Assembly: GCA_963836075.1 (NCBI GenBank) | Contig: CAWIIB010000001.1 | Coordinates: 1,696,001-1,760,000, forward strand | Reading direction: 5' to 3' | Length of the DNA: 64,000 nt | DNA from: an uncultured Acidobacteriota bacterium | GTDB lineage: Bacteria > Acidobacteriota > JAQAZP01 | Part shown: one piece after another, positions 1-64,000 of the stretch | Layout: each line of letters begins with the position of its first letter | Position numbering within the stretch: position 1 is the stretch's first letter | Translations under genes and position numbers: made by a program | The notes under the pieces: model-generated | Told to the model about the DNA's origin: nothing | What the model saw: the letters and a program-made list of their open reading frames with translations, nothing else | Databases searched by the model: none

Positions 1-1231
1 AGGAATCCGTGAATATGGCCCCGATAATGAAACCGTTATTATCTGGGAAAGTCGTCTGGATTCTAAAGGACTTCTGTTAACCGGTAATACGACGGTGATC
101 TACCTGTTCATGTGGATTGACACGAAAAGTGGTCCGGTTGTCATGGAAACACCCCCCAATGTATTGGCCATCGTAGACAACTTCTGGTTCCACTATGTCA
201 CCGATATTGGAAATGCTGGGCCCGATAAAGGTAAAGGTGGAAAATACATCATTCTTCCACCTGATTATGAAGGAGATCTGGAAGAAGGCCCCTTTGTTAA
301 AAGGTCGGACACCTATGGCAACTGGTTCTGCTTAAGAGGTTTTCCTAAAGGCGATGACAACGCCGCTGTTGTGAAAAACATTAAGGATCATTTAAAAGTA
401 TATCCTTTAGCGGAAGCCGATAACCCAACGCCTGTAAAGTTTCACGACGTATCCAACAAGTATATCAACACCTTGCATGCACAGGATATCACCTTCTTCC
501 ACGAAGTGAATGAAGTGGTTCAGGAAGAACCCGCCGCTGCCTGGGATGCTGAATCATTAGGAATGCTTGCTTCCATTGGAATCGAGAAAGGGAAAGAGTT
601 CAAGCCCGATGCTCGAATGACCAAGATCCTGAAAGAGGCAGCAATAGTTGGTACTGCCACGCAACGCTCCATTATCTGGAGAAACAGAAACGAAAACGTA
701 AAGATCTGGCCGGAAAGCAAAAGCTGGGAGTTGGGTTTTGCCGGCGGAAGCTACGCTTTTGAACATAATGGTGCTCGCTTAATCAACGAAAGAACCCGGT
801 TCCATTACTATGCAACCGGTATCACTCCGGTCATGGTCAAACCTCCAGTGGGTGCCGGTTCTCAATACGTAATTGGTCTGCGTGATTCAGACGGTGGAAT
901 CCTGAATGGTTCCGAAACCTACAAGCTGCATATTCCGGCCAACGTCCCTGTGAAACGCTTCTGGGAACTCACGGTATATGACAATCAGACCCGTTGCATG
1001 CTGCAGACCGACCAACGTCTGCCCGGCGTGACCAGTATCCAGAGCGATGTGGTCCAGAATGCCGACGGCTCCTACGACGTCTTCTTCGGTCCGAAAAAGC
1101 CGGAAGGTAAGGTCAACTGGATACAAACCCTTCCGAATAAAGGCTGGAACGTACTCTGGAGAGTCTACAGCCCAACCCAGGTCTGGTACGACAAAGCATG
1201 GCGCCCGGGTGAGATTGAACTGGTGCAGTAA
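1..1231 (+). CDS. DUF1254/DUF1214 domain protein (5' truncated by window)
   Basis: Motifs GPDKGKGGKYIILPP, YKLHIPANVPVKRFWELTVYD, NWIQTLPNKGW; paralogous to 2076-3596; frame is open upstream of the ORF-track start at 95. Confidence 0.85.
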   Translation, partial: GIREYGPDNETVIIWESRLDSKGLLLTGNTTVIYLFMWIDTKSGPVVMETPPNVLAIVDNFWFHYVTDIGNAGPDKGKGGKYIILPPDYEGDLEEGPFVKRSDTYGNWFCLRGFPKGDDNAAVVKNIKDHLKVYPLAEADNPTPVKFHDVSNKYINTLHAQDITFFHEVNEVVQEEPAAAWDAESLGMLASIGIEKGKEFKPDARMTKILKEAAIVGTATQRSIIWRNRNENVKIWPESKSWELGFAGGSYAFEHNGARLINERTRFHYYATGITPVMVKPPVGAGSQYVIGLRDSDGGILNGSETYKLHIPANVPVKRFWELTVYDNQTRCMLQTDQRLPGVTSIQSDVVQNADGSYDVFFGPKKPEGKVNWIQTLPNKGWNVLWRVYSPTQVWYDKAWRPGEIELVQ

Positions 1232-1253
1232 AGAACATAGAAAGGAGAGCGTC

Positions 1254-1601
1254 ATGGGTATTTTTGGAGACGACAAACTTCAGGATGAGCGGATCACCGC
1301 TCTGGAGAACCACATCCGCATATTGACCGAAACCGTGCAGGCCAACCAGGCGGACCTGGTGGAAGGACGAATCGCCATCCTCGCGCTGCAGGCGAAGGTC
1401 GACGAGAAGGTCTCGTCAACGGACGTTGACCCGGCCATCGTCAAGCTGAACCAGGATCTCGGGGTCGCACGGCAGCGTCTGGAGGAATCCTCCGCCGCCG
1501 CGGCCGAAAGCTGGGCCACACTGCAAAGCGGTGTGCGGGACGCCTTCGAGGGCCTGCGCCAGAGCATGAGCCAGGCCACGGATCAGATCAAGAAGGCGTG
1601 A
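1254..1601 (+). CDS. small coiled-coil hypothetical protein
   Basis: AAGGAG RBS before ATG 1254; helical heptad-like sequence; co-directional with neighbours. Confidence 0.7.
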   Translation: MGIFGDDKLQDERITALENHIRILTETVQANQADLVEGRIAILALQAKVDEKVSSTDVDPAIVKLNQDLGVARQRLEESSAAAAESWATLQSGVRDAFEGLRQSMSQATDQIKKA

Positions 1602-1632
1602 TCGATTCGAGGTCAGGGGAGGTGAGACGGCC

Positions 1633-2055
1633 ATGACACTGAGGACCAGGGAATCTATGCAACGTGACCGGATGTTCCTCCGGCTCTTCCTCAAGAAGTC
1701 CTTGTCCGAGTTGACCGACGAGGAAGTGGTCTACTTCCGGGAGCACCCGGACGAAATCGAAGAGGTGACGGCGCCGGTCAACGTGCACAAGCTGTTTCTC
1801 TGGACCGGTGCGCTTCTCGGGGCGCTGTGTGTGGCCGTTTCCAAGGTGATCAAGTTCTCCCAGTTCGGCCTCTTGTCCGAGGGTTTTCGCGAATTTGTGG
1901 TCGACATCATTTTCGAATCCGGGGTGGCGTTGATCGGAGCCGCGGTCACCGCCTACATCCTCGGCATCCTGCTGAACAAACAGCAGGAAAATGCGGCACA
2001 GTGGCGGACCGAGATCCGCCGCAGAATCGGTGAATCCAAGCTTACGAACGACTGA
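1633..2055 (+). CDS. hypothetical membrane protein (2 TM)
   Basis: GGAGG RBS; two hydrophobic segments. Confidence 0.7.
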   Translation: MTLRTRESMQRDRMFLRLFLKKSLSELTDEEVVYFREHPDEIEEVTAPVNVHKLFLWTGALLGALCVAVSKVIKFSQFGLLSEGFREFVVDIIFESGVALIGAAVTAYILGILLNKQQENAAQWRTEIRRRIGESKLTND

Positions 2056-2075
2056 TGGAGAGAAGGAGCATAAAG

Positions 2076-3596
2076 ATGAAATCACTGTTCACTCTGGCAC
2101 TGTCACTGCTGCTGGCTGCCGGACTGGCCGCTCCGGCCGCGGCACAGGCACCGACGTACAAGATGACCACTCACATCCCCGATAAGATCACCACCCCGGA
2201 CAAGGTGGAGACATCCCTCGGCACCCTGGAGTTCTTCGACGGGGTGCCCATCGGCGACACCACCGAGAAAGTCTACGACTACGTGGACCGCGCCCGAGCG
2301 GTGGAGGTGTTCATCAACATGACGCCCGCCGTCTCGATGTACAACCTCCGCAAGGGTCAGCGGAACCTCGGCCACACCAGGAGCAACCAGATCGTGATCG
2401 CCGAACAGATGGGCGATTCCAAGCCGCTGGTGCTGACCTGGAACAACACCTCGCTCTACGCCTGGGGATTCCTCGACCTGATGAAGGACGGCCCCACCGT
2501 GATCGAGATCCCGCCTGATGTGCTGGGCATCCTCGACGACATGTACTTCCGCTACATCACCGACATGGGCGCGGCTGGACCCGACAAGGGCAAGGGCGGC
2601 AAGTATCTTATCCTGCCCCCGGGCTACGCGGGCGACGTGCCGAGTGGCTACTACGTCTTCGAGTCCAAGACCTATGGTGTGTGGAACTTCATGCGTGGAT
2701 TCGTGCGTGACAGCGTCAAGGACGCGGCCGACAACATCAAACAGAACCTGAAGGTCTACCCGTTGGCGATGAAGGACAACCCGCCCAAGATGGAGTACCT
2801 GAACATGTCGGGCCGGGGGGACTTCCAGACCATCGCGCCCAACGACTTCAGCTTCTACGAAGAGGTGCACGCCCTGGTCCAGGAGGAGGCCGACGGCTGG
2901 GCGGACCCGGAGCTCCTGGGACAGTGCCGGGCCATCGGCATCGTGAAGGGCGAGCCCTTCGCTCCCGACGCGCGCCTGAAGAAGATCCTCGTCGACGCCG
3001 TGGCCATCGGCAACGCCTACTCCCGCGCCAACACGGTGCGCCCCCGCGACCCGGGCCAATGGATCTACCCCGGTGACGACAGCGAGTGGGTCATGGCCTA
3101 CCCCGGCAAGGATACGTACTTCATCGAGAACGGCGCCCGCCGCATGGACGGTCGCTTGTGGATGCACTACAACGCCGTCTGCGTGACTCCGGCCATGGCG
3201 CTGACCCGGCCCGGGGCGGGATCGGACTATCAGATCGCCGGTCTCGACGGGAACGGCAAGCCGCTGGATGGCGCCAAGACCTACAAGCTGCACCTGCCGC
3301 CCGACTTCCCGGTGAAGGACAACTGGTCGGTGACCATCTACGATCCGCAGACCCGCTCCATGCTGCAGACCGATCAGAAGTTCGCGGGAATCAACAGCCT
3401 CAGCGGCGACGTCAAGAAGAACGCCGACCGCTCCATCGACGTCTACTTCGCGCCCGAGCCGGTCAAGGGCTTCGAGAAGAACTGGATCCAGACGATCCCG
3501 GGCAAGAGCTGGTTCATCCTGCTGCGGGCGTACGGTCCGCTTCAGCCGTGGATCGACAAGACCTGGCGGCCAAGTGAACTGAAGCTGGTGGAATAG
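2076..3596 (+). CDS. secreted DUF1254/DUF1214 domain protein
   Basis: Signal peptide MKSLFTLALSLLLAAG..AQA; TPDKVETSLGTLEFFDGVP, GPDKGKGGKYLILPPGY, NWIQTIPGKSWF motifs; AAGGAG RBS. Confidence 0.9.
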   Translation: MKSLFTLALSLLLAAGLAAPAAAQAPTYKMTTHIPDKITTPDKVETSLGTLEFFDGVPIGDTTEKVYDYVDRARAVEVFINMTPAVSMYNLRKGQRNLGHTRSNQIVIAEQMGDSKPLVLTWNNTSLYAWGFLDLMKDGPTVIEIPPDVLGILDDMYFRYITDMGAAGPDKGKGGKYLILPPGYAGDVPSGYYVFESKTYGVWNFMRGFVRDSVKDAADNIKQNLKVYPLAMKDNPPKMEYLNMSGRGDFQTIAPNDFSFYEEVHALVQEEADGWADPELLGQCRAIGIVKGEPFAPDARLKKILVDAVAIGNAYSRANTVRPRDPGQWIYPGDDSEWVMAYPGKDTYFIENGARRMDGRLWMHYNAVCVTPAMALTRPGAGSDYQIAGLDGNGKPLDGAKTYKLHLPPDFPVKDNWSVTIYDPQTRSMLQTDQKFAGINSLSGDVKKNADRSIDVYFAPEPVKGFEKNWIQTIPGKSWFILLRAYGPLQPWIDKTWRPSELKLVE

Positions 3597-3617
3597 AAAA
3601 CAGCGAGAGGTGAATCG

Positions 3618-4616
3618 ATGATCCAGAGACCGACCCGAAGAGCGCCGGGGAGTCGGGCGCTCTCCTGGGACGCGGTGTCCGTGATCCTGCTGGCAGCGGT
3701 CCTGGCGATCGCCATCGCCACATCGACCCATGCCGCCGAGGGCGGAGGCAGCCACTACAGCCCTGGTTTCTACGGAGATTTCGGAGTTGCCCTGGCCCCC
3801 GATCCAGGATTCGCCCTGCGCAATGATTTCTACTACTACTCGGGTGACGCCTCCGGGCGACGGGTGGTGCAGAACGGCGAGCTGCGAGCCGATATCGAGG
3901 CGGATACGTACATGTACATGGCCACCGGCCTGATGACCCTGGACAAGGAGTTCCTTGGCGGACGATACGCCTTCGGGGCCTTCCTGCCCGTTCTCTCCAG
4001 CAGTGTTTCAGGTTCGGTGGTCCTCGATCCGCTGGACGCCGACCCGGAGACCGTGGCCTTTGATGCGAGCCGGACCGGGTTCAGCGACCTTGGGCTCATT
4101 CCTGCTTCAATCTTCTGGAATGCCGGCAACTTCCATTTCAACGCCTACGAAGTCATCATCGTCCCCACCGGTTCGTATAACGTGAACCGTGATGTCAACA
4201 CCGGGCTGAACTACTGGAGCTTCGACACGGTATTGGCCACCACCTGGTTCCAGCCGGACCGGGGCCACGAAGTGTCGGCGGTCCTCGGCTACATATTCAA
4301 TACAGAGAACAGCGCCACGGAGTACAAGACCGGGCAGGAGTTCCACCTCGACTACATGCTGAACCAGTTTTTCTCCGAAACGTTCGCCCTGGGTCTGCAC
4401 GGCTTCTACTACAAGCAGGTGACCGGCGACTCGGGCAGCGGGGCCCTGCTCGGCGATTTCAAGGGCGAGGGGGCAGGTATCGGTCCGGCGGCCATGCTGG
4501 CCACCAAAGCCGGTGATACGGACATAGTGATCAGCGCCAGGTGGATCCACGAGTTCCTGGCCGAACACCGGCTGGAGGGAAACAACTTCTACCTCAGCCT
4601 GACCCTGGCCTTCTAG
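3618..4616 (+). CDS. SphA / phenol MetA-pathway-like outer-membrane beta-barrel transporter
   Basis: Signal peptide followed by AEGGGSHYSPG; PTGSYN..NTGLNYWSFD; YYKQVTGDSGSGA; C-terminal Phe. Confidence 0.8.
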   Translation: MIQRPTRRAPGSRALSWDAVSVILLAAVLAIAIATSTHAAEGGGSHYSPGFYGDFGVALAPDPGFALRNDFYYYSGDASGRRVVQNGELRADIEADTYMYMATGLMTLDKEFLGGRYAFGAFLPVLSSSVSGSVVLDPLDADPETVAFDASRTGFSDLGLIPASIFWNAGNFHFNAYEVIIVPTGSYNVNRDVNTGLNYWSFDTVLATTWFQPDRGHEVSAVLGYIFNTENSATEYKTGQEFHLDYMLNQFFSETFALGLHGFYYKQVTGDSGSGALLGDFKGEGAGIGPAAMLATKAGDTDIVISARWIHEFLAEHRLEGNNFYLSLTLAF

Positions 4617-4701
4617 GTGGAATATGGGACGTGATAGGGTACTGCCGAACGAGCTGAAACCCCTGGCAACAAGCGCACGGCAAAACACGAGAGACGGAGT
4701 A

Positions 4702-5805
4702 ATGATGACCCACTCGGCCACGACCCGTTGGGCCTGGAGAATAACCGGCATCCTGTTGCTGCTCCTCTGGGGCGTGGCACCGGTCCAGGCCCGGGAGAAG
4801 ACCGACATCGTGGTGTTGGCCAACGGCACCCGGCTGCAGGTGGAGATCGATTCGCTGGACCGGGGGCTGCTAAAAGCCGGCACAAACGAGATGGGGACGC
4901 TGAACATCGAGTGGGATGATGTGGCGGCGGTGAGCAGCAACTTCGTCTACGACCTGACGGTGGAGGGCGGTGAAAAGTACGTCGGCACCCTGGAGGAGGG
5001 GCCAGAGGAGGGGACCCTGGTGGTCCGCGGCGACGAAGGGGCGGTCACCCTGGAGCTGCCCGACGTGGTGCTGATCTATCCCCTGGAAGCCAGCTTCTGG
5101 AAGCGCATCAAGGGATCGGTGGACATCGGCTACTCCCTGCGCAGCGAGAGCAACCTCAGCCAGCTGACCTTCGACTTCGACGCCAGCTACTACACCCACC
5201 GGCTCCTCAGAAGATTGAGCCTCAACTCGTATTTCAGCGACCAGGACGACTCGGAAACCACCCAACAGAGCTCGTTGAAGTTCAACATCACCCGCTTCCT
5301 GCTGAAGTTTCCCAAGTGGGGCACCATGGCCATGGTGGCCGCGCAGCAGAACAGCGAGCAGGGTCTTGACCGCCGGGTCATCGGGGGGGCGATGTTAGGC
5401 CGCAGTCTGGTGGCCACCAACCAGAATTTGCTGCTGGTCTTTGCCGGTGCCGCGGTCAACCACGAAAATTACTCCGGCCTGGATGACGGGAGCACTGAAG
5501 AAGGCACGGATCCATTCGCCGAAACCAGTGAATACAACTGGGAAGGGGTGTTCCTGCTGGCCTACCAGGGCGACCGCTACAACTCACCAAAATTCCACAT
5601 GGACGTCGGCCTGCTTGTATTTCCCGGCATCACCAACACCGACCGGCTTCGTGTCCAGTTCCAGGGAGGCATCAGTTACGAGGTGTTCAGTGACTTCACC
5701 GTCGGCCTCACCTCCACCTACTCATACGATTCACTGCCCCCGGTGGCCGGCGTGGAAGAAACGTCCTATGTCCTGGGCGCCACCATCGGCTACAGCTTCA
5801 ACTAG
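4702..5805 (+). CDS. DUF481-family outer-membrane beta-barrel protein
   Basis: Signal peptide, KTDIVVLANG N-terminal motif, alternating beta-strands, ends IGYSFN; start codon uncertain (4624-4705). Confidence 0.75.
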   Translation: MMTHSATTRWAWRITGILLLLLWGVAPVQAREKTDIVVLANGTRLQVEIDSLDRGLLKAGTNEMGTLNIEWDDVAAVSSNFVYDLTVEGGEKYVGTLEEGPEEGTLVVRGDEGAVTLELPDVVLIYPLEASFWKRIKGSVDIGYSLRSESNLSQLTFDFDASYYTHRLLRRLSLNSYFSDQDDSETTQQSSLKFNITRFLLKFPKWGTMAMVAAQQNSEQGLDRRVIGGAMLGRSLVATNQNLLLVFAGAAVNHENYSGLDDGSTEEGTDPFAETSEYNWEGVFLLAYQGDRYNSPKFHMDVGLLVFPGITNTDRLRVQFQGGISYEVFSDFTVGLTSTYSYDSLPPVAGVEETSYVLGATIGYSFN

Positions 5806-5893
5806 TCGTATCAGCCACGGGCCCCTGTTTCGAATTCATCGCACCGACTGAACCGTTCACGTTTCAGTCAATGGCCGGCAGAGGAGAACCGCC

Positions 5894-6958
5894 ATGCAGA
5901 ACCGAATACTCTCACGTTCGTCGCCGCGCATCACCTTCCTGCTGGTGCTGTGCATCGGCATCAGTCTGCTCTTTTTCTGGATGATCAAGGGCTTTCTGAT
6001 GGCGATCCTGCTGGCGGCGGTGATGGCCGGAATCACCCACCCCTTCTGCCGCCGTTTCGCCGAGAAGATCGGCGGCCGCAAGGGTGTCGCCGCCGGAGTG
6101 ACAGTCCTGCTCTGCCTGGTGCTGGTCATTGTTCCGCTGCTCTTCTTCATCGGCCTCATGGTCAATGAGGCGGTGAACATCAGCGGATCGGCCACCGAGT
6201 TTGTGACCCGGGAGATGGCGGACACCGAGAGCCTGGACGAGACGATTGAGAAATACCCGGAGTTGAAAAAGCTGGTCCCCTACCAGGACGAGATCATCAC
6301 CAAGGCCGGCGAACTGGCGGCCAGGGCCGGTTCCCACGTGGCCGGCTGGCTGGCCGCCGGGGCAGCCGGAACCGCCTCCTTCGTTCTGGCGCTCTTCATC
6401 ATGCTCTTCGCCATGTTCCAGTTCCTGATCAACGGCCCGGAGATCCTCGAGACGATGCTGCGCCACACACCGCTGTCCGGGGAAGACCGGAGCCGGTTGC
6501 TGGGCACCTTCGCCTCGGTGGGTCGGGCCACGCTGAAGGGCACGGTGATCATCGGCATCGTCCAGGGCAGCCTGGCCGGTCTCTCCTTCTGGGTGGCGGG
6601 AATCGAGGGGGTGATCTTCTGGAGTACGATCATGGCCGTGTTGTCGATCATCCCCGGTATCGGCGCCGCGCTGATCTGGGTGCCGGCGGTGGTCTATCTC
6701 TTTCTCAACGGCCAGACCGGGGCGGCCATCGGTGTGGCGCTGTGGTGCGCCATCGTGGTGGGCACGGTGGACAACTTCCTGCGCCCGGTGTTGATCGGCA
6801 AGGACACGGAAATGCCCGACCTGCTGGTGCTGCTCACCACGCTGGGCGGCCTGGCGATGTTCGGCGCCACAGGCATCCTCATCGGGCCGATCATCGGGGC
6901 GCTGTTCATGACCGCCTGGCGGTTGTGGGGCGGTGCTGTGGATGAAGCCTGTACCTGA
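5894..6958 (+). CDS. AI-2E family transporter
   Basis: Multiple TMs; VDNFLRPVLIG and TLGGLAMFGATGILIGPIIGAL signatures. Confidence 0.92.
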   Translation: MQNRILSRSSPRITFLLVLCIGISLLFFWMIKGFLMAILLAAVMAGITHPFCRRFAEKIGGRKGVAAGVTVLLCLVLVIVPLLFFIGLMVNEAVNISGSATEFVTREMADTESLDETIEKYPELKKLVPYQDEIITKAGELAARAGSHVAGWLAAGAAGTASFVLALFIMLFAMFQFLINGPEILETMLRHTPLSGEDRSRLLGTFASVGRATLKGTVIIGIVQGSLAGLSFWVAGIEGVIFWSTIMAVLSIIPGIGAALIWVPAVVYLFLNGQTGAAIGVALWCAIVVGTVDNFLRPVLIGKDTEMPDLLVLLTTLGGLAMFGATGILIGPIIGALFMTAWRLWGGAVDEACT

Positions 6959-6977
6959 CAACGGCGAGGAGTAAAAC

Positions 6978-7268
6978 ATGGCAAAGGATGACGCAATCCA
7001 GGCCGAGTTGAAGGAGCTGCGAGCCCAGCTGGAGGCGGTGCAGGCCCGGGATGCCGCTTCGGAGGCAGGGGATGAGCCAGCATCATCCACCGAAGAGGGC
7101 GACGCGACCGACGAAACCGAAACCGTGGAATCGGTGCACAAGGATTTGTCCGCTCAGATCCATGATTTCATCGAGCGGATGGACCATGAACTGAAAGACG
7201 CCAACCCGAGCATGTTGCTGACGGTCTTCGGCCTCGGGGTGTTTACCGGTTGGCTGCTGAGGCGATAG
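6978..7268 (+). CDS. ElaB/YqjD/DUF883-like tail-anchored small protein
   Basis: GAGGAG RBS; acidic helix, then NP..LLTVFGLGVFTGWLLRR C-terminal anchor. Confidence 0.6.
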   Translation: MAKDDAIQAELKELRAQLEAVQARDAASEAGDEPASSTEEGDATDETETVESVHKDLSAQIHDFIERMDHELKDANPSMLLTVFGLGVFTGWLLRR

Positions 7269-7278
7269 GAGAAAGACC

Positions 7279-7758
7279 ATGTCCGATACATTCATCAAAC
7301 TCCAGATTCTCGCCCGAGCGGAAATGGCCCTGGCCAGGATCCGCATCCAATTGGCCACCAGGCAATCGGTGATGCTGGCCGCCGCTGCCCTCTCCGGGCT
7401 GCTGGGGCTGGGGCTGTTCAATCTTGCGGCCTTCTTTGCCATCAGCCCCAGCCAGGGGCCGGCAGTGGCCGCACTGGTGGTGGGCCTGATCAACGCGGCC
7501 ATCACCATCGGGTTCGTACTGATCGCCCGCACCATGGGTCCCAACGAGAACGAGCAACGGCTGGCCCTGGAGATGCGCGATCTGGCCACCACCGAGCTGA
7601 ATCGCGATGTGGCGCAGGTCAAGGAGGAGCTGGCCCAGCTGTCCGCCGACGTGCGCAGCATTCACGGGGCGTTCAAGTCCTTTTCCGACGTGACGACGAA
7701 AACGCTTGTCCCGCTGCTGGGGATGGTGTTCAAGTTCGGGAAGAAGGACAAGGATTGA
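7279..7758 (+). CDS. YqjE / phage-holin-family-like membrane protein
   Basis: LARAE N-terminal motif, two TMs, follows a YqjD-like gene. Confidence 0.6.
   Translation: MSDTFIKLQILARAEMALARIRIQLATRQSVMLAAAALSGLLGLGLFNLAAFFAISPSQGPAVAALVVGLINAAITIGFVLIARTMGPNENEQRLALEMRDLATTELNRDVAQVKEELAQLSADVRSIHGAFKSFSDVTTKTLVPLLGMVFKFGKKDKD
7603..7758 (+). repeat. 156-bp direct repeat copy 1 (3' end of 7279-7758)
   Basis: 149/156 identical to 12290-12445 by manual alignment. Confidence 0.95.
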
Positions 7759-7816
7759 AGACCAATCGAACAGTGAGGAGAACCGAGATGCCAAGGTGGA
7801 AAAGGAGTAGCAAACA

Positions 7817-8626
7817 ATGAAGAATCCTGCGATTCGTTCCGTGATCCTGCCGTTGCTGCTGATCGCCGGGCTGGCAGTGGCCGCCGCTCCTCCCGTGCAT
7901 GCCCAGGAGTCAAGTGAAGAGAGTGAATGGGAGTTCAACCTGACCATCTATGGCTGGCTGCCCCAGATCTATGGCCATCTCAACTACGAGGTTCCGGGCT
8001 CCGGTGACACGATAAAGGTCGATCCCAGCACTCTCCTCGATAACCTGGGGATGACCTTTCAGGGCGCTTTTGAAATGCGCAAGAACAAGTGGTCGCTGCT
8101 GGCCGACCTCTTCTACGCCCAGGAGAAGGCCGGGGCAAGCGAGGCCGTACCACTTCCAGGGGAGGGAGGCGGGCAGGTCAACGTGGGTGCGGACCTGAAG
8201 CTCGACATGTGGCTCATCACTCTCGCCGGCGCCTACGAGGTGGCCAACCGGGAACGGGCCACCTGCAATGTCCTCCTCGGTTGCCGGCGCATCTCCATGG
8301 CCGGGGACCTCGATCTGAGTCTCGGAGATGGTCAGACCACCATCGCCACCGAGCATCTGTCCCGGTCGGCGGTGATCTATGACGGCATCGTCGGAATCAG
8401 GGGGCGTCTGGGGACAAAAGAAAAGTGGTATGTCCCCTATCACCTCGATATCGGCACCGGCAGTTCCAACTTCACCTGGCAGGGCATGACCGGGATTGGC
8501 TACAACTGGAAATGGGGCGGCGTGCTTGCGGCATACCGCTACCTCTATTTTGACCAGGGGGATCAGAAAATGGTGGAAGACCTGGCCCTGGGCGGCGGGG
8601 CGGTGGGTGTCCACTTCAACTGGTGA
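7817..8626 (+). CDS. secreted outer-membrane beta-barrel hypothetical protein
   Basis: Signal peptide; WEFNLTIYGWLP start, DIGTGSSNFTWQ, ends GVHFNW. Confidence 0.75.
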   Translation: MKNPAIRSVILPLLLIAGLAVAAAPPVHAQESSEESEWEFNLTIYGWLPQIYGHLNYEVPGSGDTIKVDPSTLLDNLGMTFQGAFEMRKNKWSLLADLFYAQEKAGASEAVPLPGEGGGQVNVGADLKLDMWLITLAGAYEVANRERATCNVLLGCRRISMAGDLDLSLGDGQTTIATEHLSRSAVIYDGIVGIRGRLGTKEKWYVPYHLDIGTGSSNFTWQGMTGIGYNWKWGGVLAAYRYLYFDQGDQKMVEDLALGGGAVGVHFNW

Positions 8627-8703
8627 TCCAGGGATCCGGCAGTGCAACAGGTTGATCGCCGACCGATGCCGATGTTGGCAGTTGAACAGAAATGGAGCGA
8701 ATC

Positions 8704-9426
8704 ATGAAGAAGTCAATGATAGTGAGCGTGGTGTTTTTTATGGCCGTCGGGTTCATTCTGGCCGGCAGCGGAGTGCTCTTCGCTGAAGGGGAAGTGCCGG
8801 CGTCATCCGTTGGCGAGCAGGTGACCGTCAAGGGCCAGTATGTCAGATTGGCCGCCAACGCCGAGGGCTGGGTCACCATGGGGTACGGGATTGCCAACCT
8901 GTCGGTGGGAGAGGAGTGGATGCTGATCGATGTGGGACTTACGGTGCAGCATGGGGTGCAGCCCCAAAAAATCTCCCGGAATGACATCACCATCGTGACC
9001 CCGGACAAAAAGGTCATCCCCTTGCCCACCGCCGAGGAATTCGGCAAGGTCCGCGGCTCACTCAGGGCCCTGGACCAGCGGGCCAACATGACGGTGGAGT
9101 CGATCAACTATTTTCCCCCCGGCGTGAACGAACCGTGCCGTCTTGGTTTCTTTTCTCACCCTGATCAAGGCCCCGGCCTCGCCCATGACACGACCGAGCT
9201 TGACCCCCAGAGGGCCTGCATGGGCCGCCTCTACTTCCAGATCCCCGGCGGCATTCAGTACGGGCTGCACAACCTGGATGTCAAGTTCGCCGGCAGCACG
9301 GTCCGGGTTCCGTTCAAGATCATGACCAAGGAGGAAGCGAAGGCGTTCGAGAAGGAATGGAAAGCAGCGGAAAAGAAAGAGAAGGCAGAAAAGAAGGCTG
9401 AGCACAAGGGTCACAAGCACGAATAA
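8704..9426 (+). CDS. secreted hypothetical protein with Lys/Glu-rich tail
   Basis: Signal peptide MKKSMIVSVVFFMAVG; GGAG RBS; two Cys. Confidence 0.75.
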   Translation: MKKSMIVSVVFFMAVGFILAGSGVLFAEGEVPASSVGEQVTVKGQYVRLAANAEGWVTMGYGIANLSVGEEWMLIDVGLTVQHGVQPQKISRNDITIVTPDKKVIPLPTAEEFGKVRGSLRALDQRANMTVESINYFPPGVNEPCRLGFFSHPDQGPGLAHDTTELDPQRACMGRLYFQIPGGIQYGLHNLDVKFAGSTVRVPFKIMTKEEAKAFEKEWKAAEKKEKAEKKAEHKGHKHE

Positions 9427-9498
9427 GCAACAACGGCGAACCCCTGGTGCACGTTGCTACCGGGGTTCGCCGGGCCCCTTCACATATTGTTGGTTGCC

Positions 9499-10602
9499 AT
9501 GATGAATCGTACCCCAATGAACATCGGATGCCGTATTCTGCTCGTCCTCGTCCTGGCCCATCTGCTGGTCTGTTCACCGCTCACCGCTCGTCAGAAGACC
9601 GACCTGGTGACGCTTAAAAACGGCGGCCGCCTGATGGTGGAGATCCGGTCGCTCGACCTGGGCCGGCTGGAGGCCAAGACCGACGAGATGGAAACGGTCT
9701 ACATCGACTGGAAAGAGATCGTTGAACTCACCAGCGAAAGCCAGTTCGAAGTGGAAGTGGAAAGCGGTGAACTATATTTCGGTGCGCTCGAGCCGGGCTC
9801 AGAGGAGGGGACCATGGTGGTCCGCGGAGACGGTGAGCCGGTCACCCTGGAGATGATCCGGGTGGTGCTCATCTACCCCCTGGAATCGAGTTTTTGGCGG
9901 CGGATCAAGGGATCGTTGAATATCGGCTATACCCTGAACAGCGGCAACAATCTCAAGCAGTTGACCCTTGGTCTTGACGCCGGATACCGGACACGCCGTT
10001 ATCACAGGCAGTTGAACATCAACTCCTACTTCAGCAGGCAGGACAACAACGATCCCATCGAGCAGAACCAGGGGGTGTTCGCCATCACCCGTAACCTGCG
10101 AAAGCATCCCAAGTGGGGCACAACGGCGATAGCGGCGATTCAGCAGAACAGCGAGCTGGGGCTCGATTACCGGGCCCTGGGAGGCTTATCATTAGGCCGC
10201 AGTATCGTGCAGACAAACCAGAACCTGTTCGTCATATCGGCCGGCTTTGTGGTCAACAGCGAGAAGTTCAGCGGCAATGAAGATACCGGAACGGAAGAGG
10301 ATCAGGATGATATCTATTCGTCCCAGGATGTGAATTGGGAAGGGCTGCTCATGGTCACCTATTACGCCTTCCGTTACCAGCACCCGAAAATGAAGGTCAA
10401 CGCAACATTGATGGTTCTCCCCGGCTTGAGCAATACCGACCGGCTCCGTCTCCAGTTCCAGGGTGGTGTGAGCTACGAGATTTTCAGAAACTTCACCGTC
10501 GGCCTCACGGCCTCCGAATCATACGATTCCCAGCCGCCGGTGGCCGGCGTGAAGTCCAACACGTACAACGTCGGCGCCACCATCGGCTGGAACTTCAACT
10601 AG
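9499..10602 (+). CDS. DUF481-family beta-barrel, paralog of 4702-5805
   Basis: Shared blocks KTD.V.L.NG, LIYPLE.SFW.RIKGS, PKWGT, NTDRLR.QFQGG.SYE, GATIG..FN; start approximate. Confidence 0.75.
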   Translation: MMNRTPMNIGCRILLVLVLAHLLVCSPLTARQKTDLVTLKNGGRLMVEIRSLDLGRLEAKTDEMETVYIDWKEIVELTSESQFEVEVESGELYFGALEPGSEEGTMVVRGDGEPVTLEMIRVVLIYPLESSFWRRIKGSLNIGYTLNSGNNLKQLTLGLDAGYRTRRYHRQLNINSYFSRQDNNDPIEQNQGVFAITRNLRKHPKWGTTAIAAIQQNSELGLDYRALGGLSLGRSIVQTNQNLFVISAGFVVNSEKFSGNEDTGTEEDQDDIYSSQDVNWEGLLMVTYYAFRYQHPKMKVNATLMVLPGLSNTDRLRLQFQGGVSYEIFRNFTVGLTASESYDSQPPVAGVKSNTYNVGATIGWNFN

Positions 10603-10869
10603 TGCTGAGTCATAAAACATATTGTTAACACGATCGCTCGACCTGGCCCCAGACCGAATACCGCTGAAGGTTCACCGCCGCCAGGGAGAACGACGGGAAC
10701 GGGCTTTACGGCTGAAGTATCCAACCAGGGTGCTATTGTTCCCAATAGATATCGACAAGCCGTTGTCTGTGATCGGATCAGGGGCTCTGAACTCCTGCGG
10801 AAAGAAATAGAAACGAGTGGGCCAGAGCCTGGGGGAAATCGGCCTCACGAATGAGACGGGAGTAATACC

Positions 10870-12168
10870 ATGAGAACGAAACATTCACCCACCAGAAGAA
10901 TCCGGCCGGTCATGTCCTGTCTGTTTTGTATCTGCGCCGTCTTGCTGATGACGGCCACCGGATGCAGTTTTGGCAAGCTCAAAAATGATGTGGAAGAATT
11001 GGAGGCCGTGGGGCTGATTTCCGGGACCGTGAGCGCTCCGGGCGGGACCGGGGGCGTCTACGTGATGCTGTTCTCGGAAACCGATAAGGGGCTTGAAAAA
11101 CAGGGCACCAATACCCTCTCGCCATTTATGGACACCTGGGCCTTCACCGTTCAGACCGGCATTCGGTACTATGTGGCCGGGTTCCGCGATCTCGATGGAG
11201 ATCGCCTCTACTCCCCGGGAGAGCCGGCAGGACTGCTCGGTGACGACGAAGCATATGTCATGGAACAGCAAACACGGGCCTACGGCATCCCGCTCGAGTT
11301 GAAAACCGACGCGACAATCCCCGACCGCTTCAACCTCGATGCCCGGGAAGGGCTCCTCTCTATAGATGCCGGTGTGCAAATCGTGGCCGGCGATATCATT
11401 GATTTCGATGAAGAACGCTTTTCCTCCAAGCAATCCGGGGAGGGAATGTGGACTCCGTTGACCGCCATCCTGAGCACCGGCGTGGGGATCTATTTCCTCG
11501 GTGAATTCGATCCGGAGAAAATCCCGGTGCTCTTCGTCCACGGCATCGGCGGAACACCGGCGGAATTCCGGGGCCTGGCCGAAAGCCTCGACCAGGAGCG
11601 CTTCCAGCCCTGGTTCTTCCACTATCCTTCCGGGTTCCGGCTCTATGCCACAGGCAAGTGGCTCAAAGAGCAGGTCGATGATCTACGCCTGAAACTCGGC
11701 TTCGATAAGATCTATGTGGTGGCCCACAGCATGGGCGGCCTCGTCAGTCGCTCTTTCATTCAACAGGAGGCGAGAAACGCCGAGTCCCAGGACCTGGTGA
11801 AGCTCTTCGTCACCATTGCCACGCCTCTCCAGGGTCATGCCGCCGCGGAGTTCGGGCTGAAATACACCCCTGAACCGGTCCCGGCCTGGATCGACATGGC
11901 ACCGGGAAGCGATTTCCTGAACAACCTGAAGAAGCCCCTGCCGGAGAGCATTTCATACTACATCCTCTTCACCTTCCGCCGGGGCAGCACATCGTTGATG
12001 GGCGGGAGCCACGACAGTGTCGTCTCGGTGATGAGTCAGATCCCCCTCTGGGCCCAGGAGGAAGCGGTGCGGATCAGAGGGTATGACGAGGACCACGAGA
12101 GTGTCCTCGTTTCCGCCGATGCAACGGCCGAACTGAACAGGATCCTGGCTGAGGTGACGTCGGAGTAA
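10870..12168 (+). CDS. alpha/beta hydrolase lipoprotein (lipase/PGAP1-like)
   Basis: Lipobox-like ATGC; PVLFVHGIGG oxyanion motif, AHSMGG nucleophile elbow, DSVV and DHESVL candidate catalytic Asp/His. Confidence 0.85.
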   Translation: MRTKHSPTRRIRPVMSCLFCICAVLLMTATGCSFGKLKNDVEELEAVGLISGTVSAPGGTGGVYVMLFSETDKGLEKQGTNTLSPFMDTWAFTVQTGIRYYVAGFRDLDGDRLYSPGEPAGLLGDDEAYVMEQQTRAYGIPLELKTDATIPDRFNLDAREGLLSIDAGVQIVAGDIIDFDEERFSSKQSGEGMWTPLTAILSTGVGIYFLGEFDPEKIPVLFVHGIGGTPAEFRGLAESLDQERFQPWFFHYPSGFRLYATGKWLKEQVDDLRLKLGFDKIYVVAHSMGGLVSRSFIQQEARNAESQDLVKLFVTIATPLQGHAAAEFGLKYTPEPVPAWIDMAPGSDFLNNLKKPLPESISYYILFTFRRGSTSLMGGSHDSVVSVMSQIPLWAQEEAVRIRGYDEDHESVLVSADATAELNRILAEVTSE

Positions 12169-12289
12169 GCATGGCCCAGGTTCCTCACCACTCTCTCCAG
12201 ACCATGATCTGCAATCGACTGGCGGCGTGAAGACAATAAAATGGGGACAGGAGCGGGGCTCGCAACAGTGTTATCGTTCCCCACTGGTC

Positions 12290-12445
12290 CGCGATGTGGC
12301 GCAGGTCAAGGCGGAGCTGTCCCAGTTGTCCGCCGACGTGCGCAGCATTCACGGTGCGTTTAAGTCCTTTTCCGACGTGACGACGAAAACGCTTGTCCCG
12401 CTGCTGGGAATGGTGTTCAAGTTCGGGAAGAAGGACAAGTATTGA
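12290..12445 (+). pseudogene. duplicated 3' fragment of the holin-like gene (repeat copy 2)
   Basis: Encodes RDVAQVKAELSQLSADVRSIHGAFKSF..KKDKY, nearly identical to the C-terminus of 7279-7758, with no homologous 5' part. Confidence 0.85.
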
Positions 12446-12476
12446 ACCGGTGCTGCGCGTCACGCCCGGCGCACTC

Positions 12477-12513
12477 AAAAAAGGCCGGCTCCCGCTTGCC
12501 AGGGAGCCGGCCT
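12477..12513 (-). terminator. rho-independent terminator
   Basis: AGGCCGGCTCCC-loop-GGGAGCCGGCCT followed by a T run on the minus strand, downstream of 12554-13954. Confidence 0.85.
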
Positions 12514-12553
12514 CATTCACCCCGTTCAGATCTCAGGGCATTTCCAATTCAGG

Positions 12554-13954
12554 TCAGTCACAGGTGGTGGTCACGGTGCAGCTGTCGGTCTGTTCCACCA
12601 TGGTGGCGGTGTCCGTACCGGTGAGGTCGAACACCAGGTCGCAGTTGCAGGTGGTGGAGGCGTATGCCGGGATCGGCATGGTCCACTGGATGGCGTAGGT
12701 CTCGTCAACGCTCAGCACGGTGGTGCCGGTCCGCACGTCGGTAAAGGTGTTCCCGTTGCAGATGGTGGCATCCATGTGAGCCTGGATCTGGATCATCGAA
12801 TCGCTGGTGTTGGTCAGCTCGACGAGGAAAGAACCGTTGCCGGGCAGGCTCACCGCCGGGGTCAGACAGTCGATGTTCACGTCAAAGGTGGCCGTCGCGG
12901 GCAGGGTCACCCGGTAGGCCCAGAGGGTGAAGTCAATGAGGTCGTAGCAATGTCCGATGATGGTGCGTCCGTCACCGGAGATGTAGGCGATCTCCATCCA
13001 GTAGTTCTCATGGCCGGTCATGCCCATGCCGGTCAGGTAGTCGACGAGCGGCATCATTCCGGTCTCTTCGGTCCAGATGAAGGCCTGCTTGATCGAGCTG
13101 GAGGGCCCACTGTTGCCGGTGACCACACTGCCGTCGTCAGTCACTGCGTAGGCCCGGGACTGCGGATCAAAACCGTGGTCGAGGATGCCGATGTTGACCG
13201 CGCCGGTCTCAGCCGTCCAGATCCAGGCCTCGTTGAACAGCGGGCCGGCGGCGGGGCCGCCCACCAGCACCGAACCGTCGGGGGTGGAGTCGTATGCCTC
13301 ACCCACTTCGAAGCCGCTGGTGGCGTCCCACAGCACGTGCTGGGTGCCGTCTGCATCCCAGTAGCAGCCCTGGCGAAAACCGTAGGACATCTCCTGCCAG
13401 CCGTAGATCACCGAGCCGTCCTCGGAGATGCCGTTAGCCCGGCTGTTCCGGTCTACCACGGTGCTTCCCAGGTCCACCATGCCGGTCTCCGCCGTGTAGG
13501 AAAAAGCGCGGGCAATGCTGCAGCCGTCCCAGGCCAGACCGACAATCGTGGATCCGTCGTCGGAAATGCCGTAGGTGCTGCTGAGCATATAGTCACAGGG
13601 CATTCCGGCGCCGATGCTGCCCAGGGTCTGCCACGAGGTGCCGCCGAGCCAGATGCCGGCGTTCCAGTAACCGTCGACATCGACGGCGTTGCCGGCGATG
13701 GCCGAGCCGTCGGCGTTGATTCTCGGCCCGCCGCTGGAGGTGAAGCCGCCCAGGTCCACCAGCGTGTTCTCGGGCGTCCACATCACGGTGTTCCAGTTGC
13801 CGCTGGCCTGGTCGATACCCAGGAGGGTGCGGCCATCGTCCGTCATGTCGGTGAGTTTGACGTTTGTCGTCAGCAGTTCGAAAGTGGGGACCTGCGCGGC
13901 AGCCATGCCGCAGATGGTGAACAGAGCCATGGTGATCGCTGCAAACCGTTTCAT
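12554..13954 (-). CDS. secreted HAF-repeat-like beta-propeller protein with a divergent copy of the shared C-terminal domain
   Basis: Signal peptide; repeats GISDDGSTIVG..ARAF.YT.ETGMVDLG; last ~110 aa align with the shared C-terminal domain; AAGGAGG RBS. Confidence 0.8.
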   Translation of the reverse strand: MKRFAAITMALFTICGMAAAQVPTFELLTTNVKLTDMTDDGRTLLGIDQASGNWNTVMWTPENTLVDLGGFTSSGGPRINADGSAIAGNAVDVDGYWNAGIWLGGTSWQTLGSIGAGMPCDYMLSSTYGISDDGSTIVGLAWDGCSIARAFSYTAETGMVDLGSTVVDRNSRANGISEDGSVIYGWQEMSYGFRQGCYWDADGTQHVLWDATSGFEVGEAYDSTPDGSVLVGGPAAGPLFNEAWIWTAETGAVNIGILDHGFDPQSRAYAVTDDGSVVTGNSGPSSSIKQAFIWTEETGMMPLVDYLTGMGMTGHENYWMEIAYISGDGRTIIGHCYDLIDFTLWAYRVTLPATATFDVNIDCLTPAVSLPGNGSFLVELTNTSDSMIQIQAHMDATICNGNTFTDVRTGTTVLSVDETYAIQWTMPIPAYASTTCNCDLVFDLTGTDTATMVEQTDSCTVTTTCD

Positions 13955-14104
13955 CGAGAATCCTCCTTGTTGAAAACGGTTCGACCGTTTTCCCGCCCGG
14001 CACCTCTATGGGCCGCCTCCAGCGGCCCACTGCCGGCAGGATTGTGGTCGTGTAATTCGAATCCACCGTTTCCGGTGGCTTCCTTGCCTGTAGCACCTTA
14101 GTAG

Positions 14105-14121
14105 AGCAAGCCCTGTGCCAA
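14105..14121 (-). promoter_or_regulatory. sigma54 -24/-12 promoter
   Basis: Minus strand TTGGCACAGGGCTTGCT matches TGGCAC-N5-TTGCW; adjacent to an enhancer-binding protein gene. Confidence 0.85.
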
Positions 14122-14160
14122 CCTGGCAAGGACAGGGAATATTCACGACAAGCTATTATT

Positions 14161-14173
14161 TATCAGTTGTTTA
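14161..14173 (+). promoter_or_regulatory. IHF-like binding site
   Basis: TATCAGTTGTTTA matches WATCAR-N4-TTR and lies between the sigma54 promoter and the putative UAS. Confidence 0.55.
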
Positions 14174-14219
14174 ATCGTATAGCAGGAAAGGGATATTAAA
14201 CAGTAGGACAGGAAGGACT

Positions 14220-14253
14220 CGCGAAATATCAGGAAATTCGTGATATTTCACGA
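14220..14253. promoter_or_regulatory. putative upstream activator sequences
   Basis: GAAATATC...GATATTTC dyad including CGTGA-N4-TCACG, ~100-130 bp upstream of the sigma54 promoter. Confidence 0.5.
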
Positions 14254-14313
14254 GTCGTCTGGGCCCGTAATGGGATGGGGAAATGGCCCTGAATCGCGTA
14301 TCCGGGGTGGGCA

Positions 14314-16248
14314 TCACCGGTTTGGTCGCCGGATTCCGTGCTTGCGCATCCTTGACTCGAGGGTGGAGGGGTTGAGGTTGAGGGTCTCGGCGGCGCCGCC
14401 GCGGCCGCTGACCCGCCAGCCGCACTGCTCGAGGATAGCCAGGATATGCGCCCGTTCCACCTCCTCGAGGCTTTGCCCCGCCGCACCCACCGCCGCCAGC
14501 GACACCGGCAGGTCCACCCGCAGGGCTCCTCCCGGACTGATGATCATGCCCCGCTCGATCACGTTCCTCAGCTCGCGCACGTTGCCCGGCCAGTTGCAGG
14601 CCTGGAGCCGTTCGAGAACGGACCGGGGAATGCGCTCGATCACCTTGCCCATCGTCTCGGAAAAATCCTGGACAAAGGCCCAGACCAGCGGCGGGATATC
14701 CTCACGCCGCTCACGGAGCGGCGGCACGGAGATGGGAAAGACATTGAGCCGGTAATAGAGGTCTTCGCGAAAACGGCCCTCCCGCATTTCCGTCGCCAGG
14801 TCGCGGTTGGTGGCCGCAATGACCCGCGTATCCACGGTGAGTGTTTTCGTACTGCCCAGCCGCTCGAACCGGCCGTCCTGCAGCACGCGGAGCAGCTTGG
14901 CCTGCAGCTCGAGCGGCAGTTCGCCCACCTCGTCGAGGAAGATGGTCGACGCGTCGGCCAGCTCGAACCGTCCGGCCTGGCTGGTCAGCGCCCCGGTGTA
15001 TGCCCCCTCGGCACGGCCGAAGAGCTCGCTCTCCATCAGGGTGGAGGGCAGGGCGGCGCAGTTGACCTTGACCATCACGCGCTCTCTGCGGTCGCTCAGG
15101 TTGTGAAGCGCCCGGGCCACCAGCTCCTTTCCGGTGCCGGTCTCGCCGGTGATCAGCACCGTGGCCTCGGTGGCCGCCACCTGCTCCACCTGGCGGAGGA
15201 TACCCTTGATGGCCCGGCTGCGGCCCACGATCTCGTCGTGGGTGTGCTCCAGGCTTATCTCCTCCCTGAGGTAGATGTTTTCGGATTCCAGACGTTGCTG
15301 GAGCGCCCGGACCTCCTGGTCTGCCCGCTGCCGTTCCAGGGCGCTGGCGAAAGTCTCACCCACCAGCCGCATCTGTTCCACCAGGTCCTCGGGAAAGCGG
15401 AGTTCCTTGCGGGCATCGATGGAGATGTAGCCCATTGTCCGGCCGCCGGCGCTGAGCGGGATGCAGAGATCCGACTGCAACCCGGTCTCTTCGCAATAGC
15501 GGCGTTCCTCCTCCGCTTCCGGGGGGAGATCGTCGGGGGATTCCATACGGAAGGTTCTGCCGGCGAGAAGCACCGAGGCGAAATAGGGCAAAGGCGATTC
15601 CATGATACCTTTGTCGTACGGGTTGAGGTCGGACCTGGAGTAGGAGTGGGTGACCTGGAATTGACCGCTCTCGCCGATGTGGAACAGGGTGCCCCGGTCG
15701 CTGCCGAGATACTCCACCACCTCCTTGAGCCCCTCCTCGATCTGCTGATCCACCTTCTCGGGTTCGATGTTGACGAAACGGTTGGAGAGCGTCGAGATCA
15801 GCCGCTGGAACCCGAGGCGTTCGGCCAGTTCCTGCTCGTGTTGCTTGCGCAGCGTGTTGTCTTCAACCACCAGACAGATGCCCCCGCCGTTATCACCGCC
15901 CACGGGAAGTGGTTTCACGCTGACCACCCAATGGCGAATGGCGTCGTTAACTGCGGGCCCCTGTATCTCCACGTGTTCAGCGGTCTCACCCGACTCCAGC
16001 ACCAGCCGGCAAATCGGTTCGAGAAGTGAGGATATCGAGTGCGGAAGCATCTCCCCCAGGGTGCGGCCGAGGTGCTCCTCCGGGGGCCGCTCGTCGATCT
16101 CGGCCATCCGGTCATTGATGCTGACAAACCGGAGATCGCGGTCCAGGGCGCAGAGGCCCAGGGGGGCCACCCGGCCGGCCAGGGCCATCAGCTCCTTCTC
16201 GGATCGATCGCCACCCTCGCTGGAGGAAGGTTGCTGCTCGCTGTCCAT
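14314..16248 (-). CDS. sigma54-dependent enhancer-binding protein (PAS-GAF-AAA+-Fis HTH, FhlA-like)
   Basis: [39 protein letters not shown]-terminal HTH. Confidence 0.95.
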
Positions 16249-16450
16249 CACGTCCCCCCGAAATTCGAGAACATTCACCGGGAACAGTGTAGTCGCTCGG
16301 CTCGATCATCTTCAACTGATCTGCGGCATTCTGACTGCTGCTGCAGCCAGCTTCGGCGAGATGGAATTCAAGTTCGTGCTGTCTCGGGGTGTGGTGAAGA
16401 ATGATTTCCTCACCGCTCCCCGGCGGGGTCCGGGGAGCGGTGGTCGGGGT

Positions 16451-17179
16451 TTACTTTTCCTCGATGCTGACCCGGGTTCTGGCCTGGTCCAGGGTCAACC
16501 GGCCCGAACTGTATTCCCGCAGGTCACCCATCCGCGCCTTGAACACCAGTCGCTCGGGGCCGTCCCCGTCATAGCCGAAACCGTCGAGGAAGGCGGCCAC
16601 CACCACCCACTGGTCGTCGGTGAGCTCGCCCAGGGTGGCGCCGTAGTCGAGCAGCGCCTCGCTCAGTTCGATCTTCAGGCCGGCCAGGTGCTCCCGGGCC
16701 TCCTTGGCCCTTTCCTCACGCCTCACATCCCAGCTCTCGGCCAGGTCCTCCACCGAACTGGGGACCCGGACTTCCTCCTCACCGCTTTTCGGGGCCTTGG
16801 GCGGCTTGGGCGGCGGTGCTGGTGAGGGCACCGTCCACTCGCCGCCCCCGGAGACAAAGGCGCGGTTGGAATTCCCCAGCGCGAAGTAGCCCAGGCCGCC
16901 GCCGGTGAGTGAGCCCTCGAAGGTGAACAGGGCCCCGTAACCGTCGAGGAACAGTCCGCGGGTGGCCCCGTTTCCCGAGACAAAGATATTGGGGCTTTCG
17001 CCGAGCACCTCGTCAAAGATCTTCTCCAGCACGTTCATCTTGCGCGCCATCCGCTGGCTGTCGCCATCGGGCGGAGCGCTCCAGACACCGGCCAGCCCGG
17101 AGAGGGCGAAGGTCAGCGCCATGGTCAGGGCCAAGGTGGCCACCCTGTTTCTGGTCACACTACTGCTGCTGTTCATCAA
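16451..17179 (-). CDS. secreted hypothetical protein co-transcribed with ECF sigma/anti-sigma
   Basis: N-terminal hydrophobic segment, Pro-rich linker; overlaps the upstream gene by 4 nt. Confidence 0.7.
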   Translation of the reverse strand: MMNSSSSVTRNRVATLALTMALTFALSGLAGVWSAPPDGDSQRMARKMNVLEKIFDEVLGESPNIFVSGNGATRGLFLDGYGALFTFEGSLTGGGLGYFALGNSNRAFVSGGGEWTVPSPAPPPKPPKAPKSGEEEVRVPSSVEDLAESWDVRREERAKEAREHLAGLKIELSEALLDYGATLGELTDDQWVVVAAFLDGFGYDGDGPERLVFKARMGDLREYSSGRLTLDQARTRVSIEEK

Positions 17180-17883
17180 TTTTCCTCCACCGGATTCAGG
17201 GTCTGCCGGGGCCGCTGCTGCGCGGAGGCCAGGCCATAGGCCACCAGCTCCACGCGAGCCCGCAGATCCTCGTAGTTTTTCTGCTGGTGCAGGGATAGTT
17301 CCTGCTGCTGCATGTTCAGGGCTTCGAGAAAGCCGCGTACCAGCACCGCCTGCTCTCCGGAGCGGCGCTCTTCCATCACGGTGAGGCGTTGATCAGTCGC
17401 CTGCACCAGTTCACGGGCAAATAGAGCGAAATCGCCCCGGGTCATGACAACGTCGTTGCCGGCCGGCTGCAGGCCCGCCTGCTCCTCCGGGGCCCCGGAG
17501 AAACCGACGAGCCAGCCGTGGGCGGTGCGGTCCACCCGCAGGCCGCTGAAGAGCAGCACGGCAAAAATCGCGGCGGCCGCTGAAAACCCGGCAGCCACAC
17601 CGAACCACCGCCGCCAGGGTCCGGGAAGCAGGCGTCCGCTCTCCTGCTCCTCCCCGGGTGACAGGTCCACCGGCAGGGTGAAGCTGAACTCCACCTCGTC
17701 CTCCTCGCTGCCGGCCACGCTGAGGAAGTTCCTGGTGCCCCGCAGTTCATCCCACTCGGCACGCAGTTCCTCGCTCTCCTCCAGCGATTCCTCGAACCGC
17801 TTCATCTCTTCGGTGCTGAGTTCGCCGTAGAGGGCCGAGATCATCCTCTCCCGCAACGGGTCAAGCGGTCTGTCTTCAGTCAT
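17176..17883 (-). CDS. putative anti-sigma factor (single TM)
   Basis: ALYGELS.EE...FE..L N-terminal helix typical of anti-sigma domains, then a TM; GGAGG RBS; overlaps the sigma stop. Confidence 0.7.
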   Translation of the reverse strand: MTEDRPLDPLRERMISALYGELSTEEMKRFEESLEESEELRAEWDELRGTRNFLSVAGSEEDEVEFSFTLPVDLSPGEEQESGRLLPGPWRRWFGVAAGFSAAAAIFAVLLFSGLRVDRTAHGWLVGFSGAPEEQAGLQPAGNDVVMTRGDFALFARELVQATDQRLTVMEERRSGEQAVLVRGFLEALNMQQQELSLHQQKNYEDLRARVELVAYGLASAQQRPRQTLNPVEEN

Positions 17884-18511
17884 CTCTGGTCCCTCCTTCG
17901 CCGAACGGCCGCCCGGCCACTCCGTATTCCGGAAGCATCCCGCGCAGGGCCCGCAGGCCGTAATAGATCCGCGAACGGACCGTGCCCGCCGGGACCCCGG
18001 TGATCCGGGCGATCTCCTCCGAGTTGAACCCCTGCACCTCGCGGAGCAGGATCGCCGTGCGCTGTTCCAGCGGCAGCCGCCCCAGCGCCTCGCGCAGCAC
18101 CAGGGAAAGGTCGGCCCGCTGCCCCTCCGCCAGAGACCCGGCCGCCGCAGCCGCATCCAGTTCCCCACCGCCGGTGTGGGGCAAGGGTCTCACCACTTTG
18201 GCGGCCTTCATGTTTCCACGGCCCCGGTCACGACAGAGATTGAGCGCGATCTGGTGGATCCAGGATCTGAAGTGGCGGGGTTCGCGCAGGCGGCCGACGT
18301 TGAGAAAGGCCTTGAGCAGTGTCTCCTGGCAGGCGTCCCGCGCTTCCTCGTCATCCCCCAGCAGACGGCGGAGAAAGCGGAACAGCGCGCCCTGCTGACG
18401 TTTGGCCAGCAGGCCGAAGGCCCGGCGGCTCCCCTCCTGGGAAAGAACCGTCAACTGGGTGTCGCTCATGGTCTCCACGCTCAGGCCTCCATTCGGGTTT
18501 TCGCCTTTCAC
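17876..18511 (-). CDS. ECF RNA polymerase sigma factor
   Basis: D..QETLLKAF, FRSWIHQIALNLCRD, LP..QRTAILLREVQG..SEEIA....GTVRSRI; start GTG 18511 or ATG 18469. Confidence 0.9.
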   Translation of the reverse strand: MKGENPNGGLSVETMSDTQLTVLSQEGSRRAFGLLAKRQQGALFRFLRRLLGDDEEARDACQETLLKAFLNVGRLREPRHFRSWIHQIALNLCRDRGRGNMKAAKVVRPLPHTGGGELDAAAAAGSLAEGQRADLSLVLREALGRLPLEQRTAILLREVQGFNSEEIARITGVPAGTVRSRIYYGLRALRGMLPEYGVAGRPFGEGGTRDD

Positions 18512-18519
18512 CTGTATAA

Positions 18520-18546
18520 GACGCAAGCGGGCCGCAAACTGTTGAA
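18520..18546 (-). promoter_or_regulatory. putative ECF autoregulatory promoter
   Basis: Minus strand TTCAAC-N17-CGTC, ending 8 nt before the GTG start. Confidence 0.5.
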
Positions 18547-18639
18547 CGAAAAACAAGCTGTTTGATTTTTTCCCGCCGCGGAGTAGCATATCCCCTGTCC
18601 GACAGGTTCCCGAAGAAGAACTCGCAAAGGGGCTGAACC

Positions 18640-20737
18640 ATGCATACACCGTTCTGGAGCAGACTGATGATCATCACCGGAATCCTCCTCCCGCTGGCCT
18701 TCCATGCCGCGCCGGGCGACACCCCGGGCAACACCTCCGCAGCACCGGCCGAGACCGCCGTACCGGTCGAAACCGTTCAAGCGGTTGTCGACCAGCTGGT
18801 GGAAAAGTACGGCGATGCCGAGGAAGCGCGGATACGCCGCTGCGTGCCCCGTGCCGCGGCGGCGTGGCGGGCGGAGGACGGCACCGCCGAAGAGTTCGCC
18901 GCGTTCTGCCTCGAGCAGTTCCAGCCCGACGACGGGTCACTGGACCTGCTGGCCGACCGCTTCGAGCTGATCTCGGAGCAGGTCAACGGCTACCTGCACG
19001 AGATGAACCGCCTGCTGCGCGAGCCGCTGGACCTGGACCAGGGCCCGATCATGCCCCTGGACCTGCTGGCCGCCCGGGTCAACCTGGGGAACCACCTGCA
19101 GGCCGACCTCTTTGCCAACAAGGTGGCCTTTGCCGTGCTGGTCAACCTGCCGGTCTACAGTCTGGAGGAGATGATCGAGCTGGGACCGGGGTGGAGCCGC
19201 CGGGAGTGGGCCCGGGCCCGCATGGCCCAGGCCTTTTCCGAGCGCCTGCCTTCGGAGGTCTCGCGGGAGATCGGCCAGGCTTTTCTCGAGGCGGACCACT
19301 ACATCAGCAGCTACAACATCCGCATGGACCGCCTGCTGAACGGTGAGGACCAGCGGCCCTTCCCCGAGGGCCTGCGGCTGATCACCCACTGGGGCCTCCG
19401 CGACGAGCTGAAGTCGCAGTACAGCGAGCCGGACGGCCTGGACCGGCAGCGGCTGATCAAGACGGTGATGGAGCGGATCATCCGCCAGGAGATCCCGGCA
19501 GATGGTGATCGACAACCCGGACCTGCTCTGGGCGCCGGAGAGCAACCTGGTCTACCCGCTGCCGGCCGAGGGGAAAACCCTGGCCGACCCGCTGGACGCG
19601 GAGCGGGAGGCCGACGAGCGCTACGCCCAGCTGCTGAAGATCTTCCACGCCGTGCGCCTGGCCGACCCGTGGTCCCCGGACCAGCCCACCTTTATCCAGC
19701 GCCGCTTCGAGCGCTACCGCCAGATCCCGGAAACGGAAGTGGCCCGGCTGCTGGAGAGCATCCTCTCCTCGCCCCAGGCGGCCGAGGTGGGACGGCTGAT
19801 CTCCAGCCGGCTGGGCCGCCCGCTGGAGCCCTTCGACATCTGGTACAACGGCTTCGCCCCCCGGGGCAGCCACCGCGAGGAGGAGCTGGACCGGCTGGTG
19901 AAGGAACGCTATCCCGACGTGGCCGCCTTCCAGGCCGACCTGCCGGTGATCCTCGGCAAGCTCGGCTTCAGCAAGGAAGACGCCCAGTTCCTGGCCGGCA
20001 AGATCGTGGTGGACGCCTCCCGCGGGGTGGGCCACGCTTCCGGCGCCCAGCGCCGGGAGGACTCGGCCCACCTGCGCACCCGGGTGGGTGAAGACGGCAT
20101 GGACTTCAAGGGCTACAACATCGCGGTCCACGAGTTCGGCCACAACGTGGAGCAGGTGCTGACCCTGAACCGCATCGACCACACCATGCTGCAGGGGGTG
20201 CCCAACACCGCCTTCACCGAGGCCTTCGCCTTCATCTTCCAGGACCGGGACCTGGAGCTGCTGGGGCTCACCGAGGAAAACCCCGACGTGAAGCACCTCA
20301 AGGCCCTGGACAACTTCTGGTCGGTCTACGAGATCGGCGGGGTGGCGCTGGTGGACATGGGGGTCTGGCGCTGGATGTATGACCACCCCGAGGCCACCCC
20401 GGCCCAGCTGCGCGAAGCGGTAGTCGACATCTCGAAGGACATCTGGAACCGCTTCTACGCGCCGGTGTTCGGCGGGCGCGACGAGATCCTGCTGGGCGTC
20501 TACTCGCACATGATCGACGCCGGGCTCTACCTCCCCGACTACCCCATGGGGCACATCATCGCCTTCCAGGTCGAGAGCTACATGGAGGGCAAGAACCTGG
20601 CCGAGGAGATGAAGCGGATGTGCGCCCAGGGCAGCATCACCCCCGACGCCTGGATGCGCGGGGCCACCGGCTCGCCCATCACCACCGAACCGCTGCTGGA
20701 GGCCACCGCCAGTGCGGTGAAGGCGCTGGGGAATTGA
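18640..20737 (+). CDS. secreted HEXXH zinc metallopeptidase-like protein (one frameshift ~19498)
   Basis: Signal peptide; HEFGH plus downstream NTAFTEA (gluzincin-like); the two ORFs join on removing one G in CCGGCAG. Confidence 0.75.
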
Positions 20738-20759
20738 GATAAATAAATCGGGACAGAAA

Positions 20760-20835
20760 AAAGGTGACAGTCACCCCCGGGCGGGTGACTGTCACCTTTT
20801 GAGATTGCTTCGTCGCTACGCTCCTCGCAATGACA
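20760..20835. repeat. composite REP/RPE-like palindromic element
   Basis: GGTGACAGTCACC..GGTGACTGTCACC followed by GATTGCTTCGTCGCTACGCTCCTCGCAATGAC; related copy at 22422-22524. Confidence 0.8.
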
Positions 20836-20836
20836 G

Positions 20837-22303
20837 CTACGGCGCCATCCCCTGAATCACGCACACCGCAGTATCGGTGTCCCCGGCCGGCGGGTAGGGC
20901 GGCTGGTTGTATGGTGCGGGCGTCACGTCCACGGCCACCAGGGTGAATGTGTTGTCCCCCACCAGTGCGCTTAGAGCCGGCAAGTTCTGATACCAGGACG
21001 TGCCGAAGCTCTCCCCCGGATCGAGGTTGGTCCACCCGGCCCGCCAGTTGACGTAATTCCCGCCGCCGGCCAGGCTGATGTTGATCCGCGCCGCCATCCT
21101 CCGCACCTGGTCGACATAGATGTTGGTCAGGCTGGTGCTCATCTGGGTGATGAAGGGCAGGGTGCCCGACGACGGGCTGCAGATCAGGCCGGCGGTGATG
21201 GTGGAATCCCGGCCCAGCATTACGCTGACGATGTCGTTGCCGCTGTCGGTCACGGCCAGGTCCTGGACACCGTCGCCACTCAGGTCGCCGGCCGCCACCG
21301 CGGTGGGAGAGAGGAAGGGTCCTCCATGACTGCGATACGGCTGGAAGGTGCCGTCCCCGTTGCCCCGCAGCACGGAGACCTGGGTGCCGCCGTAATCGGG
21401 TGCGGACAGGTCTGGGATACTGTCATTGTTCAGGTCTGCGACGGTGACCCTGTAGGGGGCACTGCCCACCGGGCAATTCACTTCTGTCTGCAGTGTGCCG
21501 TCCCCGTTACCCAGCAGCACCGCCACCACGTCACCGTTGTAGCATGCCGCGGCCACGTCGAGGTGGCCGTCGCCGTCCAGGTCGCCGATATCCAGGTTGT
21601 AGACGCCCCAGGTGGTGGGATGGAGAACCATGGCCTGGAAGGTCCCGTCACCGTTGCCGGCCAGGATTCCCACTCCCGCGCTCAAGAACGGCCCCACCAC
21701 CAGGTCTGGTGCGCCGTCCTCGTTGAAGTCGCCAATAGAAACTGAATAGGGCGTGTTGCCGGCATAGTATGTCACCCGGCCCTGGAACGAGCCGTCGCCG
21801 TTGTTGATGAATACGTTTACCGTGTTATCGGCCTGGGTGGCCACCACCATGTCCGAGTGGCCGCTGCCGTCCAGATCGCCGATGGCCACTGCCCTTGGAC
21901 CGTTTCCGCTAAGCATATGCTCCGCGGGCTGGAACGTCCCGTCCCCGTTGCCAAGGAGCAGCGAGATGTTGCTGCCGCTGCCATTGGCGGACACCAGGTC
22001 AAGGTAGCCGTCCCCGTTCAGGTAGCCGATGGCCGCCGCGTTGGGATCGTTTCCCACCCCGTAGCCCACCGCGGCCTGGAAGGTGCCGTCGCCATTGCCC
22101 AGCAGCACCGAGAGTTGTTGGCCCCACCAATCCGCGGTGACCAGGTCGAGATTGCCGTCGTCATCGAGGTCACCGATGGCCACGTGGTTGGGATGGTCGC
22201 TGACGGCGTAGTCCACCCCGGTTTCGAATTGCTGCGCCTGCAGCGCCGCTGCCGGAAGAAGACCAAGCACCAGCAGAAAAACAAACAGATTTCGGGTATT
22301 CAT
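20837..22303 (-). CDS. secreted FG-GAP/VCBS repeat protein with shared C-terminal domain
   Basis: Signal peptide; ~7 GDL[DN]GDG.LDL..VSVLLGNGDGTFQ repeats; ends DVTPAPYNQPPYPPAGDTDTAVCVIQGMAP. Confidence 0.9.
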   Translation of the reverse strand: MNTRNLFVFLLVLGLLPAAALQAQQFETGVDYAVSDHPNHVAIGDLDDDGNLDLVTADWWGQQLSVLLGNGDGTFQAAVGYGVGNDPNAAAIGYLNGDGYLDLVSANGSGSNISLLLGNGDGTFQPAEHMLSGNGPRAVAIGDLDGSGHSDMVVATQADNTVNVFINNGDGSFQGRVTYYAGNTPYSVSIGDFNEDGAPDLVVGPFLSAGVGILAGNGDGTFQAMVLHPTTWGVYNLDIGDLDGDGHLDVAAACYNGDVVAVLLGNGDGTLQTEVNCPVGSAPYRVTVADLNNDSIPDLSAPDYGGTQVSVLRGNGDGTFQPYRSHGGPFLSPTAVAAGDLSGDGVQDLAVTDSGNDIVSVMLGRDSTITAGLICSPSSGTLPFITQMSTSLTNIYVDQVRRMAARINISLAGGGNYVNWRAGWTNLDPGESFGTSWYQNLPALSALVGDNTFTLVAVDVTPAPYNQPPYPPAGDTDTAVCVIQGMAP

Positions 22304-22353
22304 GATGCCACCTCTTTCAGTTCTGCGGTTACAGTCACCCGGGACGACATCGC

Positions 22354-22396
22354 CCCGGTTATCCATATCGCGACAAAGAGCGGGACATCCGGACAG
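22354..22396 (-). promoter_or_regulatory. conserved 43-bp upstream element, copy 1
   Basis: 39/43 identical to 25662-25704; ~50 bp upstream of the start codon. Confidence 0.7.
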
Positions 22397-22421
22397 GATT
22401 ATTGACATAATTCAAAAATAA

Positions 22422-22524
22422 AACAGGTGACCGTCACCAGTTTCAGATGACGGTCACCTGTTGATGTGATTGCTTCGTCGCTGCGCTCCTCGCGATTAAA
22501 GGAGAAGCAGCGCTTCGCAATGAC
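22422..22524. repeat. composite REP/RPE-like palindromic element, copy 2
   Basis: CAGGTGACCGTCA..TGACGGTCACCTG followed by GATTGCTTCGTCGCTGCGCTCCTCGC..TCGCAATGAC. Confidence 0.8.
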
Positions 22525-22531
22525 AACTGCT

Positions 22532-25500
22532 CTATGGCGAAATTCCCTGGACGGTGCAGACCTCCACGGCGGTGTCACCAGCCGGGGCATAGGGCGGCTG
22601 GTTAAAAGGCGCCGGTGTCACGTCCTGGCAGACCAGAGTGAAGACGTTGTTGCCCACCAGGGTGGGCAGGCCGGGGAAATTCTGTCCCCAGGTGGAGACG
22701 AAGCTGTCGCTGCCGGCGATGTTGGTATACCCGGCGCGCCAGTTGGGGAAGAAGGCCCCGCCGGCCAGCGAGACGTCGATATGAGCCGAGGCGCGGCGGA
22801 TGCTCGCCGTGTTGTTGACGATCTCGGCGGTGAAGACGCTGGTGAACGGCAGCTGGCCGGAGCTCGGGTTGGCGTCCAGCGTCGCGGCGATGGTCTGGCC
22901 CAGCGGCGAGGTGGAGACCTCAAGCGAGAACTGGCCCCCCTGCAACGCGTCGTACCCGTCGCAAATGATGTAGTAGGTGGTAGGGCCCGTGGGGGTGACG
23001 GTGACGCAGAAGTTCTCCGTTGCGCCGTAGCCGATCACGTCGCTGCCGCCGAGACAGCTGCTCCCCGGGGAAGTGCAGCTGGGAGTGAGGTATATCGCGG
23101 CGTCGAGGCCGGTGTCCGGCATCATCGTGACACAGATCTCGCTGGGCGAGGAAAGCTCCACGGCGTAGACCACGTCACGGCCAGGCGAGACATATCCGGT
23201 GCAGGGGTTGCCCGCGCCTGCATCGTAGTCGTCGCAGGCAGTGAAGCTGTGGTCATTGTAGGCGTAGCTACCATAGGCACTGGGAATCATTCTCGCGCCG
23301 GAGCAGAGGTCGTGGGCCGGGTGGGGGTTGACCTCCTGGAGGAAGTTGGTGGTGCCGTTCTGCGCCTCGCCGTAGGAGAACGAGACGAAGCTGCCCCCCA
23401 GGCTGAAGACGCCAGTGGCGTCGTCGGGCGCCTGGACGGTCCAGACCGCCTCTCCGGTGCTGCTCAGCGGCACCGTGCCCACCGTCTGCGGGTTGTCGCC
23501 GCTGACCAGCGTGTACCCCGTGGGCAGTTCCAGGGTCACGATCAGTTCGTGGCCGTGGATGTCGCCGGTATTGGCCACCTGGCCCACCACGGTGAAGGTT
23601 TCGGCGCAGGAGACGAAGGAGGGGCAGTTAAGGGAGAAGGAGGAGAAGTCCGGGCCGTCGACCTTGACCCAGAACTCCTCGGCGGCCAGCGCGTAGTCCT
23701 CGGAGGAGGCGCCGTCGATGGCGCTTGACCAGCAGTAGACCCTGGCCACCTTAAGCCCGTCGGACTGGGCCGAGACCTGGTGCACGTTATCGTCGGGGTC
23801 GAAGTCCCAGTCCTCGTACGTCCCGCCGGCCAGCTGGTCGTAGAGCCGCAGGTTGATGTCGGTCAGGGCATACCAGCTGGTGGGATAGGCGTCCCCGTTG
23901 TACCCCACGCGCCGCTGCCAGACCAGGGTGGCTTTCTCGTGCTGGTCCAGCCAGCCGGCATAGAGGTCGTAGTCGCCGTCCGTATTGCGGGGGGTGACGT
24001 TGTCGATGAAGTGGTCGCCGGCGTTGAACCAGGCCTCGTTGAGGTCGAGATAGCCCCAGCCGAAACGCACGTCCCAGTGGTCGCCGTCCACCGGCCCGTC
24101 ATCGGCGGTGGTCTGGGTGTTGTTTGAGGTCCAGGCGTCGGCCGTGTTGAGCAGCACCGCCTTCTGGGCCATCACCGTGCCGATGCCGAAGTCTTGAAGC
24201 AGCAAAGCGCCGGAGCCGGTCTTCGGAGCGGCCGAGCTGGTGCCGCCCAGGTTTTGCCAGCCGCCGCCGACGTCGGGGCTCCTGGTGTTGGTGCCCGGCG
24301 CGGTGATGTCCGGCTTGCGCCGGCCGTCCAGCGTGGGGCCGGTGCTGCTGCTGGAGGAGATTACGTCGTCTGTGCGGGTGGCCGTGTTGTTGTCCCACAT
24401 GTTGGCCGAGGCGATGAGGTTGAAGGCCGGTGCCGGGTGGGTGATTGTGGTCACACCATAGTTCTCATTCCCGGTGGACTTGCTGACCAGGAAGTCGTAA
24501 GTGCTGATCACCCCGTCGAAGAAACGGTCGAAACCACTGTAGTCCTCGTCATCGGCGATGCCGCAGCCCCAGGAGTAGTTGAACACCTCGGCGTTGTCGC
24601 CGCTGTAGGTCAGGATCCAGTCGAACCCGTCCATGGTGTTGTTTTCGCAGCCGGCGTTTTCGACGAAGATCTTGTCCAGGCCCGAGGCCAGGCCCTGGAA
24701 CGTGGAGTCGGTGCTGGCATACATGCCCGTGGTGCCGGTGCCGTGGTAGTCGTTTTCAGTGAAGTTCTCCACAAAGGTGTGGGAACTGAGCGCCGGATGG
24801 GTCTCGTCCACGCCGCCGTCGATGGAGGCGATGTCCCAGGGGTCGCCGTCGATCACCGGGCTGTCGTTGTGAAACGCGTCGGCGCCGGTGGAGCTGAACT
24901 GGTTGTCCAGTTCCGGTTCGCCTGCCCGGTTGGCGCTGATGGTGAGCACCAGGGGATGTCCGGACAGCAGTTGGACCACCGCCGGAGCGGCACGATAGCG
25001 GTGACGGCGTTCATCGCTGTGAGACGGCTGTTGACCTTCCCCCCGATCGACTGGATGAAGGCGCACAGCTCGTCCTGGCTGGGGGTGAAGGCCTGGCGCA
25101 GCTGCCGGGTGATCTCGTTGTCGGTCTCCGTGGTGAGGGTTTCCAGCTCCTGTTTCAGTTCGCTGATCCGTTGCCGGTCGGCAGCGGGCAGGTACTGTCC
25201 CCACCGGCGGACGAAGAACTGCTCCTCCACCGGGCTGAGCGAAGCGCCCTTGGGGAACCCCTTGCGCCGCAGGGAGGTGATCTCAGTCTTGATTTCCGCG
25301 GCCCGGTCGGCATGCAGCATCCTGACCTGGCGGCCGATGGCGTCTCCGCCCTGGGGCATGAGCAGGATATTCACCTCCACCAGCCCCTCGAGCGAACCGT
25401 TGCAGGTGTTCTGCGAGATGCCGGTCTCGACGATCTGCCGCAGCAGGGGGTCGATCCTGACCACCGGTTCGCGCTGGACGGGTTCACCCGATTCCGAGAC

Positions 25501-25596
25501 GTGGAACACCTCCTCCGCGGCCAGAGCCGGCAGCGCCAGGACTACCATGAAGACAAGGACGATGAGAAAGGACCCGATTCTCTCCTGATGCCACAT
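22532..25596 (-). CDS. S8 subtilisin-like serine protease with shared C-terminal domain (frameshift ~24989)
   Basis: Signal peptide and prodomain; triad SIDGGVD / HGTGTTG / GGTSSAAP; KPDITAPG; ends DVTPAPFNQPPY..CTVQGISP. Confidence 0.85.
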
Positions 25597-25661
25597 TTTT
25601 CTTCCTCCCCTGTGGATCGTTGAGCTTCCGGGCTCGGTAGAAACTTTGCAACCGATTCCGG

Positions 25662-25704
25662 CCCGGTTGTCCATATCGCGACAAAGGGAGGGAAATCCGG
25701 ACAG
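25662..25704 (-). promoter_or_regulatory. conserved 43-bp upstream element, copy 2
   Basis: Near-identical to 22354-22396; ~65 bp upstream of the S8 start. Confidence 0.7.
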
Positions 25705-25718
25705 ATTCTTTGATTTTT

Positions 25719-28105
25719 TCAGGGGGATGAGAGAGGGGCCGACTCCTGCTCCGCCAGGGTCTGGTAGTGTGCCGCACGGTCGGTGTCGCCGGTGGTGCCA
25801 TAGAGTTGGGCAAGATACTCGTAGATTCTCCGGGTGCGCCAGTGATCGTTGCCGAGGATGGCCCGCACGCCTTCGAGACAGGTGAGCAGCTCCTCTTCGG
25901 CCTCAGCGTGGCGGCCCAGATGCATCAAGTGTACGGCCGCGTGTCGAGTGAAGCCACGGTTTCAACCAGTGACCTTCCTCGATGACATCGGGGGCCAACC
26001 CGATCGCCTCTTCAAGTTGGGGCAGTGCTTCTTCGTTGCGGCCCATCACACTTAATTGCAGACCGAGATTGTGCAGGCCGATGATCACGCTCTGGCTCTG
26101 GTCGCCGTGCACCCGCCGGCGGGTCTCCAGGGAGCGTTGGAACATTTCCAGGGCCTGGTCGTGCAGTTCCAGTTCCTGGTAGAGAAAGGCCAGATTGTTC
26201 AGGGCGATGGCGGTACGCGGGTGATCCTTACCAAACTCCTCTTGAAACCAGGCGTAGGCCTCTTCCAGAAGCGGCCTGGCCTCTTCGAGTTTCCCCTGCT
26301 GGCGGTAGACGTTGCCCAGCGACGCCATGGTGGTGATGGTCTCGTCATCCGGTGATTTCTTTACCGCCAGTGACCGTCTGAGACACTCTTCGAACAGCCG
26401 TTCCGCTTCGTCGATATCCCCCTTGTCCCAGTGCACCAGCGCCAGTTCGTGATAGGCCGTGATCCGCTCCGGGTGGTCCTCGACCAAGATTCTCCGCGGC
26501 CAGGTCAAACCCCTGGCGGACCCAACGCTCGGCTTCCTCCAGGTTTCCCAGGTCCAGATGCAGCGCGCCAATGTCCAGCAACAGTCCCACACGACTTTCC
26601 ACGGGGAAGTCGGGCAACTGGTTGCTGATTTCCATGGCCCGCAGCAGGTGCGGCTCGGCCTCGTCATACAGGCCGAGACCGTAATATGTGTAGCCCAGTC
26701 GATGGTGGGCCTGGGCCGCCACCTCCGGCTGGTCTTCCAGAGTCTTGTCCAGGGTTTGGGAAGCCCGTTCGAGAAGTTCCACCACCTTGACCTCGCGACC
26801 GTCAACCCAGGGGTCGGGGGCCTCCAGCATCTCGGAGAGGTAGGTGTTGAGCAGCTTGGCCTTCTCCGCTTCGGTCTCGGCGCGGGTGCGGGCCCTGGCG
26901 GCCGAGTTCCAGCCGGCCACAGAGATCACCAGGCCGGCCACCAGGGCGGTCAGGGCCAGGCCGGCCAGGGAGACCAGTCCCCGGTTGCGCCGGGCGAACC
27001 GCATGAACTGGTAGCCGAGGCTCGGCGGGCGGGCGCTGATCGGCTCGTGGTTCAGAAACCGCCGCAGGTCGGCGGCCAGTTCCGCGGCCGAGCCGTAGCG
27101 CCGGTCCTTCTCCTTCTGCAGGCACTTGCCGATGATCGTTTCCAGGTCGGCGGCAAAGGACTGGCCCGAGGCGCCGAGGGTGGAGGGATTCTCGTGCTCG
27201 ATGATCCGGGCCGCCTCGCTGATGCTCTTCCCGGAGATGGTCTGGGGCAGCCGCCCGGTGAGCAGCTCGTAGCCCAGCACGCCGAGGGTGTAGACATCGG
27301 AACGGATGTCCAGTTCCTCGTGCTGTCCCCGCACCTGCTCGGGGCTCATGTAGGCCAGGGTGCCGATGATCTGCCCGATGTCGGTCTGCATGGTGGTGGC
27401 CTGCAGGTCGGCGTCGGTGATCCGGGCCACGCCGAAGTCGAGCACCTTGGGCTGGCCGTCCGGGCGCACGAGGATGTTGGCCGGTTTGAGGTCGCGGTGG
27501 ATCACCCCGCGGCGGTGGGCGTGGTTCACCGCGTCACAGACCTTGATCAGCAGTTCCAGCCGTGCTTCGGTCCGCAGTTCGTGTTCCTCGGCGTAGCCGG
27601 GTCAGCGGCAGGCCGTCGACCAGTTCCATGGCAAAGAAGGGCTGGGTCCCGGTGGGGGTCTCCAGGGTTGCGGCCTCGAAGATCTGGGCGATGCCGGGGT
27701 GGTCCAGACGGCCCAGCACTTCGGCTTCCAGTTCGAAACGCCGGAGCAGTTGCGGGGAGACGGCGCCGCTGCGGATCAGCTTCAGCGCCACCTGGCGTCT
27801 GGGGTGCTCCTGCTCGGCCCGGTAGACCACGCCCATCCCGCCGGCGGCCAGGACTTCGATGATGCGGTAGTTGCCGAGGGATTTGCCGACCCACGGATCG
27901 TCGCGGACCATCGAGCCGATGAGCCGGCTGTTCCATGAATCCGTCCGCCGCGGCATCGGCATCGAGGAGCGAGGCCACCTCCGCGTGCAGTTCCCCATCG
28001 TCACCACAGGCATCCCTGAGAAAGGTCTCGCGCTGCTCAACGGGCAGACCGATGGGCCTCTTCCAACAGCTCCATCACCCGTTCCAACCGCTGGTCATCA
28101 GACAT
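25719..28105 (-). CDS. Ser/Thr protein kinase with TM and TPR repeats (about 5 frameshifts)
   Basis: Pieces in successive frames: [40 protein letters not shown], then TPRs (HP.TA.ALNNLA); start overlaps the ECF stop (ATGTCTGA). Confidence 0.85.
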
Positions 28106-28680
28106 CGCCGGTGGTGCCTCCGCCCTTCAGCTCCCGGAGCAGCCAGGCCCGGGCGTAGATCCAGCGCCGGCGGACAGTGCGGTCGGAGACGCCGAGCACC
28201 TCGGCGATCTCTTCCTCGGTGAGCCCGCTGAAGTATTTCAGTTCCACCACCTGCCGTGAATCGGCGGACTGCCTCGTCCAGCTTGTTCAGGGCCTGGTCC
28301 AGGGCCAGCAGATCGATCTCGGCATCACCGGCATCCGCTACATTGGCCAGTGTCACCCGCTGGCGTTGACCGTAGCGTTTGTCCCGGTTGCGCTTGCGCG
28401 AGTGGTCCACCAGCACCCGGCGGATCTGGTGGGCCGCCACACGGAAGAAATGCAACCGGTTGTGCCACTGCACGTCCTGCTGCTCGAACAGCTTGAGATA
28501 GACTTCATGGACCAGGGCGGTGGGCTGCAGGGTGTGATCGGGGCGCTCCAACCGCAGCTGGGCGGCGGCAAGACCGCGCAGTTCGCTGTAGACCAGTTCG
28601 ATCAGCTGATCCAGAGCAAGCTCGTCTCCGTGATCGCTGGCCTCCAACAGCCGGATAAGCTGTTCGGCAGGTTCTCCCAT
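28098..28680 (-). CDS. ECF sigma factor, TIGR02999-like kinase-associated type (frameshift ~28270)
   Basis: [44 protein letters not shown]; after the shift [32 protein letters not shown]. Confidence 0.88.
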
Positions 28681-28790
28681 TGGTCGGCCTCTTGAGAATA
28701 TCCCGGAAGGACAAAGAGCCGTAAGATCTTAAAAACAAGGGTAGTGGAAAGCCGGACTGCAGTCAAATCGTGCCTGGCCTCAGCCGGGAC

Positions 28791-28833
28791 AAAAAAAACC
28801 CCTGATCGCCGGTGCCGGCTTTCAGGGGGTTTT
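28791..28833 (-). terminator. rho-independent terminator
   Basis: ACCCCCTGA..TCAGGGG stem followed by T8 on the minus strand. Confidence 0.75.
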
Positions 28834-28934
28834 ATCGTACGATGTCATCGTGAAGAGCGTGTCCTCGCAAGCACAGCGAAACGATCTCTTCTGTCACCAT
28901 GAGGAGCAGGCGAAGCCGGCGACGCGGCGATCTT

Positions 28935-28967
28935 TGCAACAAACGGGGCCTGACCCCATTTGTTGCA
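28935..28967. repeat. REP-like palindrome (GGGG..TGACCCC core)
   Basis: TGCAACAAA-C-GGGGCCTGACCCC-A-TTTGTTGCA; related to 49900-49958. Confidence 0.6.
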
Positions 28968-29668
28968 CTACTCCTCCTCCACCTCCACTCCACTTCCTTC
29001 TCCACATCGGTGTCGGTGACCACTTTGTAGGCGTAGCGCTTCTTGATCTCCTTGTGCGGTCGGATTTGGTCATCTCCGTGCCGTCGTTGGGGCAGACATA
29101 GGCGCCCTTGTCCTTGTCCCTGGGCACCGAGATCACCAGGCCGCACTCACTGCAGGTGTAGGCCAGGCCGCTGTGGACGGTCTCGAACTGCTTGCAGATC
29201 ACGTTCTTGTCCTTGTCCGTGACAACAGCGCAGTGTTTGCCGTGGTGGTCCCATGACTGGTGGGTCTCCTTCACTGATGAAGATGGCGTGGTGCCCGCCT
29301 TCAAGGTGGTGCTCCTCGCCGGTGGTCACCTCGGTCCAGGTGTCGGAACCGTCGGAGGTGGTGATGATCTTGACCACCTGGGGTTCGCCCTCGTCACCGT
29401 CCAGGGCGATGGTGAATACCGAGTTCTCCTCGCCCTCCTCGCCGGTGTAGGTGAAGGTCCAGGCGTCCCCGTCCTGCTTCATGGTCAGCGTGCCGTCCCC
29501 CACCTCGATCACCTTGCCGTCTTCCAGCTCGTCGGCGGAGAGGGCGATGGCCTCGACCTTCTTGGTGCAGGCCTTTTCGTGCTTCTCACAGCCGGGCCCG
29601 GCAGTGGCCGGGAGCACCGCGCCGGCCAGGATACAGAAAGCCGCGAACAGGTAGAGATATTTACGCAT
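28968..29668 (-). CDS. secreted His/Cys-rich putative metal-binding protein (about 3 frameshifts)
   Basis: Signal peptide MRKYLYLFAAFC; HHLEGGHH, HHGKHC, YTCSECG, YVCPNDGTEM in successive frames. Confidence 0.65.
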
Positions 29669-29812
29669 GAACGATCCTCCTCGATTGCTGATTACCCGAA
29701 CCTCGATCCGGGCCAAAATGGCACAACCGCCCGTTGTGCGGGCGCCGTTCCTTTCAAATTCCTGTCGATATGGCGCGAAGCATACCGCCTGCAGACTCTA
29801 TACCAGGTATTC

Positions 29813-29828
29813 AGCAATTTCCATGCCT
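29813..29828 (-). promoter_or_regulatory. sigma54-like promoter
   Basis: Minus strand AGGCATGGAAATTGCT (GG-N10-GC). Confidence 0.55.
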
Positions 29829-29841
29829 GCCAGGGGGGGGA

Positions 29842-30892
29842 TCAGGAGGCGGGGGGAGAGCCCTCGGGAAGGACGGTGGTGAAATACCACCAGTAGTCCT
29901 CGGCCAGTTTGCCGCCGTCGGGGGTCATCAGCCCCTCCCCGCGCAGGGTGACGGTGTAGGTCTGGCCGGGCTCCAGGGGCCGCAGCGGGTCGAAGACACA
30001 GGTCCGCGAGTCATCGAGGCAGTAGACCCCACCGGTCACCGGGTGGCCGGAACGGTCCACCAGCAGCAGGTCGCGGGGGTCGAGGCTGACGGGGTCGATG
30101 GCGCTGTTGAGGCGGAAGCGGATGTCCTGCTCCAGCGCGACCCCGGTGGAGAGGTGGCGGGGCTGGTGGTCCACCAGCACCAGGCTCGAGGTGTTGCGCG
30201 GCGGTGGCTCGTCTGCCGTGGCCGGGACACTGTAGTCTCCGGTGGCCGCGAGCACCGCCTCCGTGCCATACCAGACCATCTCCGGCGGCGGAGCGATGGC
30301 CACCAGGGCCTCGGGAACCGGCGGGACGAGCAGGGCGCCAAATGCCGCGTCGCTGTCGTCGATGGCCTCGATCAGCAGCACGGCCAGAACCACCGCGGCC
30401 AGGCCGGCCACCACCACCACGGCCACCGGCGTTTTTTCCAGCACGATGCCCACACCGGCGTTCTCACCCTCCCGCAGGGTGAAGGTCTCGCTGGTATCGC
30501 CGCTCAGACTCCTCCCACTGGCCATCGTCGGTGACCAGGCAGCGGACATCGGCGGCGTAGTCACCGGGCACCAGCCCGCCCATCCGCCAGTGGCCCGACA
30601 CTTCCCGCCGCAGCAGCTGCCGCTGCCCGCTATCAAGGTAGTAGAGTTCGGTGATCACGCCGTCCACCGTGGGCCGGCCACGCCGGCGGTCCTTCTCCTC
30701 GAGGTAAACCGCAAGGCTCACCGAGGTGTCGCTGTCCAGCGAGGCTTCGCTGACCACTTTGGTACTGACACAGCCGGAAACTGAAAAAAGGAACAGGCAG
30801 AACGTCATCACCAGGGCCAGTAAACGCCTGAAGCCCGCACGACAATCTCTTCTCCGCAACGCTCGAACCGGCGGCCAACCTGAGGTATTCAT
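29842..30892 (-). CDS. lipoprotein with C-terminal Ig-like (SbsA/Big_5) domain (frameshift ~30512)
   Basis: Lipobox VSGC; central hydrophobic stretch; F.P..PLEPGQTYTVTL..L.EDY.W.FTT. Confidence 0.7.
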
Positions 30893-30965
30893 GTTTTCCC
30901 TCTCCCTGTTCCATCCACACCGGGCCGGTTTGATACCGCCCCTCCCGAAAACAGCCTTCATACAT

Positions 30966-30981
30966 AGCAACCCTCATGCCA
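30966..30981 (-). promoter_or_regulatory. sigma54 promoter
   Basis: Minus strand TGGCATGAGGGTTGCT; near-IHF site ATTCAACCACTTA at ~31020-31032. Confidence 0.7.
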
Positions 30982-31267
30982 TCGGCAACCAGTTGACCAA
31001 AAAATCACATGTCTTTCAAATTCAACCACTTATCATCACTTCCGGACCTGGATGTTTCGGATGGAAAAAGATGGACGGCCCTGAATTCACATGTTCCGGA
31101 CACTGAGCGGGAAAAAGAATCACACCGTAAACAGTTCTTCTTACTGGTTGTTTTCCAGCCGGCCAATCTGGAGTAAACTGGGAGAATCAACGGCCCGCTG
31201 GTGGCCCAGGACATCGGGCAACCGGTGGACAGCTCTGTGATTCACGAGACCTGAAACGGGAGCCGTC

Positions 31268-32104
31268 ATGACCGTTCGGATTACAACGCTCAGCGAAAAC
31301 CAGGCCACCTTCGGCTGCCTGGCCGAATGGGGTTTGAGCATGCTGCTGGAAGCAGACGGCATCAAAGTATTGCTGGACACCGGCATGGGAATAGCCGCGC
31401 TGCACAACGCAGACCACCTGGGTGTCGATTTCAGCGACCTGGACGCCATCGTCCTCAGCCATGGGCACGTGGACCACACCGGCGGGTTGAGAGCGGTGCT
31501 CCAGCGCTCGGGTCCGGTGCGGGTGGTGGCCCATCCACAGGTCTGGGAGAGCAAATTCAGCGGTCGGGAGGGACCGCCGTATACGGAGATCGGCATGCCC
31601 TTCTCCCGGGCAGAGCTGGAGGAGCTTGGCGCCGATTTCCTCCTGAGCCGTGAGCCGGTGCACCTTTCGCCCCGCCTGGTGACCAGCGGTGAGGTGCCGA
31701 TGCACACCGATTTTGAAGCGGTGGACGACGGCCTGCTGCACTCCTCTGCCGAAGGCCCGACAGCCGATCCACTGGTGGACGATCTGTCGCTGGCCGTGCG
31801 GATGGACGACGGGCTGGTCGCCATCCTCGGCTGTGCCCACCGCGGGCCGATCAACACCATCGAGCAGTTGCGGCGGGCGGCCGGCGAGCCGCGTGTACGG
31901 GCCGTGGTGGGCGGGACACACCTGGTGCACGCATCCGATGAGCGGATCAGAACGACCATTGACCGGTTCCGGGAATTGGGCGTGACCACCGTCGCCTGCT
32001 CACACTGCACCGGGTTCCGTGCCGAAGCGATGATGTATGAAGCCTTCGGCGACTCCTTTGTCAGGAACAATGCCGGCACCAGGCTTGAATTCCCAAATGG
32101 CTGA
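31268..32104 (+). CDS. MBL-fold metallo-hydrolase (COG1237-like)
   Basis: EWGLSML, LLDTG, SHGHVDHTGG, GCAHRG, GGTHL, HCTG motifs. Confidence 0.9.
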   Translation: MTVRITTLSENQATFGCLAEWGLSMLLEADGIKVLLDTGMGIAALHNADHLGVDFSDLDAIVLSHGHVDHTGGLRAVLQRSGPVRVVAHPQVWESKFSGREGPPYTEIGMPFSRAELEELGADFLLSREPVHLSPRLVTSGEVPMHTDFEAVDDGLLHSSAEGPTADPLVDDLSLAVRMDDGLVAILGCAHRGPINTIEQLRRAAGEPRVRAVVGGTHLVHASDERIRTTIDRFRELGVTTVACSHCTGFRAEAMMYEAFGDSFVRNNAGTRLEFPNG

Positions 32105-32168
32105 AACCTGATTCTCGGTCCCTCCTCGGGGAGTGCATCGTGATAGAATGAACCCGAGGAGCAGGTGG

Positions 32169-33062
32169 ATGAGCGAAGAAACCGGAAGCGAAACCGGATC
32201 GACAGGCTTGTCAGCCCTTTTGCCCGCCGAGGTGGAGGGCTTCACTCCCTTTGAGGAAGACCGCTTCTTCACCGCCGACACCCTCTTCGACCTGATCGAC
32301 GGCGGGGCCGAAATCTACCGGGCGCTGAACGTCCAGCAGACCGTCCACCGCCGCTACACCCATCCCGATTCCAGCGACATCATCGCCGACATCTTCGACA
32401 TGGGCTCGGCCGCCGATGCCTACGGCGCCTGGCACAACGACATCCGCGAGGGCGAGAGCCCCGGTATCGGCTGCGAGTCCGAATACCAGGGAGGGTCCCT
32501 CTATTTCTGGAAAGACCGCTACTTCGTCTCGGTGGTGGCGCTGCAGGAGACTGAGCTGACCGCCCGGGTGGTCTGTAAGATCGGCCGGGCCATCGACGCC
32601 GCTATCCTCGGTGACGCCGGGCCGCCGGAGCTGGCCCAGCGGTTGCCCCCGGAACGGCTGCTGTCCGAGCAGATCTATTTTTTCCACGATCACGAGGGGC
32701 TGACCCGGCGCTACCAGGTGGGGGACGGCAACCCGCTGCTGCTCAGCCGGCAGACCGAAGGGCTGCTGGCCCGCTACCTGCCGCTCTCCGGCGGGGAGGG
32801 CGCCTCGCCGCACTTTGTCCTGCTGCTGATCAGATACCCCTCGGCAGAAGAGGCCAGGTCGGCCCACCGGAATTTCCGGGCAGCGCACGCGCCGGGCTGG
32901 CGTGAGCAGACGGCGGTCAACATCCCGGGCAGCGGGTGGACATCCTCCTGCCTGGTGGAGGACACGGTGGCCGTGGTGCTCGGCGCACCGTCCCGGAGGG
33001 ATGTCCGGCAACTGATCCATGAGGTCCACGGCCTGCTGCAGGACCAGGGAGGTAGACCATGA
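32169..33062 (+). CDS. DUF6599-like hypothetical protein
   Basis: LFDLIDGGAEIY, DIFDMGS..DAYG, FWKDRYFV; start uncertain. Confidence 0.65.
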   Translation: MSEETGSETGSTGLSALLPAEVEGFTPFEEDRFFTADTLFDLIDGGAEIYRALNVQQTVHRRYTHPDSSDIIADIFDMGSAADAYGAWHNDIREGESPGIGCESEYQGGSLYFWKDRYFVSVVALQETELTARVVCKIGRAIDAAILGDAGPPELAQRLPPERLLSEQIYFFHDHEGLTRRYQVGDGNPLLLSRQTEGLLARYLPLSGGEGASPHFVLLLIRYPSAEEARSAHRNFRAAHAPGWREQTAVNIPGSGWTSSCLVEDTVAVVLGAPSRRDVRQLIHEVHGLLQDQGGRP

Positions 33063-33982
33063 GCGACACGAAAGACCGGCTGACCCGGCGTGATTTCCTG
33101 CAGGCCGTTTCCGGCGCGGCCGTGGTCGGCGCCGTGGGAGGAAGTCTGGGGGGCGTCAGGGATGCGGCGGCGTCCCCGCCCCCGCGCACGGCGGCCGCGG
33201 GCAAGTCCACCGTGGTGCTGGTGCGCGACACGGCAGTCCTGGATGAAAACCGCAAAGTCAGCGGCCCGGTGATTTCCCGGATGCTGGACCAGGCGGTGGC
33301 CGCGCTGTTCGATGAAGAGACACCGGAAAAGGCCTGGAGCCGCCTGTTCGGCCCGACGGACATCGTGGGTATCAAAACCAACGAGTGGGAATTCCTGCCC
33401 ACCCCGCCGGCTCTGGAGGAGGCGATCCGCCGCCGGGTGGCCGGCACCGGGGTGCCGGCGGAGAAAATCACCGTGGCCGACCGGGGGATTCACGAGAATC
33501 CGGGGTTCACCGGGGCCACGGCCCTGGTCAATGTCCGGCCCATGCGTACCCACCACTGGTCCGGGGTGGGGAGCCTGCTGAAAAACGTGATCACCTTCAC
33601 CCCTTCGCCCTGGGACTGGCACGACGACTCCTGTGCCGACCTGGCCGGCCTGTGGCAACTGCCAGGGATCAAGGGCAAGGTGCGGCTGAACATCCTGGTG
33701 ATGCTCACCCCGCTGTTCCACGGCAAGGGGGCCCACCACTACCAGGCGGAATACACCTGGCCCTACGGCGGCCTGGTGGTGGGCGTGGACCCGGTGGCGG
33801 TGGACGCCACCGGTCTGCGGATCCTCGAAGCCCAGCGGGACCTGCACTTCGGCAAAAACGTCCCCTTCACCGTACCGCCGCACCACATCCGGCTGGCGGA
33901 GGAAAAGCACCGGCTGGGCATTGCCGACCCGGACCGCATCAGGATCATCAGGATCGGCACCATGGATAACGCCCTGATCTGA
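33059..33982 (+). CDS. Tat-exported DUF362 domain protein
   Basis: TRRDFL twin-arginine signal; VGIKTN, P.R.HHW.G....KN, DPVAVDATG. Confidence 0.8.
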   Translation: MSDTKDRLTRRDFLQAVSGAAVVGAVGGSLGGVRDAAASPPPRTAAAGKSTVVLVRDTAVLDENRKVSGPVISRMLDQAVAALFDEETPEKAWSRLFGPTDIVGIKTNEWEFLPTPPALEEAIRRRVAGTGVPAEKITVADRGIHENPGFTGATALVNVRPMRTHHWSGVGSLLKNVITFTPSPWDWHDDSCADLAGLWQLPGIKGKVRLNILVMLTPLFHGKGAHHYQAEYTWPYGGLVVGVDPVAVDATGLRILEAQRDLHFGKNVPFTVPPHHIRLAEEKHRLGIADPDRIRIIRIGTMDNALI

Positions 33983-34007
33983 GCAAGTTATCCAGGAGAG
34001 AAAAACG

Positions 34008-36102
34008 ATGACTGAACGTATCACCCAAGCTGCCCTAATCCTGTTGCTGGTTGCCCTGGTATCCGTCCCGGCCATGGCCGGTTGGCCCGACGACCCGGCG
34101 GAGAACATGGTGATCTGCGACCGCAACGGCAGGCAGTCATCGACCAAGATCGCCGCCATCTCGGACGGCGGCTGCTACATCAGCTGGTATGACAAGGCCT
34201 CCGGAAACTACGACGTCTACCTCCAGCGTCTGAGCGGCAGCGGGGTTGCCCAGTGGCCCGCCAACGGCCTGCTGGTCAGCGCCCACCCCCAGGAGACCTG
34301 GGTCAACGACTACGACCTGGCCTGCGACCAGGACGATCATGCCATCGTGGTAATCAACGACATCCGCGACGGCTCGGACCGCGACATCTTCGCCTACCGC
34401 ATCAGCCCGGCCGGCGAGTTCGTCTGGGGCGCCGACGGCCTGACCCTCTCGGCCAATGACGGCTACGAACCCGATCCCCGGGTGACGGTGACCAGCGACG
34501 GGAACCTGGTTTTCGCCTGGCAGGAGGAGAACAACCTGCACCTGCGCAAGGTGACACCGGCCGGCGCCGACCTCTGGGTCCCGGCGACCGTCACGCTAAC
34601 CGCGATCTACGGGTACTCAGTTACCCGGCTGGCTCCGGCGCCAGATGACGGGGTGATCCTCCAGGCACTGCTGCACCATGGCCCGGACACCTACGATCCA
34701 AAGCACCTGACCATCTTCAAGTTTGGCCGCAACGGCAACCACATCTGGAATCCTGCCGGCGAAACGGTCTCCGATGCCGGCGGTTTCGGACCCGACATGC
34801 GGCCCGACCTGATTCCCGATTCCAAGGGCGGTGCGTACTGCCACTGGTACGACACCCGGACCAGTTCCCAGCACACCTTTGTCCAGCACGTCACCGCGTC
34901 CGGCACCATGGCCTGGACCGATGACGGTGTTCTTTGCTCAACAATCGGGAGTGAGCTTCAATTTGCCCCGTCCATCACCCGTCTACCCAACTCCGACGAC
35001 ATCATCGTCTTCTTCCCCTTTGCCGACGCCTACCAGTCTCGGAGCGGTGTGAGGGGCCAGCGGCTGAATCCGGCCGGCCAGCGACTCTGGTCCGACGACG
35101 GCGTGGTCCTGGACCCGCTGGAATTCCGCAACCGCTGGAACGTCCGGGCCCAGGCCCAGGAGGATGGGGCCATCGTCACCTATCTCGACGATGTGGCCGA
35201 GCTAAGCACCAAGGTGATGGCGATCAGGGTGGACATGGACGGCAACCAGGTCTGGCCAACATCGCCGATTGAGATGACCAGCATTGCCCGCACCAGGGGC
35301 ACGATGGCTGACTGTGCAAACTCCTCAGACCAGGTGATCTGCGCCTGGGAGGACCGGCGCAACGACAGCAGCGGTGACATCTACCTGCAGAACATCAATC
35401 CCGATGGGAGCCTCGGCCCCCTCTCCTCGCTGCCCGGCATACCGCGCCTGGTTGCCGGCCCCGGGCCGGGGTATGACAACCCGCCGATGGTGCGGATCTT
35501 TCCGCCGGCCCAGGGTGCCGAGCACCTTGAAGAATTCGACGCCTATGGCCCGGAGCACTATGGCGTAAATGTGTGCTGTGGCGATGTGAACGGCGACGGC
35601 CGAGCCGAGTTGCTCACCGGGGCCGGCCCCGGGGACATCTACGGTCCCCACGTGCGGGGTTTTGCCGTGGACGGCACGCCGATCCCCGGCCTGAGCTTCC
35701 TGGCCTACGGCACCAACAAGTACCGGGGTCAACGTGGTCGCCGGCGACATCGACGGGGACGGCTTCGACGAGATCGTCACCGGCGCCGGGCCCTCGGCGC
35801 TCTTCGGCCCCCACATCCGCGGCTGGAACGTTGACGGCGGGACTGTTGCCGAGGTCTATGGAATGAACTTCTTTGGCTGGGACCCGGAATACGTCAGTTA
35901 CGGCGCCGTTGTCAGTTCCGGCGCAGACCTGGACGGCGATGGCCTGGACGAGCTGCTGGTGGCCGCCGGACCCGATCCCCACATGGATACGAATGTGCTG
36001 GCGTATCGCTACAACGGAGCCGGTGTAACGCTCCAGTTCGATCTCACCGCTTTCGACGATGATATGACCTACGGCGCCAATGTCGCGGCCGGCCGATTCT
36101 AG
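34008..36102 (+). CDS. secreted beta-propeller protein with C-terminal FG-GAP module (frameshift ~35723)
   Basis: Signal peptide; W.D.R..DIY.Q repeats; tail of GD.[ND]GDG..E..TGAGP...GPH.RG repeats ending GANVAAGRF. Confidence 0.8.
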
Positions 36103-36197
36103 CCCGGACCCGCAATTCGAATTCGCCTGCACAAAAACCGGCCTCCCCGGCGTGGATCCTCCGAGGGACCTACCGCAAACAGTGCCCGGTGGAGGTG

Positions 36198-36677
36198 ATG
36201 AAAACAAGCTTCTTCGACCAGGTGCGCGGCTGCTACACCGAGAACCGGCAGGGGCTCTACACCTACGCCCTGGCCCTGACCCGCGACCGGGCCGCCGCCG
36301 AAGACGTGGTGCACGGCGTGATCTGCCGCCTGCTGGACCGGGGGAGGATGCCCGATGAGCCACGCCCCTACCTCTTCCGCGCGGTGCGCAACGCCGTGGT
36401 GGATGGCTGGCGCAGGGGGCCGTCGCGGGAGGAACCGCTGTTCGACCTCCAGCAGCCGGATACCGGCGGCGGTGCACCGCCGGACCAGGCCCTGCAGTTG
36501 CACCAGTGCCTCTTCCGGCTGGCGGAGGACCAGCGTGAGGTGGTCGTGCTCAAGGTTTACCAGGGTCTCACCTTTCGCGAGATCGGCGAGGTGCGGGGAC
36601 AGTCGGCCAACACGGCGGCCTCGCTCTACCGCCGGGGCCTGCAAAAGATGAAAACCATGCTCGAGGAGGACGCGTGA
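36198..36677 (+). CDS. ECF sigma factor
   Basis: AEDVVH..YLFRAVRN; L..DQREVVVLK..GLTFREIG..NTAAS.YRRGL; GGAGG RBS. Confidence 0.85.
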   Translation: MKTSFFDQVRGCYTENRQGLYTYALALTRDRAAAEDVVHGVICRLLDRGRMPDEPRPYLFRAVRNAVVDGWRRGPSREEPLFDLQQPDTGGGAPPDQALQLHQCLFRLAEDQREVVVLKVYQGLTFREIGEVRGQSANTAASLYRRGLQKMKTMLEEDA

Positions 36678-37036
36678 TGAAGGATATGGAAGATCTGCTG
36701 AAAAATGCGCCGCTCTCTGAGCCACCTGGGCCGCTGGACCAGCGGGTGGAAGCAGCGGTGCGCGAGGCGGAGCACCGTTACGCCCGCCGCCGGCCCGCCG
36801 GTGTGCCGCTCTGGGCCTTTGCCGCCGGTTGCCTGGCCTGCACGCTGATCGGCTTCCTGATCCACCCGCTGGTGGAGCAGGCTCCACCAGCACCGGCCGA
36901 GGGTGCCGGTGTGGTCATGTATATCGTGGAGCCGGCAAGCTCCAGCCTCCGCATCCTGGGGACCAGGCAGGACGAAAACAGCAGATCCTTCTGGCAGAAG
37001 AAGCGGGGGGAAGTGAGACCGCTGGTCCGCAATTAA
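36674..37036 (+). CDS. putative anti-sigma factor (single TM)
   Basis: Translationally coupled to the ECF gene; short cytoplasmic part then a TM. Confidence 0.6.
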   Translation: MMKDMEDLLKNAPLSEPPGPLDQRVEAAVREAEHRYARRRPAGVPLWAFAAGCLACTLIGFLIHPLVEQAPPAPAEGAGVVMYIVEPASSSLRILGTRQDENSRSFWQKKRGEVRPLVRN

Positions 37037-37069
37037 ATGCAGGCAATCCACAGAGTGAGGGGGCAGCAA

Positions 37070-37858
37070 ATGAAAACAGCACTGTCGATCATGATCCTGG
37101 CGGTTCTGGCCGCCTGCGCCATCCCGGCCGCGGCCCAGCAACCCGTGCCGCAATACATCATTGAATCAAATATCATCGCCATCCCGGCGGGCGAGGGCCG
37201 GGAGTGCCGGGTGGTGGGCGAAGGCGGATCATACACCCTGCGGGGGAATGGCGGCGGCATGTCCGCCTTTGGCGAGCTGAAAAAGCTGGTCTGCGGCGAT
37301 GTGACCCTGACCCTCCGCGTGGACGGGAATTTCGGTACGCTGCTCTGGAACGGCGAGGAAAATCCGCCGGAGGATACAGTGCTGGAGCTTATCTCCGCAC
37401 CAAAGGTCTCAACCCAGGCGGGCAAAAAGGCAATGATCATGTCCGGATCCGCACTCACATACTTCACCCGTGAGGAGGACGGTTGCTTTAGACTGCACGT
37501 TACCACTGAGGAAGATTCGCCGGTGGAATCACCGGGAGTGACCGTAGCATTCACTCCACAGCCGGCAGAAGGTGACGCTGCTTCGAAACTGGTGGAATTG
37601 GATATGGAACTCAGCTTGAAGGCATTGGCAGGCCGGGAGACCATTCAGGGGTGTGCCAGCCTCGACGTTGGCAAACCGATCCTGACCGTGCGGACAATGG
37701 CGTCCAAAGTGAGTCTGGCCCTGGGCCAGTGGCACCTGGTGAGCGGCCACCAGTTCACCGGCCCCGGGGGTGAGGAGGGGGATTTCCTGCTGGTGCTGCT
37801 GCGGGTGCAGAATGTGAAGGATCTGCCGGTACCGCTACCCACGGCCCCTGCTCAGTGA
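37070..37858 (+). CDS. small secreted protein resembling a stand-alone secretin core domain
   Basis: Signal peptide; QYIIESNII, LISAPKVSTQAGKKAMIMSG, GVTVAFTP, KPILTVRT..SKV.LALGQ, LLVLL in secretin motif order. Confidence 0.55.
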   Translation: MKTALSIMILAVLAACAIPAAAQQPVPQYIIESNIIAIPAGEGRECRVVGEGGSYTLRGNGGGMSAFGELKKLVCGDVTLTLRVDGNFGTLLWNGEENPPEDTVLELISAPKVSTQAGKKAMIMSGSALTYFTREEDGCFRLHVTTEEDSPVESPGVTVAFTPQPAEGDAASKLVELDMELSLKALAGRETIQGCASLDVGKPILTVRTMASKVSLALGQWHLVSGHQFTGPGGEEGDFLLVLLRVQNVKDLPVPLPTAPAQ

Positions 37859-37880
37859 GCAGCTTTTTGATCCGTCCCCA

Positions 37881-40593
37881 TCAGTCGGCAGTGCGCACGA
37901 TCCTGAGGCCGAAGGAGTTGTTGTTGGCCGTGGGCCGGTAGTTTCCCCGGTACGCGGAACGGCAGTCCCAGGCCCGGAAATCCCAGCCCCCGCCGCGCAG
38001 CACCCTGGTCTTCCCCGAATCGGGTCCCCCGGGGTCACGGTTGGGGGAATACTCGTAGTAGTTGCGGTCGTAATAGTCGGAGCACCACTCGCCCACGTTG
38101 CCGTGCATGTCGTACAGCCCCCAGGCGTTGGGCTTCAGCTGCCCAACCGGGTGGGTGGCGTCGCCCGAGTTGTAGCAATACCAGCCCCAGGGGGCCAGGT
38201 GGTCATCATTCCGGCAATCCATCGAATTGATCTCACCGCCGAAAAAGGACCGGCTGGTGCCCGAGCGGCAGGTGAACTCCCACTCCGCCTCGGTGGGCAG
38301 GCGGAAGCGCCCGGCGCCGGCGGTTGAATTCAGCTTGTCCACAAAGGCCCGGGCATCGTTCCAGGACACAGAGTCCACCGGGCGGTCGGCACCCTTGAAG
38401 TGCGACGGGTTGCCGCCCATCACCGCCTGCCACTGAGCCTGGGTCACCTCATAGATCCCCAGCCAGAACCCCTCGCTGATCACCACCGTGTGCTTGGGGC
38501 TCTCGTCGGTGTGCGTGCCCTTCCGCTTTTCCACGGTGCCCATCCTGAAGGTGCCGGGCGGAATCCAGACGAAGTCCATCTCCACCCCCGGGCCGACGCT
38601 GAAGCTGCGGGTGATGCCGTGGGACTGCCACAGACCCTTCCGGGCATGATCAAAGCGGGTGGAATAGCGCTCGAGACGGGCATCCCCGGGGGCGATTTCA
38701 CGGAAGCGGGCCAGCGCCTGTCCGGCATCCTCGAGGCTGGCCACCGTACCGGCGGTGATGCCCCGGTCGATCCGGGTCTCCAGACCCGCCAGCTCCGCCT
38801 CATTGTTCGTGGTATCCAGCCGGGCGGTTTCAGCAGCCGCCTTTTCCCCGGCCTGGACAAAGAGCGCCTCCGCGTCCCCGTAGGCCTGCCGTTCCAGGTC
38901 GGGGCGGCCGGCGGCCCGGTGCCCCTCCCCTGCCCGCAGCTTCTCCTCGGCGGCGGTCCAGAGCTCCGGCGCGTGCTCGGCAGCACCGGCGTCCTGAGCT
39001 GCCTGGCGGGAGGCCTGGACCGCGGTCAACGCTGCCGCCACCTCCGCCTCGCTGACCACCGGTTCCACGGGTTTGCGGGCCGGGGTGCTGGTGCGGGCCG
39101 GCTTTGTAGCGGCGTCCTTTTCCGCGGGCTTCGTCGATCCCACCTCGGTGGGCCGCACGGCTTTTTCCTTCTCCGGCGGCTCTTCAGCCACCGCCGCGAC
39201 GGCCGGTTTCCCAGCCGCAGCCTCCGGCTCGGCTGCAGGTTTGCTCACCGATTCGGCGGACCGGCCGGTCTTGCCCGCCGGCGGCTTTCCGCTCCCCGAA
39301 ACGTCCTGCTCCGGATTCTTTTCTTCGGTCGTGGCGGGGGAATCTCCCGGGTCGTCTTCAACGACCTCTGATACATCTCCGATGGCTGATCCGCCCGCGG
39401 CCTGCTCCCCCTCCCCGGGCGCACCGAGCTGGGCCTGCTGTCCCTCCCCCACCGTTCGGGGCCCGGTGATCCCTGGTCCACCAGACCACCACCAGCAGTA
39501 TGGCCAGCAGAATGGCCATGGCACCGATCCAGGCCAGGATGATCCGGCGCATGCCGAACCGCTCTGTCAGGCCGGGACGCGGAGGCTCCGGACGGGCCGG
39601 GGGCTCCGGCAGGGGCGGCGAGACAACTTCGGCGGCGGCGGGGGCATCCGGCGGGGTCACCGCCAGAGCGGTCTGGTCCACCGGCGCAACCGGCTCCACG
39701 GCACCGACGGCCATGGTGGGCGGCGGCTCATCCGCGGCCGGCGTCTCATCCTCCTCCAACGGTTCGTCGGGCTGCTCCCGCAGACGCTGCAGGGCCTCCA
39801 GCAGTTCCCCGGCGGACTGGTAACGGTCATCGGGGTTCCGGGCCATCAGCCGGCTGACCAGCCGGTCCACGGCCGGCGGCACCTCGGGATTGATGTCGCG
39901 CACCGATTTCTCCGGATCGCTGATCCGCTGGTGCAGGATGGCCACCGGCATATCCGCATCGTAGGGCGGGCAGCCGGCCAGCATCTGGAAAAGCACGCTG
40001 CCCAGCGAGTAGAAATCGGCGCGATGATCGACGTCATCGTCCTCCAGCTGCTCCGGTGCGATGTAGATCGGGCTGCCGAACATGGTGCCCGGCCGGGTCA
40101 GCCGGGTTTCCTCGAGGGTCAGGGCGATACCGAAATCGGTGAGCACCACCTTCTCGCCCCGGGGGTCGACGATGATGTTGGCCGGCTTCACATCGCGGTG
40201 GATCACCCCCGACTGGTGGGCCGTGCCCAGGGCGTCGGCCAGCTGGCCGGCAAAGAACAGGGCCTTGTCCAGCGGGAGCCGGCCTTCCTCGGCAATGTAC
40301 TCCTCGAGGGTGTCGCCCACCAGGAGTTTCATCACGAAGTAGTAAGCGCCCTCGCACTGGCCGATGTCGTAGATGGTGACGATGCCGGGGTGATCCAGCG
40401 CGGCCACGGACCTCGCCTCGCGCAGGAAGCGCTCGACAAACTCCTTGTTCTGCGCCAGGTTGGCGGGCAGGACCTTGATCGCCACGTACCGTTTGAGCGC
40501 CGGCTGCACCGCGCGGTAGACCACGCCCATGCCCCCGGACCCGATGACGCCCTGGATTTCGTACGGTCCGATTTTTTTCCGTTCAGGAGCCAT
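37881..40593 (-). CDS. Ser/Thr kinase - TM - linker - FGE-sulfatase (SUMF1) domain protein (frameshift ~39400-39480)
   Basis: GSGGMGVVY, HRDVKPANI, DFGIA; C-terminal IPPGTFRMG, RLPTEAEWE, PNAWGLYDMHGNVGEW, RVLRGGGW. Confidence 0.88.
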
Positions 40594-40731
40594 TGAATGA
40601 GCAGAGACGGCACTCTGAAGGCCGGCCGCGGCACCTCCGCGGCGGGTCGCGTTCCAGTGGTATGAACCAACCCTGACTGGTTAAAGAATAGTGTTGTCCT
40701 CGAACAGGGTCAAGGCGTCGCGCTGAAAATG

Positions 40732-40763
40732 AAAAGCCCCGAAGGGATGATCCCCCCCGGGGC
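40732..40763 (-). terminator. probable rho-independent terminator
   Basis: GCCCCG..CGGGGC stem followed by TTTT on the minus strand, after 40786. Confidence 0.6.
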
Positions 40764-40785
40764 ATTGCCCGTCAGGTCAAGCGGT

Positions 40786-42457
40786 TCAGGGCGCGATGCC
40801 CACCACGGTGCAGCTGCCGCCGTCGGTATCGCCGGACGGCATGTAGGGCGGCTGGTTGTACGGCGCCGGGGTCACATCCTCCACCGTGAAGGTGAAGGTG
40901 TTGGCCCCCACCAGCGCGGTGAAGGCGGGCAGGTTCTGCTGCCAGCTGGTGCTGTAGGTCTCTCCCGGGCCGAGGTTGGTATACCCGGCACGCCAGTTGT
41001 TGTAGACCGAGCCCCCGGCCAGTTCCACGCCGATTTTACCGGCCATGCGGCGGGTGCCCTCGGCGGCCAGGTTCTCCATCTCCACGGCTCATCGTCACGG
41101 TGAACGGCAGCACGCCGAACTGGGGCAGGCAGCTCAGCGACGCGGCAACCGTCTGGTTGGAGGTCACCGTGATCACGTTGGTGAAGATGTCGGGGTTGCC
41201 GTTCTGGGTGGAGGGGTAGCAGGGATAGACGTAGTCACCGCCCACGCCCAGGCCCAGGTAATCGCCGAGGAACTGGCTCGAGCCGCCGGCGTAGTAGCTG
41301 TCAAAGGAGGCCGGGGTGAGGCGGTACTCGGTGAAGCTGGCGCCGCCGTCAACACTGAGGGCGTAGTAGGCGTCGAACATGCCGTGCTGCACGCCGTCGT
41401 TCTGCACCGTGTGGCGGGTGTCGAGGTAGAGCACGTGCAGCCGGCTCTCCTGGTCCACCTCGATCCAGGGCCACAGCTGGTCGCCGGCCGGGCTGGAGTC
41501 GCCGTTGATCACCTGCGGAGTGGTCCATGTCGATCCCTGGTCGGTGGATTTGGTCAGGTAGGCGTCGACGTTGCGGTTGCCGCCGTCCCAGCCGGTGGTG
41601 TCGAAGTAGGTGCAGTAGAGCGTGCCGTCATTGGGGTCCACCGCCAGGCCGTTCAGCGAGGGGACGCGGAAGGTGCCGGGGAACCGGGCCGAGTCGTAGA
41701 TGTCCCAGGGGTCCATCCGGGTGGCGATGGTGATCGCCGGGTCGAAGGAGACACCGCCGTTGAGGCTGCGCCGGAGCATCACCCCGTCGTAGTAGTCCCA
41801 GTAGGTCACGTAGAGCTCGCCGCCCGGGCCCACCTTGGGCAGGAAGCCGACACCGCTGCCCAGGGAGACCGGCGACGTCCAGCTGTCACCCATGTCGGTG
41901 GAATGCTGACAGCCGTAGTTGAAGGTGTGGTAGACCCGGGTGCTGTCCGGAATGCCGGGCACGATGCCCGCGGCCAGCCAGCCCTTGTCGATGCCGCCGT
42001 CGACGATGGTCATCACCGACGGCTGGAAGGTGGCGGCCCCGGGGTTCTTGCGGGCGACAAAGACGCCGCCGTTGCCGGTCCAGGACATGCCGCCGGCCCA
42101 GAGGGTGCCGGTGCGGTTGTCATAGCAGGTCATCGGGTCGCCCTCGGTGCTCCCCTCGTGGCCGGCCGGCGGGCGGAGCAGCATGTCGGTCCAGGTCTGC
42201 CCGTAGTCGTTGCTCACCGAGATCCCGGTGCGGTACTGCCCCATGCGGTAGTCGTTCCAGCCGCCCACCACCTCGTTGGGGTGCAGGTGCACCGAGGCCA
42301 TGGTGGTCTCGTTGGCCGTGGCCGTGCCGCCATCGTCGATGCGGACCTGCGGCCCCACGGTCACTTCCTGGGCCGCGGCCCCGAGGGAGAACAGGAGCAG
42401 GCCGCAGCAGGCGGCCAGCCCGAAGATTCCAAAACGTATCCCGTACTTCTGTATCAT
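40786..42457 (-). CDS. secreted Asp-box (BNR/sialidase-like) beta-propeller with shared C-terminal domain (frameshift ~41087)
   Basis: Signal peptide; SNDYGQTW, STDMGDSW, SLNGGVSF, STDQGSTW, SVDGGASF; FLGDY; ends DVTPAPYNQPPY..CTVVGIAP. Confidence 0.85.
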
Positions 42458-42514
42458 GATGTACTCCTCAACCAGCTTGCCGGCGAAGCCCGAGGCCCGC
42501 CGCGGGCGGACAGA

Positions 42515-43249
42515 TCACTTCGCCGGTTCCGGCATCTTCTCCCGCAGCAGGGGCAGGAACTGGGCGGGCACCTTGTAGCCCAGGGCCTCGGCCCGGGCCA
42601 CGCCGTCCCAGGCGCTCTCGTAGTCCTCGAGGTAATAGTCGAGGACCGCCAGGCGGCCGTAGGCCTCCCCGTGGTCGGGGTCGAGGTCCAGCACCTGCAG
42701 CCAGGCCTGCTTCGACGCCTGGTAGTCGCCGGACATCTGCAGGGCCCAGGCCAGCTGCTTCCGCGCCTCGAAATGGCCGGGAGCGAATTCCAGCGCGGTG
42801 TTGAAGGAGGCGATGGCCTCGTCCCCCAACCCCTTGCGCAGCAGGGCCTGTCCCAGGCCGGTGAGGTGTTCCGGGCTCTCCGGGGCCATGATCACCGCCC
42901 TGGTCAGGGCACCGATGGCAGCAACGCGGTCATTCTTTTCAAAGAGGTAGAAAAGGCCCCGCTGGTAGGCATCACCGGCAGTGGCGAAGACCTCCGCATC
43001 GGGGAGCGGTTGGGCCGCCGCCGGGTCCACCACCACCCGGCCCGTGTCATAGGACAGGCCGCGCAGGGCATCGGCCATCCGCTTTTCCTTGTAGCTCTGA
43101 CCGGCGGACGGGGGAGACAGTTCGCCGGCCTCCACCGGGGCCGTCTCGTCGATCACGGCCGCCTGCTCCGACTGCTGTTCGCTGCTGCAGCCGCTGAGTC
43201 CAACGGCGCAGACCAGCAGCGCCAGGGCAAGAAATCTGAGGGTGATCAT
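42515..43249 (-). CDS. TPR lipoprotein
   Basis: Lipobox LSGC; several TPR repeats. Confidence 0.8.
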   Translation of the reverse strand: MITLRFLALALLVCAVGLSGCSSEQQSEQAAVIDETAPVEAGELSPPSAGQSYKEKRMADALRGLSYDTGRVVVDPAAAQPLPDAEVFATAGDAYQRGLFYLFEKNDRVAAIGALTRAVIMAPESPEHLTGLGQALLRKGLGDEAIASFNTALEFAPGHFEARKQLAWALQMSGDYQASKQAWLQVLDLDPDHGEAYGRLAVLDYYLEDYESAWDGVARAEALGYKVPAQFLPLLREKMPEPAK

Positions 43250-43428
43250 TGCTGTCCTCCATTGCTGTCATCGGAACCGGGCCGGGGATTGCGAAGCGTG
43301 CGGCTTCCGGAAGTAACCCGATAGATCAAGTTCTGTGAGACATTGTATACCATGCCGCTCCATCGGCAGGCATGGGTTCCACCCCCGCCGGCCGGTCAGA
43401 AGACCTTCCGACGGGGGTGCGGGAGTGC

Positions 43429-46400
43429 TCAGGGAGCCACACCGGTCACGGTGCAGCCGGCGCTGTCGGTGTCGCCGGCCGCCGGATAGGGCGGCTGGTT
43501 GTATGGCGCCGCGGTCACGTCCGCGGCCAGCAGGGTGAAATCGTTGGCCCCCACCAGCGTGCCCAGCGCCGGGATGTTCTGGAGCCAGTTGGTGGTGAAG
43601 GTGTCCCCGCCGGCCACGTTGGTGTAGCCGGAACGCCAGTTGGCGAAATACTGGCCCGCGGCCACGGTGACGTGAAGCTTTGCGGCCAAGGTGCGGGTGA
43701 AGCCGGTGTAGAGGTTGGTCAGGCCCACGGTCATGTTGGTGGTGAAGGGCAGCGTCCCCGACGAGGGCACGCAGCTGAGCGAGGCGGACACCGTGTCCAC
43801 CGCGCCGCTGTCGCAGTCCAGTTCAAAGACGCTGAAGGCGTCGATCCCGGCTTCCACCACCGACCCGTCGTTGAGGTCGGAAGCCTCGAAGCGGACCTTC
43901 ACCGTGCTGGTGGGGGTGACGAAATCGGCCACGGTGAAGGTGTGGACGTTCCAGCCGCTGGGGCTCTGCGGGCCCACCGTTTCCACCAGGACCCAGCTGG
44001 CGCCGTCGTTGTTGGAAACATGGATGTTGAACAGGTCGTTGTTCGGGTCCCCGCCGACGTTGTTGGTGTACCACAGGGCGAAGCTTACCTGCGCCGCCGG
44101 CACAGCGGACAGGTCGAGGGTCGGCGAATGGAGCCAGGTGATCCCGCCGTCCACGTCGGTGTCGTCGTCGGCGTTCTGGGTCAGGTAGCAGTTGCCCGAC
44201 CCGTCGTAATCGATGGCCGGGTCGCCCCGGTCACCACCGCCCACCGGGATGCCCCGCTCCCAGGCGCCGGCGGTGAGACCGCTGCCGTCGATCACGGTCC
44301 AGCCCAGGTCGTCCTCGAAGTCGTCGCCGAAGGTTTCGGACAGCTGACCCACCTCGGAGGTGTAGTTGCCGCTGACCGGGTTGCGCACCAGGCCGGCGGT
44401 GACGCCCTCGGCGCTGAAGAAGTATTCAGGGCTTTCGTTGCAGTCGGCCGCCGGCAGGGTGGCCGTGTAGAGGTCGCCACTCAGGTGGGTCAGCGGGTAT
44501 TCGTCAAAGAACATGCCGCCCGACCGGTAGTGCAGCCTGGCCGACCCGGTGACGTAGCTGTCGGCGTTCTCCACGATCTGGACGTTGATCGTGGTGCTCA
44601 CCCCCGGATCGACATACTCCGGCGTGCCGTCGGGGAGGGTGATCTTGAGCAGCGCGGTCATGGCCAGATCGGGGTTGCCCCACAGGGCGCCCCACTCGAA
44701 GGCCTCGTACTTGATGTAGTTCCAGAGGCCGTTGAGATACATCTCGCGCAGTCCGGCCTGCAGCGCCTGCCCCTGGGTGTAGTCCCCGGAGGTGACGCGG
44801 GTGGTGAAGAAGTAGTCCAGCGACTGGCTCGATCCGTCGTAGGCGCTGTTCCAGCCCGGGCAGCCCATGGCCACCTTGGTGGCGCCCACAAATCCCACCG
44901 CCCCCTGCCGGATCATCGACTGGCCGATGTTCAGCGAGTCGGTGTCCGAATTGCTGCAGGCGTCGGCGAAGATGATCGCCGGGTAGTCGTCATCGAGGGA
45001 GGAGCAGTCCGAGGACTGGATGAAGGCCGGGGCGCCCAGGCCGGCGATGTGGGACGAGGTGGGCGACCCGTGGCCGGCCCAGTTGACAAAGGCGAAGCGC
45101 CCGGTGGGCCAGACCGCCATCACGTTGCTGTTCAGCAGCTCGTAGTCACAGGCGAAGCTGGAGTGGTAGTCCGCGTTCTGCTCGTACATCCGGGTCATGG
45201 TCCAGTCGGCCATCCAGGGCTGGTCCACCTTGGCTTCCATCAGCTCCGCGTTGTCGGTGTCGGCCCAGAAGTAGCCGCCGAGGAGCAGGATGTTCTGCTT
45301 GTAGGAGAGGTCGGTGTTCTGCTCGAAGGCCACCGACTTGTTGCAGATGTTCGTCACGTCGGTGGCCCCGCTCCAGGGGATGCGGCCCACGTTGATCTCG
45401 GCGTAGAAGTCGATGGGGTCGCTGTTCTCGCCCCACTGGTGGTCGCCGTCGGCGTCCCACGACTGGTTGTCGGGCAGCGAGAGCTCGGCGTAGTAGAAGT
45501 CGGTCTCCGGCTGGCCGTAGCCCACGTCCTGGGCGCAGCGCCGCATGGGCACGTCGTCGTAGTGGCCCACCAGCAGCAGGTCCTCGATGCCCCACTCCGC
45601 GGTGGGGTACTTGTCGATGAGGAAGTTGCGGATCCGCTCCGCCTGGTCGTAGCCGGTGTAGTTGGCGTCGATCCAGCTGGTGGTCACCACCTGCACGGTG
45701 CGGCCCTTGCTCACCTCGTGATTCACCAGCGGGGTCACCGCCGAGGTCAGGCTGTCCAGGGTGACGATGACGAAGTCGTAGAGCCCGCGGCCCTGGCGCT
45801 GTCCGGCCGGGTACCACTGCTGGGCCTGCGTGTAGTTGAGCACGATCTCCCGGGCAGTCTTTTCGGTGCCGGGCAGCCAGTCGCTCATCGGGGCCACCGA
45901 GCCCTGGTGCGGCATGGTGTAGTGGACGTTCACCGTGACCCGCGGGTGGTGGGTCAGGATCCCGCTGGCCGCGGCGTAGGTGAAGGGGGATACCCGCACG
46001 TCCACCAGGTTGTACTTGCGGTAACCGGCACGGCCCACCATTTCAGCCACCACGGCGGGCCAGGGCGCGTCGCTGCCGTAGGCCGCATGATGGTTCTGCT
46101 GGTAGCGCTCCAGGTCCCTGCGGTAGAGCTCGGGGTTCTCGTCGCCGATCACCCGCGGCAGCGGCGCCGGCGCCACGGCGTGGGAACCGGAAAGCACGGT
46201 GCTGCCCTGGCAGGTCCAGGTCACCCCGGTGGCTGTTGCGCCGGGGGGGATGGCCACGGCAAAGATCCGTGCCGGCATGTTCGGTTTTCCGGGAACCAGC
46301 AACCGCCCGAACCCCTCCACGGCAAGCTCTCCATCCTGATCAATGGTGTAGACGGAAGCGTCCACGGTCACCGACACCGTCCCGGTATCGGCGGCCCGGG

Positions 46401-46497
46401 CATCGAAGCCCGGAAGGAGAAAGAGGGCGGCAACGATCAGGCCGCAAAGGAGAACGGTTGATCGACGGCCGGCGGAAGGAGCGCAACACATGGGCAT
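43429..46497 (-). CDS. C25 (gingipain-like) cysteine peptidase with propeptide and shared C-terminal domain
   Basis: PGKPNMP propeptide, IRNFL..LLLVG, D..Y..L, VGRIP, WAGHG (His), ADACS (Cys), LWGNP; ends DVTAAPYNQPPY..CTVTGVAP. Confidence 0.9.
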   Translation of the reverse strand: MPMCCAPSAGRRSTVLLCGLIVAALFLLPGFDARAADTGTVSVTVDASVYTIDQDGELAVEGFGRLLVPGKPNMPARIFAVAIPPGATATGVTWTCQGSTVLSGSHAVAPAPLPRVIGDENPELYRRDLERYQQNHHAAYGSDAPWPAVVAEMVGRAGYRKYNLVDVRVSPFTYAAASGILTHHPRVTVNVHYTMPHQGSVAPMSDWLPGTEKTAREIVLNYTQAQQWYPAGQRQGRGLYDFVIVTLDSLTSAVTPLVNHEVSKGRTVQVVTTSWIDANYTGYDQAERIRNFLIDKYPTAEWGIEDLLLVGHYDDVPMRRCAQDVGYGQPETDFYYAELSLPDNQSWDADGDHQWGENSDPIDFYAEINVGRIPWSGATDVTNICNKSVAFEQNTDLSYKQNILLLGGYFWADTDNAELMEAKVDQPWMADWTMTRMYEQNADYHSSFACDYELLNSNVMAVWPTGRFAFVNWAGHGSPTSSHIAGLGAPAFIQSSDCSSLDDDYPAIIFADACSNSDTDSLNIGQSMIRQGAVGFVGATKVAMGCPGWNSAYDGSSQSLDYFFTTRVTSGDYTQGQALQAGLREMYLNGLWNYIKYEAFEWGALWGNPDLAMTALLKITLPDGTPEYVDPGVSTTINVQIVENADSYVTGSARLHYRSGGMFFDEYPLTHLSGDLYTATLPAADCNESPEYFFSAEGVTAGLVRNPVSGNYTSEVGQLSETFGDDFEDDLGWTVIDGSGLTAGAWERGIPVGGGDRGDPAIDYDGSGNCYLTQNADDDTDVDGGITWLHSPTLDLSAVPAAQVSFALWYTNNVGGDPNNDLFNIHVSNNDGASWVLVETVGPQSPSGWNVHTFTVADFVTPTSTVKVRFEASDLNDGSVVEAGIDAFSVFELDCDSGAVDTVSASLSCVPSSGTLPFTTNMTVGLTNLYTGFTRTLAAKLHVTVAAGQYFANWRSGYTNVAGGDTFTTNWLQNIPALGTLVGANDFTLLAADVTAAPYNQPPYPAAGDTDSAGCTVTGVAP

Positions 46498-46653
46498 ACC
46501 TCCATATAGGGATTAAAGTGCATTCGGCAACCCGGAATCCGCGGTGGCGAGTCCGCGACGTCGGAAGGCTGAACTGCGGCGGGACCCCGGTGGCCGGCGG
46601 TTGGACGGAGAGCCTGGCCGCCAATCGGGGGAACCCACTCATATGTAAGGAAT

Positions 46654-46682
46654 AATGTAATGCCGGGGGGCGGGAATGTCAA
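46654..46682 (-). promoter_or_regulatory. sigma70-type promoter
   Basis: Minus strand TTGACA-N17-TACATT, ~150 nt upstream of the C25 peptidase start. Confidence 0.65.
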
Positions 46683-46776
46683 TGCGGATGACCGCTTATC
46701 CTACTGATTCCATATACTTTCCGCAGATCGAATGGATCAGCAGCAAATGGCAGGCATCCGGGTCAGGTCATGCGTC

Positions 46777-47454
46777 TCAGTCCTTGACCGGTTTGCCGGT
46801 CTTGTACATGGTCTGGAAGCCGTCCTCGGACACTTCGGCGGAGAACTTGCGCACCCACTTGACCAGCTTGTTCCAGGTGTTGGTCAGGGCGGTGCCGCTG
46901 GTCACCCGGGTGTGCAGTCCGGCCAGCAGTTCCCCGCTCTCCTTGTGAACGAACTTCAGCTCGATCCGGGCCAGGCCCTTGCCGGCCATGGCCGGCGCCA
47001 GGAACCGTGCCGCCTTGTTTCCCCGGGTGCAGTCGACGATCCGTCCGCTGACCAGCACGTCGCCATCCTCCAGCGATACGGCGGCCCGCCCCGCGAGATC
47101 GGCGCCCAGCTGCAGTTCCAGCATGGCGGGCATCTCGGCGCTGATCTGGCGGGCCAGTTCCAGGTCCTCCTCTTCGCGTCCGGCGGCAGCGGTGCCGATG
47201 AACTGCGGTGCGGGCCAGGCCTCGAAGTGGAAGGTGTGGTCGTCGACGGAAAACCCCGGTTTGACCCAGAGGTAGTCCACTGACGATGACTGGCGGAACT
47301 CCTTGCCGCCGCCGAACCACTCCGGATCGAGCGTCCCATCGTCCAGCACCGCCTGGCCGGCCGCAGCCGGCCCGCTGCACAGCAGGGCCAGAACCGTCAT
47401 CCAGAGGATTGCCGCCATCGGAAAGAGCTGTCCCGGACACCCGGTCATCACCAT
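46777..47454 (-). CDS. secreted hypothetical protein (DUF4410-like)
   Basis: Signal peptide; GRIV...GNKAARF...AG.....E.KF....SGELLA. Confidence 0.55.
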   Translation of the reverse strand: MVMTGCPGQLFPMAAILWMTVLALLCSGPAAAGQAVLDDGTLDPEWFGGGKEFRQSSSVDYLWVKPGFSVDDHTFHFEAWPAPQFIGTAAAGREEEDLELARQISAEMPAMLELQLGADLAGRAAVSLEDGDVLVSGRIVDCTRGNKAARFLAPAMAGKGLARIELKFVHKESGELLAGLHTRVTSGTALTNTWNKLVKWVRKFSAEVSEDGFQTMYKTGKPVKD

Positions 47455-47462
47455 CCTCCCTT

Positions 47463-49780
47463 TTAGAAACTCCCCGCCGCCACCGTGGCGCCGTGACTGA
47501 TCCCGCTGTCAAATGCGTCGAGCGCGAACCACTGGCTCACCGCGGAACCGTCGTAGCGGAAGACCGCCACCGGCGAGCCGAGGGCCGGGTCGGGCCCGCC
47601 GCCGACCACGATCTCGTCCCGGCCGTTGCCGTCGAGGTCCGCCGAGGCGAACACCCGGGCGCCGAAGGCCGCCGTGCCTTCGGGCAGGGCAAAGAAGTTC
47701 AGGCCGGCCATGGTCTCGAGGGTGGCGCCGTCGTAGTTCCAGCCGCGGACATGGGCGCCGAACAGGCCGGAAGGACCGGGGGAGGTGATGATCTCGTCCA
47801 GACCGTCGCCGTCCACGTCGCCGCAGGCCACGTTCACCCCGAACTTGCTGGTGCCGTAAGCCATGAAGCTGACCGCGGACAGTGGGGCGGCCGCGCCCCC
47901 GTCCACGTTCCAGCCCCGCACGTGGGGCCCGAACACCGCACCGGGACCGGCGCCGGTGACGATTTCGTCATACCCGTCGCCATCGATGTCGCCGGCGGTA
48001 ACGTTGATTCCGAACTTGAGGGTGCCGTAACCGAAATAGCTCACCCCGGTCATGGCCGACACCGTCTGCGAAGCGCCGTAGTGGAAGGCCCGAACGTGGG
48101 GCCCGAACACGGCTCCCGGGCCGGCGCCGGTGATGATCTCGTCACGGCCGTCACGGTCCAGGTCACCGGCGGCCACGTTGACCCCGAACTTCAGTGTGCC
48201 GTAGGCCAGGAAACTGAGCCCGGCCACCGGGGTCCCGTCGGTTTGGAAACCGCGAACGTGGGGGCCGTACACCGCCCCGGGGCCGGGTCCGGTGAGCAGC
48301 TCGTCCACGCCGTCACCGTCCACGTCGCCGCATGAGACGTTGACGCCGTAGCCGCCGGCGCCGTAGGCAGCGAACTCGGCCTCGTGGGTGGCGCCCGCTT
48401 CCGCCGGGAAAACGCGGACCAGCGGCTGGTTGTCCGGGTCCGGGCCGGGCCCGGCCACCAGCCGTGCTTCCCCCCGCCGCCGGCGATGGTGATCACGTTG
48501 GTGAAGATGTCCGGGTTGCCGTTCTGGGTCGAGACGTAACAGGGGTAGACCCGGTTGCCGCCCACGGCCAGCCCCATGTAGTCGCCGAGGAACTGGCTCG
48601 ACCCGCCGGCGTCGTAGCTGTCAAAGGGCTCGGAGGTCAGCCGGTATTCGGTCCAGCTGTCGCCCCCGTCCTCGCTGATGGCGTAGTAGGCGTCGAACAT
48701 GCCGTGCAGGGCGTCGTCGTCCTGCACGGTGTGGCGGCTGTCCAGATAACAGGTGTGCAGCCGCCCCTGCTGGTCCACCTCCAGCCAGCACCAGAACTGG
48801 TCGCCGGCCGGGTCGGCGTCACCGTTGATCACGTGGGGCGTGGTCCAGTTGGATCCCTGGTCGGTTGATCTGGTCAGGTAGATGTCGACGTTGCGGTTGC
48901 CGCCGGACCAGCCGGTGGTGTCGGAGAAGAGGCAGTAGAGCGTGCCGTTGTTGGGGTCCACCGCGAGGTAGCTGAGGGCCGGCACGCGAAACCGCCCGGG
49001 GAACCGGTCGCCTCCCTGGGTGTCCCAGTAGTCCATGCGGGTCGCGATGCGGATTGGCGCTTCAAAGGAGAGGCCGCCATTGAAGCTGCGGCGCAGCATC
49101 ACCCCATCGTAAAAGTTCCACGAGGCTACATAGAGTTCGCCGTTGGGACCCACTCGCGGGAGATAACCGATTTCAGAGCCGAGAGAGACCGGGTTGTTCC
49201 AGCTGTCCCCCATGTCGGTGGAGCGCTGGCAGCCGTAGTTGTATGTGCAGTAGACGGAGGTACTGTCGGCGGTGTCGGGCCCCCGGCCGGCGGCCATCCA
49301 GCCCTTGTCGATGCCGCTGCTGTTGTAGATCATCACCGTCTCTTCGAACGAAGTCTGCCCGGCGTCCATGCGGGCCGCGAACACTCCGCCGTTGCTGGTC
49401 CAGGACATGCCGCCGAACCAGAGCGTGCCGGTGCGGTTGTCGTAACAGGCCATGGGGTCGCCGCCGTAGCCGTAGGAGGAACCGGGAGGAGGCGGAAAGA
49501 TGTCGTCGGCCCAGGTGGCCCCGCCGTCGGTGGTCAGGGAGATCCCGTTGTTGTTCGACGAGCGGTAGTCGTTCCAGCCGGCCACGGCAATCATCGGACT
49601 GGCGTGCACCGAGGCGATGGTGGTCTCGTTGGACCAGTTTGAACCACCGCCCGGGTCGATGCGGACCTGGGGGCCCATGGTGACCTCCACCGCCCCGGCG
49701 GGGAAGGCTGCCGCCAGCACGATCAACAACAGCAGGGCGAAGCCCCGCAACGGTATTCTGTTCAGGCGATCCATCTCCAT
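47463..49780 (-). CDS. secreted Asp-box beta-propeller (paralog of 40786-42457) with C-terminal FG-GAP module (frameshift in G-run ~48470)
   Basis: Same propeller up to TQNGNPDIFTNVIT, then RLVAGPGP..VRVFP and five GD.DGDG repeats, ending GATVAAGSF; GAGGAGG RBS. Confidence 0.85.
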
Positions 49781-49899
49781 CCTCCTCGATCCTGGCAGCA
49801 GTGACGGAGGGAGCACGGCACCAGGCGGTGTTCAGGCAAGGCACTGATTTCGGCTGGAACAATTCTAGCACGAGAGCGGGCGGCGGGACGAAATGCAAA

Positions 49900-49953
49900 A
49901 ACCTGGGGTCAGGCCATGGGGAGTTGCAAATGAATGGTACCTGACCCCAGGTT
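49900..49953. repeat. REP-like inverted repeat
   Basis: AACCTGGGGTCAGG ... CCTGACCCCAGGTT, 14-bp perfect arms. Confidence 0.7.
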
Positions 49954-49962
49954 GTTGCAGGA

Positions 49963-51090
49963 TCAATACTGGAGGCGCTTGCCCTGTATCGCGGGGTCGA
50001 CCTGCTGCTTGAAGGTGATGGAGGCCACGGCGCCGCGGTCGTTGGACAGCTTCAGCTCGCCACGGAGGCTTTTTGTCACGATACCGCGCACGAGGTCGAA
50101 CCCGACGTTCGCCAAACTGAAATCGCCGTGCACCAGGTCTTCAGGGTATCCCGGGCCATCATCGCTGTAGACCAGCCGGATCACTGAACCCGAGCCGGCG
50201 ATGCGGACCCTGATCCGCCCCCCCCCCTGCTCATCCAGGGCGTACTTGACTGAGTTGGAGGCCAGTTCGTTGACAATCAGGGCCAGGTGCTGGGCCTGAT
50301 CGTTGCTCACCAGTAGAGGCGAGGGGGTGATACTCACCCGGACCCGGTCCGGGTGGGACACCGACTGCACCGCGGCATTGATCACCTGCACACAGAGATC
50401 GGTGATGCGCAGCGGCCGCCATTGCACAGCGGAGAGCATCCCGTGGACCGTGGCCAGCCCCATCACCCGCCCCACCAGGCTGCGCAGAACCGGAAGATAC
50501 CCGGTGTTGCCCTCCTCCTCCGCCCGGCGCTGCTCCTTGAGCAGCACGCCGATGATCGCCGCCAGGTTGTTTTTCACCCGGTGGTTCACCTCGCGGAAGA
50601 GCACCAGGTTCGCTTCGGCGTTGCGGGCCAGCTCCGCCTCGGCCTCCTTGCGTTTGGTGATATCCCGGATCATGGTCATGCTCACCGGCTCACCCTGCCA
50701 GAAGATCCTTCTCCCGCTTACCTCCAGGGGGATGAGAGAGCCATCGCGGTGCCGCAGGATCGATTCGTAGCGCATGGGCAGCTCCCGCCCCGCGATCCGC
50801 CGGCCAAGCCGTTCCAGCACCACGTCCAGCTCCTGGGACGGCACCAGGTCGTGCAGCCGGCGCTGGAGCAGCTGCTCCTCGGTGTAGCCGCTGATCCGGG
50901 CGGTCTCGCGGTTGGCATAGTGCAACCTCCCGTTGCGGTCAGTCACCAGGAACCCCTCGCCGGCCCCGTCCACCAGCTCCTTGAACCCGCTGTTGCCGTT
51001 GTGGGGTTCGCTCTCCAGTTCACGGCAGCGGGCCCGCAGCAGTTCCAGCTCCTCCAGCAGTTCCTCTCGAGTTTTGTCGGAATCGGCCAT
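49963..51090 (-). CDS. PAS sensor histidine kinase (HisKA_2 type)
   Basis: PAS domain; REVNHRVKNNL; LIVNELASNSVKYA; DDGPG. Confidence 0.9.
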   Translation of the reverse strand: MADSDKTREELLEELELLRARCRELESEPHNGNSGFKELVDGAGEGFLVTDRNGRLHYANRETARISGYTEEQLLQRRLHDLVPSQELDVVLERLGRRIAGRELPMRYESILRHRDGSLIPLEVSGRRIFWQGEPVSMTMIRDITKRKEAEAELARNAEANLVLFREVNHRVKNNLAAIIGVLLKEQRRAEEEGNTGYLPVLRSLVGRVMGLATVHGMLSAVQWRPLRITDLCVQVINAAVQSVSHPDRVRVSITPSPLLVSNDQAQHLALIVNELASNSVKYALDEQGGGRIRVRIAGSGSVIRLVYSDDGPGYPEDLVHGDFSLANVGFDLVRGIVTKSLRGELKLSNDRGAVASITFKQQVDPAIQGKRLQY

Positions 51091-51260
51091 CCTGGGGATC
51101 ACTCCGGAAAACGCATTTTCGGAATTGTAACCCGGGGGTGGGCCGCTGTCGACCGTGGCCGAAGATGAACCAGGACGGAAAGTCTGGTATTCTGGGGGGG
51201 TTACGAAGTTCGTTTGGCGCTCCGCCCCGATGACTTGTCCCACCGGAGGATCGTTCCCCG

Positions 51261-54200
51261 ATGAAAACCAGACTCTTCTTCCTCATGGCCGGATTGCTCT
51301 GCGCCGCCACGGCGTATGGCGGATCCCTGCAGATCCACACCGCCCATGCCTCCGGGCAGGTTACCGCTCCGTCCCTCCCGCCGCTGTCGGTCAGCGCCGC
51401 GGCTTCGGGCGGGACCGTCTTCTCCGGCGATGACCTCCAGTGGCTGGGCCAGTCCGGGGAGCCCCGCATCCCCTGGCAGGTGGTGACCCTGCTGCTCCCT
51501 CCGGACGCGGACAGCTCGACGCTCACCGGCCGGTTGAGCGGAGCGTCGTATGGCGAGGTGGCGGGAACCTGGCGGGTGGACCCGCTTCCCCCGCCGGCCA
51601 CCCGGAACAGATCGGGAGAAACCGTGTATGACTGGCCGGCAGGGAAAAGGCTGGCGGACGGCCATGACCTCGATATTTACGGGTCGAACAGCCTGTGGCC
51701 CGCAGAGGGTGTTCGCCTCCTCGGCTGCGGCCGGCTGCACGGCTGGCTGCTCTGCGAGGCGGCCGTGCCCCTGGTGCGCTGGAACCCGGCCACCGGCCGC
51801 CTGGTGCGGCTGGAATCGGCGCACCTGCGCCTCGAGTTCGAACGCACCCCGGTGGGCAGCGCCCAGCCGGTTCATCACCTGCGTAACCCGCGGGGAGCGG
51901 AGCGGGTGGCCCGCCTGGCGGCCAACTTCGAGTCAGCAGCCACCGCGTACGGCAACGGCCGCTCCAGCGAACGGGCCAGCGGCTACACCATCGTCACCAC
52001 CAACGCCGTGGTCAACAGCTCCGCCGCCCTCGCCGGCTTCATGGCCCACAAGGCCTCCCTCGGCTTCACCGTGCGGCTGGTCACCGAGGACGACTTTGGC
52101 GGCGGTCAGGGCGACGGCGCAGCGGAAAACATCCGTGCCTGGCTCCAGGCCAACTACCTGGCCGACGAGACTCTGCACGTCCTGCTCATCGGCAACCCGC
52201 ACCCCGGCGAGGGCGAAGTGCCGATGAAACGCTGCTACGACAGCGTGGACGGGATGTACGAGATGCCCACCGACTTCTTCTACTCCGACCTCTCCGGCGA
52301 CTGGGACCTCAACCAGGACGGCAATTCCGGCCAGTGGGAGGACATGGGGGACGGCGGCATCGACCGTTTCTGGGAGGTGCTGGTGGGGCGGATCCCCTAC
52401 TACGGCCAGATCACCGACACCGATCACATTCTGCAGAAGCTCGTCGATTACGAACAGGATACCGACACCCAGTGGCGGCGCCGGGCCCTGCTGCCCATGG
52501 TGCCGCTGGACGACGCCACCCAGTCCTACCAGCTGGGCGAGCAGATGAAGGCCGGCTACCTCGAAGCGGCGGCCATCCCCTCGCACCGCCTCTACCACGA
52601 CGACTACGGGCTGGTTCCCCTGCCGGAGACCATCCCCTCCAGCTACGAGAACGTGATCAACCGCTGGAACGACGCCCCCTGCGGGCTGGTGGTCTGGATG
52701 ACCCACGGCTGGAACGAAGGCGGCGCCGAAGTGGCCACCAGCGACTCGATCCTCGGCCTTGACGACGCCTTCCCCGGCGCCACCTGGCACGGCTCGTGCG
52801 GCAACGCCGAACCGGAACACCCGCGCAACATCGCCTACGCCCTGCTGCGCCACGGCGGGATCGCCACCAACGGGGCCACCCGCTCCAGCTGGTACTACGT
52901 CGGTGAAACAAACTTCACCGCGTCCACCAGCATCGGCGGCCTCGGCTACCAGTACGCGGCAAAACTGGTCGCCGGACAGAGCTGCGGCCAGGCCTGGGCC
53001 GACGTGCGCCAGGAGATGGTCCCCGGCATCTGGTCCAATTTCGCGATGCACAACCTCTACGGCGACCCCTCGCTGGTGGTGATGCCTCCGCCGCCCGCCT
53101 TCACCGTCCGGCCCACCGACCTCTTCGCGGTCTCCGGGGTGCGCAACGAGGTGTGGCACGGCGGCCAGCGGACCTTCACGCTGAAGAACAATAGCGGGTC
53201 GCCCTTCAGCTGGTCGGCAACCGGCTCCACCCCGTGGCTCGCCCTGGACCCGGCAGGCGGCACCCTTGCCGGGGGCGAAGAGGTCGAGGTGCTGGCACAG
53301 ATCTCCTCCTCCTCCGGCGAGCTGCCGGTGGGGACCCAGCAGGCACAGATCATCTTCAGCGAGGCCGCCGGAGGCGTCACCATTCAGCGGGACGTACAGG
53401 TGGAAGTGAAGCCGCGGGTGATGGCCATCCACTGGAAACTGGACGAGCAAAACGGGTTCATCGCCTACGACGGGAGCGGTTTCGACAACCGCGGGTTCCT
53501 TGAAGGGGGGATACGCTTCCAGAACGACGCGGTTCCCGGACGCTTCGGCGGCGCGCTGCGCTTCCACGAGAGCGGCTACATGATCAACATGGAGCACCTG
53601 GGTCTCCAGGACATCCCGCCGCCCTGGACCATGGCCATGTGGGTCAAAAAGACGGAGAACATCACCGGGACCAGCTCCCTCTTCTCCTCACCCACCGCGG
53701 CGCTGCGCCTGGAGCACTGGAACAACGACGACGTGGGGTTCACCATCTTCGGCGGCGGGGGCGACCACAGCTTCGGCTACTCCGCCCCGGTGGGCCAGTG
53801 GGTCCACCTGGCACTGGTGGGCAGCGAATCGAGCACGTCGCTCTACGTCAACGGCCTGCCCTGGGCCACGGTGGACACGCCCATCGCCGCGCCGATGAGA
53901 TCGCTCTGCACCTCGCTGCTCAGGCTGGCCGCCGAGCTGGATGACGTGCGGGTCTACAACCACACGCTCTCCGCCGAGGGGATCAAGGCCCTGGAGCGTG
54001 GCGGCCAGGCCATGAACCCCGCACCGGCCGACGGCGCCGCCGGCATCGCCGACGGCTCGCTGCTCAGCTGGGTGCCGGGTGTTTCCGCCGTCTCCCACAA
54101 CGTCTACTTCGGCACCGACGCCGGGGCGGTGGCCGCGGCCACCGTCGATTCACCGGAGTATGCGGGAAACCAGAGCGGGACCGACTGGCAGCCGGCCCTC

Positions 54201-54674
54201 GTGCCGGGGGAGGTCTATTTCTGGCGGGTGGACGAGGTGACCTTCGGCGGCGGCAGCCTGGGGCCGGTGCGCGGGGACGTCTGGACCTTCAGCTCCACGG
54301 CGGTGGAGACGGTGAGCGTGCAGCTGGCCTGCGTGCCGTCATCGGGCACCCTGCCCTTCAGCAGCAGTTTCACCGCCACCCTGACCAACATCGCCGCCGG
54401 GGAGAACCGCCGGGTGGCCGCCCGGCTGGACGTCACCACCGCCGGCGGTCAGAGTTTCCCGGGCTGGCGGGCCGGCTGGAGCAACCTGGCGGACGGGGAG
54501 AGTTTTGTCGCCTCCTGGACCCAGCAGTTCCCGGCCCTGGGGTCACTGGTGGGCGTCAACAGCTTCCTGCTGCGGGCCGTGGACGTGACACCGCCGCCGT
54601 ACAACCAGCCGCCCTGGCTGCCGGCGAGTGACAGCGATACCGGCCAGTGCACGGTGACAGGGACCGCGCCCTGA
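51261..54674 (+). CDS. C25 peptidase - BACON-like - LamG - shared C-terminal domain
   Basis: IRAWL..VLLIG, TDFFYSDL, VGRIP, MTHG (His), GSCGN (Cys), NLYGDP; HWKLDE..WVHLA..LYVNG..LDDVRVYN; YFWRVDEV; ends DVTPPPYNQPPW..CTVTGTAP. Confidence 0.9.
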   Translation: MKTRLFFLMAGLLCAATAYGGSLQIHTAHASGQVTAPSLPPLSVSAAASGGTVFSGDDLQWLGQSGEPRIPWQVVTLLLPPDADSSTLTGRLSGASYGEVAGTWRVDPLPPPATRNRSGETVYDWPAGKRLADGHDLDIYGSNSLWPAEGVRLLGCGRLHGWLLCEAAVPLVRWNPATGRLVRLESAHLRLEFERTPVGSAQPVHHLRNPRGAERVARLAANFESAATAYGNGRSSERASGYTIVTTNAVVNSSAALAGFMAHKASLGFTVRLVTEDDFGGGQGDGAAENIRAWLQANYLADETLHVLLIGNPHPGEGEVPMKRCYDSVDGMYEMPTDFFYSDLSGDWDLNQDGNSGQWEDMGDGGIDRFWEVLVGRIPYYGQITDTDHILQKLVDYEQDTDTQWRRRALLPMVPLDDATQSYQLGEQMKAGYLEAAAIPSHRLYHDDYGLVPLPETIPSSYENVINRWNDAPCGLVVWMTHGWNEGGAEVATSDSILGLDDAFPGATWHGSCGNAEPEHPRNIAYALLRHGGIATNGATRSSWYYVGETNFTASTSIGGLGYQYAAKLVAGQSCGQAWADVRQEMVPGIWSNFAMHNLYGDPSLVVMPPPPAFTVRPTDLFAVSGVRNEVWHGGQRTFTLKNNSGSPFSWSATGSTPWLALDPAGGTLAGGEEVEVLAQISSSSGELPVGTQQAQIIFSEAAGGVTIQRDVQVEVKPRVMAIHWKLDEQNGFIAYDGSGFDNRGFLEGGIRFQNDAVPGRFGGALRFHESGYMINMEHLGLQDIPPPWTMAMWVKKTENITGTSSLFSSPTAALRLEHWNNDDVGFTIFGGGGDHSFGYSAPVGQWVHLALVGSESSTSLYVNGLPWATVDTPIAAPMRSLCTSLLRLAAELDDVRVYNHTLSAEGIKALERGGQAMNPAPADGAAGIADGSLLSWVPGVSAVSHNVYFGTDAGAVAAATVDSPEYAGNQSGTDWQPALVPGEVYFWRVDEVTFGGGSLGPVRGDVWTFSSTAVETVSVQLACVPSSGTLPFSSSFTATLTNIAAGENRRVAARLDVTTAGGQSFPGWRAGWSNLADGESFVASWTQQFPALGSLVGVNSFLLRAVDVTPPPYNQPPWLPASDSDTGQCTVTGTAP

Positions 54675-54696
54675 GCTGCGGCCCCGGGCCCGCGGA

Positions 54697-55335
54697 TCAA
54701 TCGGCGATCTTCGCCCCGATAATCTCGCCCTTCACTCTTCCGCCGTCGGTGAGGTAGACCACCACGTCCAGGTCATCCTCGTGGACGATCACGTCACCGT
54801 CCACCACCGAGCCGCCGGTGATCTCGATGCGCAGTTCCCCGCGCTCGCCGTTGGACCCCTTGTTGTCATCCACCACCAGGTCGCCGTCCACCCGGGTCCC
54901 GTCCTCGAGACGCATGTCACCGTTGATCGTGCGGACGTCTTTGCCGACCCTGGTGTTTTTCAGGACGATCTCGCCGTTGACCGTGGAGACCTCGCCGCTC
55001 ACCCTGCTGCCGCTGCCGCAGCGGACCGGCCCGTTGACCGTCCCCACGCCGCCGCTCACCTCCACCCCGCGGCCCAGGGTGATGCCGCCGTTCACCGTGC
55101 CCAGACCGCTGACACTGGAGTTGTCGCCCACCTTAATGGCGCCGTTCACCGTGTGGCAGTCGCCGCCGATCTCGCAGTCGCTGCCGATGGTGATGGAACC
55201 GTTCACCGTGTTGAAACCGCCGGTCCGCTGCTCACCGTCCTGAATGGTGAGTGACTGGTTGACGGAAGCCCCCATGCAGCAGGTGAACAGGATTGCCGAG
55301 GCCGCCGCCAGGATGGAACGCATAGTGGTGTTCAT
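54697..55335 (-). CDS. DUF4097-like beta-solenoid lipoprotein
   Basis: Signal peptide ending in Cys; six ~17-aa T[VI]NG.I repeats. Confidence 0.75.
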   Translation of the reverse strand: MNTTMRSILAAASAILFTCCMGASVNQSLTIQDGEQRTGGFNTVNGSITIGSDCEIGGDCHTVNGAIKVGDNSSVSGLGTVNGGITLGRGVEVSGGVGTVNGPVRCGSGSRVSGEVSTVNGEIVLKNTRVGKDVRTINGDMRLEDGTRVDGDLVVDDNKGSNGERGELRIEITGGSVVDGDVIVHEDDLDVVVYLTDGGRVKGEIIGAKIAD

Positions 55336-55410
55336 CAGTCGCTACTCCTCTTTTTTGTGCACAGTGATTACACCGTGTCTTACGATGACCGCGGGCGGAA
55401 TGTTCGGCGG

Positions 55411-56358
55411 CTAGAAGAGATCGTCACCCCGGGGGATCAGCATCCGGGCCCGGCGCTGGGCCAGAGTGGTGAACAGCCGGTAGCCGGGGAGGACCTGGGC
55501 CGGAGCGTCGAGGATGGCCTGGAGCTCGCCGTCGAACAGTTCCCGGTCCCCGGCCGCCACGGCGTAGTGCTGGGCATAGAGCAGCCGGGCCAGCAGGAAC
55601 TTCCCCTCGGACAGCTCCATGGCCAGCCGGAAGCGCAGGCCGCTCTGCTCCAGCGACCCGCCGAGCATGGGCGGCAGCCAGGCATCGGCAATACCGAGCA
55701 GCAGCAGCGGCCCGCCGAAGAAATAGGTCTCGTCCAGCTCACCCAGACGCAGGGCCAGCCGCCGGTTCACCGGAACGGCCCGCATGACCGTGGGATCACT
55801 GCGATTGAGCCACAGGTCGCCGGCCTGGTTGAAGGTGTACCAGAAGAGCGCCGGCACATCTCTGGTGGAGAGATCCTTCAGCGCCTGCACCGCGGCCTCG
55901 CCGCCGCCGTCCAGCCGCCCGAGGAAGCCGGGGTGCCGCAGTTCCAGGGCCTTCCCGGCATAGTCCCGGCCGCGGACATAGAAGTCGGCCGCCCGCTGCC
56001 GGGCCTCATCGAAAGGCGGCCCGCCGGCATCCCGCAGCGCCTCCATGTCGTCCTCGAGAAAGACCAGGGCCACCCCGCCAAAAGCCTGGGCCAGGGTGAC
56101 CAGGATCTCTTCATCCTTCGGACAGGCGCGGTGCAGGGTTTCCAGGAGTTTGATGTTGGAGAAGCCGGCGGCCCGGGCCAGTTCCCAGTCGGGTTCGTCG
56201 TTGAAGGCGGCCAGGGCGTCGGGGAGCATGGTCCGCGTGGTCCGGACCATCATCTGCTTGCCGCTGCAGCCGAATGAGGCCAGGGCCAGGGCGAGACAGA
56301 GCACCAGCGGTATGGTCCGTGACCAGGTCCACCGTGGTGTGCTGCCGCCGCCGACCAT
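55411..56358 (-). CDS. TRAP transporter TatT-component-like lipoprotein
   Basis: Lipobox SFGC; E.D..LA..A....K..E, VPALFW, LDETYF.GG, PPMLGG..E....F..A. Confidence 0.75.
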   Translation of the reverse strand: MVGGGSTPRWTWSRTIPLVLCLALALASFGCSGKQMMVRTTRTMLPDALAAFNDEPDWELARAAGFSNIKLLETLHRACPKDEEILVTLAQAFGGVALVFLEDDMEALRDAGGPPFDEARQRAADFYVRGRDYAGKALELRHPGFLGRLDGGGEAAVQALKDLSTRDVPALFWYTFNQAGDLWLNRSDPTVMRAVPVNRRLALRLGELDETYFFGGPLLLLGIADAWLPPMLGGSLEQSGLRFRLAMELSEGKFLLARLLYAQHYAVAAGDRELFDGELQAILDAPAQVLPGYRLFTTLAQRRARMLIPRGDDLF

Positions 56359-56483
56359 CCGTTCCTCCCAACCGTCCGCTCAAAAGGGCCGGGGGCAGTT
56401 TATCATGACCGGAGGAACCTGCGAACATCTCCGGCGGCCGGGACGTAAGAGAGGGTGAAGAAGGCAACAAAGGAGACGACGCG

Positions 56484-56684
56484 ATGAAGACTTTTATCCT
56501 CTGGCTGATACTGCTGCTGTTCTGCTGGCCGCTGGCCATCCTGGCCCTGATCGCCTATCCCCTGATCTGGGTCTTCCTGCTCCCCTTCCGCCTGCTGGGC
56601 ATTGCCGTGGAAGGCGTGTTCGAACTGCTGCGGGCGATCATCCTCTTCCCGGTGCGGGTGCTGGGCGGGGGCAAGCAGGCTTGA
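56484..56684 (+). CDS. small membrane protein
   Basis: AAGGAG RBS; CWPLA..AL..YPL.W..LLPFRL.GI.V.GV. Confidence 0.75.
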   Translation: MKTFILWLILLLFCWPLAILALIAYPLIWVFLLPFRLLGIAVEGVFELLRAIILFPVRVLGGGKQA

Positions 56685-56812
56685 AGGAACCACCGGTCCC
56701 GCCCCCGGTAACCGTGTGGACATCCCCGCAGGATTCCGTTATTCTCCACCCCTGATGGCGTCCGGCTCCGGGAATCCCGGATGCCGCGGCGGCCAGCAGT
56801 TCAGGTGGAACA

Positions 56813-57178
56813 ATGACCTCGTCCAGGCGTCGACAGCCGGCATCCTTCATCATCCTGATAGCCGCGGTATACCTGGCGGCCTTCCTGCTCCATGACCTGA
56901 CGCACGACCCGGCCCCGGTATTCGCGGATTACCCGGTGGGGCCACATGGCTTTTTCGCCGACCAGAACGGCGGCGGCTCACCGGACGGCAACTCCCGGGT
57001 CCACCCGAACCAGGAAAGCCACCACTGTCCTTTCTGCAACGGCTTCACCGGCGGCGTCACCGTGACGATGCTGCCGCCCCCGGCCGAAAACAACAGCAAA
57101 CCGCCTCGCCCACCCTCCCGCTCCCATAGCGGTGAATCGCTCTGCTCCTCTTTTGCCCGGGCGCCGCCCGCCGCCTGA
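56813..57178 (+). CDS. DUF2946-like small protein upstream of metal efflux operon
   Basis: N-terminal TM, HHCPFC, C-terminal RAPP. Confidence 0.65.
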   Translation: MTSSRRRQPASFIILIAAVYLAAFLLHDLTHDPAPVFADYPVGPHGFFADQNGGGSPDGNSRVHPNQESHHCPFCNGFTGGVTVTMLPPPAENNSKPPRPPSRSHSGESLCSSFARAPPAA

Positions 57179-57267
57179 GCCATCCCACCGCTTTCCCAAG
57201 CAACCTTTCCATGGCAACTCTCCTGCCGCCGGGAGGAATTGCCGTCCATGCATCACGAGGAACGCTG

Positions 57268-58560
57268 ATGTCACGTCGTGTCATTGTCTGTCTCTGTTTG
57301 CTGTTGATTTCCATCCCGTGGGTGCCGCTACCGGCAGACGATTCCTCCGGGGTCATGACCCAGGAGGAGGCGGTTCAAATGGCCCTGGAAAACAACCCGG
57401 ACCTGCGGGTCTCCACCGAACGGATGGTCGGGATCCGGGAGCGGGTGCGCCAGGCACGAGAGTTCCCGGCCACCGCCATTGAATTCGACTTCGACCAGCA
57501 GGTGGAATTCCTGCAATCCCAGGAGCAATACATCGGGTTCACCCAGGAATTCGAGTTCCCCACCCGGATGGGACTGCGGGTGGATGCCGCCGAGGAAAAC
57601 GTCCGGGCCTCCGAGGCGGAACACCGGCTCACCGGCTGGGAGACGGCCCTGGCGGCCAAGGCACTCTACCAGAACCTGGCCCTGACCCAGGAACTGGTGG
57701 CCATCAACCTTGAAAACCTGGTCATCGCTGAACGGCTGGCCGAAATGGCCGAAGGGAAATACGAACTGGGAATCGTGGGCAAGCTCGAAGTGCTGCGGGC
57801 CGGCGTGGAGGCGGCCAATGCGGCCAACGACCTCTCACGGATGGTGAAACAGGAGCAGGAGGCCCGGATGCGGCTCAACCATATTCTGGGACGCTCGCCG
57901 GAACAGCCTCTGCAAACCACTCCGCTGAACCAGGGACGGCTGGAGGGAGCGGATCTGGAGCGGATGATGGCACTGGCGCTGGAACAGCGCCTGGAACTGA
58001 AAGCCGCCGAGAGCCGTCTCGCCGCGTCCGAGTTCCAGATTTCCCTGGCCCGGTCATCCTACTACCCCGACCTCTCGTTCTCTTTCTACCGGCACCGCAT
58101 CGACGAAGAACCGAACAGCTGGGACATCGCCCTGGGTTTCAGCGTACCGATCTTCGGACTCCCGGCCATCGCCGGCCAGCTGGCCGAGGCCAAGGCCGAA
58201 AAAACGGCCCTCGGGGCTGAGGCCGACGCCGCCCGGGCCCGCATCGAACTGGAGGTCCGCACCGCCCACCGGGCCCTGGAAGAGCTCGCCGGCCAGTTGT
58301 CCCGCTACCGTGATTCGATCCTCTCTTCAGCCGAAGAGGCCTTCTCCCTGGCCACTGAAAGCTACCGCGAGGGCGAGATCGAGAGCCTTGAAATGCTGTA
58401 CACCCAGCGCACCCTGCAGATCGTCCGGCAGGAGTTCGCTGAATCGGTTTTCTCTTACAACCTCGCCCTGATCGACCTCGAGCAGGCGGTGGGTTCCGAA
58501 CTTGGCTGGGAGATGCCGGTTGACCCGCTGAACGGCCCCGCGGCAGGAGAAGTCCAATGA
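57268..58560 (+). CDS. czcC: TolC family outer-membrane efflux protein (CzcC-like)
   Basis: AL.NNPDL; Y..G....LEVL; helical repeats; operon with MFP and RND. Confidence 0.85.
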   Translation: MSRRVIVCLCLLLISIPWVPLPADDSSGVMTQEEAVQMALENNPDLRVSTERMVGIRERVRQAREFPATAIEFDFDQQVEFLQSQEQYIGFTQEFEFPTRMGLRVDAAEENVRASEAEHRLTGWETALAAKALYQNLALTQELVAINLENLVIAERLAEMAEGKYELGIVGKLEVLRAGVEAANAANDLSRMVKQEQEARMRLNHILGRSPEQPLQTTPLNQGRLEGADLERMMALALEQRLELKAAESRLAASEFQISLARSSYYPDLSFSFYRHRIDEEPNSWDIALGFSVPIFGLPAIAGQLAEAKAEKTALGAEADAARARIELEVRTAHRALEELAGQLSRYRDSILSSAEEAFSLATESYREGEIESLEMLYTQRTLQIVRQEFAESVFSYNLALIDLEQAVGSELGWEMPVDPLNGPAAGEVQ

Positions 58561-59765
58561 CCAGAAGAACACTACGCATTGCCTGCATCATCGTCCCGAT
58601 CGCCGTCCTGGCCGTCCTCTGCGGTCTGAGCCCGGCCGGCGCCGGGCCGCAGTCACGCAGTGAGGGCCGCGGCCGCCACCACCGGGGCGGAGCCGATCAC
58701 GAGGGCCGCTTTGTCAGCATCGCTCCCGAACAGCGGGACTACATCGATGTCATCACCGCCAGGGCGGAGAAACGGTTGCTCGGTACCCGGGTGGAGGCCG
58801 GCGGGCTGCTCACCCCCTGTCCCGACCGGGTGGCCAAGGTGGGACCGGTGATCTCGGGACGGGTATCCGAGGTGCTGGTCAAGCTGGGGGACCGGGTGCG
58901 GGCCGGCCAGCCGCTGGCCAAACTGGTCAGCGTGGAAATCGGCGAGGCGGTCTCCGAATACTACAAGGCCCTGGCCGAGCTGGAGCTGGCCAAAATCAAC
59001 TTCGAGCGCTACGAGCGGTTGATCAGCCGGGACATCGGCGCGCGCAAGGACCTGCTGGCCGCCGAGGCGGACCACAAGATCGCCGAGGCCAACTGCAACG
59101 CGGCGGAGAAGACCCTGCACGCGTTCGGGTTCACCGAGGACGACCTGGACACCATCGAGGACACCCACACCATCAACGCCGAACTGCTGCTCCGATCTCC
59201 CATCGCCGGCCGGGTGGTGGATCGGGAGGCCACCGTGGGCGAGCGCGTGGGCGACGACTCCACACTGTTCACGGTGATGGACCTCAGCCGGTTGTTCGTC
59301 GAAGCCCAGGTCTTCGAGCGCGACGTGGCCTTGCTGGACGAGGGGCAGCGCACCGAGGTGTCGGTCAACGCCCTTCCCGGTACAGCGATCCAGGGCGAGG
59401 TGATCCACATCAGCCGGCAGATCGATCCGGAAACCCGCACCCTGGCCGTACGCACGGCCATCGACAATCCCGGTGATGAACTGAAGGTGGGGATGTTCGT
59501 CACCGTGCGCATCTTCACCGGACAGGATACTCCGGTGCTCTGTGTCCCGGCTGAGGCCATCATCGAGGACGGGGGCCGCGGCTATGTCTTCGTGCCCCGC
59601 GATGCAGGGTACCAGCTCACCCCGGTGGAGACCGGCTACCAGGACGAGGCGCATGTCGAAATCACGGCGGGTATCAGTGAAGGTCAGACGGTGGTGGTGA
59701 ACGGCAGTTACGGGCTTTTCGCCACCCTCAAGCAGTCGTCGGGATCGGCCGCACACGTCCACTGA
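58557..59765 (+). CDS. czcB: RND efflux periplasmic adaptor (CzcB-like)
   Basis: ISGRV.EV.V.LGDRVRAGQPL, RSPIAGRVV, IDPETRT, LKVGMFV; His-rich ends. Confidence 0.9.
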   Translation: MTRRTLRIACIIVPIAVLAVLCGLSPAGAGPQSRSEGRGRHHRGGADHEGRFVSIAPEQRDYIDVITARAEKRLLGTRVEAGGLLTPCPDRVAKVGPVISGRVSEVLVKLGDRVRAGQPLAKLVSVEIGEAVSEYYKALAELELAKINFERYERLISRDIGARKDLLAAEADHKIAEANCNAAEKTLHAFGFTEDDLDTIEDTHTINAELLLRSPIAGRVVDREATVGERVGDDSTLFTVMDLSRLFVEAQVFERDVALLDEGQRTEVSVNALPGTAIQGEVIHISRQIDPETRTLAVRTAIDNPGDELKVGMFVTVRIFTGQDTPVLCVPAEAIIEDGGRGYVFVPRDAGYQLTPVETGYQDEAHVEITAGISEGQTVVVNGSYGLFATLKQSSGSAAHVH

Positions 59766-59795
59766 GGCAGCCCCCCACAGACGGAAGGGTTCGTC

Positions 59796-62700
59796 ATGAT
59801 AGATTCTGTTATTCGCGGTTCGATCAACAACCGCCTGCTGTCGATCTTCCTGGTGCTGCTGGTCTGCGTCTTTGGCTACCTGGCCTACCGGGCGATGCCG
59901 GTGGACGTCTACCCCGACCTCAACGCCCCGCTGGTCAACATCGTCACCGAAAACCCCGGCATGTCGGCCGAAGACGTGGAACGGCTGATCACCATCCCCC
60001 TGGAGAGCACGCTCAACGGTTCGCCGGGGGTGACCCGGTTGCGCTCCGAATCGGGGACCGGGATCTCGGTGGTCACCGTGGAGTTCGACTGGGGCACCGA
60101 CATCTACCTCGCCCGCCAGATCGTCTCGGGCAAGCTGGAACTGGTCAGCGGACTGCTGCCGGCGGGATCAAGCTCACCGGTGCTCGGCCCCATCTCCTCA
60201 CGGATGGGCGAGATCTTCGAGTTCGTACTGGTCAGCGATACCCTCGACCTGATGGAACTGCGCGACCTGGCCGACTGGGCGGTGCGCTACCGCCTGCTGA
60301 GCACCACCGGGGTCAGCTACGTGGTCAACCTCGGCGGTGAAGTTCGCGAGTACCAGGTGCAGCTCAAGCCGGACCAGCTGCGCAGTTACGGCATCAGCAT
60401 CGCCGAAGTGGGCGAGGCCATCGCCGCCAGCAATCGCAACAGCACCGGCGGCATCCTCACCCGCCAGGAGCAGGAATACCTGATCCGGGGCATCGGGCAG
60501 ATCACCGGCGCGGAAGACATCGCCGACATCGTGGTGGACAACCGCGGCGGGGTGCCGGTCTACGTACACAACCTGGCCGAGGTCTCCATGGGCCCGCGGT
60601 TCCGGCGCGGATCGGCCGGCCACAATGGCCGCAAGGCGGTGAAGCTCACCGTGGAGAAGCAGTTCCGGGGAGACACGCTGGAGACCATCGACAACATAAA
60701 AGCCACCCTGGCCGAACTGCGTGAAGAATTGCCAGCGGGCGTAGATATCTACCCCTTCTACGACCAGTCGGTGTTCATCAAGAAAGCGGTGGGAAACATC
60801 AAGTGGTCGATCCTCGAAGGGTCGATACTCATCATGCTGGTGATCATGCTTTTCATGGGCAACTTTCGCTCGGTCTGGATCGCGGTGATCACCATCTCCT
60901 ACTCGATCTTCATAGCCATTTTGATCATGAACCTTTTCGGCCTCACCATCAATGTGATGAGCCTCGGCGGACTGGCCATCGGCATCGGCAAGATGGCCAA
61001 CTCCTCGATCTTCGTGGTGGAGAACATCTACCGCAAGCTGCTGCTGAACAAAAGCCTGCCGGAAGAACAGCGCCGGACCGTCCGGCGCATCTGCTTCGAG
61101 GCCACCCGGGAAGTGGCCCCGGCGCTGTTCAGCGCCAATCTGATCATCTTTCTCGTCTTCGTCCCGATGTTCTTCATGCAGGGGATCGAGGGCAAGATGT
61201 TCGCCCCCACCGCCTTTGCCGTGGGCATGGCGCTGATCGGCAGCTTTGCCGGCGCGATCACCATCATGCCGGTGCTGGCCTCGCTCTTCCTCCGCCGCAT
61301 CCGGGCCGTGCGCGAGAACCGCGTGATCCGCGGCGCCCTGACCCTCTACACTCCATTCCTGGAAAGGGTCATCACCCATCCCTGGCGCATCCTGGCCGGC
61401 ACCGGCCTGGTGCTGGCGCTGATCTTCGTCCTGCTGCTGCCGCGGCTGGGCACCGAGTTCATGCCGCAGATGGACGAGGGATCGATTGTCGCCAGCACGG
61501 TGATGCTGCCGGGCACCAGCCTCGAGGAAACGATACGGGTGGGCAAACTGGTCAGCGGTCTGGTGATGGACCGGGAAAAATTCCCCGAGGTGGTTTCGGT
61601 TACCCGGGAGACCGGCCGGGCCGAGCAGTCCGAGCATGCCCACCCGGTGAGCCACAGCCACTTCATCATCGAACTGCTGCCCCTGGAGGAGCGGGACCGC
61701 TCGGCGGAGGAGATCATCGAGGGCCTGCGCGAGGAGTTCCGCAAAGTGCCCGGGATCGACTACATCTTCGAGCAGCCGATCCAGAACAAGCTGGCCGAGA
61801 TGCTCACCGGCACCGAGGGCGAGCTGTCGGTCAAGTTGTACGGCCCGGACCTGGACCAGTTGGAAGAGAAGATCCAGGCCATCCGCGACGTGCTGTCCAG
61901 GATCGACGGCGTGGCCGACCTGCAGGTGGAGCAGACCGCCGGCGTGCCGCGGATCAACGTCATCCTCGACCGCCAGCGGATGGCCCGCTACGGGGTCAAG
62001 GTGGACGATGCCAGCGACATCATCGAGACGGCGCTCAGCGGCCAGACCATCACCGACGTTTTCCAGGGCAACCGGCGCTATTCCATCCTGCTCCGCTTCC
62101 AGCAGCAGTACCGGGACGACCTGGACGAGATTCGCAACCTGCTGGTGGACGCACCGGGCGGGCAACTGGTCCCGCTCTCCGAAATCGCCGCCATCGAGAA
62201 GGGCGAGGGGCCGGAGGAAATCTTCCGCGAGAACATGGAGCGGCGCAAGGTCATCGTGCTCAACGTCAGCGGCCGGGACGTGGTGGGCTTCGTCGCCGAG
62301 GCCCGCGAGCAGATCGCCGATAAGGTGGACCTGCCGCGGGGCTACCGGGTGCGCTTCGGCGGCCAGTTCGAGAACCAGCAGCAGGCCTCGCGCCAGCTGC
62401 TGATCTACTCGGTGCTCATCGCCCTGGCGGTGTTCATCATCCTCATCTCCAGTTTTGGCTCACTGCGCCAGTCGCTGCTCATCCTGCTCAACGTGCCGGT
62501 GGCCCTGGCCGGCGGCGTTGCCGGTCTCTGGGCCTGCGGCGCCACGCTCAACGTCAGTTCGGCAATCGGCTTCATCGCCCTCTTCGGTATTTCACTGCAG
62601 AACGGGATTATCCTGGTCAAGACGATCAACACCATGCGCCAGCGGGAGATGCCGCTTCGCCAGGCGGTGATCGAAGGGTCGAAGATGCGTCTGCGGCCGA

Positions 62701-62927
62701 TTTTGATGACCGAACTGGTGATGATCTTCGGTGCGCTGCCCCTGGTGCTGGGTAACGAGATGGGGTCGGAGATCCACCGTCCGCTGGCCATCGTCTATGT
62801 CGGCGGGTTCCTGCTGGCGCTGCTCTTCAGCAAGTTCACCCTGCCGGCGCTCTACTATGTCTTCGAATCGCTGAGGAAGGAGCCGGACTCCGGGTTGCAT
62901 TGCTCTCTCAGGTCGGAGAAGATCTGA
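59796..62927 (+). CDS. czcA: CusA/CzcA family heavy-metal RND efflux permease
   Basis: MPVDVYPDL..P.V, INVMSLGGLAIGIG, EGKMF.P.A, GTEFMP.MDEG, GGQFENQQ, RLRPILMT. Confidence 0.93.
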   Translation: MIDSVIRGSINNRLLSIFLVLLVCVFGYLAYRAMPVDVYPDLNAPLVNIVTENPGMSAEDVERLITIPLESTLNGSPGVTRLRSESGTGISVVTVEFDWGTDIYLARQIVSGKLELVSGLLPAGSSSPVLGPISSRMGEIFEFVLVSDTLDLMELRDLADWAVRYRLLSTTGVSYVVNLGGEVREYQVQLKPDQLRSYGISIAEVGEAIAASNRNSTGGILTRQEQEYLIRGIGQITGAEDIADIVVDNRGGVPVYVHNLAEVSMGPRFRRGSAGHNGRKAVKLTVEKQFRGDTLETIDNIKATLAELREELPAGVDIYPFYDQSVFIKKAVGNIKWSILEGSILIMLVIMLFMGNFRSVWIAVITISYSIFIAILIMNLFGLTINVMSLGGLAIGIGKMANSSIFVVENIYRKLLLNKSLPEEQRRTVRRICFEATREVAPALFSANLIIFLVFVPMFFMQGIEGKMFAPTAFAVGMALIGSFAGAITIMPVLASLFLRRIRAVRENRVIRGALTLYTPFLERVITHPWRILAGTGLVLALIFVLLLPRLGTEFMPQMDEGSIVASTVMLPGTSLEETIRVGKLVSGLVMDREKFPEVVSVTRETGRAEQSEHAHPVSHSHFIIELLPLEERDRSAEEIIEGLREEFRKVPGIDYIFEQPIQNKLAEMLTGTEGELSVKLYGPDLDQLEEKIQAIRDVLSRIDGVADLQVEQTAGVPRINVILDRQRMARYGVKVDDASDIIETALSGQTITDVFQGNRRYSILLRFQQQYRDDLDEIRNLLVDAPGGQLVPLSEIAAIEKGEGPEEIFRENMERRKVIVLNVSGRDVVGFVAEAREQIADKVDLPRGYRVRFGGQFENQQQASRQLLIYSVLIALAVFIILISSFGSLRQSLLILLNVPVALAGGVAGLWACGATLNVSSAIGFIALFGISLQNGIILVKTINTMRQREMPLRQAVIEGSKMRLRPILMTELVMIFGALPLVLGNEMGSEIHRPLAIVYVGGFLLALLFSKFTLPALYYVFESLRKEPDSGLHCSLRSEKI

Positions 62928-62978
62928 CTACGGCATCGGAGACCAGACCATGCAACCCCTGGTAGAGAGGGAGGCATC

Positions 62979-64000
62979 ATGACCCGGCAATTGGCTCTCG
63001 CGATACTTACGCTCTGCGCCGTGATCTTCACCGGTTGCTCAAAACCCGAGGTACAGATGGACATCGTTGACCAGGTGGCCGAATCGTATGTCAAGCTCTG
63101 TCTCGAGCTCGGCAGTTACGACCCCGACTTTGTCGACGCCTACTACGGCCCGCCGGAGTGGAAGCCCGAACCGCCTGCCGAGGGTCAGGAGCATGCCATC
63201 CCCGTTGGCCAGCTCAGCCGGCAGGCCGACGGGATGATCGCCAGTCTGGACGCCGTCGACATTGACGGGCTCACCGATATGGAGCAGCGCCGCATCAGGT
63301 TTCTGCGGGCGCACATCAGCTCGGCAAAATCGCGCATCGAGCTTGTGGGCGGCAAAGAGATGAGCTTTGACGAGGAATCGAAGGCCCTCTACGGCGCCGT
63401 CGCCCCCCGCTGCGATGTCGATACCCTTGAGACGGTCCTGGCCAGCCTGGACAGCCTGGTTCCCGGCGAAGGGGACCTGGCCCAGCGGGTCAACGCCTAC
63501 CGGGCACGGTTCGAGGTACCCAAGGACCGCATCGACGCGGTATTCGCCGCGGCCATCGCGGAAGCCAGACGCCGCACAATGGCCCATATCCAACTCCCCG
63601 AGGGGGAGAGCTTCGACACGGAATATGTCACCGGCGTCTCCTGGGGCGCCTACAACTGGTACAAGGGCGGCTACCGGAGCCTGATCCAGGTCAACGTCGA
63701 TCTTCCGGTCCATATCGGATCCCCGCTGGAGCTTGCCGTCCATGAGGGATACCCCGGCCACCACGTCCAGAACCTGCTGATGGAGAAGAATATGCTCCGC
63801 GACCGGGGCTGGGTCGAGTATTCGGTGCAGCCGCTCTACTGCCCCCAGGCGACCCTCAACGAGGGAGGGGCAAACTACGGCATCGACATCGCCTTTACCG
63901 AGGAGGAGCAGATAGCGTTTACCCGCGACGCGCTCTTCCCCCTCGCCGGGCTTGATCCGCAGCACGCCGCGGAGTATCTGCGGTTCGAGAAGCTCACCGG
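62979..64000 (+). CDS. lipoprotein with HEGYPGHH motif (DUF885-like putative metallopeptidase), 3' truncated
   Basis: Manually translated and absent from the ORF track: MTRQLALAILTLCAVIFTGC..FVDAYYGPPEW..YNWYKG..LAVHEGYPGHH; GGAGG RBS. Confidence 0.85.
   Translation, partial: MTRQLALAILTLCAVIFTGCSKPEVQMDIVDQVAESYVKLCLELGSYDPDFVDAYYGPPEWKPEPPAEGQEHAIPVGQLSRQADGMIASLDAVDIDGLTDMEQRRIRFLRAHISSAKSRIELVGGKEMSFDEESKALYGAVAPRCDVDTLETVLASLDSLVPGEGDLAQRVNAYRARFEVPKDRIDAVFAAAIAEARRRTMAHIQLPEGESFDTEYVTGVSWGAYNWYKGGYRSLIQVNVDLPVHIGSPLELAVHEGYPGHHVQNLLMEKNMLRDRGWVEYSVQPLYCPQATLNEGGANYGIDIAFTEEEQIAFTRDALFPLAGLDPQHAAEYLRFEKLT

Follow-up and report, generated by a model that had tools for sequence, protein, structure and literature searches.

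The 64-kb window analysed here, by which the whole stretch of DNA is meant, comes from the genome (94.7% complete) of an uncultured Acidobacteriota bacterium of salt marsh and marine sediment, and carries five genes whose products have varied N-terminal bodies and end in one and the same compact domain of ∼125 aa, as had been claimed in the original prediction for this DNA. The first of these, on the minus strand like the three that follow, encodes an FG-GAP repeat protein (ORF 20837..22408), the likely start of which is the Met preceding the signal peptide MNTRNLFVFLLVLGLLPAAALQA; its domain lies at ∼20840-21217 (converted from matches in genome coordinates). It is followed by an S8 subtilase gene (22532..25674; domain at ∼22535-22909), represented by the overlapping ORFs 22532-25204 and 24853-25674, and by genes for a BNR/Asp-box protein with a signal peptide (40786..42457; domain at ∼40789-41133) and for a C25 peptidase, likewise with a signal peptide (43429..46497; domain at ∼43432-43809), in which a choice-of-anchor-J-like region gives a weak match (26.8 bits, where 30 is the cut-off). 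A second C25 peptidase is encoded on the plus strand (51261..54674) and has a signal peptide, BACON_2 and LamG-like domains and the shared domain at ∼54294-54671. All five copies were found at the places claimed for them; pairwise identity among them is 51–61% and 28 columns of their alignment are invariant. None has a TM helix or a basic tail, again as predicted.

The Asp-box gene is broken by a frameshift in the record into ORFs 41036-42457 and 40786-41085. The split is due to one extra base at position 41086, which is either an error of the record, where split genes are numerous, or else a variant. Public DNA data (three runs, two studies) contain one contig per run over this place, and each contig lacks one base relative to the record, so that the gene is intact in those populations. 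A second, putative frameshift, cutting off the signal peptide, is indicated in the S8 gene, since ORF 22532-25204 itself lacks a signal peptide, which, together with the propeptide, sits in the upstream overlapping ORF 24853-25674; a homologue that is 86% identical is one uninterrupted 1020-aa protein. The claim that all five proteins carry a signal peptide is correct for each gene, but in the S8 case the peptide belongs to the separate ORF.

The domain is fused to its various bodies without a special linker and is closed in every window copy by G-x-[AS]-P-stop. A near-invariant Cys lies towards either end. Invariant residues make up the stretches PSSGTLPF and NWRAGYTN and the proline-rich loop DVTPxPYNQPPYPPxGD, and aromatics are conserved at W59, W76 and Y109. 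AlphaFold predicts an eight-strand Ig-like sandwich (mean pLDDT 95.2), in agreement with the beta-sandwich originally proposed, and the two conserved Cys, located in the first and last strands, may well form a disulfide. When 31 copies were compared with Pfam and NCBIfam at E-values of up to 10, no matches were obtained save those of single members to NPCBM_assoc (0.015) and SSI (0.029), a sequence and profile search of the PDB returned one match at E 0.83 and nothing better, and nothing on the domain was found in the literature at the level of titles and abstract openings. With no confident match to Pfam, NCBIfam or PDB sequences, the domain is, as far as sequence comparison goes, uncatalogued and not part of a named family.

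Comparison of the model with known structures gave 68 chains at a Z score of at least 8, headed by the FnIII domain of RbmA (4be5; Z 11.9, rmsd 2.6, 105 positions aligned), with other matches to CARDB (3idu, Z 9.8), PKD (4xed, Z 9.8), a CBM (Z 8.7), and dextranase and GH domains; an Atlas look-up scored 0.77 at best, to CARDB-like clusters. The domain thus has its fold class in common with generic Ig-like domains (RbmA FnIII, CARDB, PKD, transglutaminase and alpha-2-macroglobulin barrels), but its sequence identity with them is just 8–16% and is accompanied by no Pfam match, and since many unrelated sandwiches score alike, the likeness is probably one of fold only. A confident match to CARDB or a CBM, named beforehand as evidence against the prediction, was absent, and the likeness to such domains was generic (Z 9.8–11.9).

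Genome-wide, 177 full-length terminal copies were counted, amounting to ∼4% of genes (the domain is present in 174 of 4521 crude gene calls), and in 203 of 231 genome matches the domain ends no more than 3 aa from the stop codon; one protein has both an internal and a terminal copy. The E-values of 150 genome matches, which range from 1e-42 to 1e-67, exclude a chance origin. Among 150 database representatives, 144 have the domain at the terminus, eight have tandem doubles and three have a truly internal copy followed by further domains; tandem and internal copies retain the conserved loop but are without the free G-x-A-P end. The description of the domain as always single-copy and terminal therefore applies to the window but is too strict for the genome and the database, where exceptions occur, albeit rarely. 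Two congener genomes contain 139 and 112 matches, 38 genomes from 31 other Acidobacteriota families were searched and contain none, and 503 of 1.84 billion (1.84e9) representative proteins match. Judged by these searches the domain is lineage-specific, as had been proposed. Of the findings named beforehand as telling against the prediction, most did not materialise, frequent internal or tandem occurrence among them.

In the genome under study, ∼180–200 otherwise unrelated Sec-exported proteins end in the domain. Pfam matches were obtained for 42 of 87 representatives, and the cargo families include FG-GAP, Beta_helix, S8, C25, C1, M28, GH5, BNR, LamG, PA14, CBM96 and FGE-sulfatase, a spectrum of proteases, beta-helix/FG-GAP proteins, lectin-like proteins and glycosidases. 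By a crude hydrophobicity rule, a signal-peptide-like N-terminus is present in 126 of 177 domain-bearing ORFs and, among database representatives, in 104 of 135, as against 209 of the 600 ORFs that served as controls; a lipobox was detected in just 4 of 149 domain-bearing proteins. The RNA run X20 gave next to no cover over these genes.

The domain is likely to serve, in one way or another, as a common tag for sorting or anchoring. The original proposal of a sorting tag for an unknown machinery is upheld insofar as the domain is uncatalogued, lineage-specific and borne by varied signal-peptide proteins, but no machinery was found. As to mechanism, we tentatively favour a lineage-specific docking or anchor module, an interpretation that we hold with somewhat less than even confidence. 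In such a scheme the cargo would be exported by Sec, the domain would fold and form its disulfide in the periplasm, and the protein would leave the cell by a general route, for which the two full secretins encoded in the genome are candidates. The domain would then dock, the face bearing the conserved loop binding a single receptor in the envelope that all cargo would share, be it a protein or a surface glycan, and proteases, beta-helix/FG-GAP proteins and glycosidases would thereby be retained on the cell surface. The rare tandem doubles and internal copies are plausibly traits of a binding module and are counted in favour of the anchor, while the very strict confinement to the terminus and the invariance of the final residues would be no less compatible with an export signal.

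Enrichment analysis of 742 neighbours of the domain-bearing genes revealed no receptor or other partner, only cargo paralogues and ECF/anti-sigma genes. The sole strongly enriched neighbour family (193 members, 95 neighbours) comprises further secreted proteins of the beta-helix/FG-GAP kind, enrichment was also seen for small families, namely those of a GDSL lipase, an anti-sigma factor, TPR-CHAT and a MurJ-like gene (with extra copies on contig C5), and the densest island of domain-bearing genes (C1:1.909-1.936 Mb) consists of nothing but cargo in tandem. Exported proteins with OMP-like ends numbered 69, of which 39 were scanned without a candidate linked to the domain emerging; these were mostly known proteins, namely TonB receptors, BamA, FadL-like proteins and porins. 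Also set aside were L146, which has relatives in five further Acidobacteriota families; L154, which is restricted to the genus but is charged, does not form a barrel and belongs to a glycosyltransferase locus unconnected with the domain; and TamB-Omp85 fusions, which are not specific to the genus.

An alternative that we consider possible, if distinctly less probable than the anchor, is that the folded domain constitutes an export signal for an outer-membrane translocon not described so far, which would read it in the periplasm and would be an analogue and not a relative of the type IX secretion system (T9SS); the domain may afterwards be cleaved or used for attachment. We are equally doubtful of the fuller claim that it serves as cargo signal of a non-T9SS outer-membrane export-and-attachment system, that would be an invention of an Acidobacteriota lineage of class rank and would serve ∼4% of the proteome. 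An export signal would suit a domain that is mostly single and strictly terminal, with an invariant G-x-A-P end, that reaches copy numbers typical of sorting signals, and that is modelled as an Ig-like sandwich like the T9SS C-terminal domain (CTD). It would also suit the coexistence of domain-bearing C25 peptidases with three untagged full-length C25 paralogues in this genome, and the T9SS CTDs borne by some relatives of the C25 body from the window. Among 120 listed homologues of that body, 58–100% identical, nine match PF18962, the T9SS CTD, at the position of the domain, 23 match the dockerin family PF00404 and 17 have a hydrophobic tail; three, all from the same genus as the host, carry the domain itself. 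Dockerin is the commonest tail among those listed, and a tail cluster of 58 members shows dockerin repeats as read by eye. The domain thus occupies the place of the T9SS CTD in C25 peptidases, as had been asserted, and close homologues from other phyla bear a dockerin, a T9SS CTD or a hydrophobic tail there; this variety of tails at one position is counted in favour of the anchor.

Against an export signal stand the results of searches for the T9SS components PorV and PorU and the occurrence of internal and tandem copies. PorV has no match in the genome, in a search in which the control gave matches only below the cut-off, and a PorU-grade sortase was not found, the best score being 50.4 bits (for the three untagged C25 paralogues) against a cut-off of 420 and the two tagged C25 peptidases of the window reaching at most 19.9 bits. 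Models for SprA and GldM have no matches in the genome, and likewise none in any control genome. The 31 domain copies gave no match to PF18962 or TIGR04183 at E-values of up to 10, the sole TIGR04183 match in the genome being located elsewhere than in the domain and below cut-off, and alignment of the domain with nine T9SS tails by hhalign, a comparison of the kind suggested with the original prediction, gave a probability of 0.15%. The screen of OMP-like proteins also yielded no lineage-specific translocon candidate.

It is improbable that the domain is instead a substrate- or particle-binding module, resembling a CBM or an adhesin, that tethers enzymes to sediment organic matter or biofilm matrix and not to the cell. 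Its best fold matches are to matrix- or carbohydrate-associated Ig-like domains (RbmA, dextranase/GH, CARDB and CBM), the conserved aromatics could be accommodated in such a role, and tandem copies occur now and then; however, those fold matches are generic, as the 68 chains attest, the ∼200 carriers belong to every functional class and are mostly non-glycosidases, the domain is nearly always single and terminal, and it is confined to one genus whereas CBMs are widespread. Least probable of all is a folding or maturation aid of the PPC kind, which would assist export or hold enzymes in an inactive state, and would later be removed without any role in location: PPC is likewise a C-terminal beta-sandwich on secreted proteases, and the representative P0028 has both PPC and the domain, but most cargo proteins are not proteases, the domain has no PF04151 match, and a surface loop that is invariant in 31 paralogues points to one common partner and not to many bodies.

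More than once, new machinery for secretion or anchoring has been discovered by way of a shared C-terminal tag, as with sortase, exosortase and the T9SS. In the present host ∼1 gene in 25 bears an uncatalogued tag and the known tag systems were not found, so that the tag would mark the whole extracellular toolkit of the organism at once. The question it raises is a concrete one, namely which component recognises the domain; should that partner be a new translocon or a new surface scaffold, it would amount to a novel system of the cell envelope, in a phylum about which little is known. An HMM from the domain alignment would moreover allow hundreds of proteins from metagenomes to be annotated.

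Of the known systems, the T9SS type A CTD is likewise an Ig-like sandwich located at the very C-terminus of proteases, adhesins and glycosidases that are exported by Sec, with tens to hundreds of copies in a genome, but it has no sequence or profile likeness to the domain described here. T9SS CTDs have 70–100 aa and seven strands; the present domain is longer (∼125 aa, eight strands) and has the Cys pair and the proline-rich loop. To our knowledge, Acidobacteriota fall outside the usual range of the T9SS. The type I dockerin (PF00404) is, like the domain, a C-terminal module on secreted enzymes, and sets their location by binding; it is a small Ca-binding helical repeat, whereas the domain is all-beta in its model and has no PF00404 match. 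Eight dockerin proteins are encoded in the host genome. The PPC domain (PF04151) is a C-terminal beta-sandwich on secreted hydrolases, but has no sequence match to the domain, which is not confined to peptidases and occurs in ∼200 copies per genome. The PEP-CTERM, GlyGly-CTERM and LPXTG signals consist of a short motif, a TM helix and a basic tail, whereas the domain has no hydrophobic helix and finishes with a beta-strand and G-x-A-P-stop; the exosortase family PF09721 has no match in the genome (the control was positive in one genome), and there is one weak PEP-CTERM match in the whole genome. The retention of secreted proteins at the cell surface that is proposed for the domain is a task performed elsewhere by dockerins, by the T9SS CTD with A-LPS attachment, and by PEP-CTERM.

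The original prediction that five secreted proteins of the window end in the same module was borne out by alignment, in which the tails are 51–61% identical to the first sequence and share 28 invariant columns (n = 5). The bodies preceding these tails belong to the Pfam families FG-GAP, Peptidase_S8, BNR_2 and Peptidase_C25 (two proteins), and neither Pfam nor NCBIfam assigned a family to any of the five tails. All five had also been described as signal-peptide proteins, but the S8 ORF lacks a signal peptide of its own; in addition, the Asp-box gene is split inside the tail. The S8 signal peptide lies in an overlapping upstream ORF (24853–25674), and a homologue with 86% identity exists as one undivided 1020-aa protein that bears the tail. 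The Asp-box gene is divided into ORFs 41036–42457 and 40786–41085; since the single contig covering position 41086 in each of three public DNA runs (two studies) has one base fewer, the break is an extra base in the record or a rare variant, not the mark of a dead gene. A Ser/Thr kinase gene, an FG-GAP gene and a BNR/FG-GAP gene are likewise split into overlapping or adjacent ORFs, and the places concerned in the window, those of the Asp-box and S8 genes included, are 41086, 24853–25204, 26345–28040, 34008–36102 and 47463–49816. Contig depth rises 10- to 30-fold at 40842–40955 and 43464–43577, where conservation of the tag is highest, and contigs of many paralogues map to this DVTPAPYNQPPY loop region even at 90% DNA likeness.

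The anticipated beta-sandwich is supported by an AlphaFold2 model (input of 31 paralogous copies) with 8 strands and a mean pLDDT of 95.2. The first and the last strand each contain a near-invariant Cys, a placement that suggests a disulfide between them. Among the loops, the longest has the invariant and proline-rich sequence DVTPxPYNQPPYPPxGD, and the chain ends in G-x-A-P. Fold searches returned only generic Ig-like sandwiches (68 chains at Z ≥ 8), led by RbmA (Z 11.9, rmsd 2.6, 105 residues aligned) and followed at Z about 11 by an Ig-like domain of AlkC and by transglutaminase barrels, and then by PKD and CARDB (Z 9.8). No sequence method ties the domain to a known one, in agreement with the view that it is not a named family: there was no match in Pfam or NCBIfam at E up to 10, a single match in a PDB profile search (E 0.83), a best score of 0.77 in an ESM Atlas look-up, and a probability of 0.15% in hhalign against nine T9SS CTD tails. 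No Pro/Thr-rich linker was found ahead of the domain; in C25 orthologues, domain (76–80% identity) and body (77–82%) diverge at an equal pace.

A profile of the five tails gave at least 150 matches in the window's own 6.23-Mb genome, all with E of 1e-42 or better (150 scored of 303 candidates), and hmmsearch of its 53,244 six-frame ORFs gave 231 domain matches in 224 ORFs. The genome holds 177 full-length terminal copies, and of 4521 genes predicted by a crude call, 174 are tagged. The claim that the domain is always single and terminal stands for the window. In the whole genome 203 of the 231 matches end within 3 aa of the stop codon, 7 more end at 4–10 aa and 21 farther away, non-terminal matches being mostly weak second matches or frameshift-cut fragments. 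The claim fails for two proteins genome-wide, one with a divergent internal copy in addition to a terminal copy and one in which a divergent copy is flanked by duplicated Cys-rich domains. Among 87 representative tagged proteins, 42 have a Pfam family (E ≤ 1e-5) and 45 do not; the cargo includes FG-GAP, right-handed beta-helix and PQQ/BamB-like propeller families, peptidases (S8, C25, C1, M28), and GH5, BNR, LamG, PA14, LTD, CBM96, F5/8-C, FGE-sulfatase and Kelch. By a crude hydrophobicity rule, a signal-peptide-like start is present in 126 of 177 tagged ORFs compared with 209 of 600 control ORFs, and in 104 of 135 representatives, while a lipobox occurs in only 4 of 149 tagged proteins.

Two other species of the genus have 139 and 112 domain matches (150 scored each), the GTDB class consisting of three genomes only, and the domain had no match in 38 genomes of 31 other families in the phylum, one of which is flagged as unpublished and carries none of the conclusions. 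Against 1.84 billion representative proteins a profile yielded just 503 matches at E ≤ 0.001, and scanning 185,579 species genomes with a sequence pattern located the domain in two Acidobacteriota MAGs and on one 4.2-kb contig of a third MAG, labelled Candidatus Sulfomarinibacteraceae. This contig (L073) is not an independent lineage, since it has 98.3% DNA identity to C9:520113–523751 of the window's own genome, and is probably the same species' contig binned elsewhere. The predicted lineage specificity is thus confirmed, with effectively no copies outside the genus, and the domain is rated a new family among C-terminal domains with a probable tag role, restricted to a single class-level lineage. 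A full-text search of one literature collection found no description of it, and papers beyond that collection could describe it. The window stretch itself was found in salt-marsh and marine-sediment metagenomes from about 12 studies.

The body of the first window C25 peptidase (696 aa; 43429–46497) has 58–70% identical homologues in Zixibacteria, Planctomycetota, a Desulfobacteraceae MAG and an archaeal MAG labelled Thermoplasmatales, an unusually high cross-phylum conservation that suggests horizontal spread with the tail exchanged by lineage. Among the 120 homologues listed, 23 carry a PF00404 dockerin, 17 a hydrophobic terminal stretch, 9 a T9SS CTD (PF18962) and 7 an fn3-like tail; a 58-member tail cluster has dockerin-type repeats as read by eye, and the new domain occurs in only 3, all of its own genus. 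For the S8 body the tag is found in the 7 closest of 120 listed homologues, and most others lack a recognised tag. Because the tails of C25- and S8-body homologues differ in this way, the C-terminal position is apparently a site where lineages place differing localisation modules.

Searches for associated machinery covered the window's own genome, which is 94.7% complete. Family searches there gave no match to exosortase or PorV, no T9SS CTD above cut-off and one PEP-CTERM match; SprA and GldM also gave 0 matches, neither model matching any control genome. Five of about ten C25 paralogues are tagged, and with the PorU model (cut-off 420) the highest score among the three untagged full-length ones is 50 bits. 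The genome also encodes two full secretins and eight dockerin proteins. Neighbours of tagged genes are enriched solely for other secreted paralogues and ECF/anti-sigma regulators, and 4 of 6 members of an anti-sigma-like family adjoin tagged genes. The region 36189–40590, immediately downstream of the tagged Asp-box gene, contains an ECF sigma factor, a short ORF weakly resembling a secretin (37037–37855; E 1.8e-6) and a Ser/Thr kinase that a frameshift has apparently joined to an FGE-sulfatase domain. A TPR lipoprotein gene (lipobox LSGC; 42515–43249) is flanked by two tagged genes with which it shares its strand, and a 258-nt metatranscriptome contig is identical to it at 42918–43175. An untagged secreted group of 193 crude gene calls (single-linkage), including beta-helix and FG-GAP members, has 95 members no more than three genes away from a tagged one; members inspected have a terminal FG-GAP propeller with the recurring last strand ...GVNVAAG[RW][FY] (e.g., L115–L117, at C9:2997581–2999869, C1:939751–942453 and C9:1232770–1234851).

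Exported proteins with outer-membrane-like C-termini number 69, of which the 39 scanned are mostly of known families. As partners, the unfamiliar L146 was rejected because relatives of it occur in 5 further families of the phylum, L154 because, though genus-confined, it shows no link to the tag, and two TamB-POTRA-Omp85 fusions (L155 and L156, each one ORF of about 2,180 aa, at C9:2267534–2274079 and C9:1011957–1018487) because they are common to other Acidobacteriota. Residues ~890–1000 to 2181 of these fusions are matched by similar-length single ORFs in at least 6 other Acidobacteriota families; in other genomes there are adjacent, separate genes instead. Contig C5 (about 16.5–23.2 kb) carries a degraded look-alike of the C9 TamB-Omp85 gene (53–85% identical, many in-frame TGA) along with split MurJ-like ORFs, and could represent a low-quality duplicate or derive from a second strain. 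Family searches, gene neighbourhoods and the 39 scanned proteins identified no tag partner in this genome.

The best-supported class of explanation is that the domain is a shared localisation tag, which is probable given its high copy number, unrelated exported cargo, almost strictly terminal position and invariant surface loop, and given that homologues elsewhere have a dockerin or T9SS CTD instead. Within this class a docking or anchoring module is tentatively preferred over an export signal, as general export routes exist and, among the 120 listed homologous bodies, a dockerin is what most often takes its place. An export signal would suit the same terminal position and exported cargo, but is rather unlikely since no translocon was found in the window's own genome and the rare tandem or internal copies retain the loop and lose the free end. 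A substrate-binding module is improbable, fitting the breadth of cargo less well than a tag, and a PPC-like maturation aid, which shares that poorer fit, is more improbable still. Although the failed sequence tests and generic fold match place the tag domain in neither family, the role of this putative docking module is likened to those of the T9SS CTD and dockerin.

Follow-up and report, generated by a model that had tools for sequence, protein, structure and literature searches.

Two mutually exclusive C-terminal tails, with traces of repeated exchange, on upwards of 300 proteins exported by an uncultured sediment Acidobacteriota

More than 300 exported proteins in the genome of an uncultured Acidobacteriota bacterium are closed by one of two C-terminal tails: the NQPP domain of ~120 aa, which contains a conserved proline-rich loop (consensus PAPYNQPPYPPSGDTD), or an FG-GAP tail. 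The window, a 64,000-nucleotide stretch of contig CAWIIB010000001.1, contains two paralogous propeller genes, A and B, that end in different tails. The reading we prefer, at a probability of roughly 0.55, is that A and B are intact, old, Sec-exported paralogues differing only in their tails, that these are the two standard tails of the genome and have been swapped repeatedly, and that each tail sends its cargo to, or keeps it at, an extracytoplasmic site of its own. The FG-GAP module as second tail, the mutual exclusivity of the two tails and their swapping are new. The host, whose genome is 94.7% complete, belongs to a deep-branching uncultured Acidobacteriota genus sampled from salt-marsh and marine sediment, and neither tail was found outside this genus. 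The features concerned are as follows (positions within the window).

20837–22411, minus: FG-GAP_3 (VCBS-type) propeller protein with terminal NQPP domain (20840–21214)
22532–25282, minus: Subtilase S8 protein with terminal NQPP domain (22535–22897)
33978–36099, plus: further FG-GAP-tail gene, broken in the assembly (tail residues 1–92 in ORF 33978–35831, 204–331 in ORF 35695–36099)
40786–42457, minus: gene A, encoding signal peptide, Asp-box propeller and NQPP C-terminal domain; split in the assembly into ORFs 41036–42457 and 40786–41085
40786–41160, minus: NQPP domain of A, a predicted eight-stranded beta-sandwich (hmmsearch match, hmm positions 32–130, in a 100-aa ORF)
41085–41087, minus: extra base (C in the run AGCC, coding strand) shifting the frame inside the NQPP domain of A; left out at 41086 in the contigs of three of four runs
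41170–42457, minus: propeller head of A, BNR_2-like, with four visible Asp-boxes; homology to B up to ~41170
42515–43249, minus: TPR protein gene, directly upstream of A
43429–46497, minus: Peptidase C25 protein with terminal NQPP domain (43429–43806); missing between the A and B orthologues in genome L082
46777–47454, minus: DUF4410 protein gene, directly downstream of B and in the same place in L082
47463–49774, minus: gene B, encoding signal peptide, Asp-box propeller, Gly linker and FG-GAP tail; split in the assembly into ORFs 48191–49816 and 47463–48458
47463–48458, minus: FG-GAP tail of B, 331 aa, a predicted six-bladed calcium-loop beta-propeller (Pfam FG-GAP/FG-GAP_3 and AF2 model)
48459–48489, minus: Gly-rich linker of B with a frameshift, one base short relative to its kin and beside a run of six G (comparison with relatives)
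48490–49774, minus: propeller head of B; similarity to A ends at ~48490
51261–54674, plus: Peptidase C25 + BACON_2 + Laminin_G_3 protein with terminal NQPP domain (54297–54671)

Comparison of the two genes bore out their paralogy as Asp-box/BNR-like propellers: the heads are 67.8% identical over 404 aa, and the shared motifs quoted in the first-pass annotation are present in both translations. Its description of the DNA as near-identical did not hold, with 75.9% identity over 1220 aligned columns and 53–90% per 60-nt window; the two are nearly alike only in the last ~40 nt, encoding TQNGNPDIFTNVIT. The break itself was placed correctly, directly after TNVIT (A ~41170, B ~48490), where the blastn match ends and the identity of 60-nt windows drops from ~0.8 to 0.4–0.6. 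Past this point A continues, as described, into the 120-aa NQPP domain and B into FG-GAP repeats (331 aa). Because the DNA is only ~76% identical, the A/B duplication is old and is not a recent exchange. The genome holds only two copies of this head, which score 29.8 and 27.2 bits against BNR_2, below the cut-off of 31.4; the orthologues carry precomputed PF13088/PF02012 annotation. The sole PDB sequence match of the head is an exo-alpha-sialidase (E 0.0015), and the 'exo-alpha-sialidase' names of its homologues are automatic annotation. The A-type orthologues (P0001–P0004) are single proteins of 554–555 aa with 85–92% identity, and the B-type orthologues (P0007, P0008, P0011, P0014) are single proteins of 768–771 aa; the start of B at 49774 was set from orthologues beginning MDRLNR. 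In L082, A and B are each a single ORF in the gene order B, DUF4410, TPR, A, and other bacteria have a homologue of this TPR protein joined to the propeller's N-terminus (P0017 sequence). Propeller homologues in Planctomycetota MAGs end in a dockerin (PF00404; P0021, P0025, P0037, P0105).

Both genes are broken in the assembly, and we compared the two sites with contigs of related strains from four studies, with genomes of other species and with orthologous proteins. The shift in A lies ~20 residues into the NQPP domain, away from the domain border, and the contigs of X1, X6 and X7 have one base fewer there; in a DNA alignment, the extra base is also absent from L081 and L082. Gene B lacks one base within its Gly-rich linker at ~48459–48480, where X1 has four additional bases, X7 has two fewer, each restoring the frame, and L082 has one more. 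For X5, the record lengths alone point to one base fewer at A and one more at B, and the X6 contigs leave the B site uncovered. The frameshifts flagged in the first-pass annotation do exist in the assembly, but they are absent in the relatives, whose orthologues are single ORFs; judged from these comparisons, both are most probably consensus errors. That the shifts are genuine mutations or programmed shifts, which would leave this strain with propellers lacking a tail, whether or not the tail peptides are made separately, is very unlikely. Both shifts are present in the assembly, and their position near the head-tail junction is a noteworthy coincidence. Nevertheless, they are absent from the related-strain contigs of all four studies wherever the site was covered and shown, from the genomes of two other species and from all orthologous proteins; a G homopolymer adjoins the B site, the essential gene rpoB is likewise split in the same assembly, and ~20 of ~211 NQPP loci are partial or split. 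It is scarcely credible that chimeric misassembly over the repeated tails created the two architectures. The tails are highly repeated, repeats can mislead assemblers, and the contig depth reaches 290–1545 over 47761–48067 and 15–142 over the NQPP-coding bins, compared with ~5–30 elsewhere. This explanation is already contradicted by the X1 contig, which covers 48270–49900 through the B junction, by contigs of four runs that cross the A junction, and by the recurrence of both architectures in independent assemblies from several sources, which present them as single ORFs. Of the outcomes that the first-pass annotation had set against its own reading, a chimeric misassembly did not occur, and frameshifts that separate the tails from the heads are absent from the relatives.

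The NQPP family model forms an eight-stranded sandwich (pLDDT 95.8), and the domain is predicted to be an Ig/CARDB-like beta-sandwich. Its best fold matches are generic sandwiches, including RbmA (Z 11.8, rmsd 2.6, 105 aligned), transglutaminase barrels and CARDB (3idu, Z 9.7), with further likeness to a CBM-type sandwich and to other accessory sandwich domains of glycosidases; an Atlas feature search, which provides a lead only, also leans to CARDB (score 0.80). The model is alike in fold to Ig-like accessory sandwiches such as CARDB and the FnIII domains of RbmA; the proline-rich loop and a cysteine pair are peculiar to NQPP. Both cysteines occur in 116 domains, neither in 25 and one in 28, and they probably form a disulfide. 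Searches of Pfam, NCBIfam and PDB gave no sequence match for NQPP, not even when a 42-sequence profile was used at E 10, and the NQPP part of six proteins matched nothing in NCBIfam at E ≤ 0.1 and nothing in Pfam at E ≤ 0.01. The FG-GAP tail (47463–48458) matches PF01839 with 69.6 bits (cut-off 22.1) and PF13517 with 63.2 bits (cut-off 26.9), and these generic FG-GAP repeat models are its only matches among Pfam and NCBIfam models. Its AF2 model (pLDDT 94, pTM 0.93) has 24 strands in six four-stranded blades, forming a propeller predicted to be closed by the N- and C-terminal strands, whereas propellers of the FG-GAP/integrin-alpha type typically have seven blades. GDxDGDGxDE is conserved in five repeats of the tail consensus, the tail profile lines up with integrin alpha-V along the calcium blades (E 2e-8), and the fold is shared with the Psathyrella lectin (fungal GlcNAc lectins) and the Streptomyces UmbA4 lectin propeller (TM ~0.5). 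The tail is accordingly modelled as a six-bladed calcium-loop propeller of integrin/lectin type, and it could equally be a ligand-binding module. The PF01839/PF13517 matches and the calcium-blade alignment are shared with the FG-GAP/VCBS/integrin-alpha propeller superfamily described in PMC8023676; unlike known members, this tail is a fixed-length terminal cassette on >118 different proteins, and its TM to solved structures is only ~0.5. No close likeness of either tail to solved sorting domains was found.

Searches across the genome placed both tails strictly at the C-terminus, and on a very large number of proteins. With tblastn, 219 NQPP loci were detected, 194 of them near full length, and 188 of these 194 end within 4 aa of the stop codon. 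The NQPP HMM matched 212 ORFs with 191 full-length domains (185 lying within 6 aa of the ORF end). The FG-GAP tail was matched in 151 ORFs; 118 tails are complete, with a median of 331 aa and nearly all between 323 and 343 aa, and the rest include broken ones. The NQPP domain occurs in none of the 151 FG-GAP-tail ORFs, so the mutual exclusivity that the first-pass annotation had suggested checking holds across the genome. Among 3797 plausible genes, the two largest C-terminal clusters are the two tails, with 142 and 113 members, followed by a cluster of 46.

The first-pass annotation had further proposed that the tails are exchanged by recombination. For A and B, a recent exchange is at odds with the DNA identity and with the conservation of both architectures across species of the genus; genome-wide, shared head families and remnants of displaced tails support exchange. 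Cargo families that occur with either tail make up 16 of the 36 multi-member families. In the tree of 55 beta-helix heads, 13 tail changes are needed, compared with a mean of 18.6 after shuffling; support is weak on most inner branches (of 52, 23 are drawn open), and at least four changes are forced by well-supported branches. In the closest pairs with different tails, head homology extends to ~12 aa from the start of the tail. One such pair is 96.2% identical over 1368 nt, stopping exactly at the junction, while the nearest other tail reaches only 79.6% identity; this block can have come from recent conversion between old paralogous genes instead of a recent exchange of tails. Remnants of displaced tails were found in both directions, in five genes overall. 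The 3' end of NQPP persists past the stop codon in 3 of 118 FG-tail genes, two of which resemble copies of one event, and the 3' end of the FG tail persists in two clear cases and one doubtful case among 188 NQPP genes. On this evidence, one tail has repeatedly taken the place of the other through recombination where head and tail meet.

The tailed cargo comprises C25 and S8 proteases, arginine-deiminase-like enzymes, beta-helix proteins and propellers, and in kin genomes also esterases and lipases. Signal peptides were read by eye on A, B and the C25 proteins, and a crude home-made heuristic called a signal peptide on 115 of 171 NQPP heads and on 71 of 107 FG heads, compared with 547 of 3436 background ORFs, which include spurious ones. 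A similar arrangement is known from the Bacteroidota type IX secretion system (T9SS), whose cargo is likewise Sec-exported and functionally diverse and bears one of two alternative conserved C-terminal domains per genome. The cargo classes overlap as well (C25 gingipain-like peptidases, Porphyromonas-type arginine deiminase and subtilases), and NQPP, with its predicted sandwich, resembles the type A T9SS domain in being a C-terminal Ig-like sandwich on diverse Sec-exported proteins. Type A cargo is described as joined to anionic LPS, type B cargo as associated with PorP-like proteins (PMC9143113), and shuttle proteins are described as routing the two signal types to different destinations (PMC12618676). 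However, the T9SS is presented as a Bacteroidota/FCB system (PMC10202324, PMC12398890), whereas the tails studied here occur in Acidobacteriota; its C-terminal domain is far smaller than the 331-aa FG-GAP propeller, its tail model (TIGR04183/Por_Secre_tail) has no sequence match in NQPP, and no T9SS C-terminal domain chain was among the 50 matches listed in each of two NQPP fold searches, which still allows for a likeness. Searches of the genome for SprA and PorV (TIGR04189, NF033710) gave 0 matches, while the SprA control stayed silent in all 14 genomes and the control for PorV responded in only 1, weakly; TIGR04183 likewise gave 0 matches genome-wide, and its control matched nowhere. These searches, with weak or silent controls, thus found no secretion or attachment machinery or receptor for either tail in the genome. 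Dockerins of cellulosomes and of planctomycete secreted proteins are another small C-terminal module common to many secreted enzymes, which they hold on a partner, but neither tail matches PF00404 and no cohesin-like partner is known here.

The first-pass annotation saw the tails as address tags, and a sorting or anchoring function is what we infer. Each tail would direct its cargo to, or keep it at, its own extracytoplasmic destination; the NQPP sandwich may serve for sorting or attachment much as the T9SS C-terminal domains do, the FG-GAP propeller may anchor its protein, in the manner of a lectin, to a glycan of a surface or substrate, and a change of tail would re-address an enzyme with its activity unchanged. 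Only tentatively can this be taken further, to tails that serve as export or attachment signals of an unrecognised Acidobacteriota outer-membrane sorting system, unrelated to the T9SS, in which two signal classes lead to two destinations, ~6–7% of the proteome is dependent and tails are replaced like cassettes.

Two other explanations of the tails have to be weighed. They may be substrate-binding modules, comparable to the carbohydrate-binding modules of glycoside hydrolases, that hold enzymes on two sediment polymers or particles, so that a swap alters the adhesion target and not the placement at the cell. The heads are largely hydrolases, the FG tail aligns to integrin alpha calcium blades and resembles lectin propellers, and the NQPP fold recalls CARDB and the CBM-type and glycosidase accessory sandwiches; for the FG tail, which looks like a ligand-binding propeller, and with many hydrolases among the cargo heads, substrate binding is as good a fit as addressing. 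Binding modules usually vary in position and number, whereas both tails are single and strictly terminal and the FG tail is nearly constant in length. The tails also occur on beta-helix and propeller heads without an enzyme signature, and two modules on ~300 proteins with very different likely substrates are more typical of sorting or anchoring tags. For both tails together, we consider substrate binding a possibility of the minor kind. An unlikely explanation is ordinary domain shuffling, in which the tails would be no more than the units used most often in a large and rapidly evolving set of surface proteins, and their place at the end would serve no function. Many surface proteins of bacteria show shuffling of FG-GAP, Ig-like and beta-helix domains, and no partner for the tails was found. 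Yet the tails are conserved (median pairwise identity of 56% for FG and 45% for NQPP) on very diverse heads. Their strict terminal position, fixed length, exclusivity, conservation and conserved exposed loop point to selection on a common interaction.

In bacteria such as Bacteroidota, shared C-terminal domains sort or anchor secreted enzymes, and secretion systems have in the past been reached by way of such domains. In the present case, an uncultured sediment Acidobacteriota lineage carries two uncatalogued tails on its exported proteins together with direct traces of their swapping. Several questions thereby become testable: whether a still unrecognised sorting or anchoring route exists outside the FCB group, what target each tail binds, and whether tail replacement is a general means of re-targeting degradative enzymes. 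In practice, models of the two tails would let sediment-metagenome proteins now called 'hypothetical' be labelled, by the hundreds, as exported cargo.

Analysis of the window revealed two genes that share an Asp-box propeller head and end in different C-terminal modules, an NQPP domain in gene A and an FG-GAP (FG) tail in gene B:

40786-42457, minus strand: gene A, propeller with NQPP tail; head and tail start in ORF 41036-42457 (473 aa), with a signal-peptide-like N-terminus and an Asp-box/BNR-like propeller
47463-49774, minus strand: gene B, propeller with FG tail; head in ORF 48191-49816 (541 aa, minus strand), with a signal-peptide-like N-terminus and an Asp-box/BNR-like propeller

The ORFs scored 29.8 bits (A) and 27.2 bits (B) against BNR_2, both slightly below the 31.4 cut-off, and every motif named in the first-pass annotation was found in both translations. 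The heads share 67.8% protein identity (404 aa). Their DNA had been called near-identical; the alignment gave 75.9% identity over 1220 columns, with 53-90% per 60-nt window, and near-identity holds for the final ~40 nt before the junction but not for the remaining head DNA. The similarity does break off where it had been placed, just past the TNVIT codons (A ~41170, B ~48490), beyond which A leads into a domain of ~120 aa that bears an NQPPY motif and B into a Gly linker followed by 331 aa of FG-GAP repeats, the B tail scoring 69.6 bits against PF01839. A and B are the only two copies of this propeller in the genome, with no remnant of a displaced tail at either. Since both types share one contig in L082, DNA of another species, the split between A and B is older than the species of the genus.

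The NQPP domain is abundant in the host genome and nearly always terminal. Using two copies as tblastn queries, we found 219 loci, 194 of them near full length, and 188 of these 194 end within 4 residues of the stop. An HMM made from 169 copies matched 212 ORFs, giving 191 full-length and 23 partial domains; 185 of the 191 stop no more than 6 aa before their ORF does, leaving six full domains in non-terminal positions. A few metagenome proteins (P0121-P0128) carry a tandem NQPP pair or a non-terminal domain. The copies have a median pairwise identity of 45% and a very conserved loop, PAPYNQPPYPPSGDTD, and the two cysteines of the consensus co-occur (both in 116 sequences, neither in 25, one in 28). 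No sequence match to the domain was found in Pfam or NCBIfam, and its profile had no match among PDB sequences at E<=10. The AlphaFold model is an eight-stranded sandwich (pLDDT 95.8) resembling generic Ig/FnIII/CARDB domains (RbmA, Z 11.8; CARDB, Z 9.7), and the ESM Atlas returned low scores of 0.78-0.81 tending to CARDB/DUF11, which serve as a lead only. A single-sequence search was positive in 3 of 21 genomes, a 42-sequence profile in 3 of 301 from the phylum, where it also gave one weak match with a stop codon in it, and only 513 of 1.84 billion representative proteins matched at E<=0.001. As far as searched, the domain was found only within the genus.

The FG tail was detected by phmmer, with the 331-aa B sequence as query, in 151 ORFs, most at E<1e-100. 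It is whole and terminal in 118 of them (median 331 aa, nearly all 323-343 aa; median pairwise identity 56%), while the other 33 matches are mostly fragments in adjacent frames. A terminal Phe was considered as a universal signal of this tail and rejected, as F is last in just 46 of 114. The AlphaFold prediction contains 24 strands in a six-bladed propeller whose two ends close the ring (pLDDT 94, pTM 0.93); the profile aligns with the calcium blades of integrin alpha-V, and the fold is akin to integrins, fungal GlcNAc lectins and a UmbA lectin propeller (TM about 0.5). The form found in the genus occurs in 3 of 121 phylum genomes, with partial matches of 37-38% identity in two more, and in this specific form the tail was seen only in the genus, as far as searched. 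In a large protein collection, 1596 clusters among 8000 scored candidates match it at E<=1e-30; esterases, lipases, M28 and C1 peptidases and PNGase are among the heads of these clusters.

Comparison of the two sets revealed that the tails are alternatives: none of the 151 FG-tail ORFs contains an NQPP domain, and seven inspected cases of close neighbourhood comprise six pairs of separate adjacent genes and one remnant. When the C-termini of 3797 plausible genes (at least 200 aa) were clustered, the two tails formed the largest clusters (142 and 113 members), the next having 46. The genes of this third cluster (e.g. host genome C1:1447856-1450252, minus strand) end in a charged, helical-looking stretch. 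We then grouped the heads of 293 tailed proteins (112 FG, 181 NQPP) at >=60% mutual coverage and >=30% identity, excluding heads shorter than 80 aa, and obtained 36 multi-member families, of which 16 carry both tails, 7 FG only and 13 NQPP only. Pfam searches with 20 head representatives identified beta-helix, VCBS/FG-GAP, S8, C25, PAD_porph, BNR/sortilin, SBBP and DUF362 heads and gave no match for four. A crude signal-peptide test was positive for about two thirds of either tail set versus 16% of background ORFs. The tails are two fixed, mutually exclusive and exchangeable terminal cassettes on many kinds of exported protein.

The proposal that interchangeable tails are exchanged by recombination was borne out at genome scale by shared head families, a head tree and remnants; the observation behind it was largely right and its interpretation right in part. 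The 55 beta-helix proteins of the largest head family are divided into 28 with FG and 27 with NQPP tails, and a quick maximum-likelihood tree of these heads requires 13 tail changes against a shuffled mean of 18.6, at least 4 of them forced by branches with SH-aLRT >=95, with many inner branches weak. The closest pairs with differing tails have heads of 55-95% identity and are homologous up to the start of the tail. In one cross-tail pair, 1368 nt of DNA are 96.2% identical and the match stops exactly at the junction; no other tail exceeds 79.6% identity to the FG tail of this pair. This block is a tract of recombination with the junction as its boundary, reflecting either a recent tail swap or a recent conversion of the head. 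The most direct evidence for exchange comes from remnants: the 3' end of an NQPP domain lies in another frame past the stop of 3 of 118 FG-tail genes, two of which resemble copies of one event, and an FG-tail 3' end lies past the stop of 2 of 188 NQPP genes, with one further doubtful match. Replacement has thus run both ways, NQPP by FG and FG by NQPP, with the end of the former tail left behind untranslated. Neighbouring or tandem paralogues with heads 71-75% identical and different tails also occur at C1:2067445-2071844 (minus strand) and C8:6888-17470 (plus strand) of the host genome.

Both genes are interrupted in the assembly, A by an additional base near 41086 that breaks the frame ~20 residues into the NQPP domain, and B by a linker one base short beside a run of six G. 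Orthologues in other assemblies are uninterrupted, with 554-555 aa and 85-92% identity for the A type (P0001-P0004) and 768-771 aa for the B type (P0007, P0008, P0011, P0014). We aligned to positions 40700-49900 the Logan contigs of four runs of related strains from four studies. The contigs of X1, X6 and X7 lack one base at 41086, each at full local depth; X5 has no row at this position, and its sole listed record there spans 484 positions with 483 letters, one gap falling somewhere along it. In the B linker, X1 carries four additional bases and X7 is two short, either change restoring the frame; the record of X5 covers 329 positions with 330 letters, and the X6 contigs leave the linker uncovered. 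DNA of two other species agrees, L081 and L082 having one base fewer at the A site and L082 one more at the B site, and in L082 each gene is a single ORF. The same assembly splits rpoB (C9:2605577-2609810 of the host genome), with the final 160 residues in another frame, about 20 of roughly 211 NQPP loci, and two kinase genes and an FG-tail gene of the window:

39358-39524: a Ser/Thr kinase and its own FGE-sulfatase domain, overlapping in different frames
26345-28094: a second kinase, N-terminal third out of frame
33978-36099: an FG-tail gene in three pieces

Given the intact orthologues, the contigs and DNA of relatives and the other split genes, the frameshifts in A and B are most probably consensus errors of the assembly, and programmed frameshifting at these sites was rejected, as was misassembly as the source of the two architectures. 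We regard the pair as an old duplication with differing tails, plus two assembly errors; the many single-base frame breaks call for caution with any split gene of this genome.

Directly upstream of A lies a TPR gene (42515-43249, minus strand) homologous to the N-terminal TPR part of fused TPR-propeller proteins of 710-720 aa, which are found in many Planctomycetota/Phycisphaerae MAGs (P0017, P0020 and others). That the two parts are split here and fused there suggests that the TPR protein and the propeller work together. In L082 the genes run B, DUF4410, TPR, A, and 1.6 kb (L082:8302-9869) separates B from A, whereas in the window a 3.1-kb C25 peptidase gene with an NQPP tail (43429-46497, minus strand) lies between DUF4410 and TPR, and was either gained here or lost in the L082 lineage. 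The closest propeller homologues beyond the genus (53-67% identity) bear names of Planctomycetota/Phycisphaerae MAGs and end in a dockerin, another sandwich or no such module. The best named matches of the host RpoB are Thermoanaerobaculia, Acidobacteriota, Terriglobales and Vicinamibacterales (64-67% identity), which places the genome in Acidobacteriota, and this difference from the propeller suggests possible gene transfer between sediment lineages. The genus comprises three species genomes in the collection, with the next relatives sharing only the phylum, and runs with related DNA are labelled as salt-marsh, marine and freshwater sediment and soil metagenomes. In four metagenomes, summed contig depth reached 50-1545 over FG-tail DNA (47761-48374) and 5.6-142 over NQPP DNA (40700-41006 and 43463-43769), compared with about 2-30 elsewhere, and in many of these contigs one tail copy is linked to another. 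In natural communities, too, the tails occur in very many copies.

The domain libraries and the accessible parts of the literature searched held no description of either tail; the second (FG-GAP) tail, the exclusivity of the two tails and the remnants left by replacement are first described here. The main rival to addressing is a substrate-binding role of the tails, and for the FG tail the lectin-type propellers are the better comparison. A complex prediction for tail-to-tail binding, in which the FG tail would receive the NQPP loop much like a cohesin receives a dockerin, scored 0.00 with no controls run and speaks neither for nor against such binding. The closest logic to a two-tail scheme is found in the T9SS, where C-terminal domains of types A and B lead to different anchoring (PMC9143113, PMC12618676), and the cargo here (C25, PAD, S8) is strikingly like T9SS cargo. 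Membership of the T9SS family was rejected on sequence, and SprA, PorV and Por_Secre_tail profiles gave no match in the host genome, with controls silent or weak. By such a logic, each tail would send its cargo to a destination outside the cytoplasm or hold it there.
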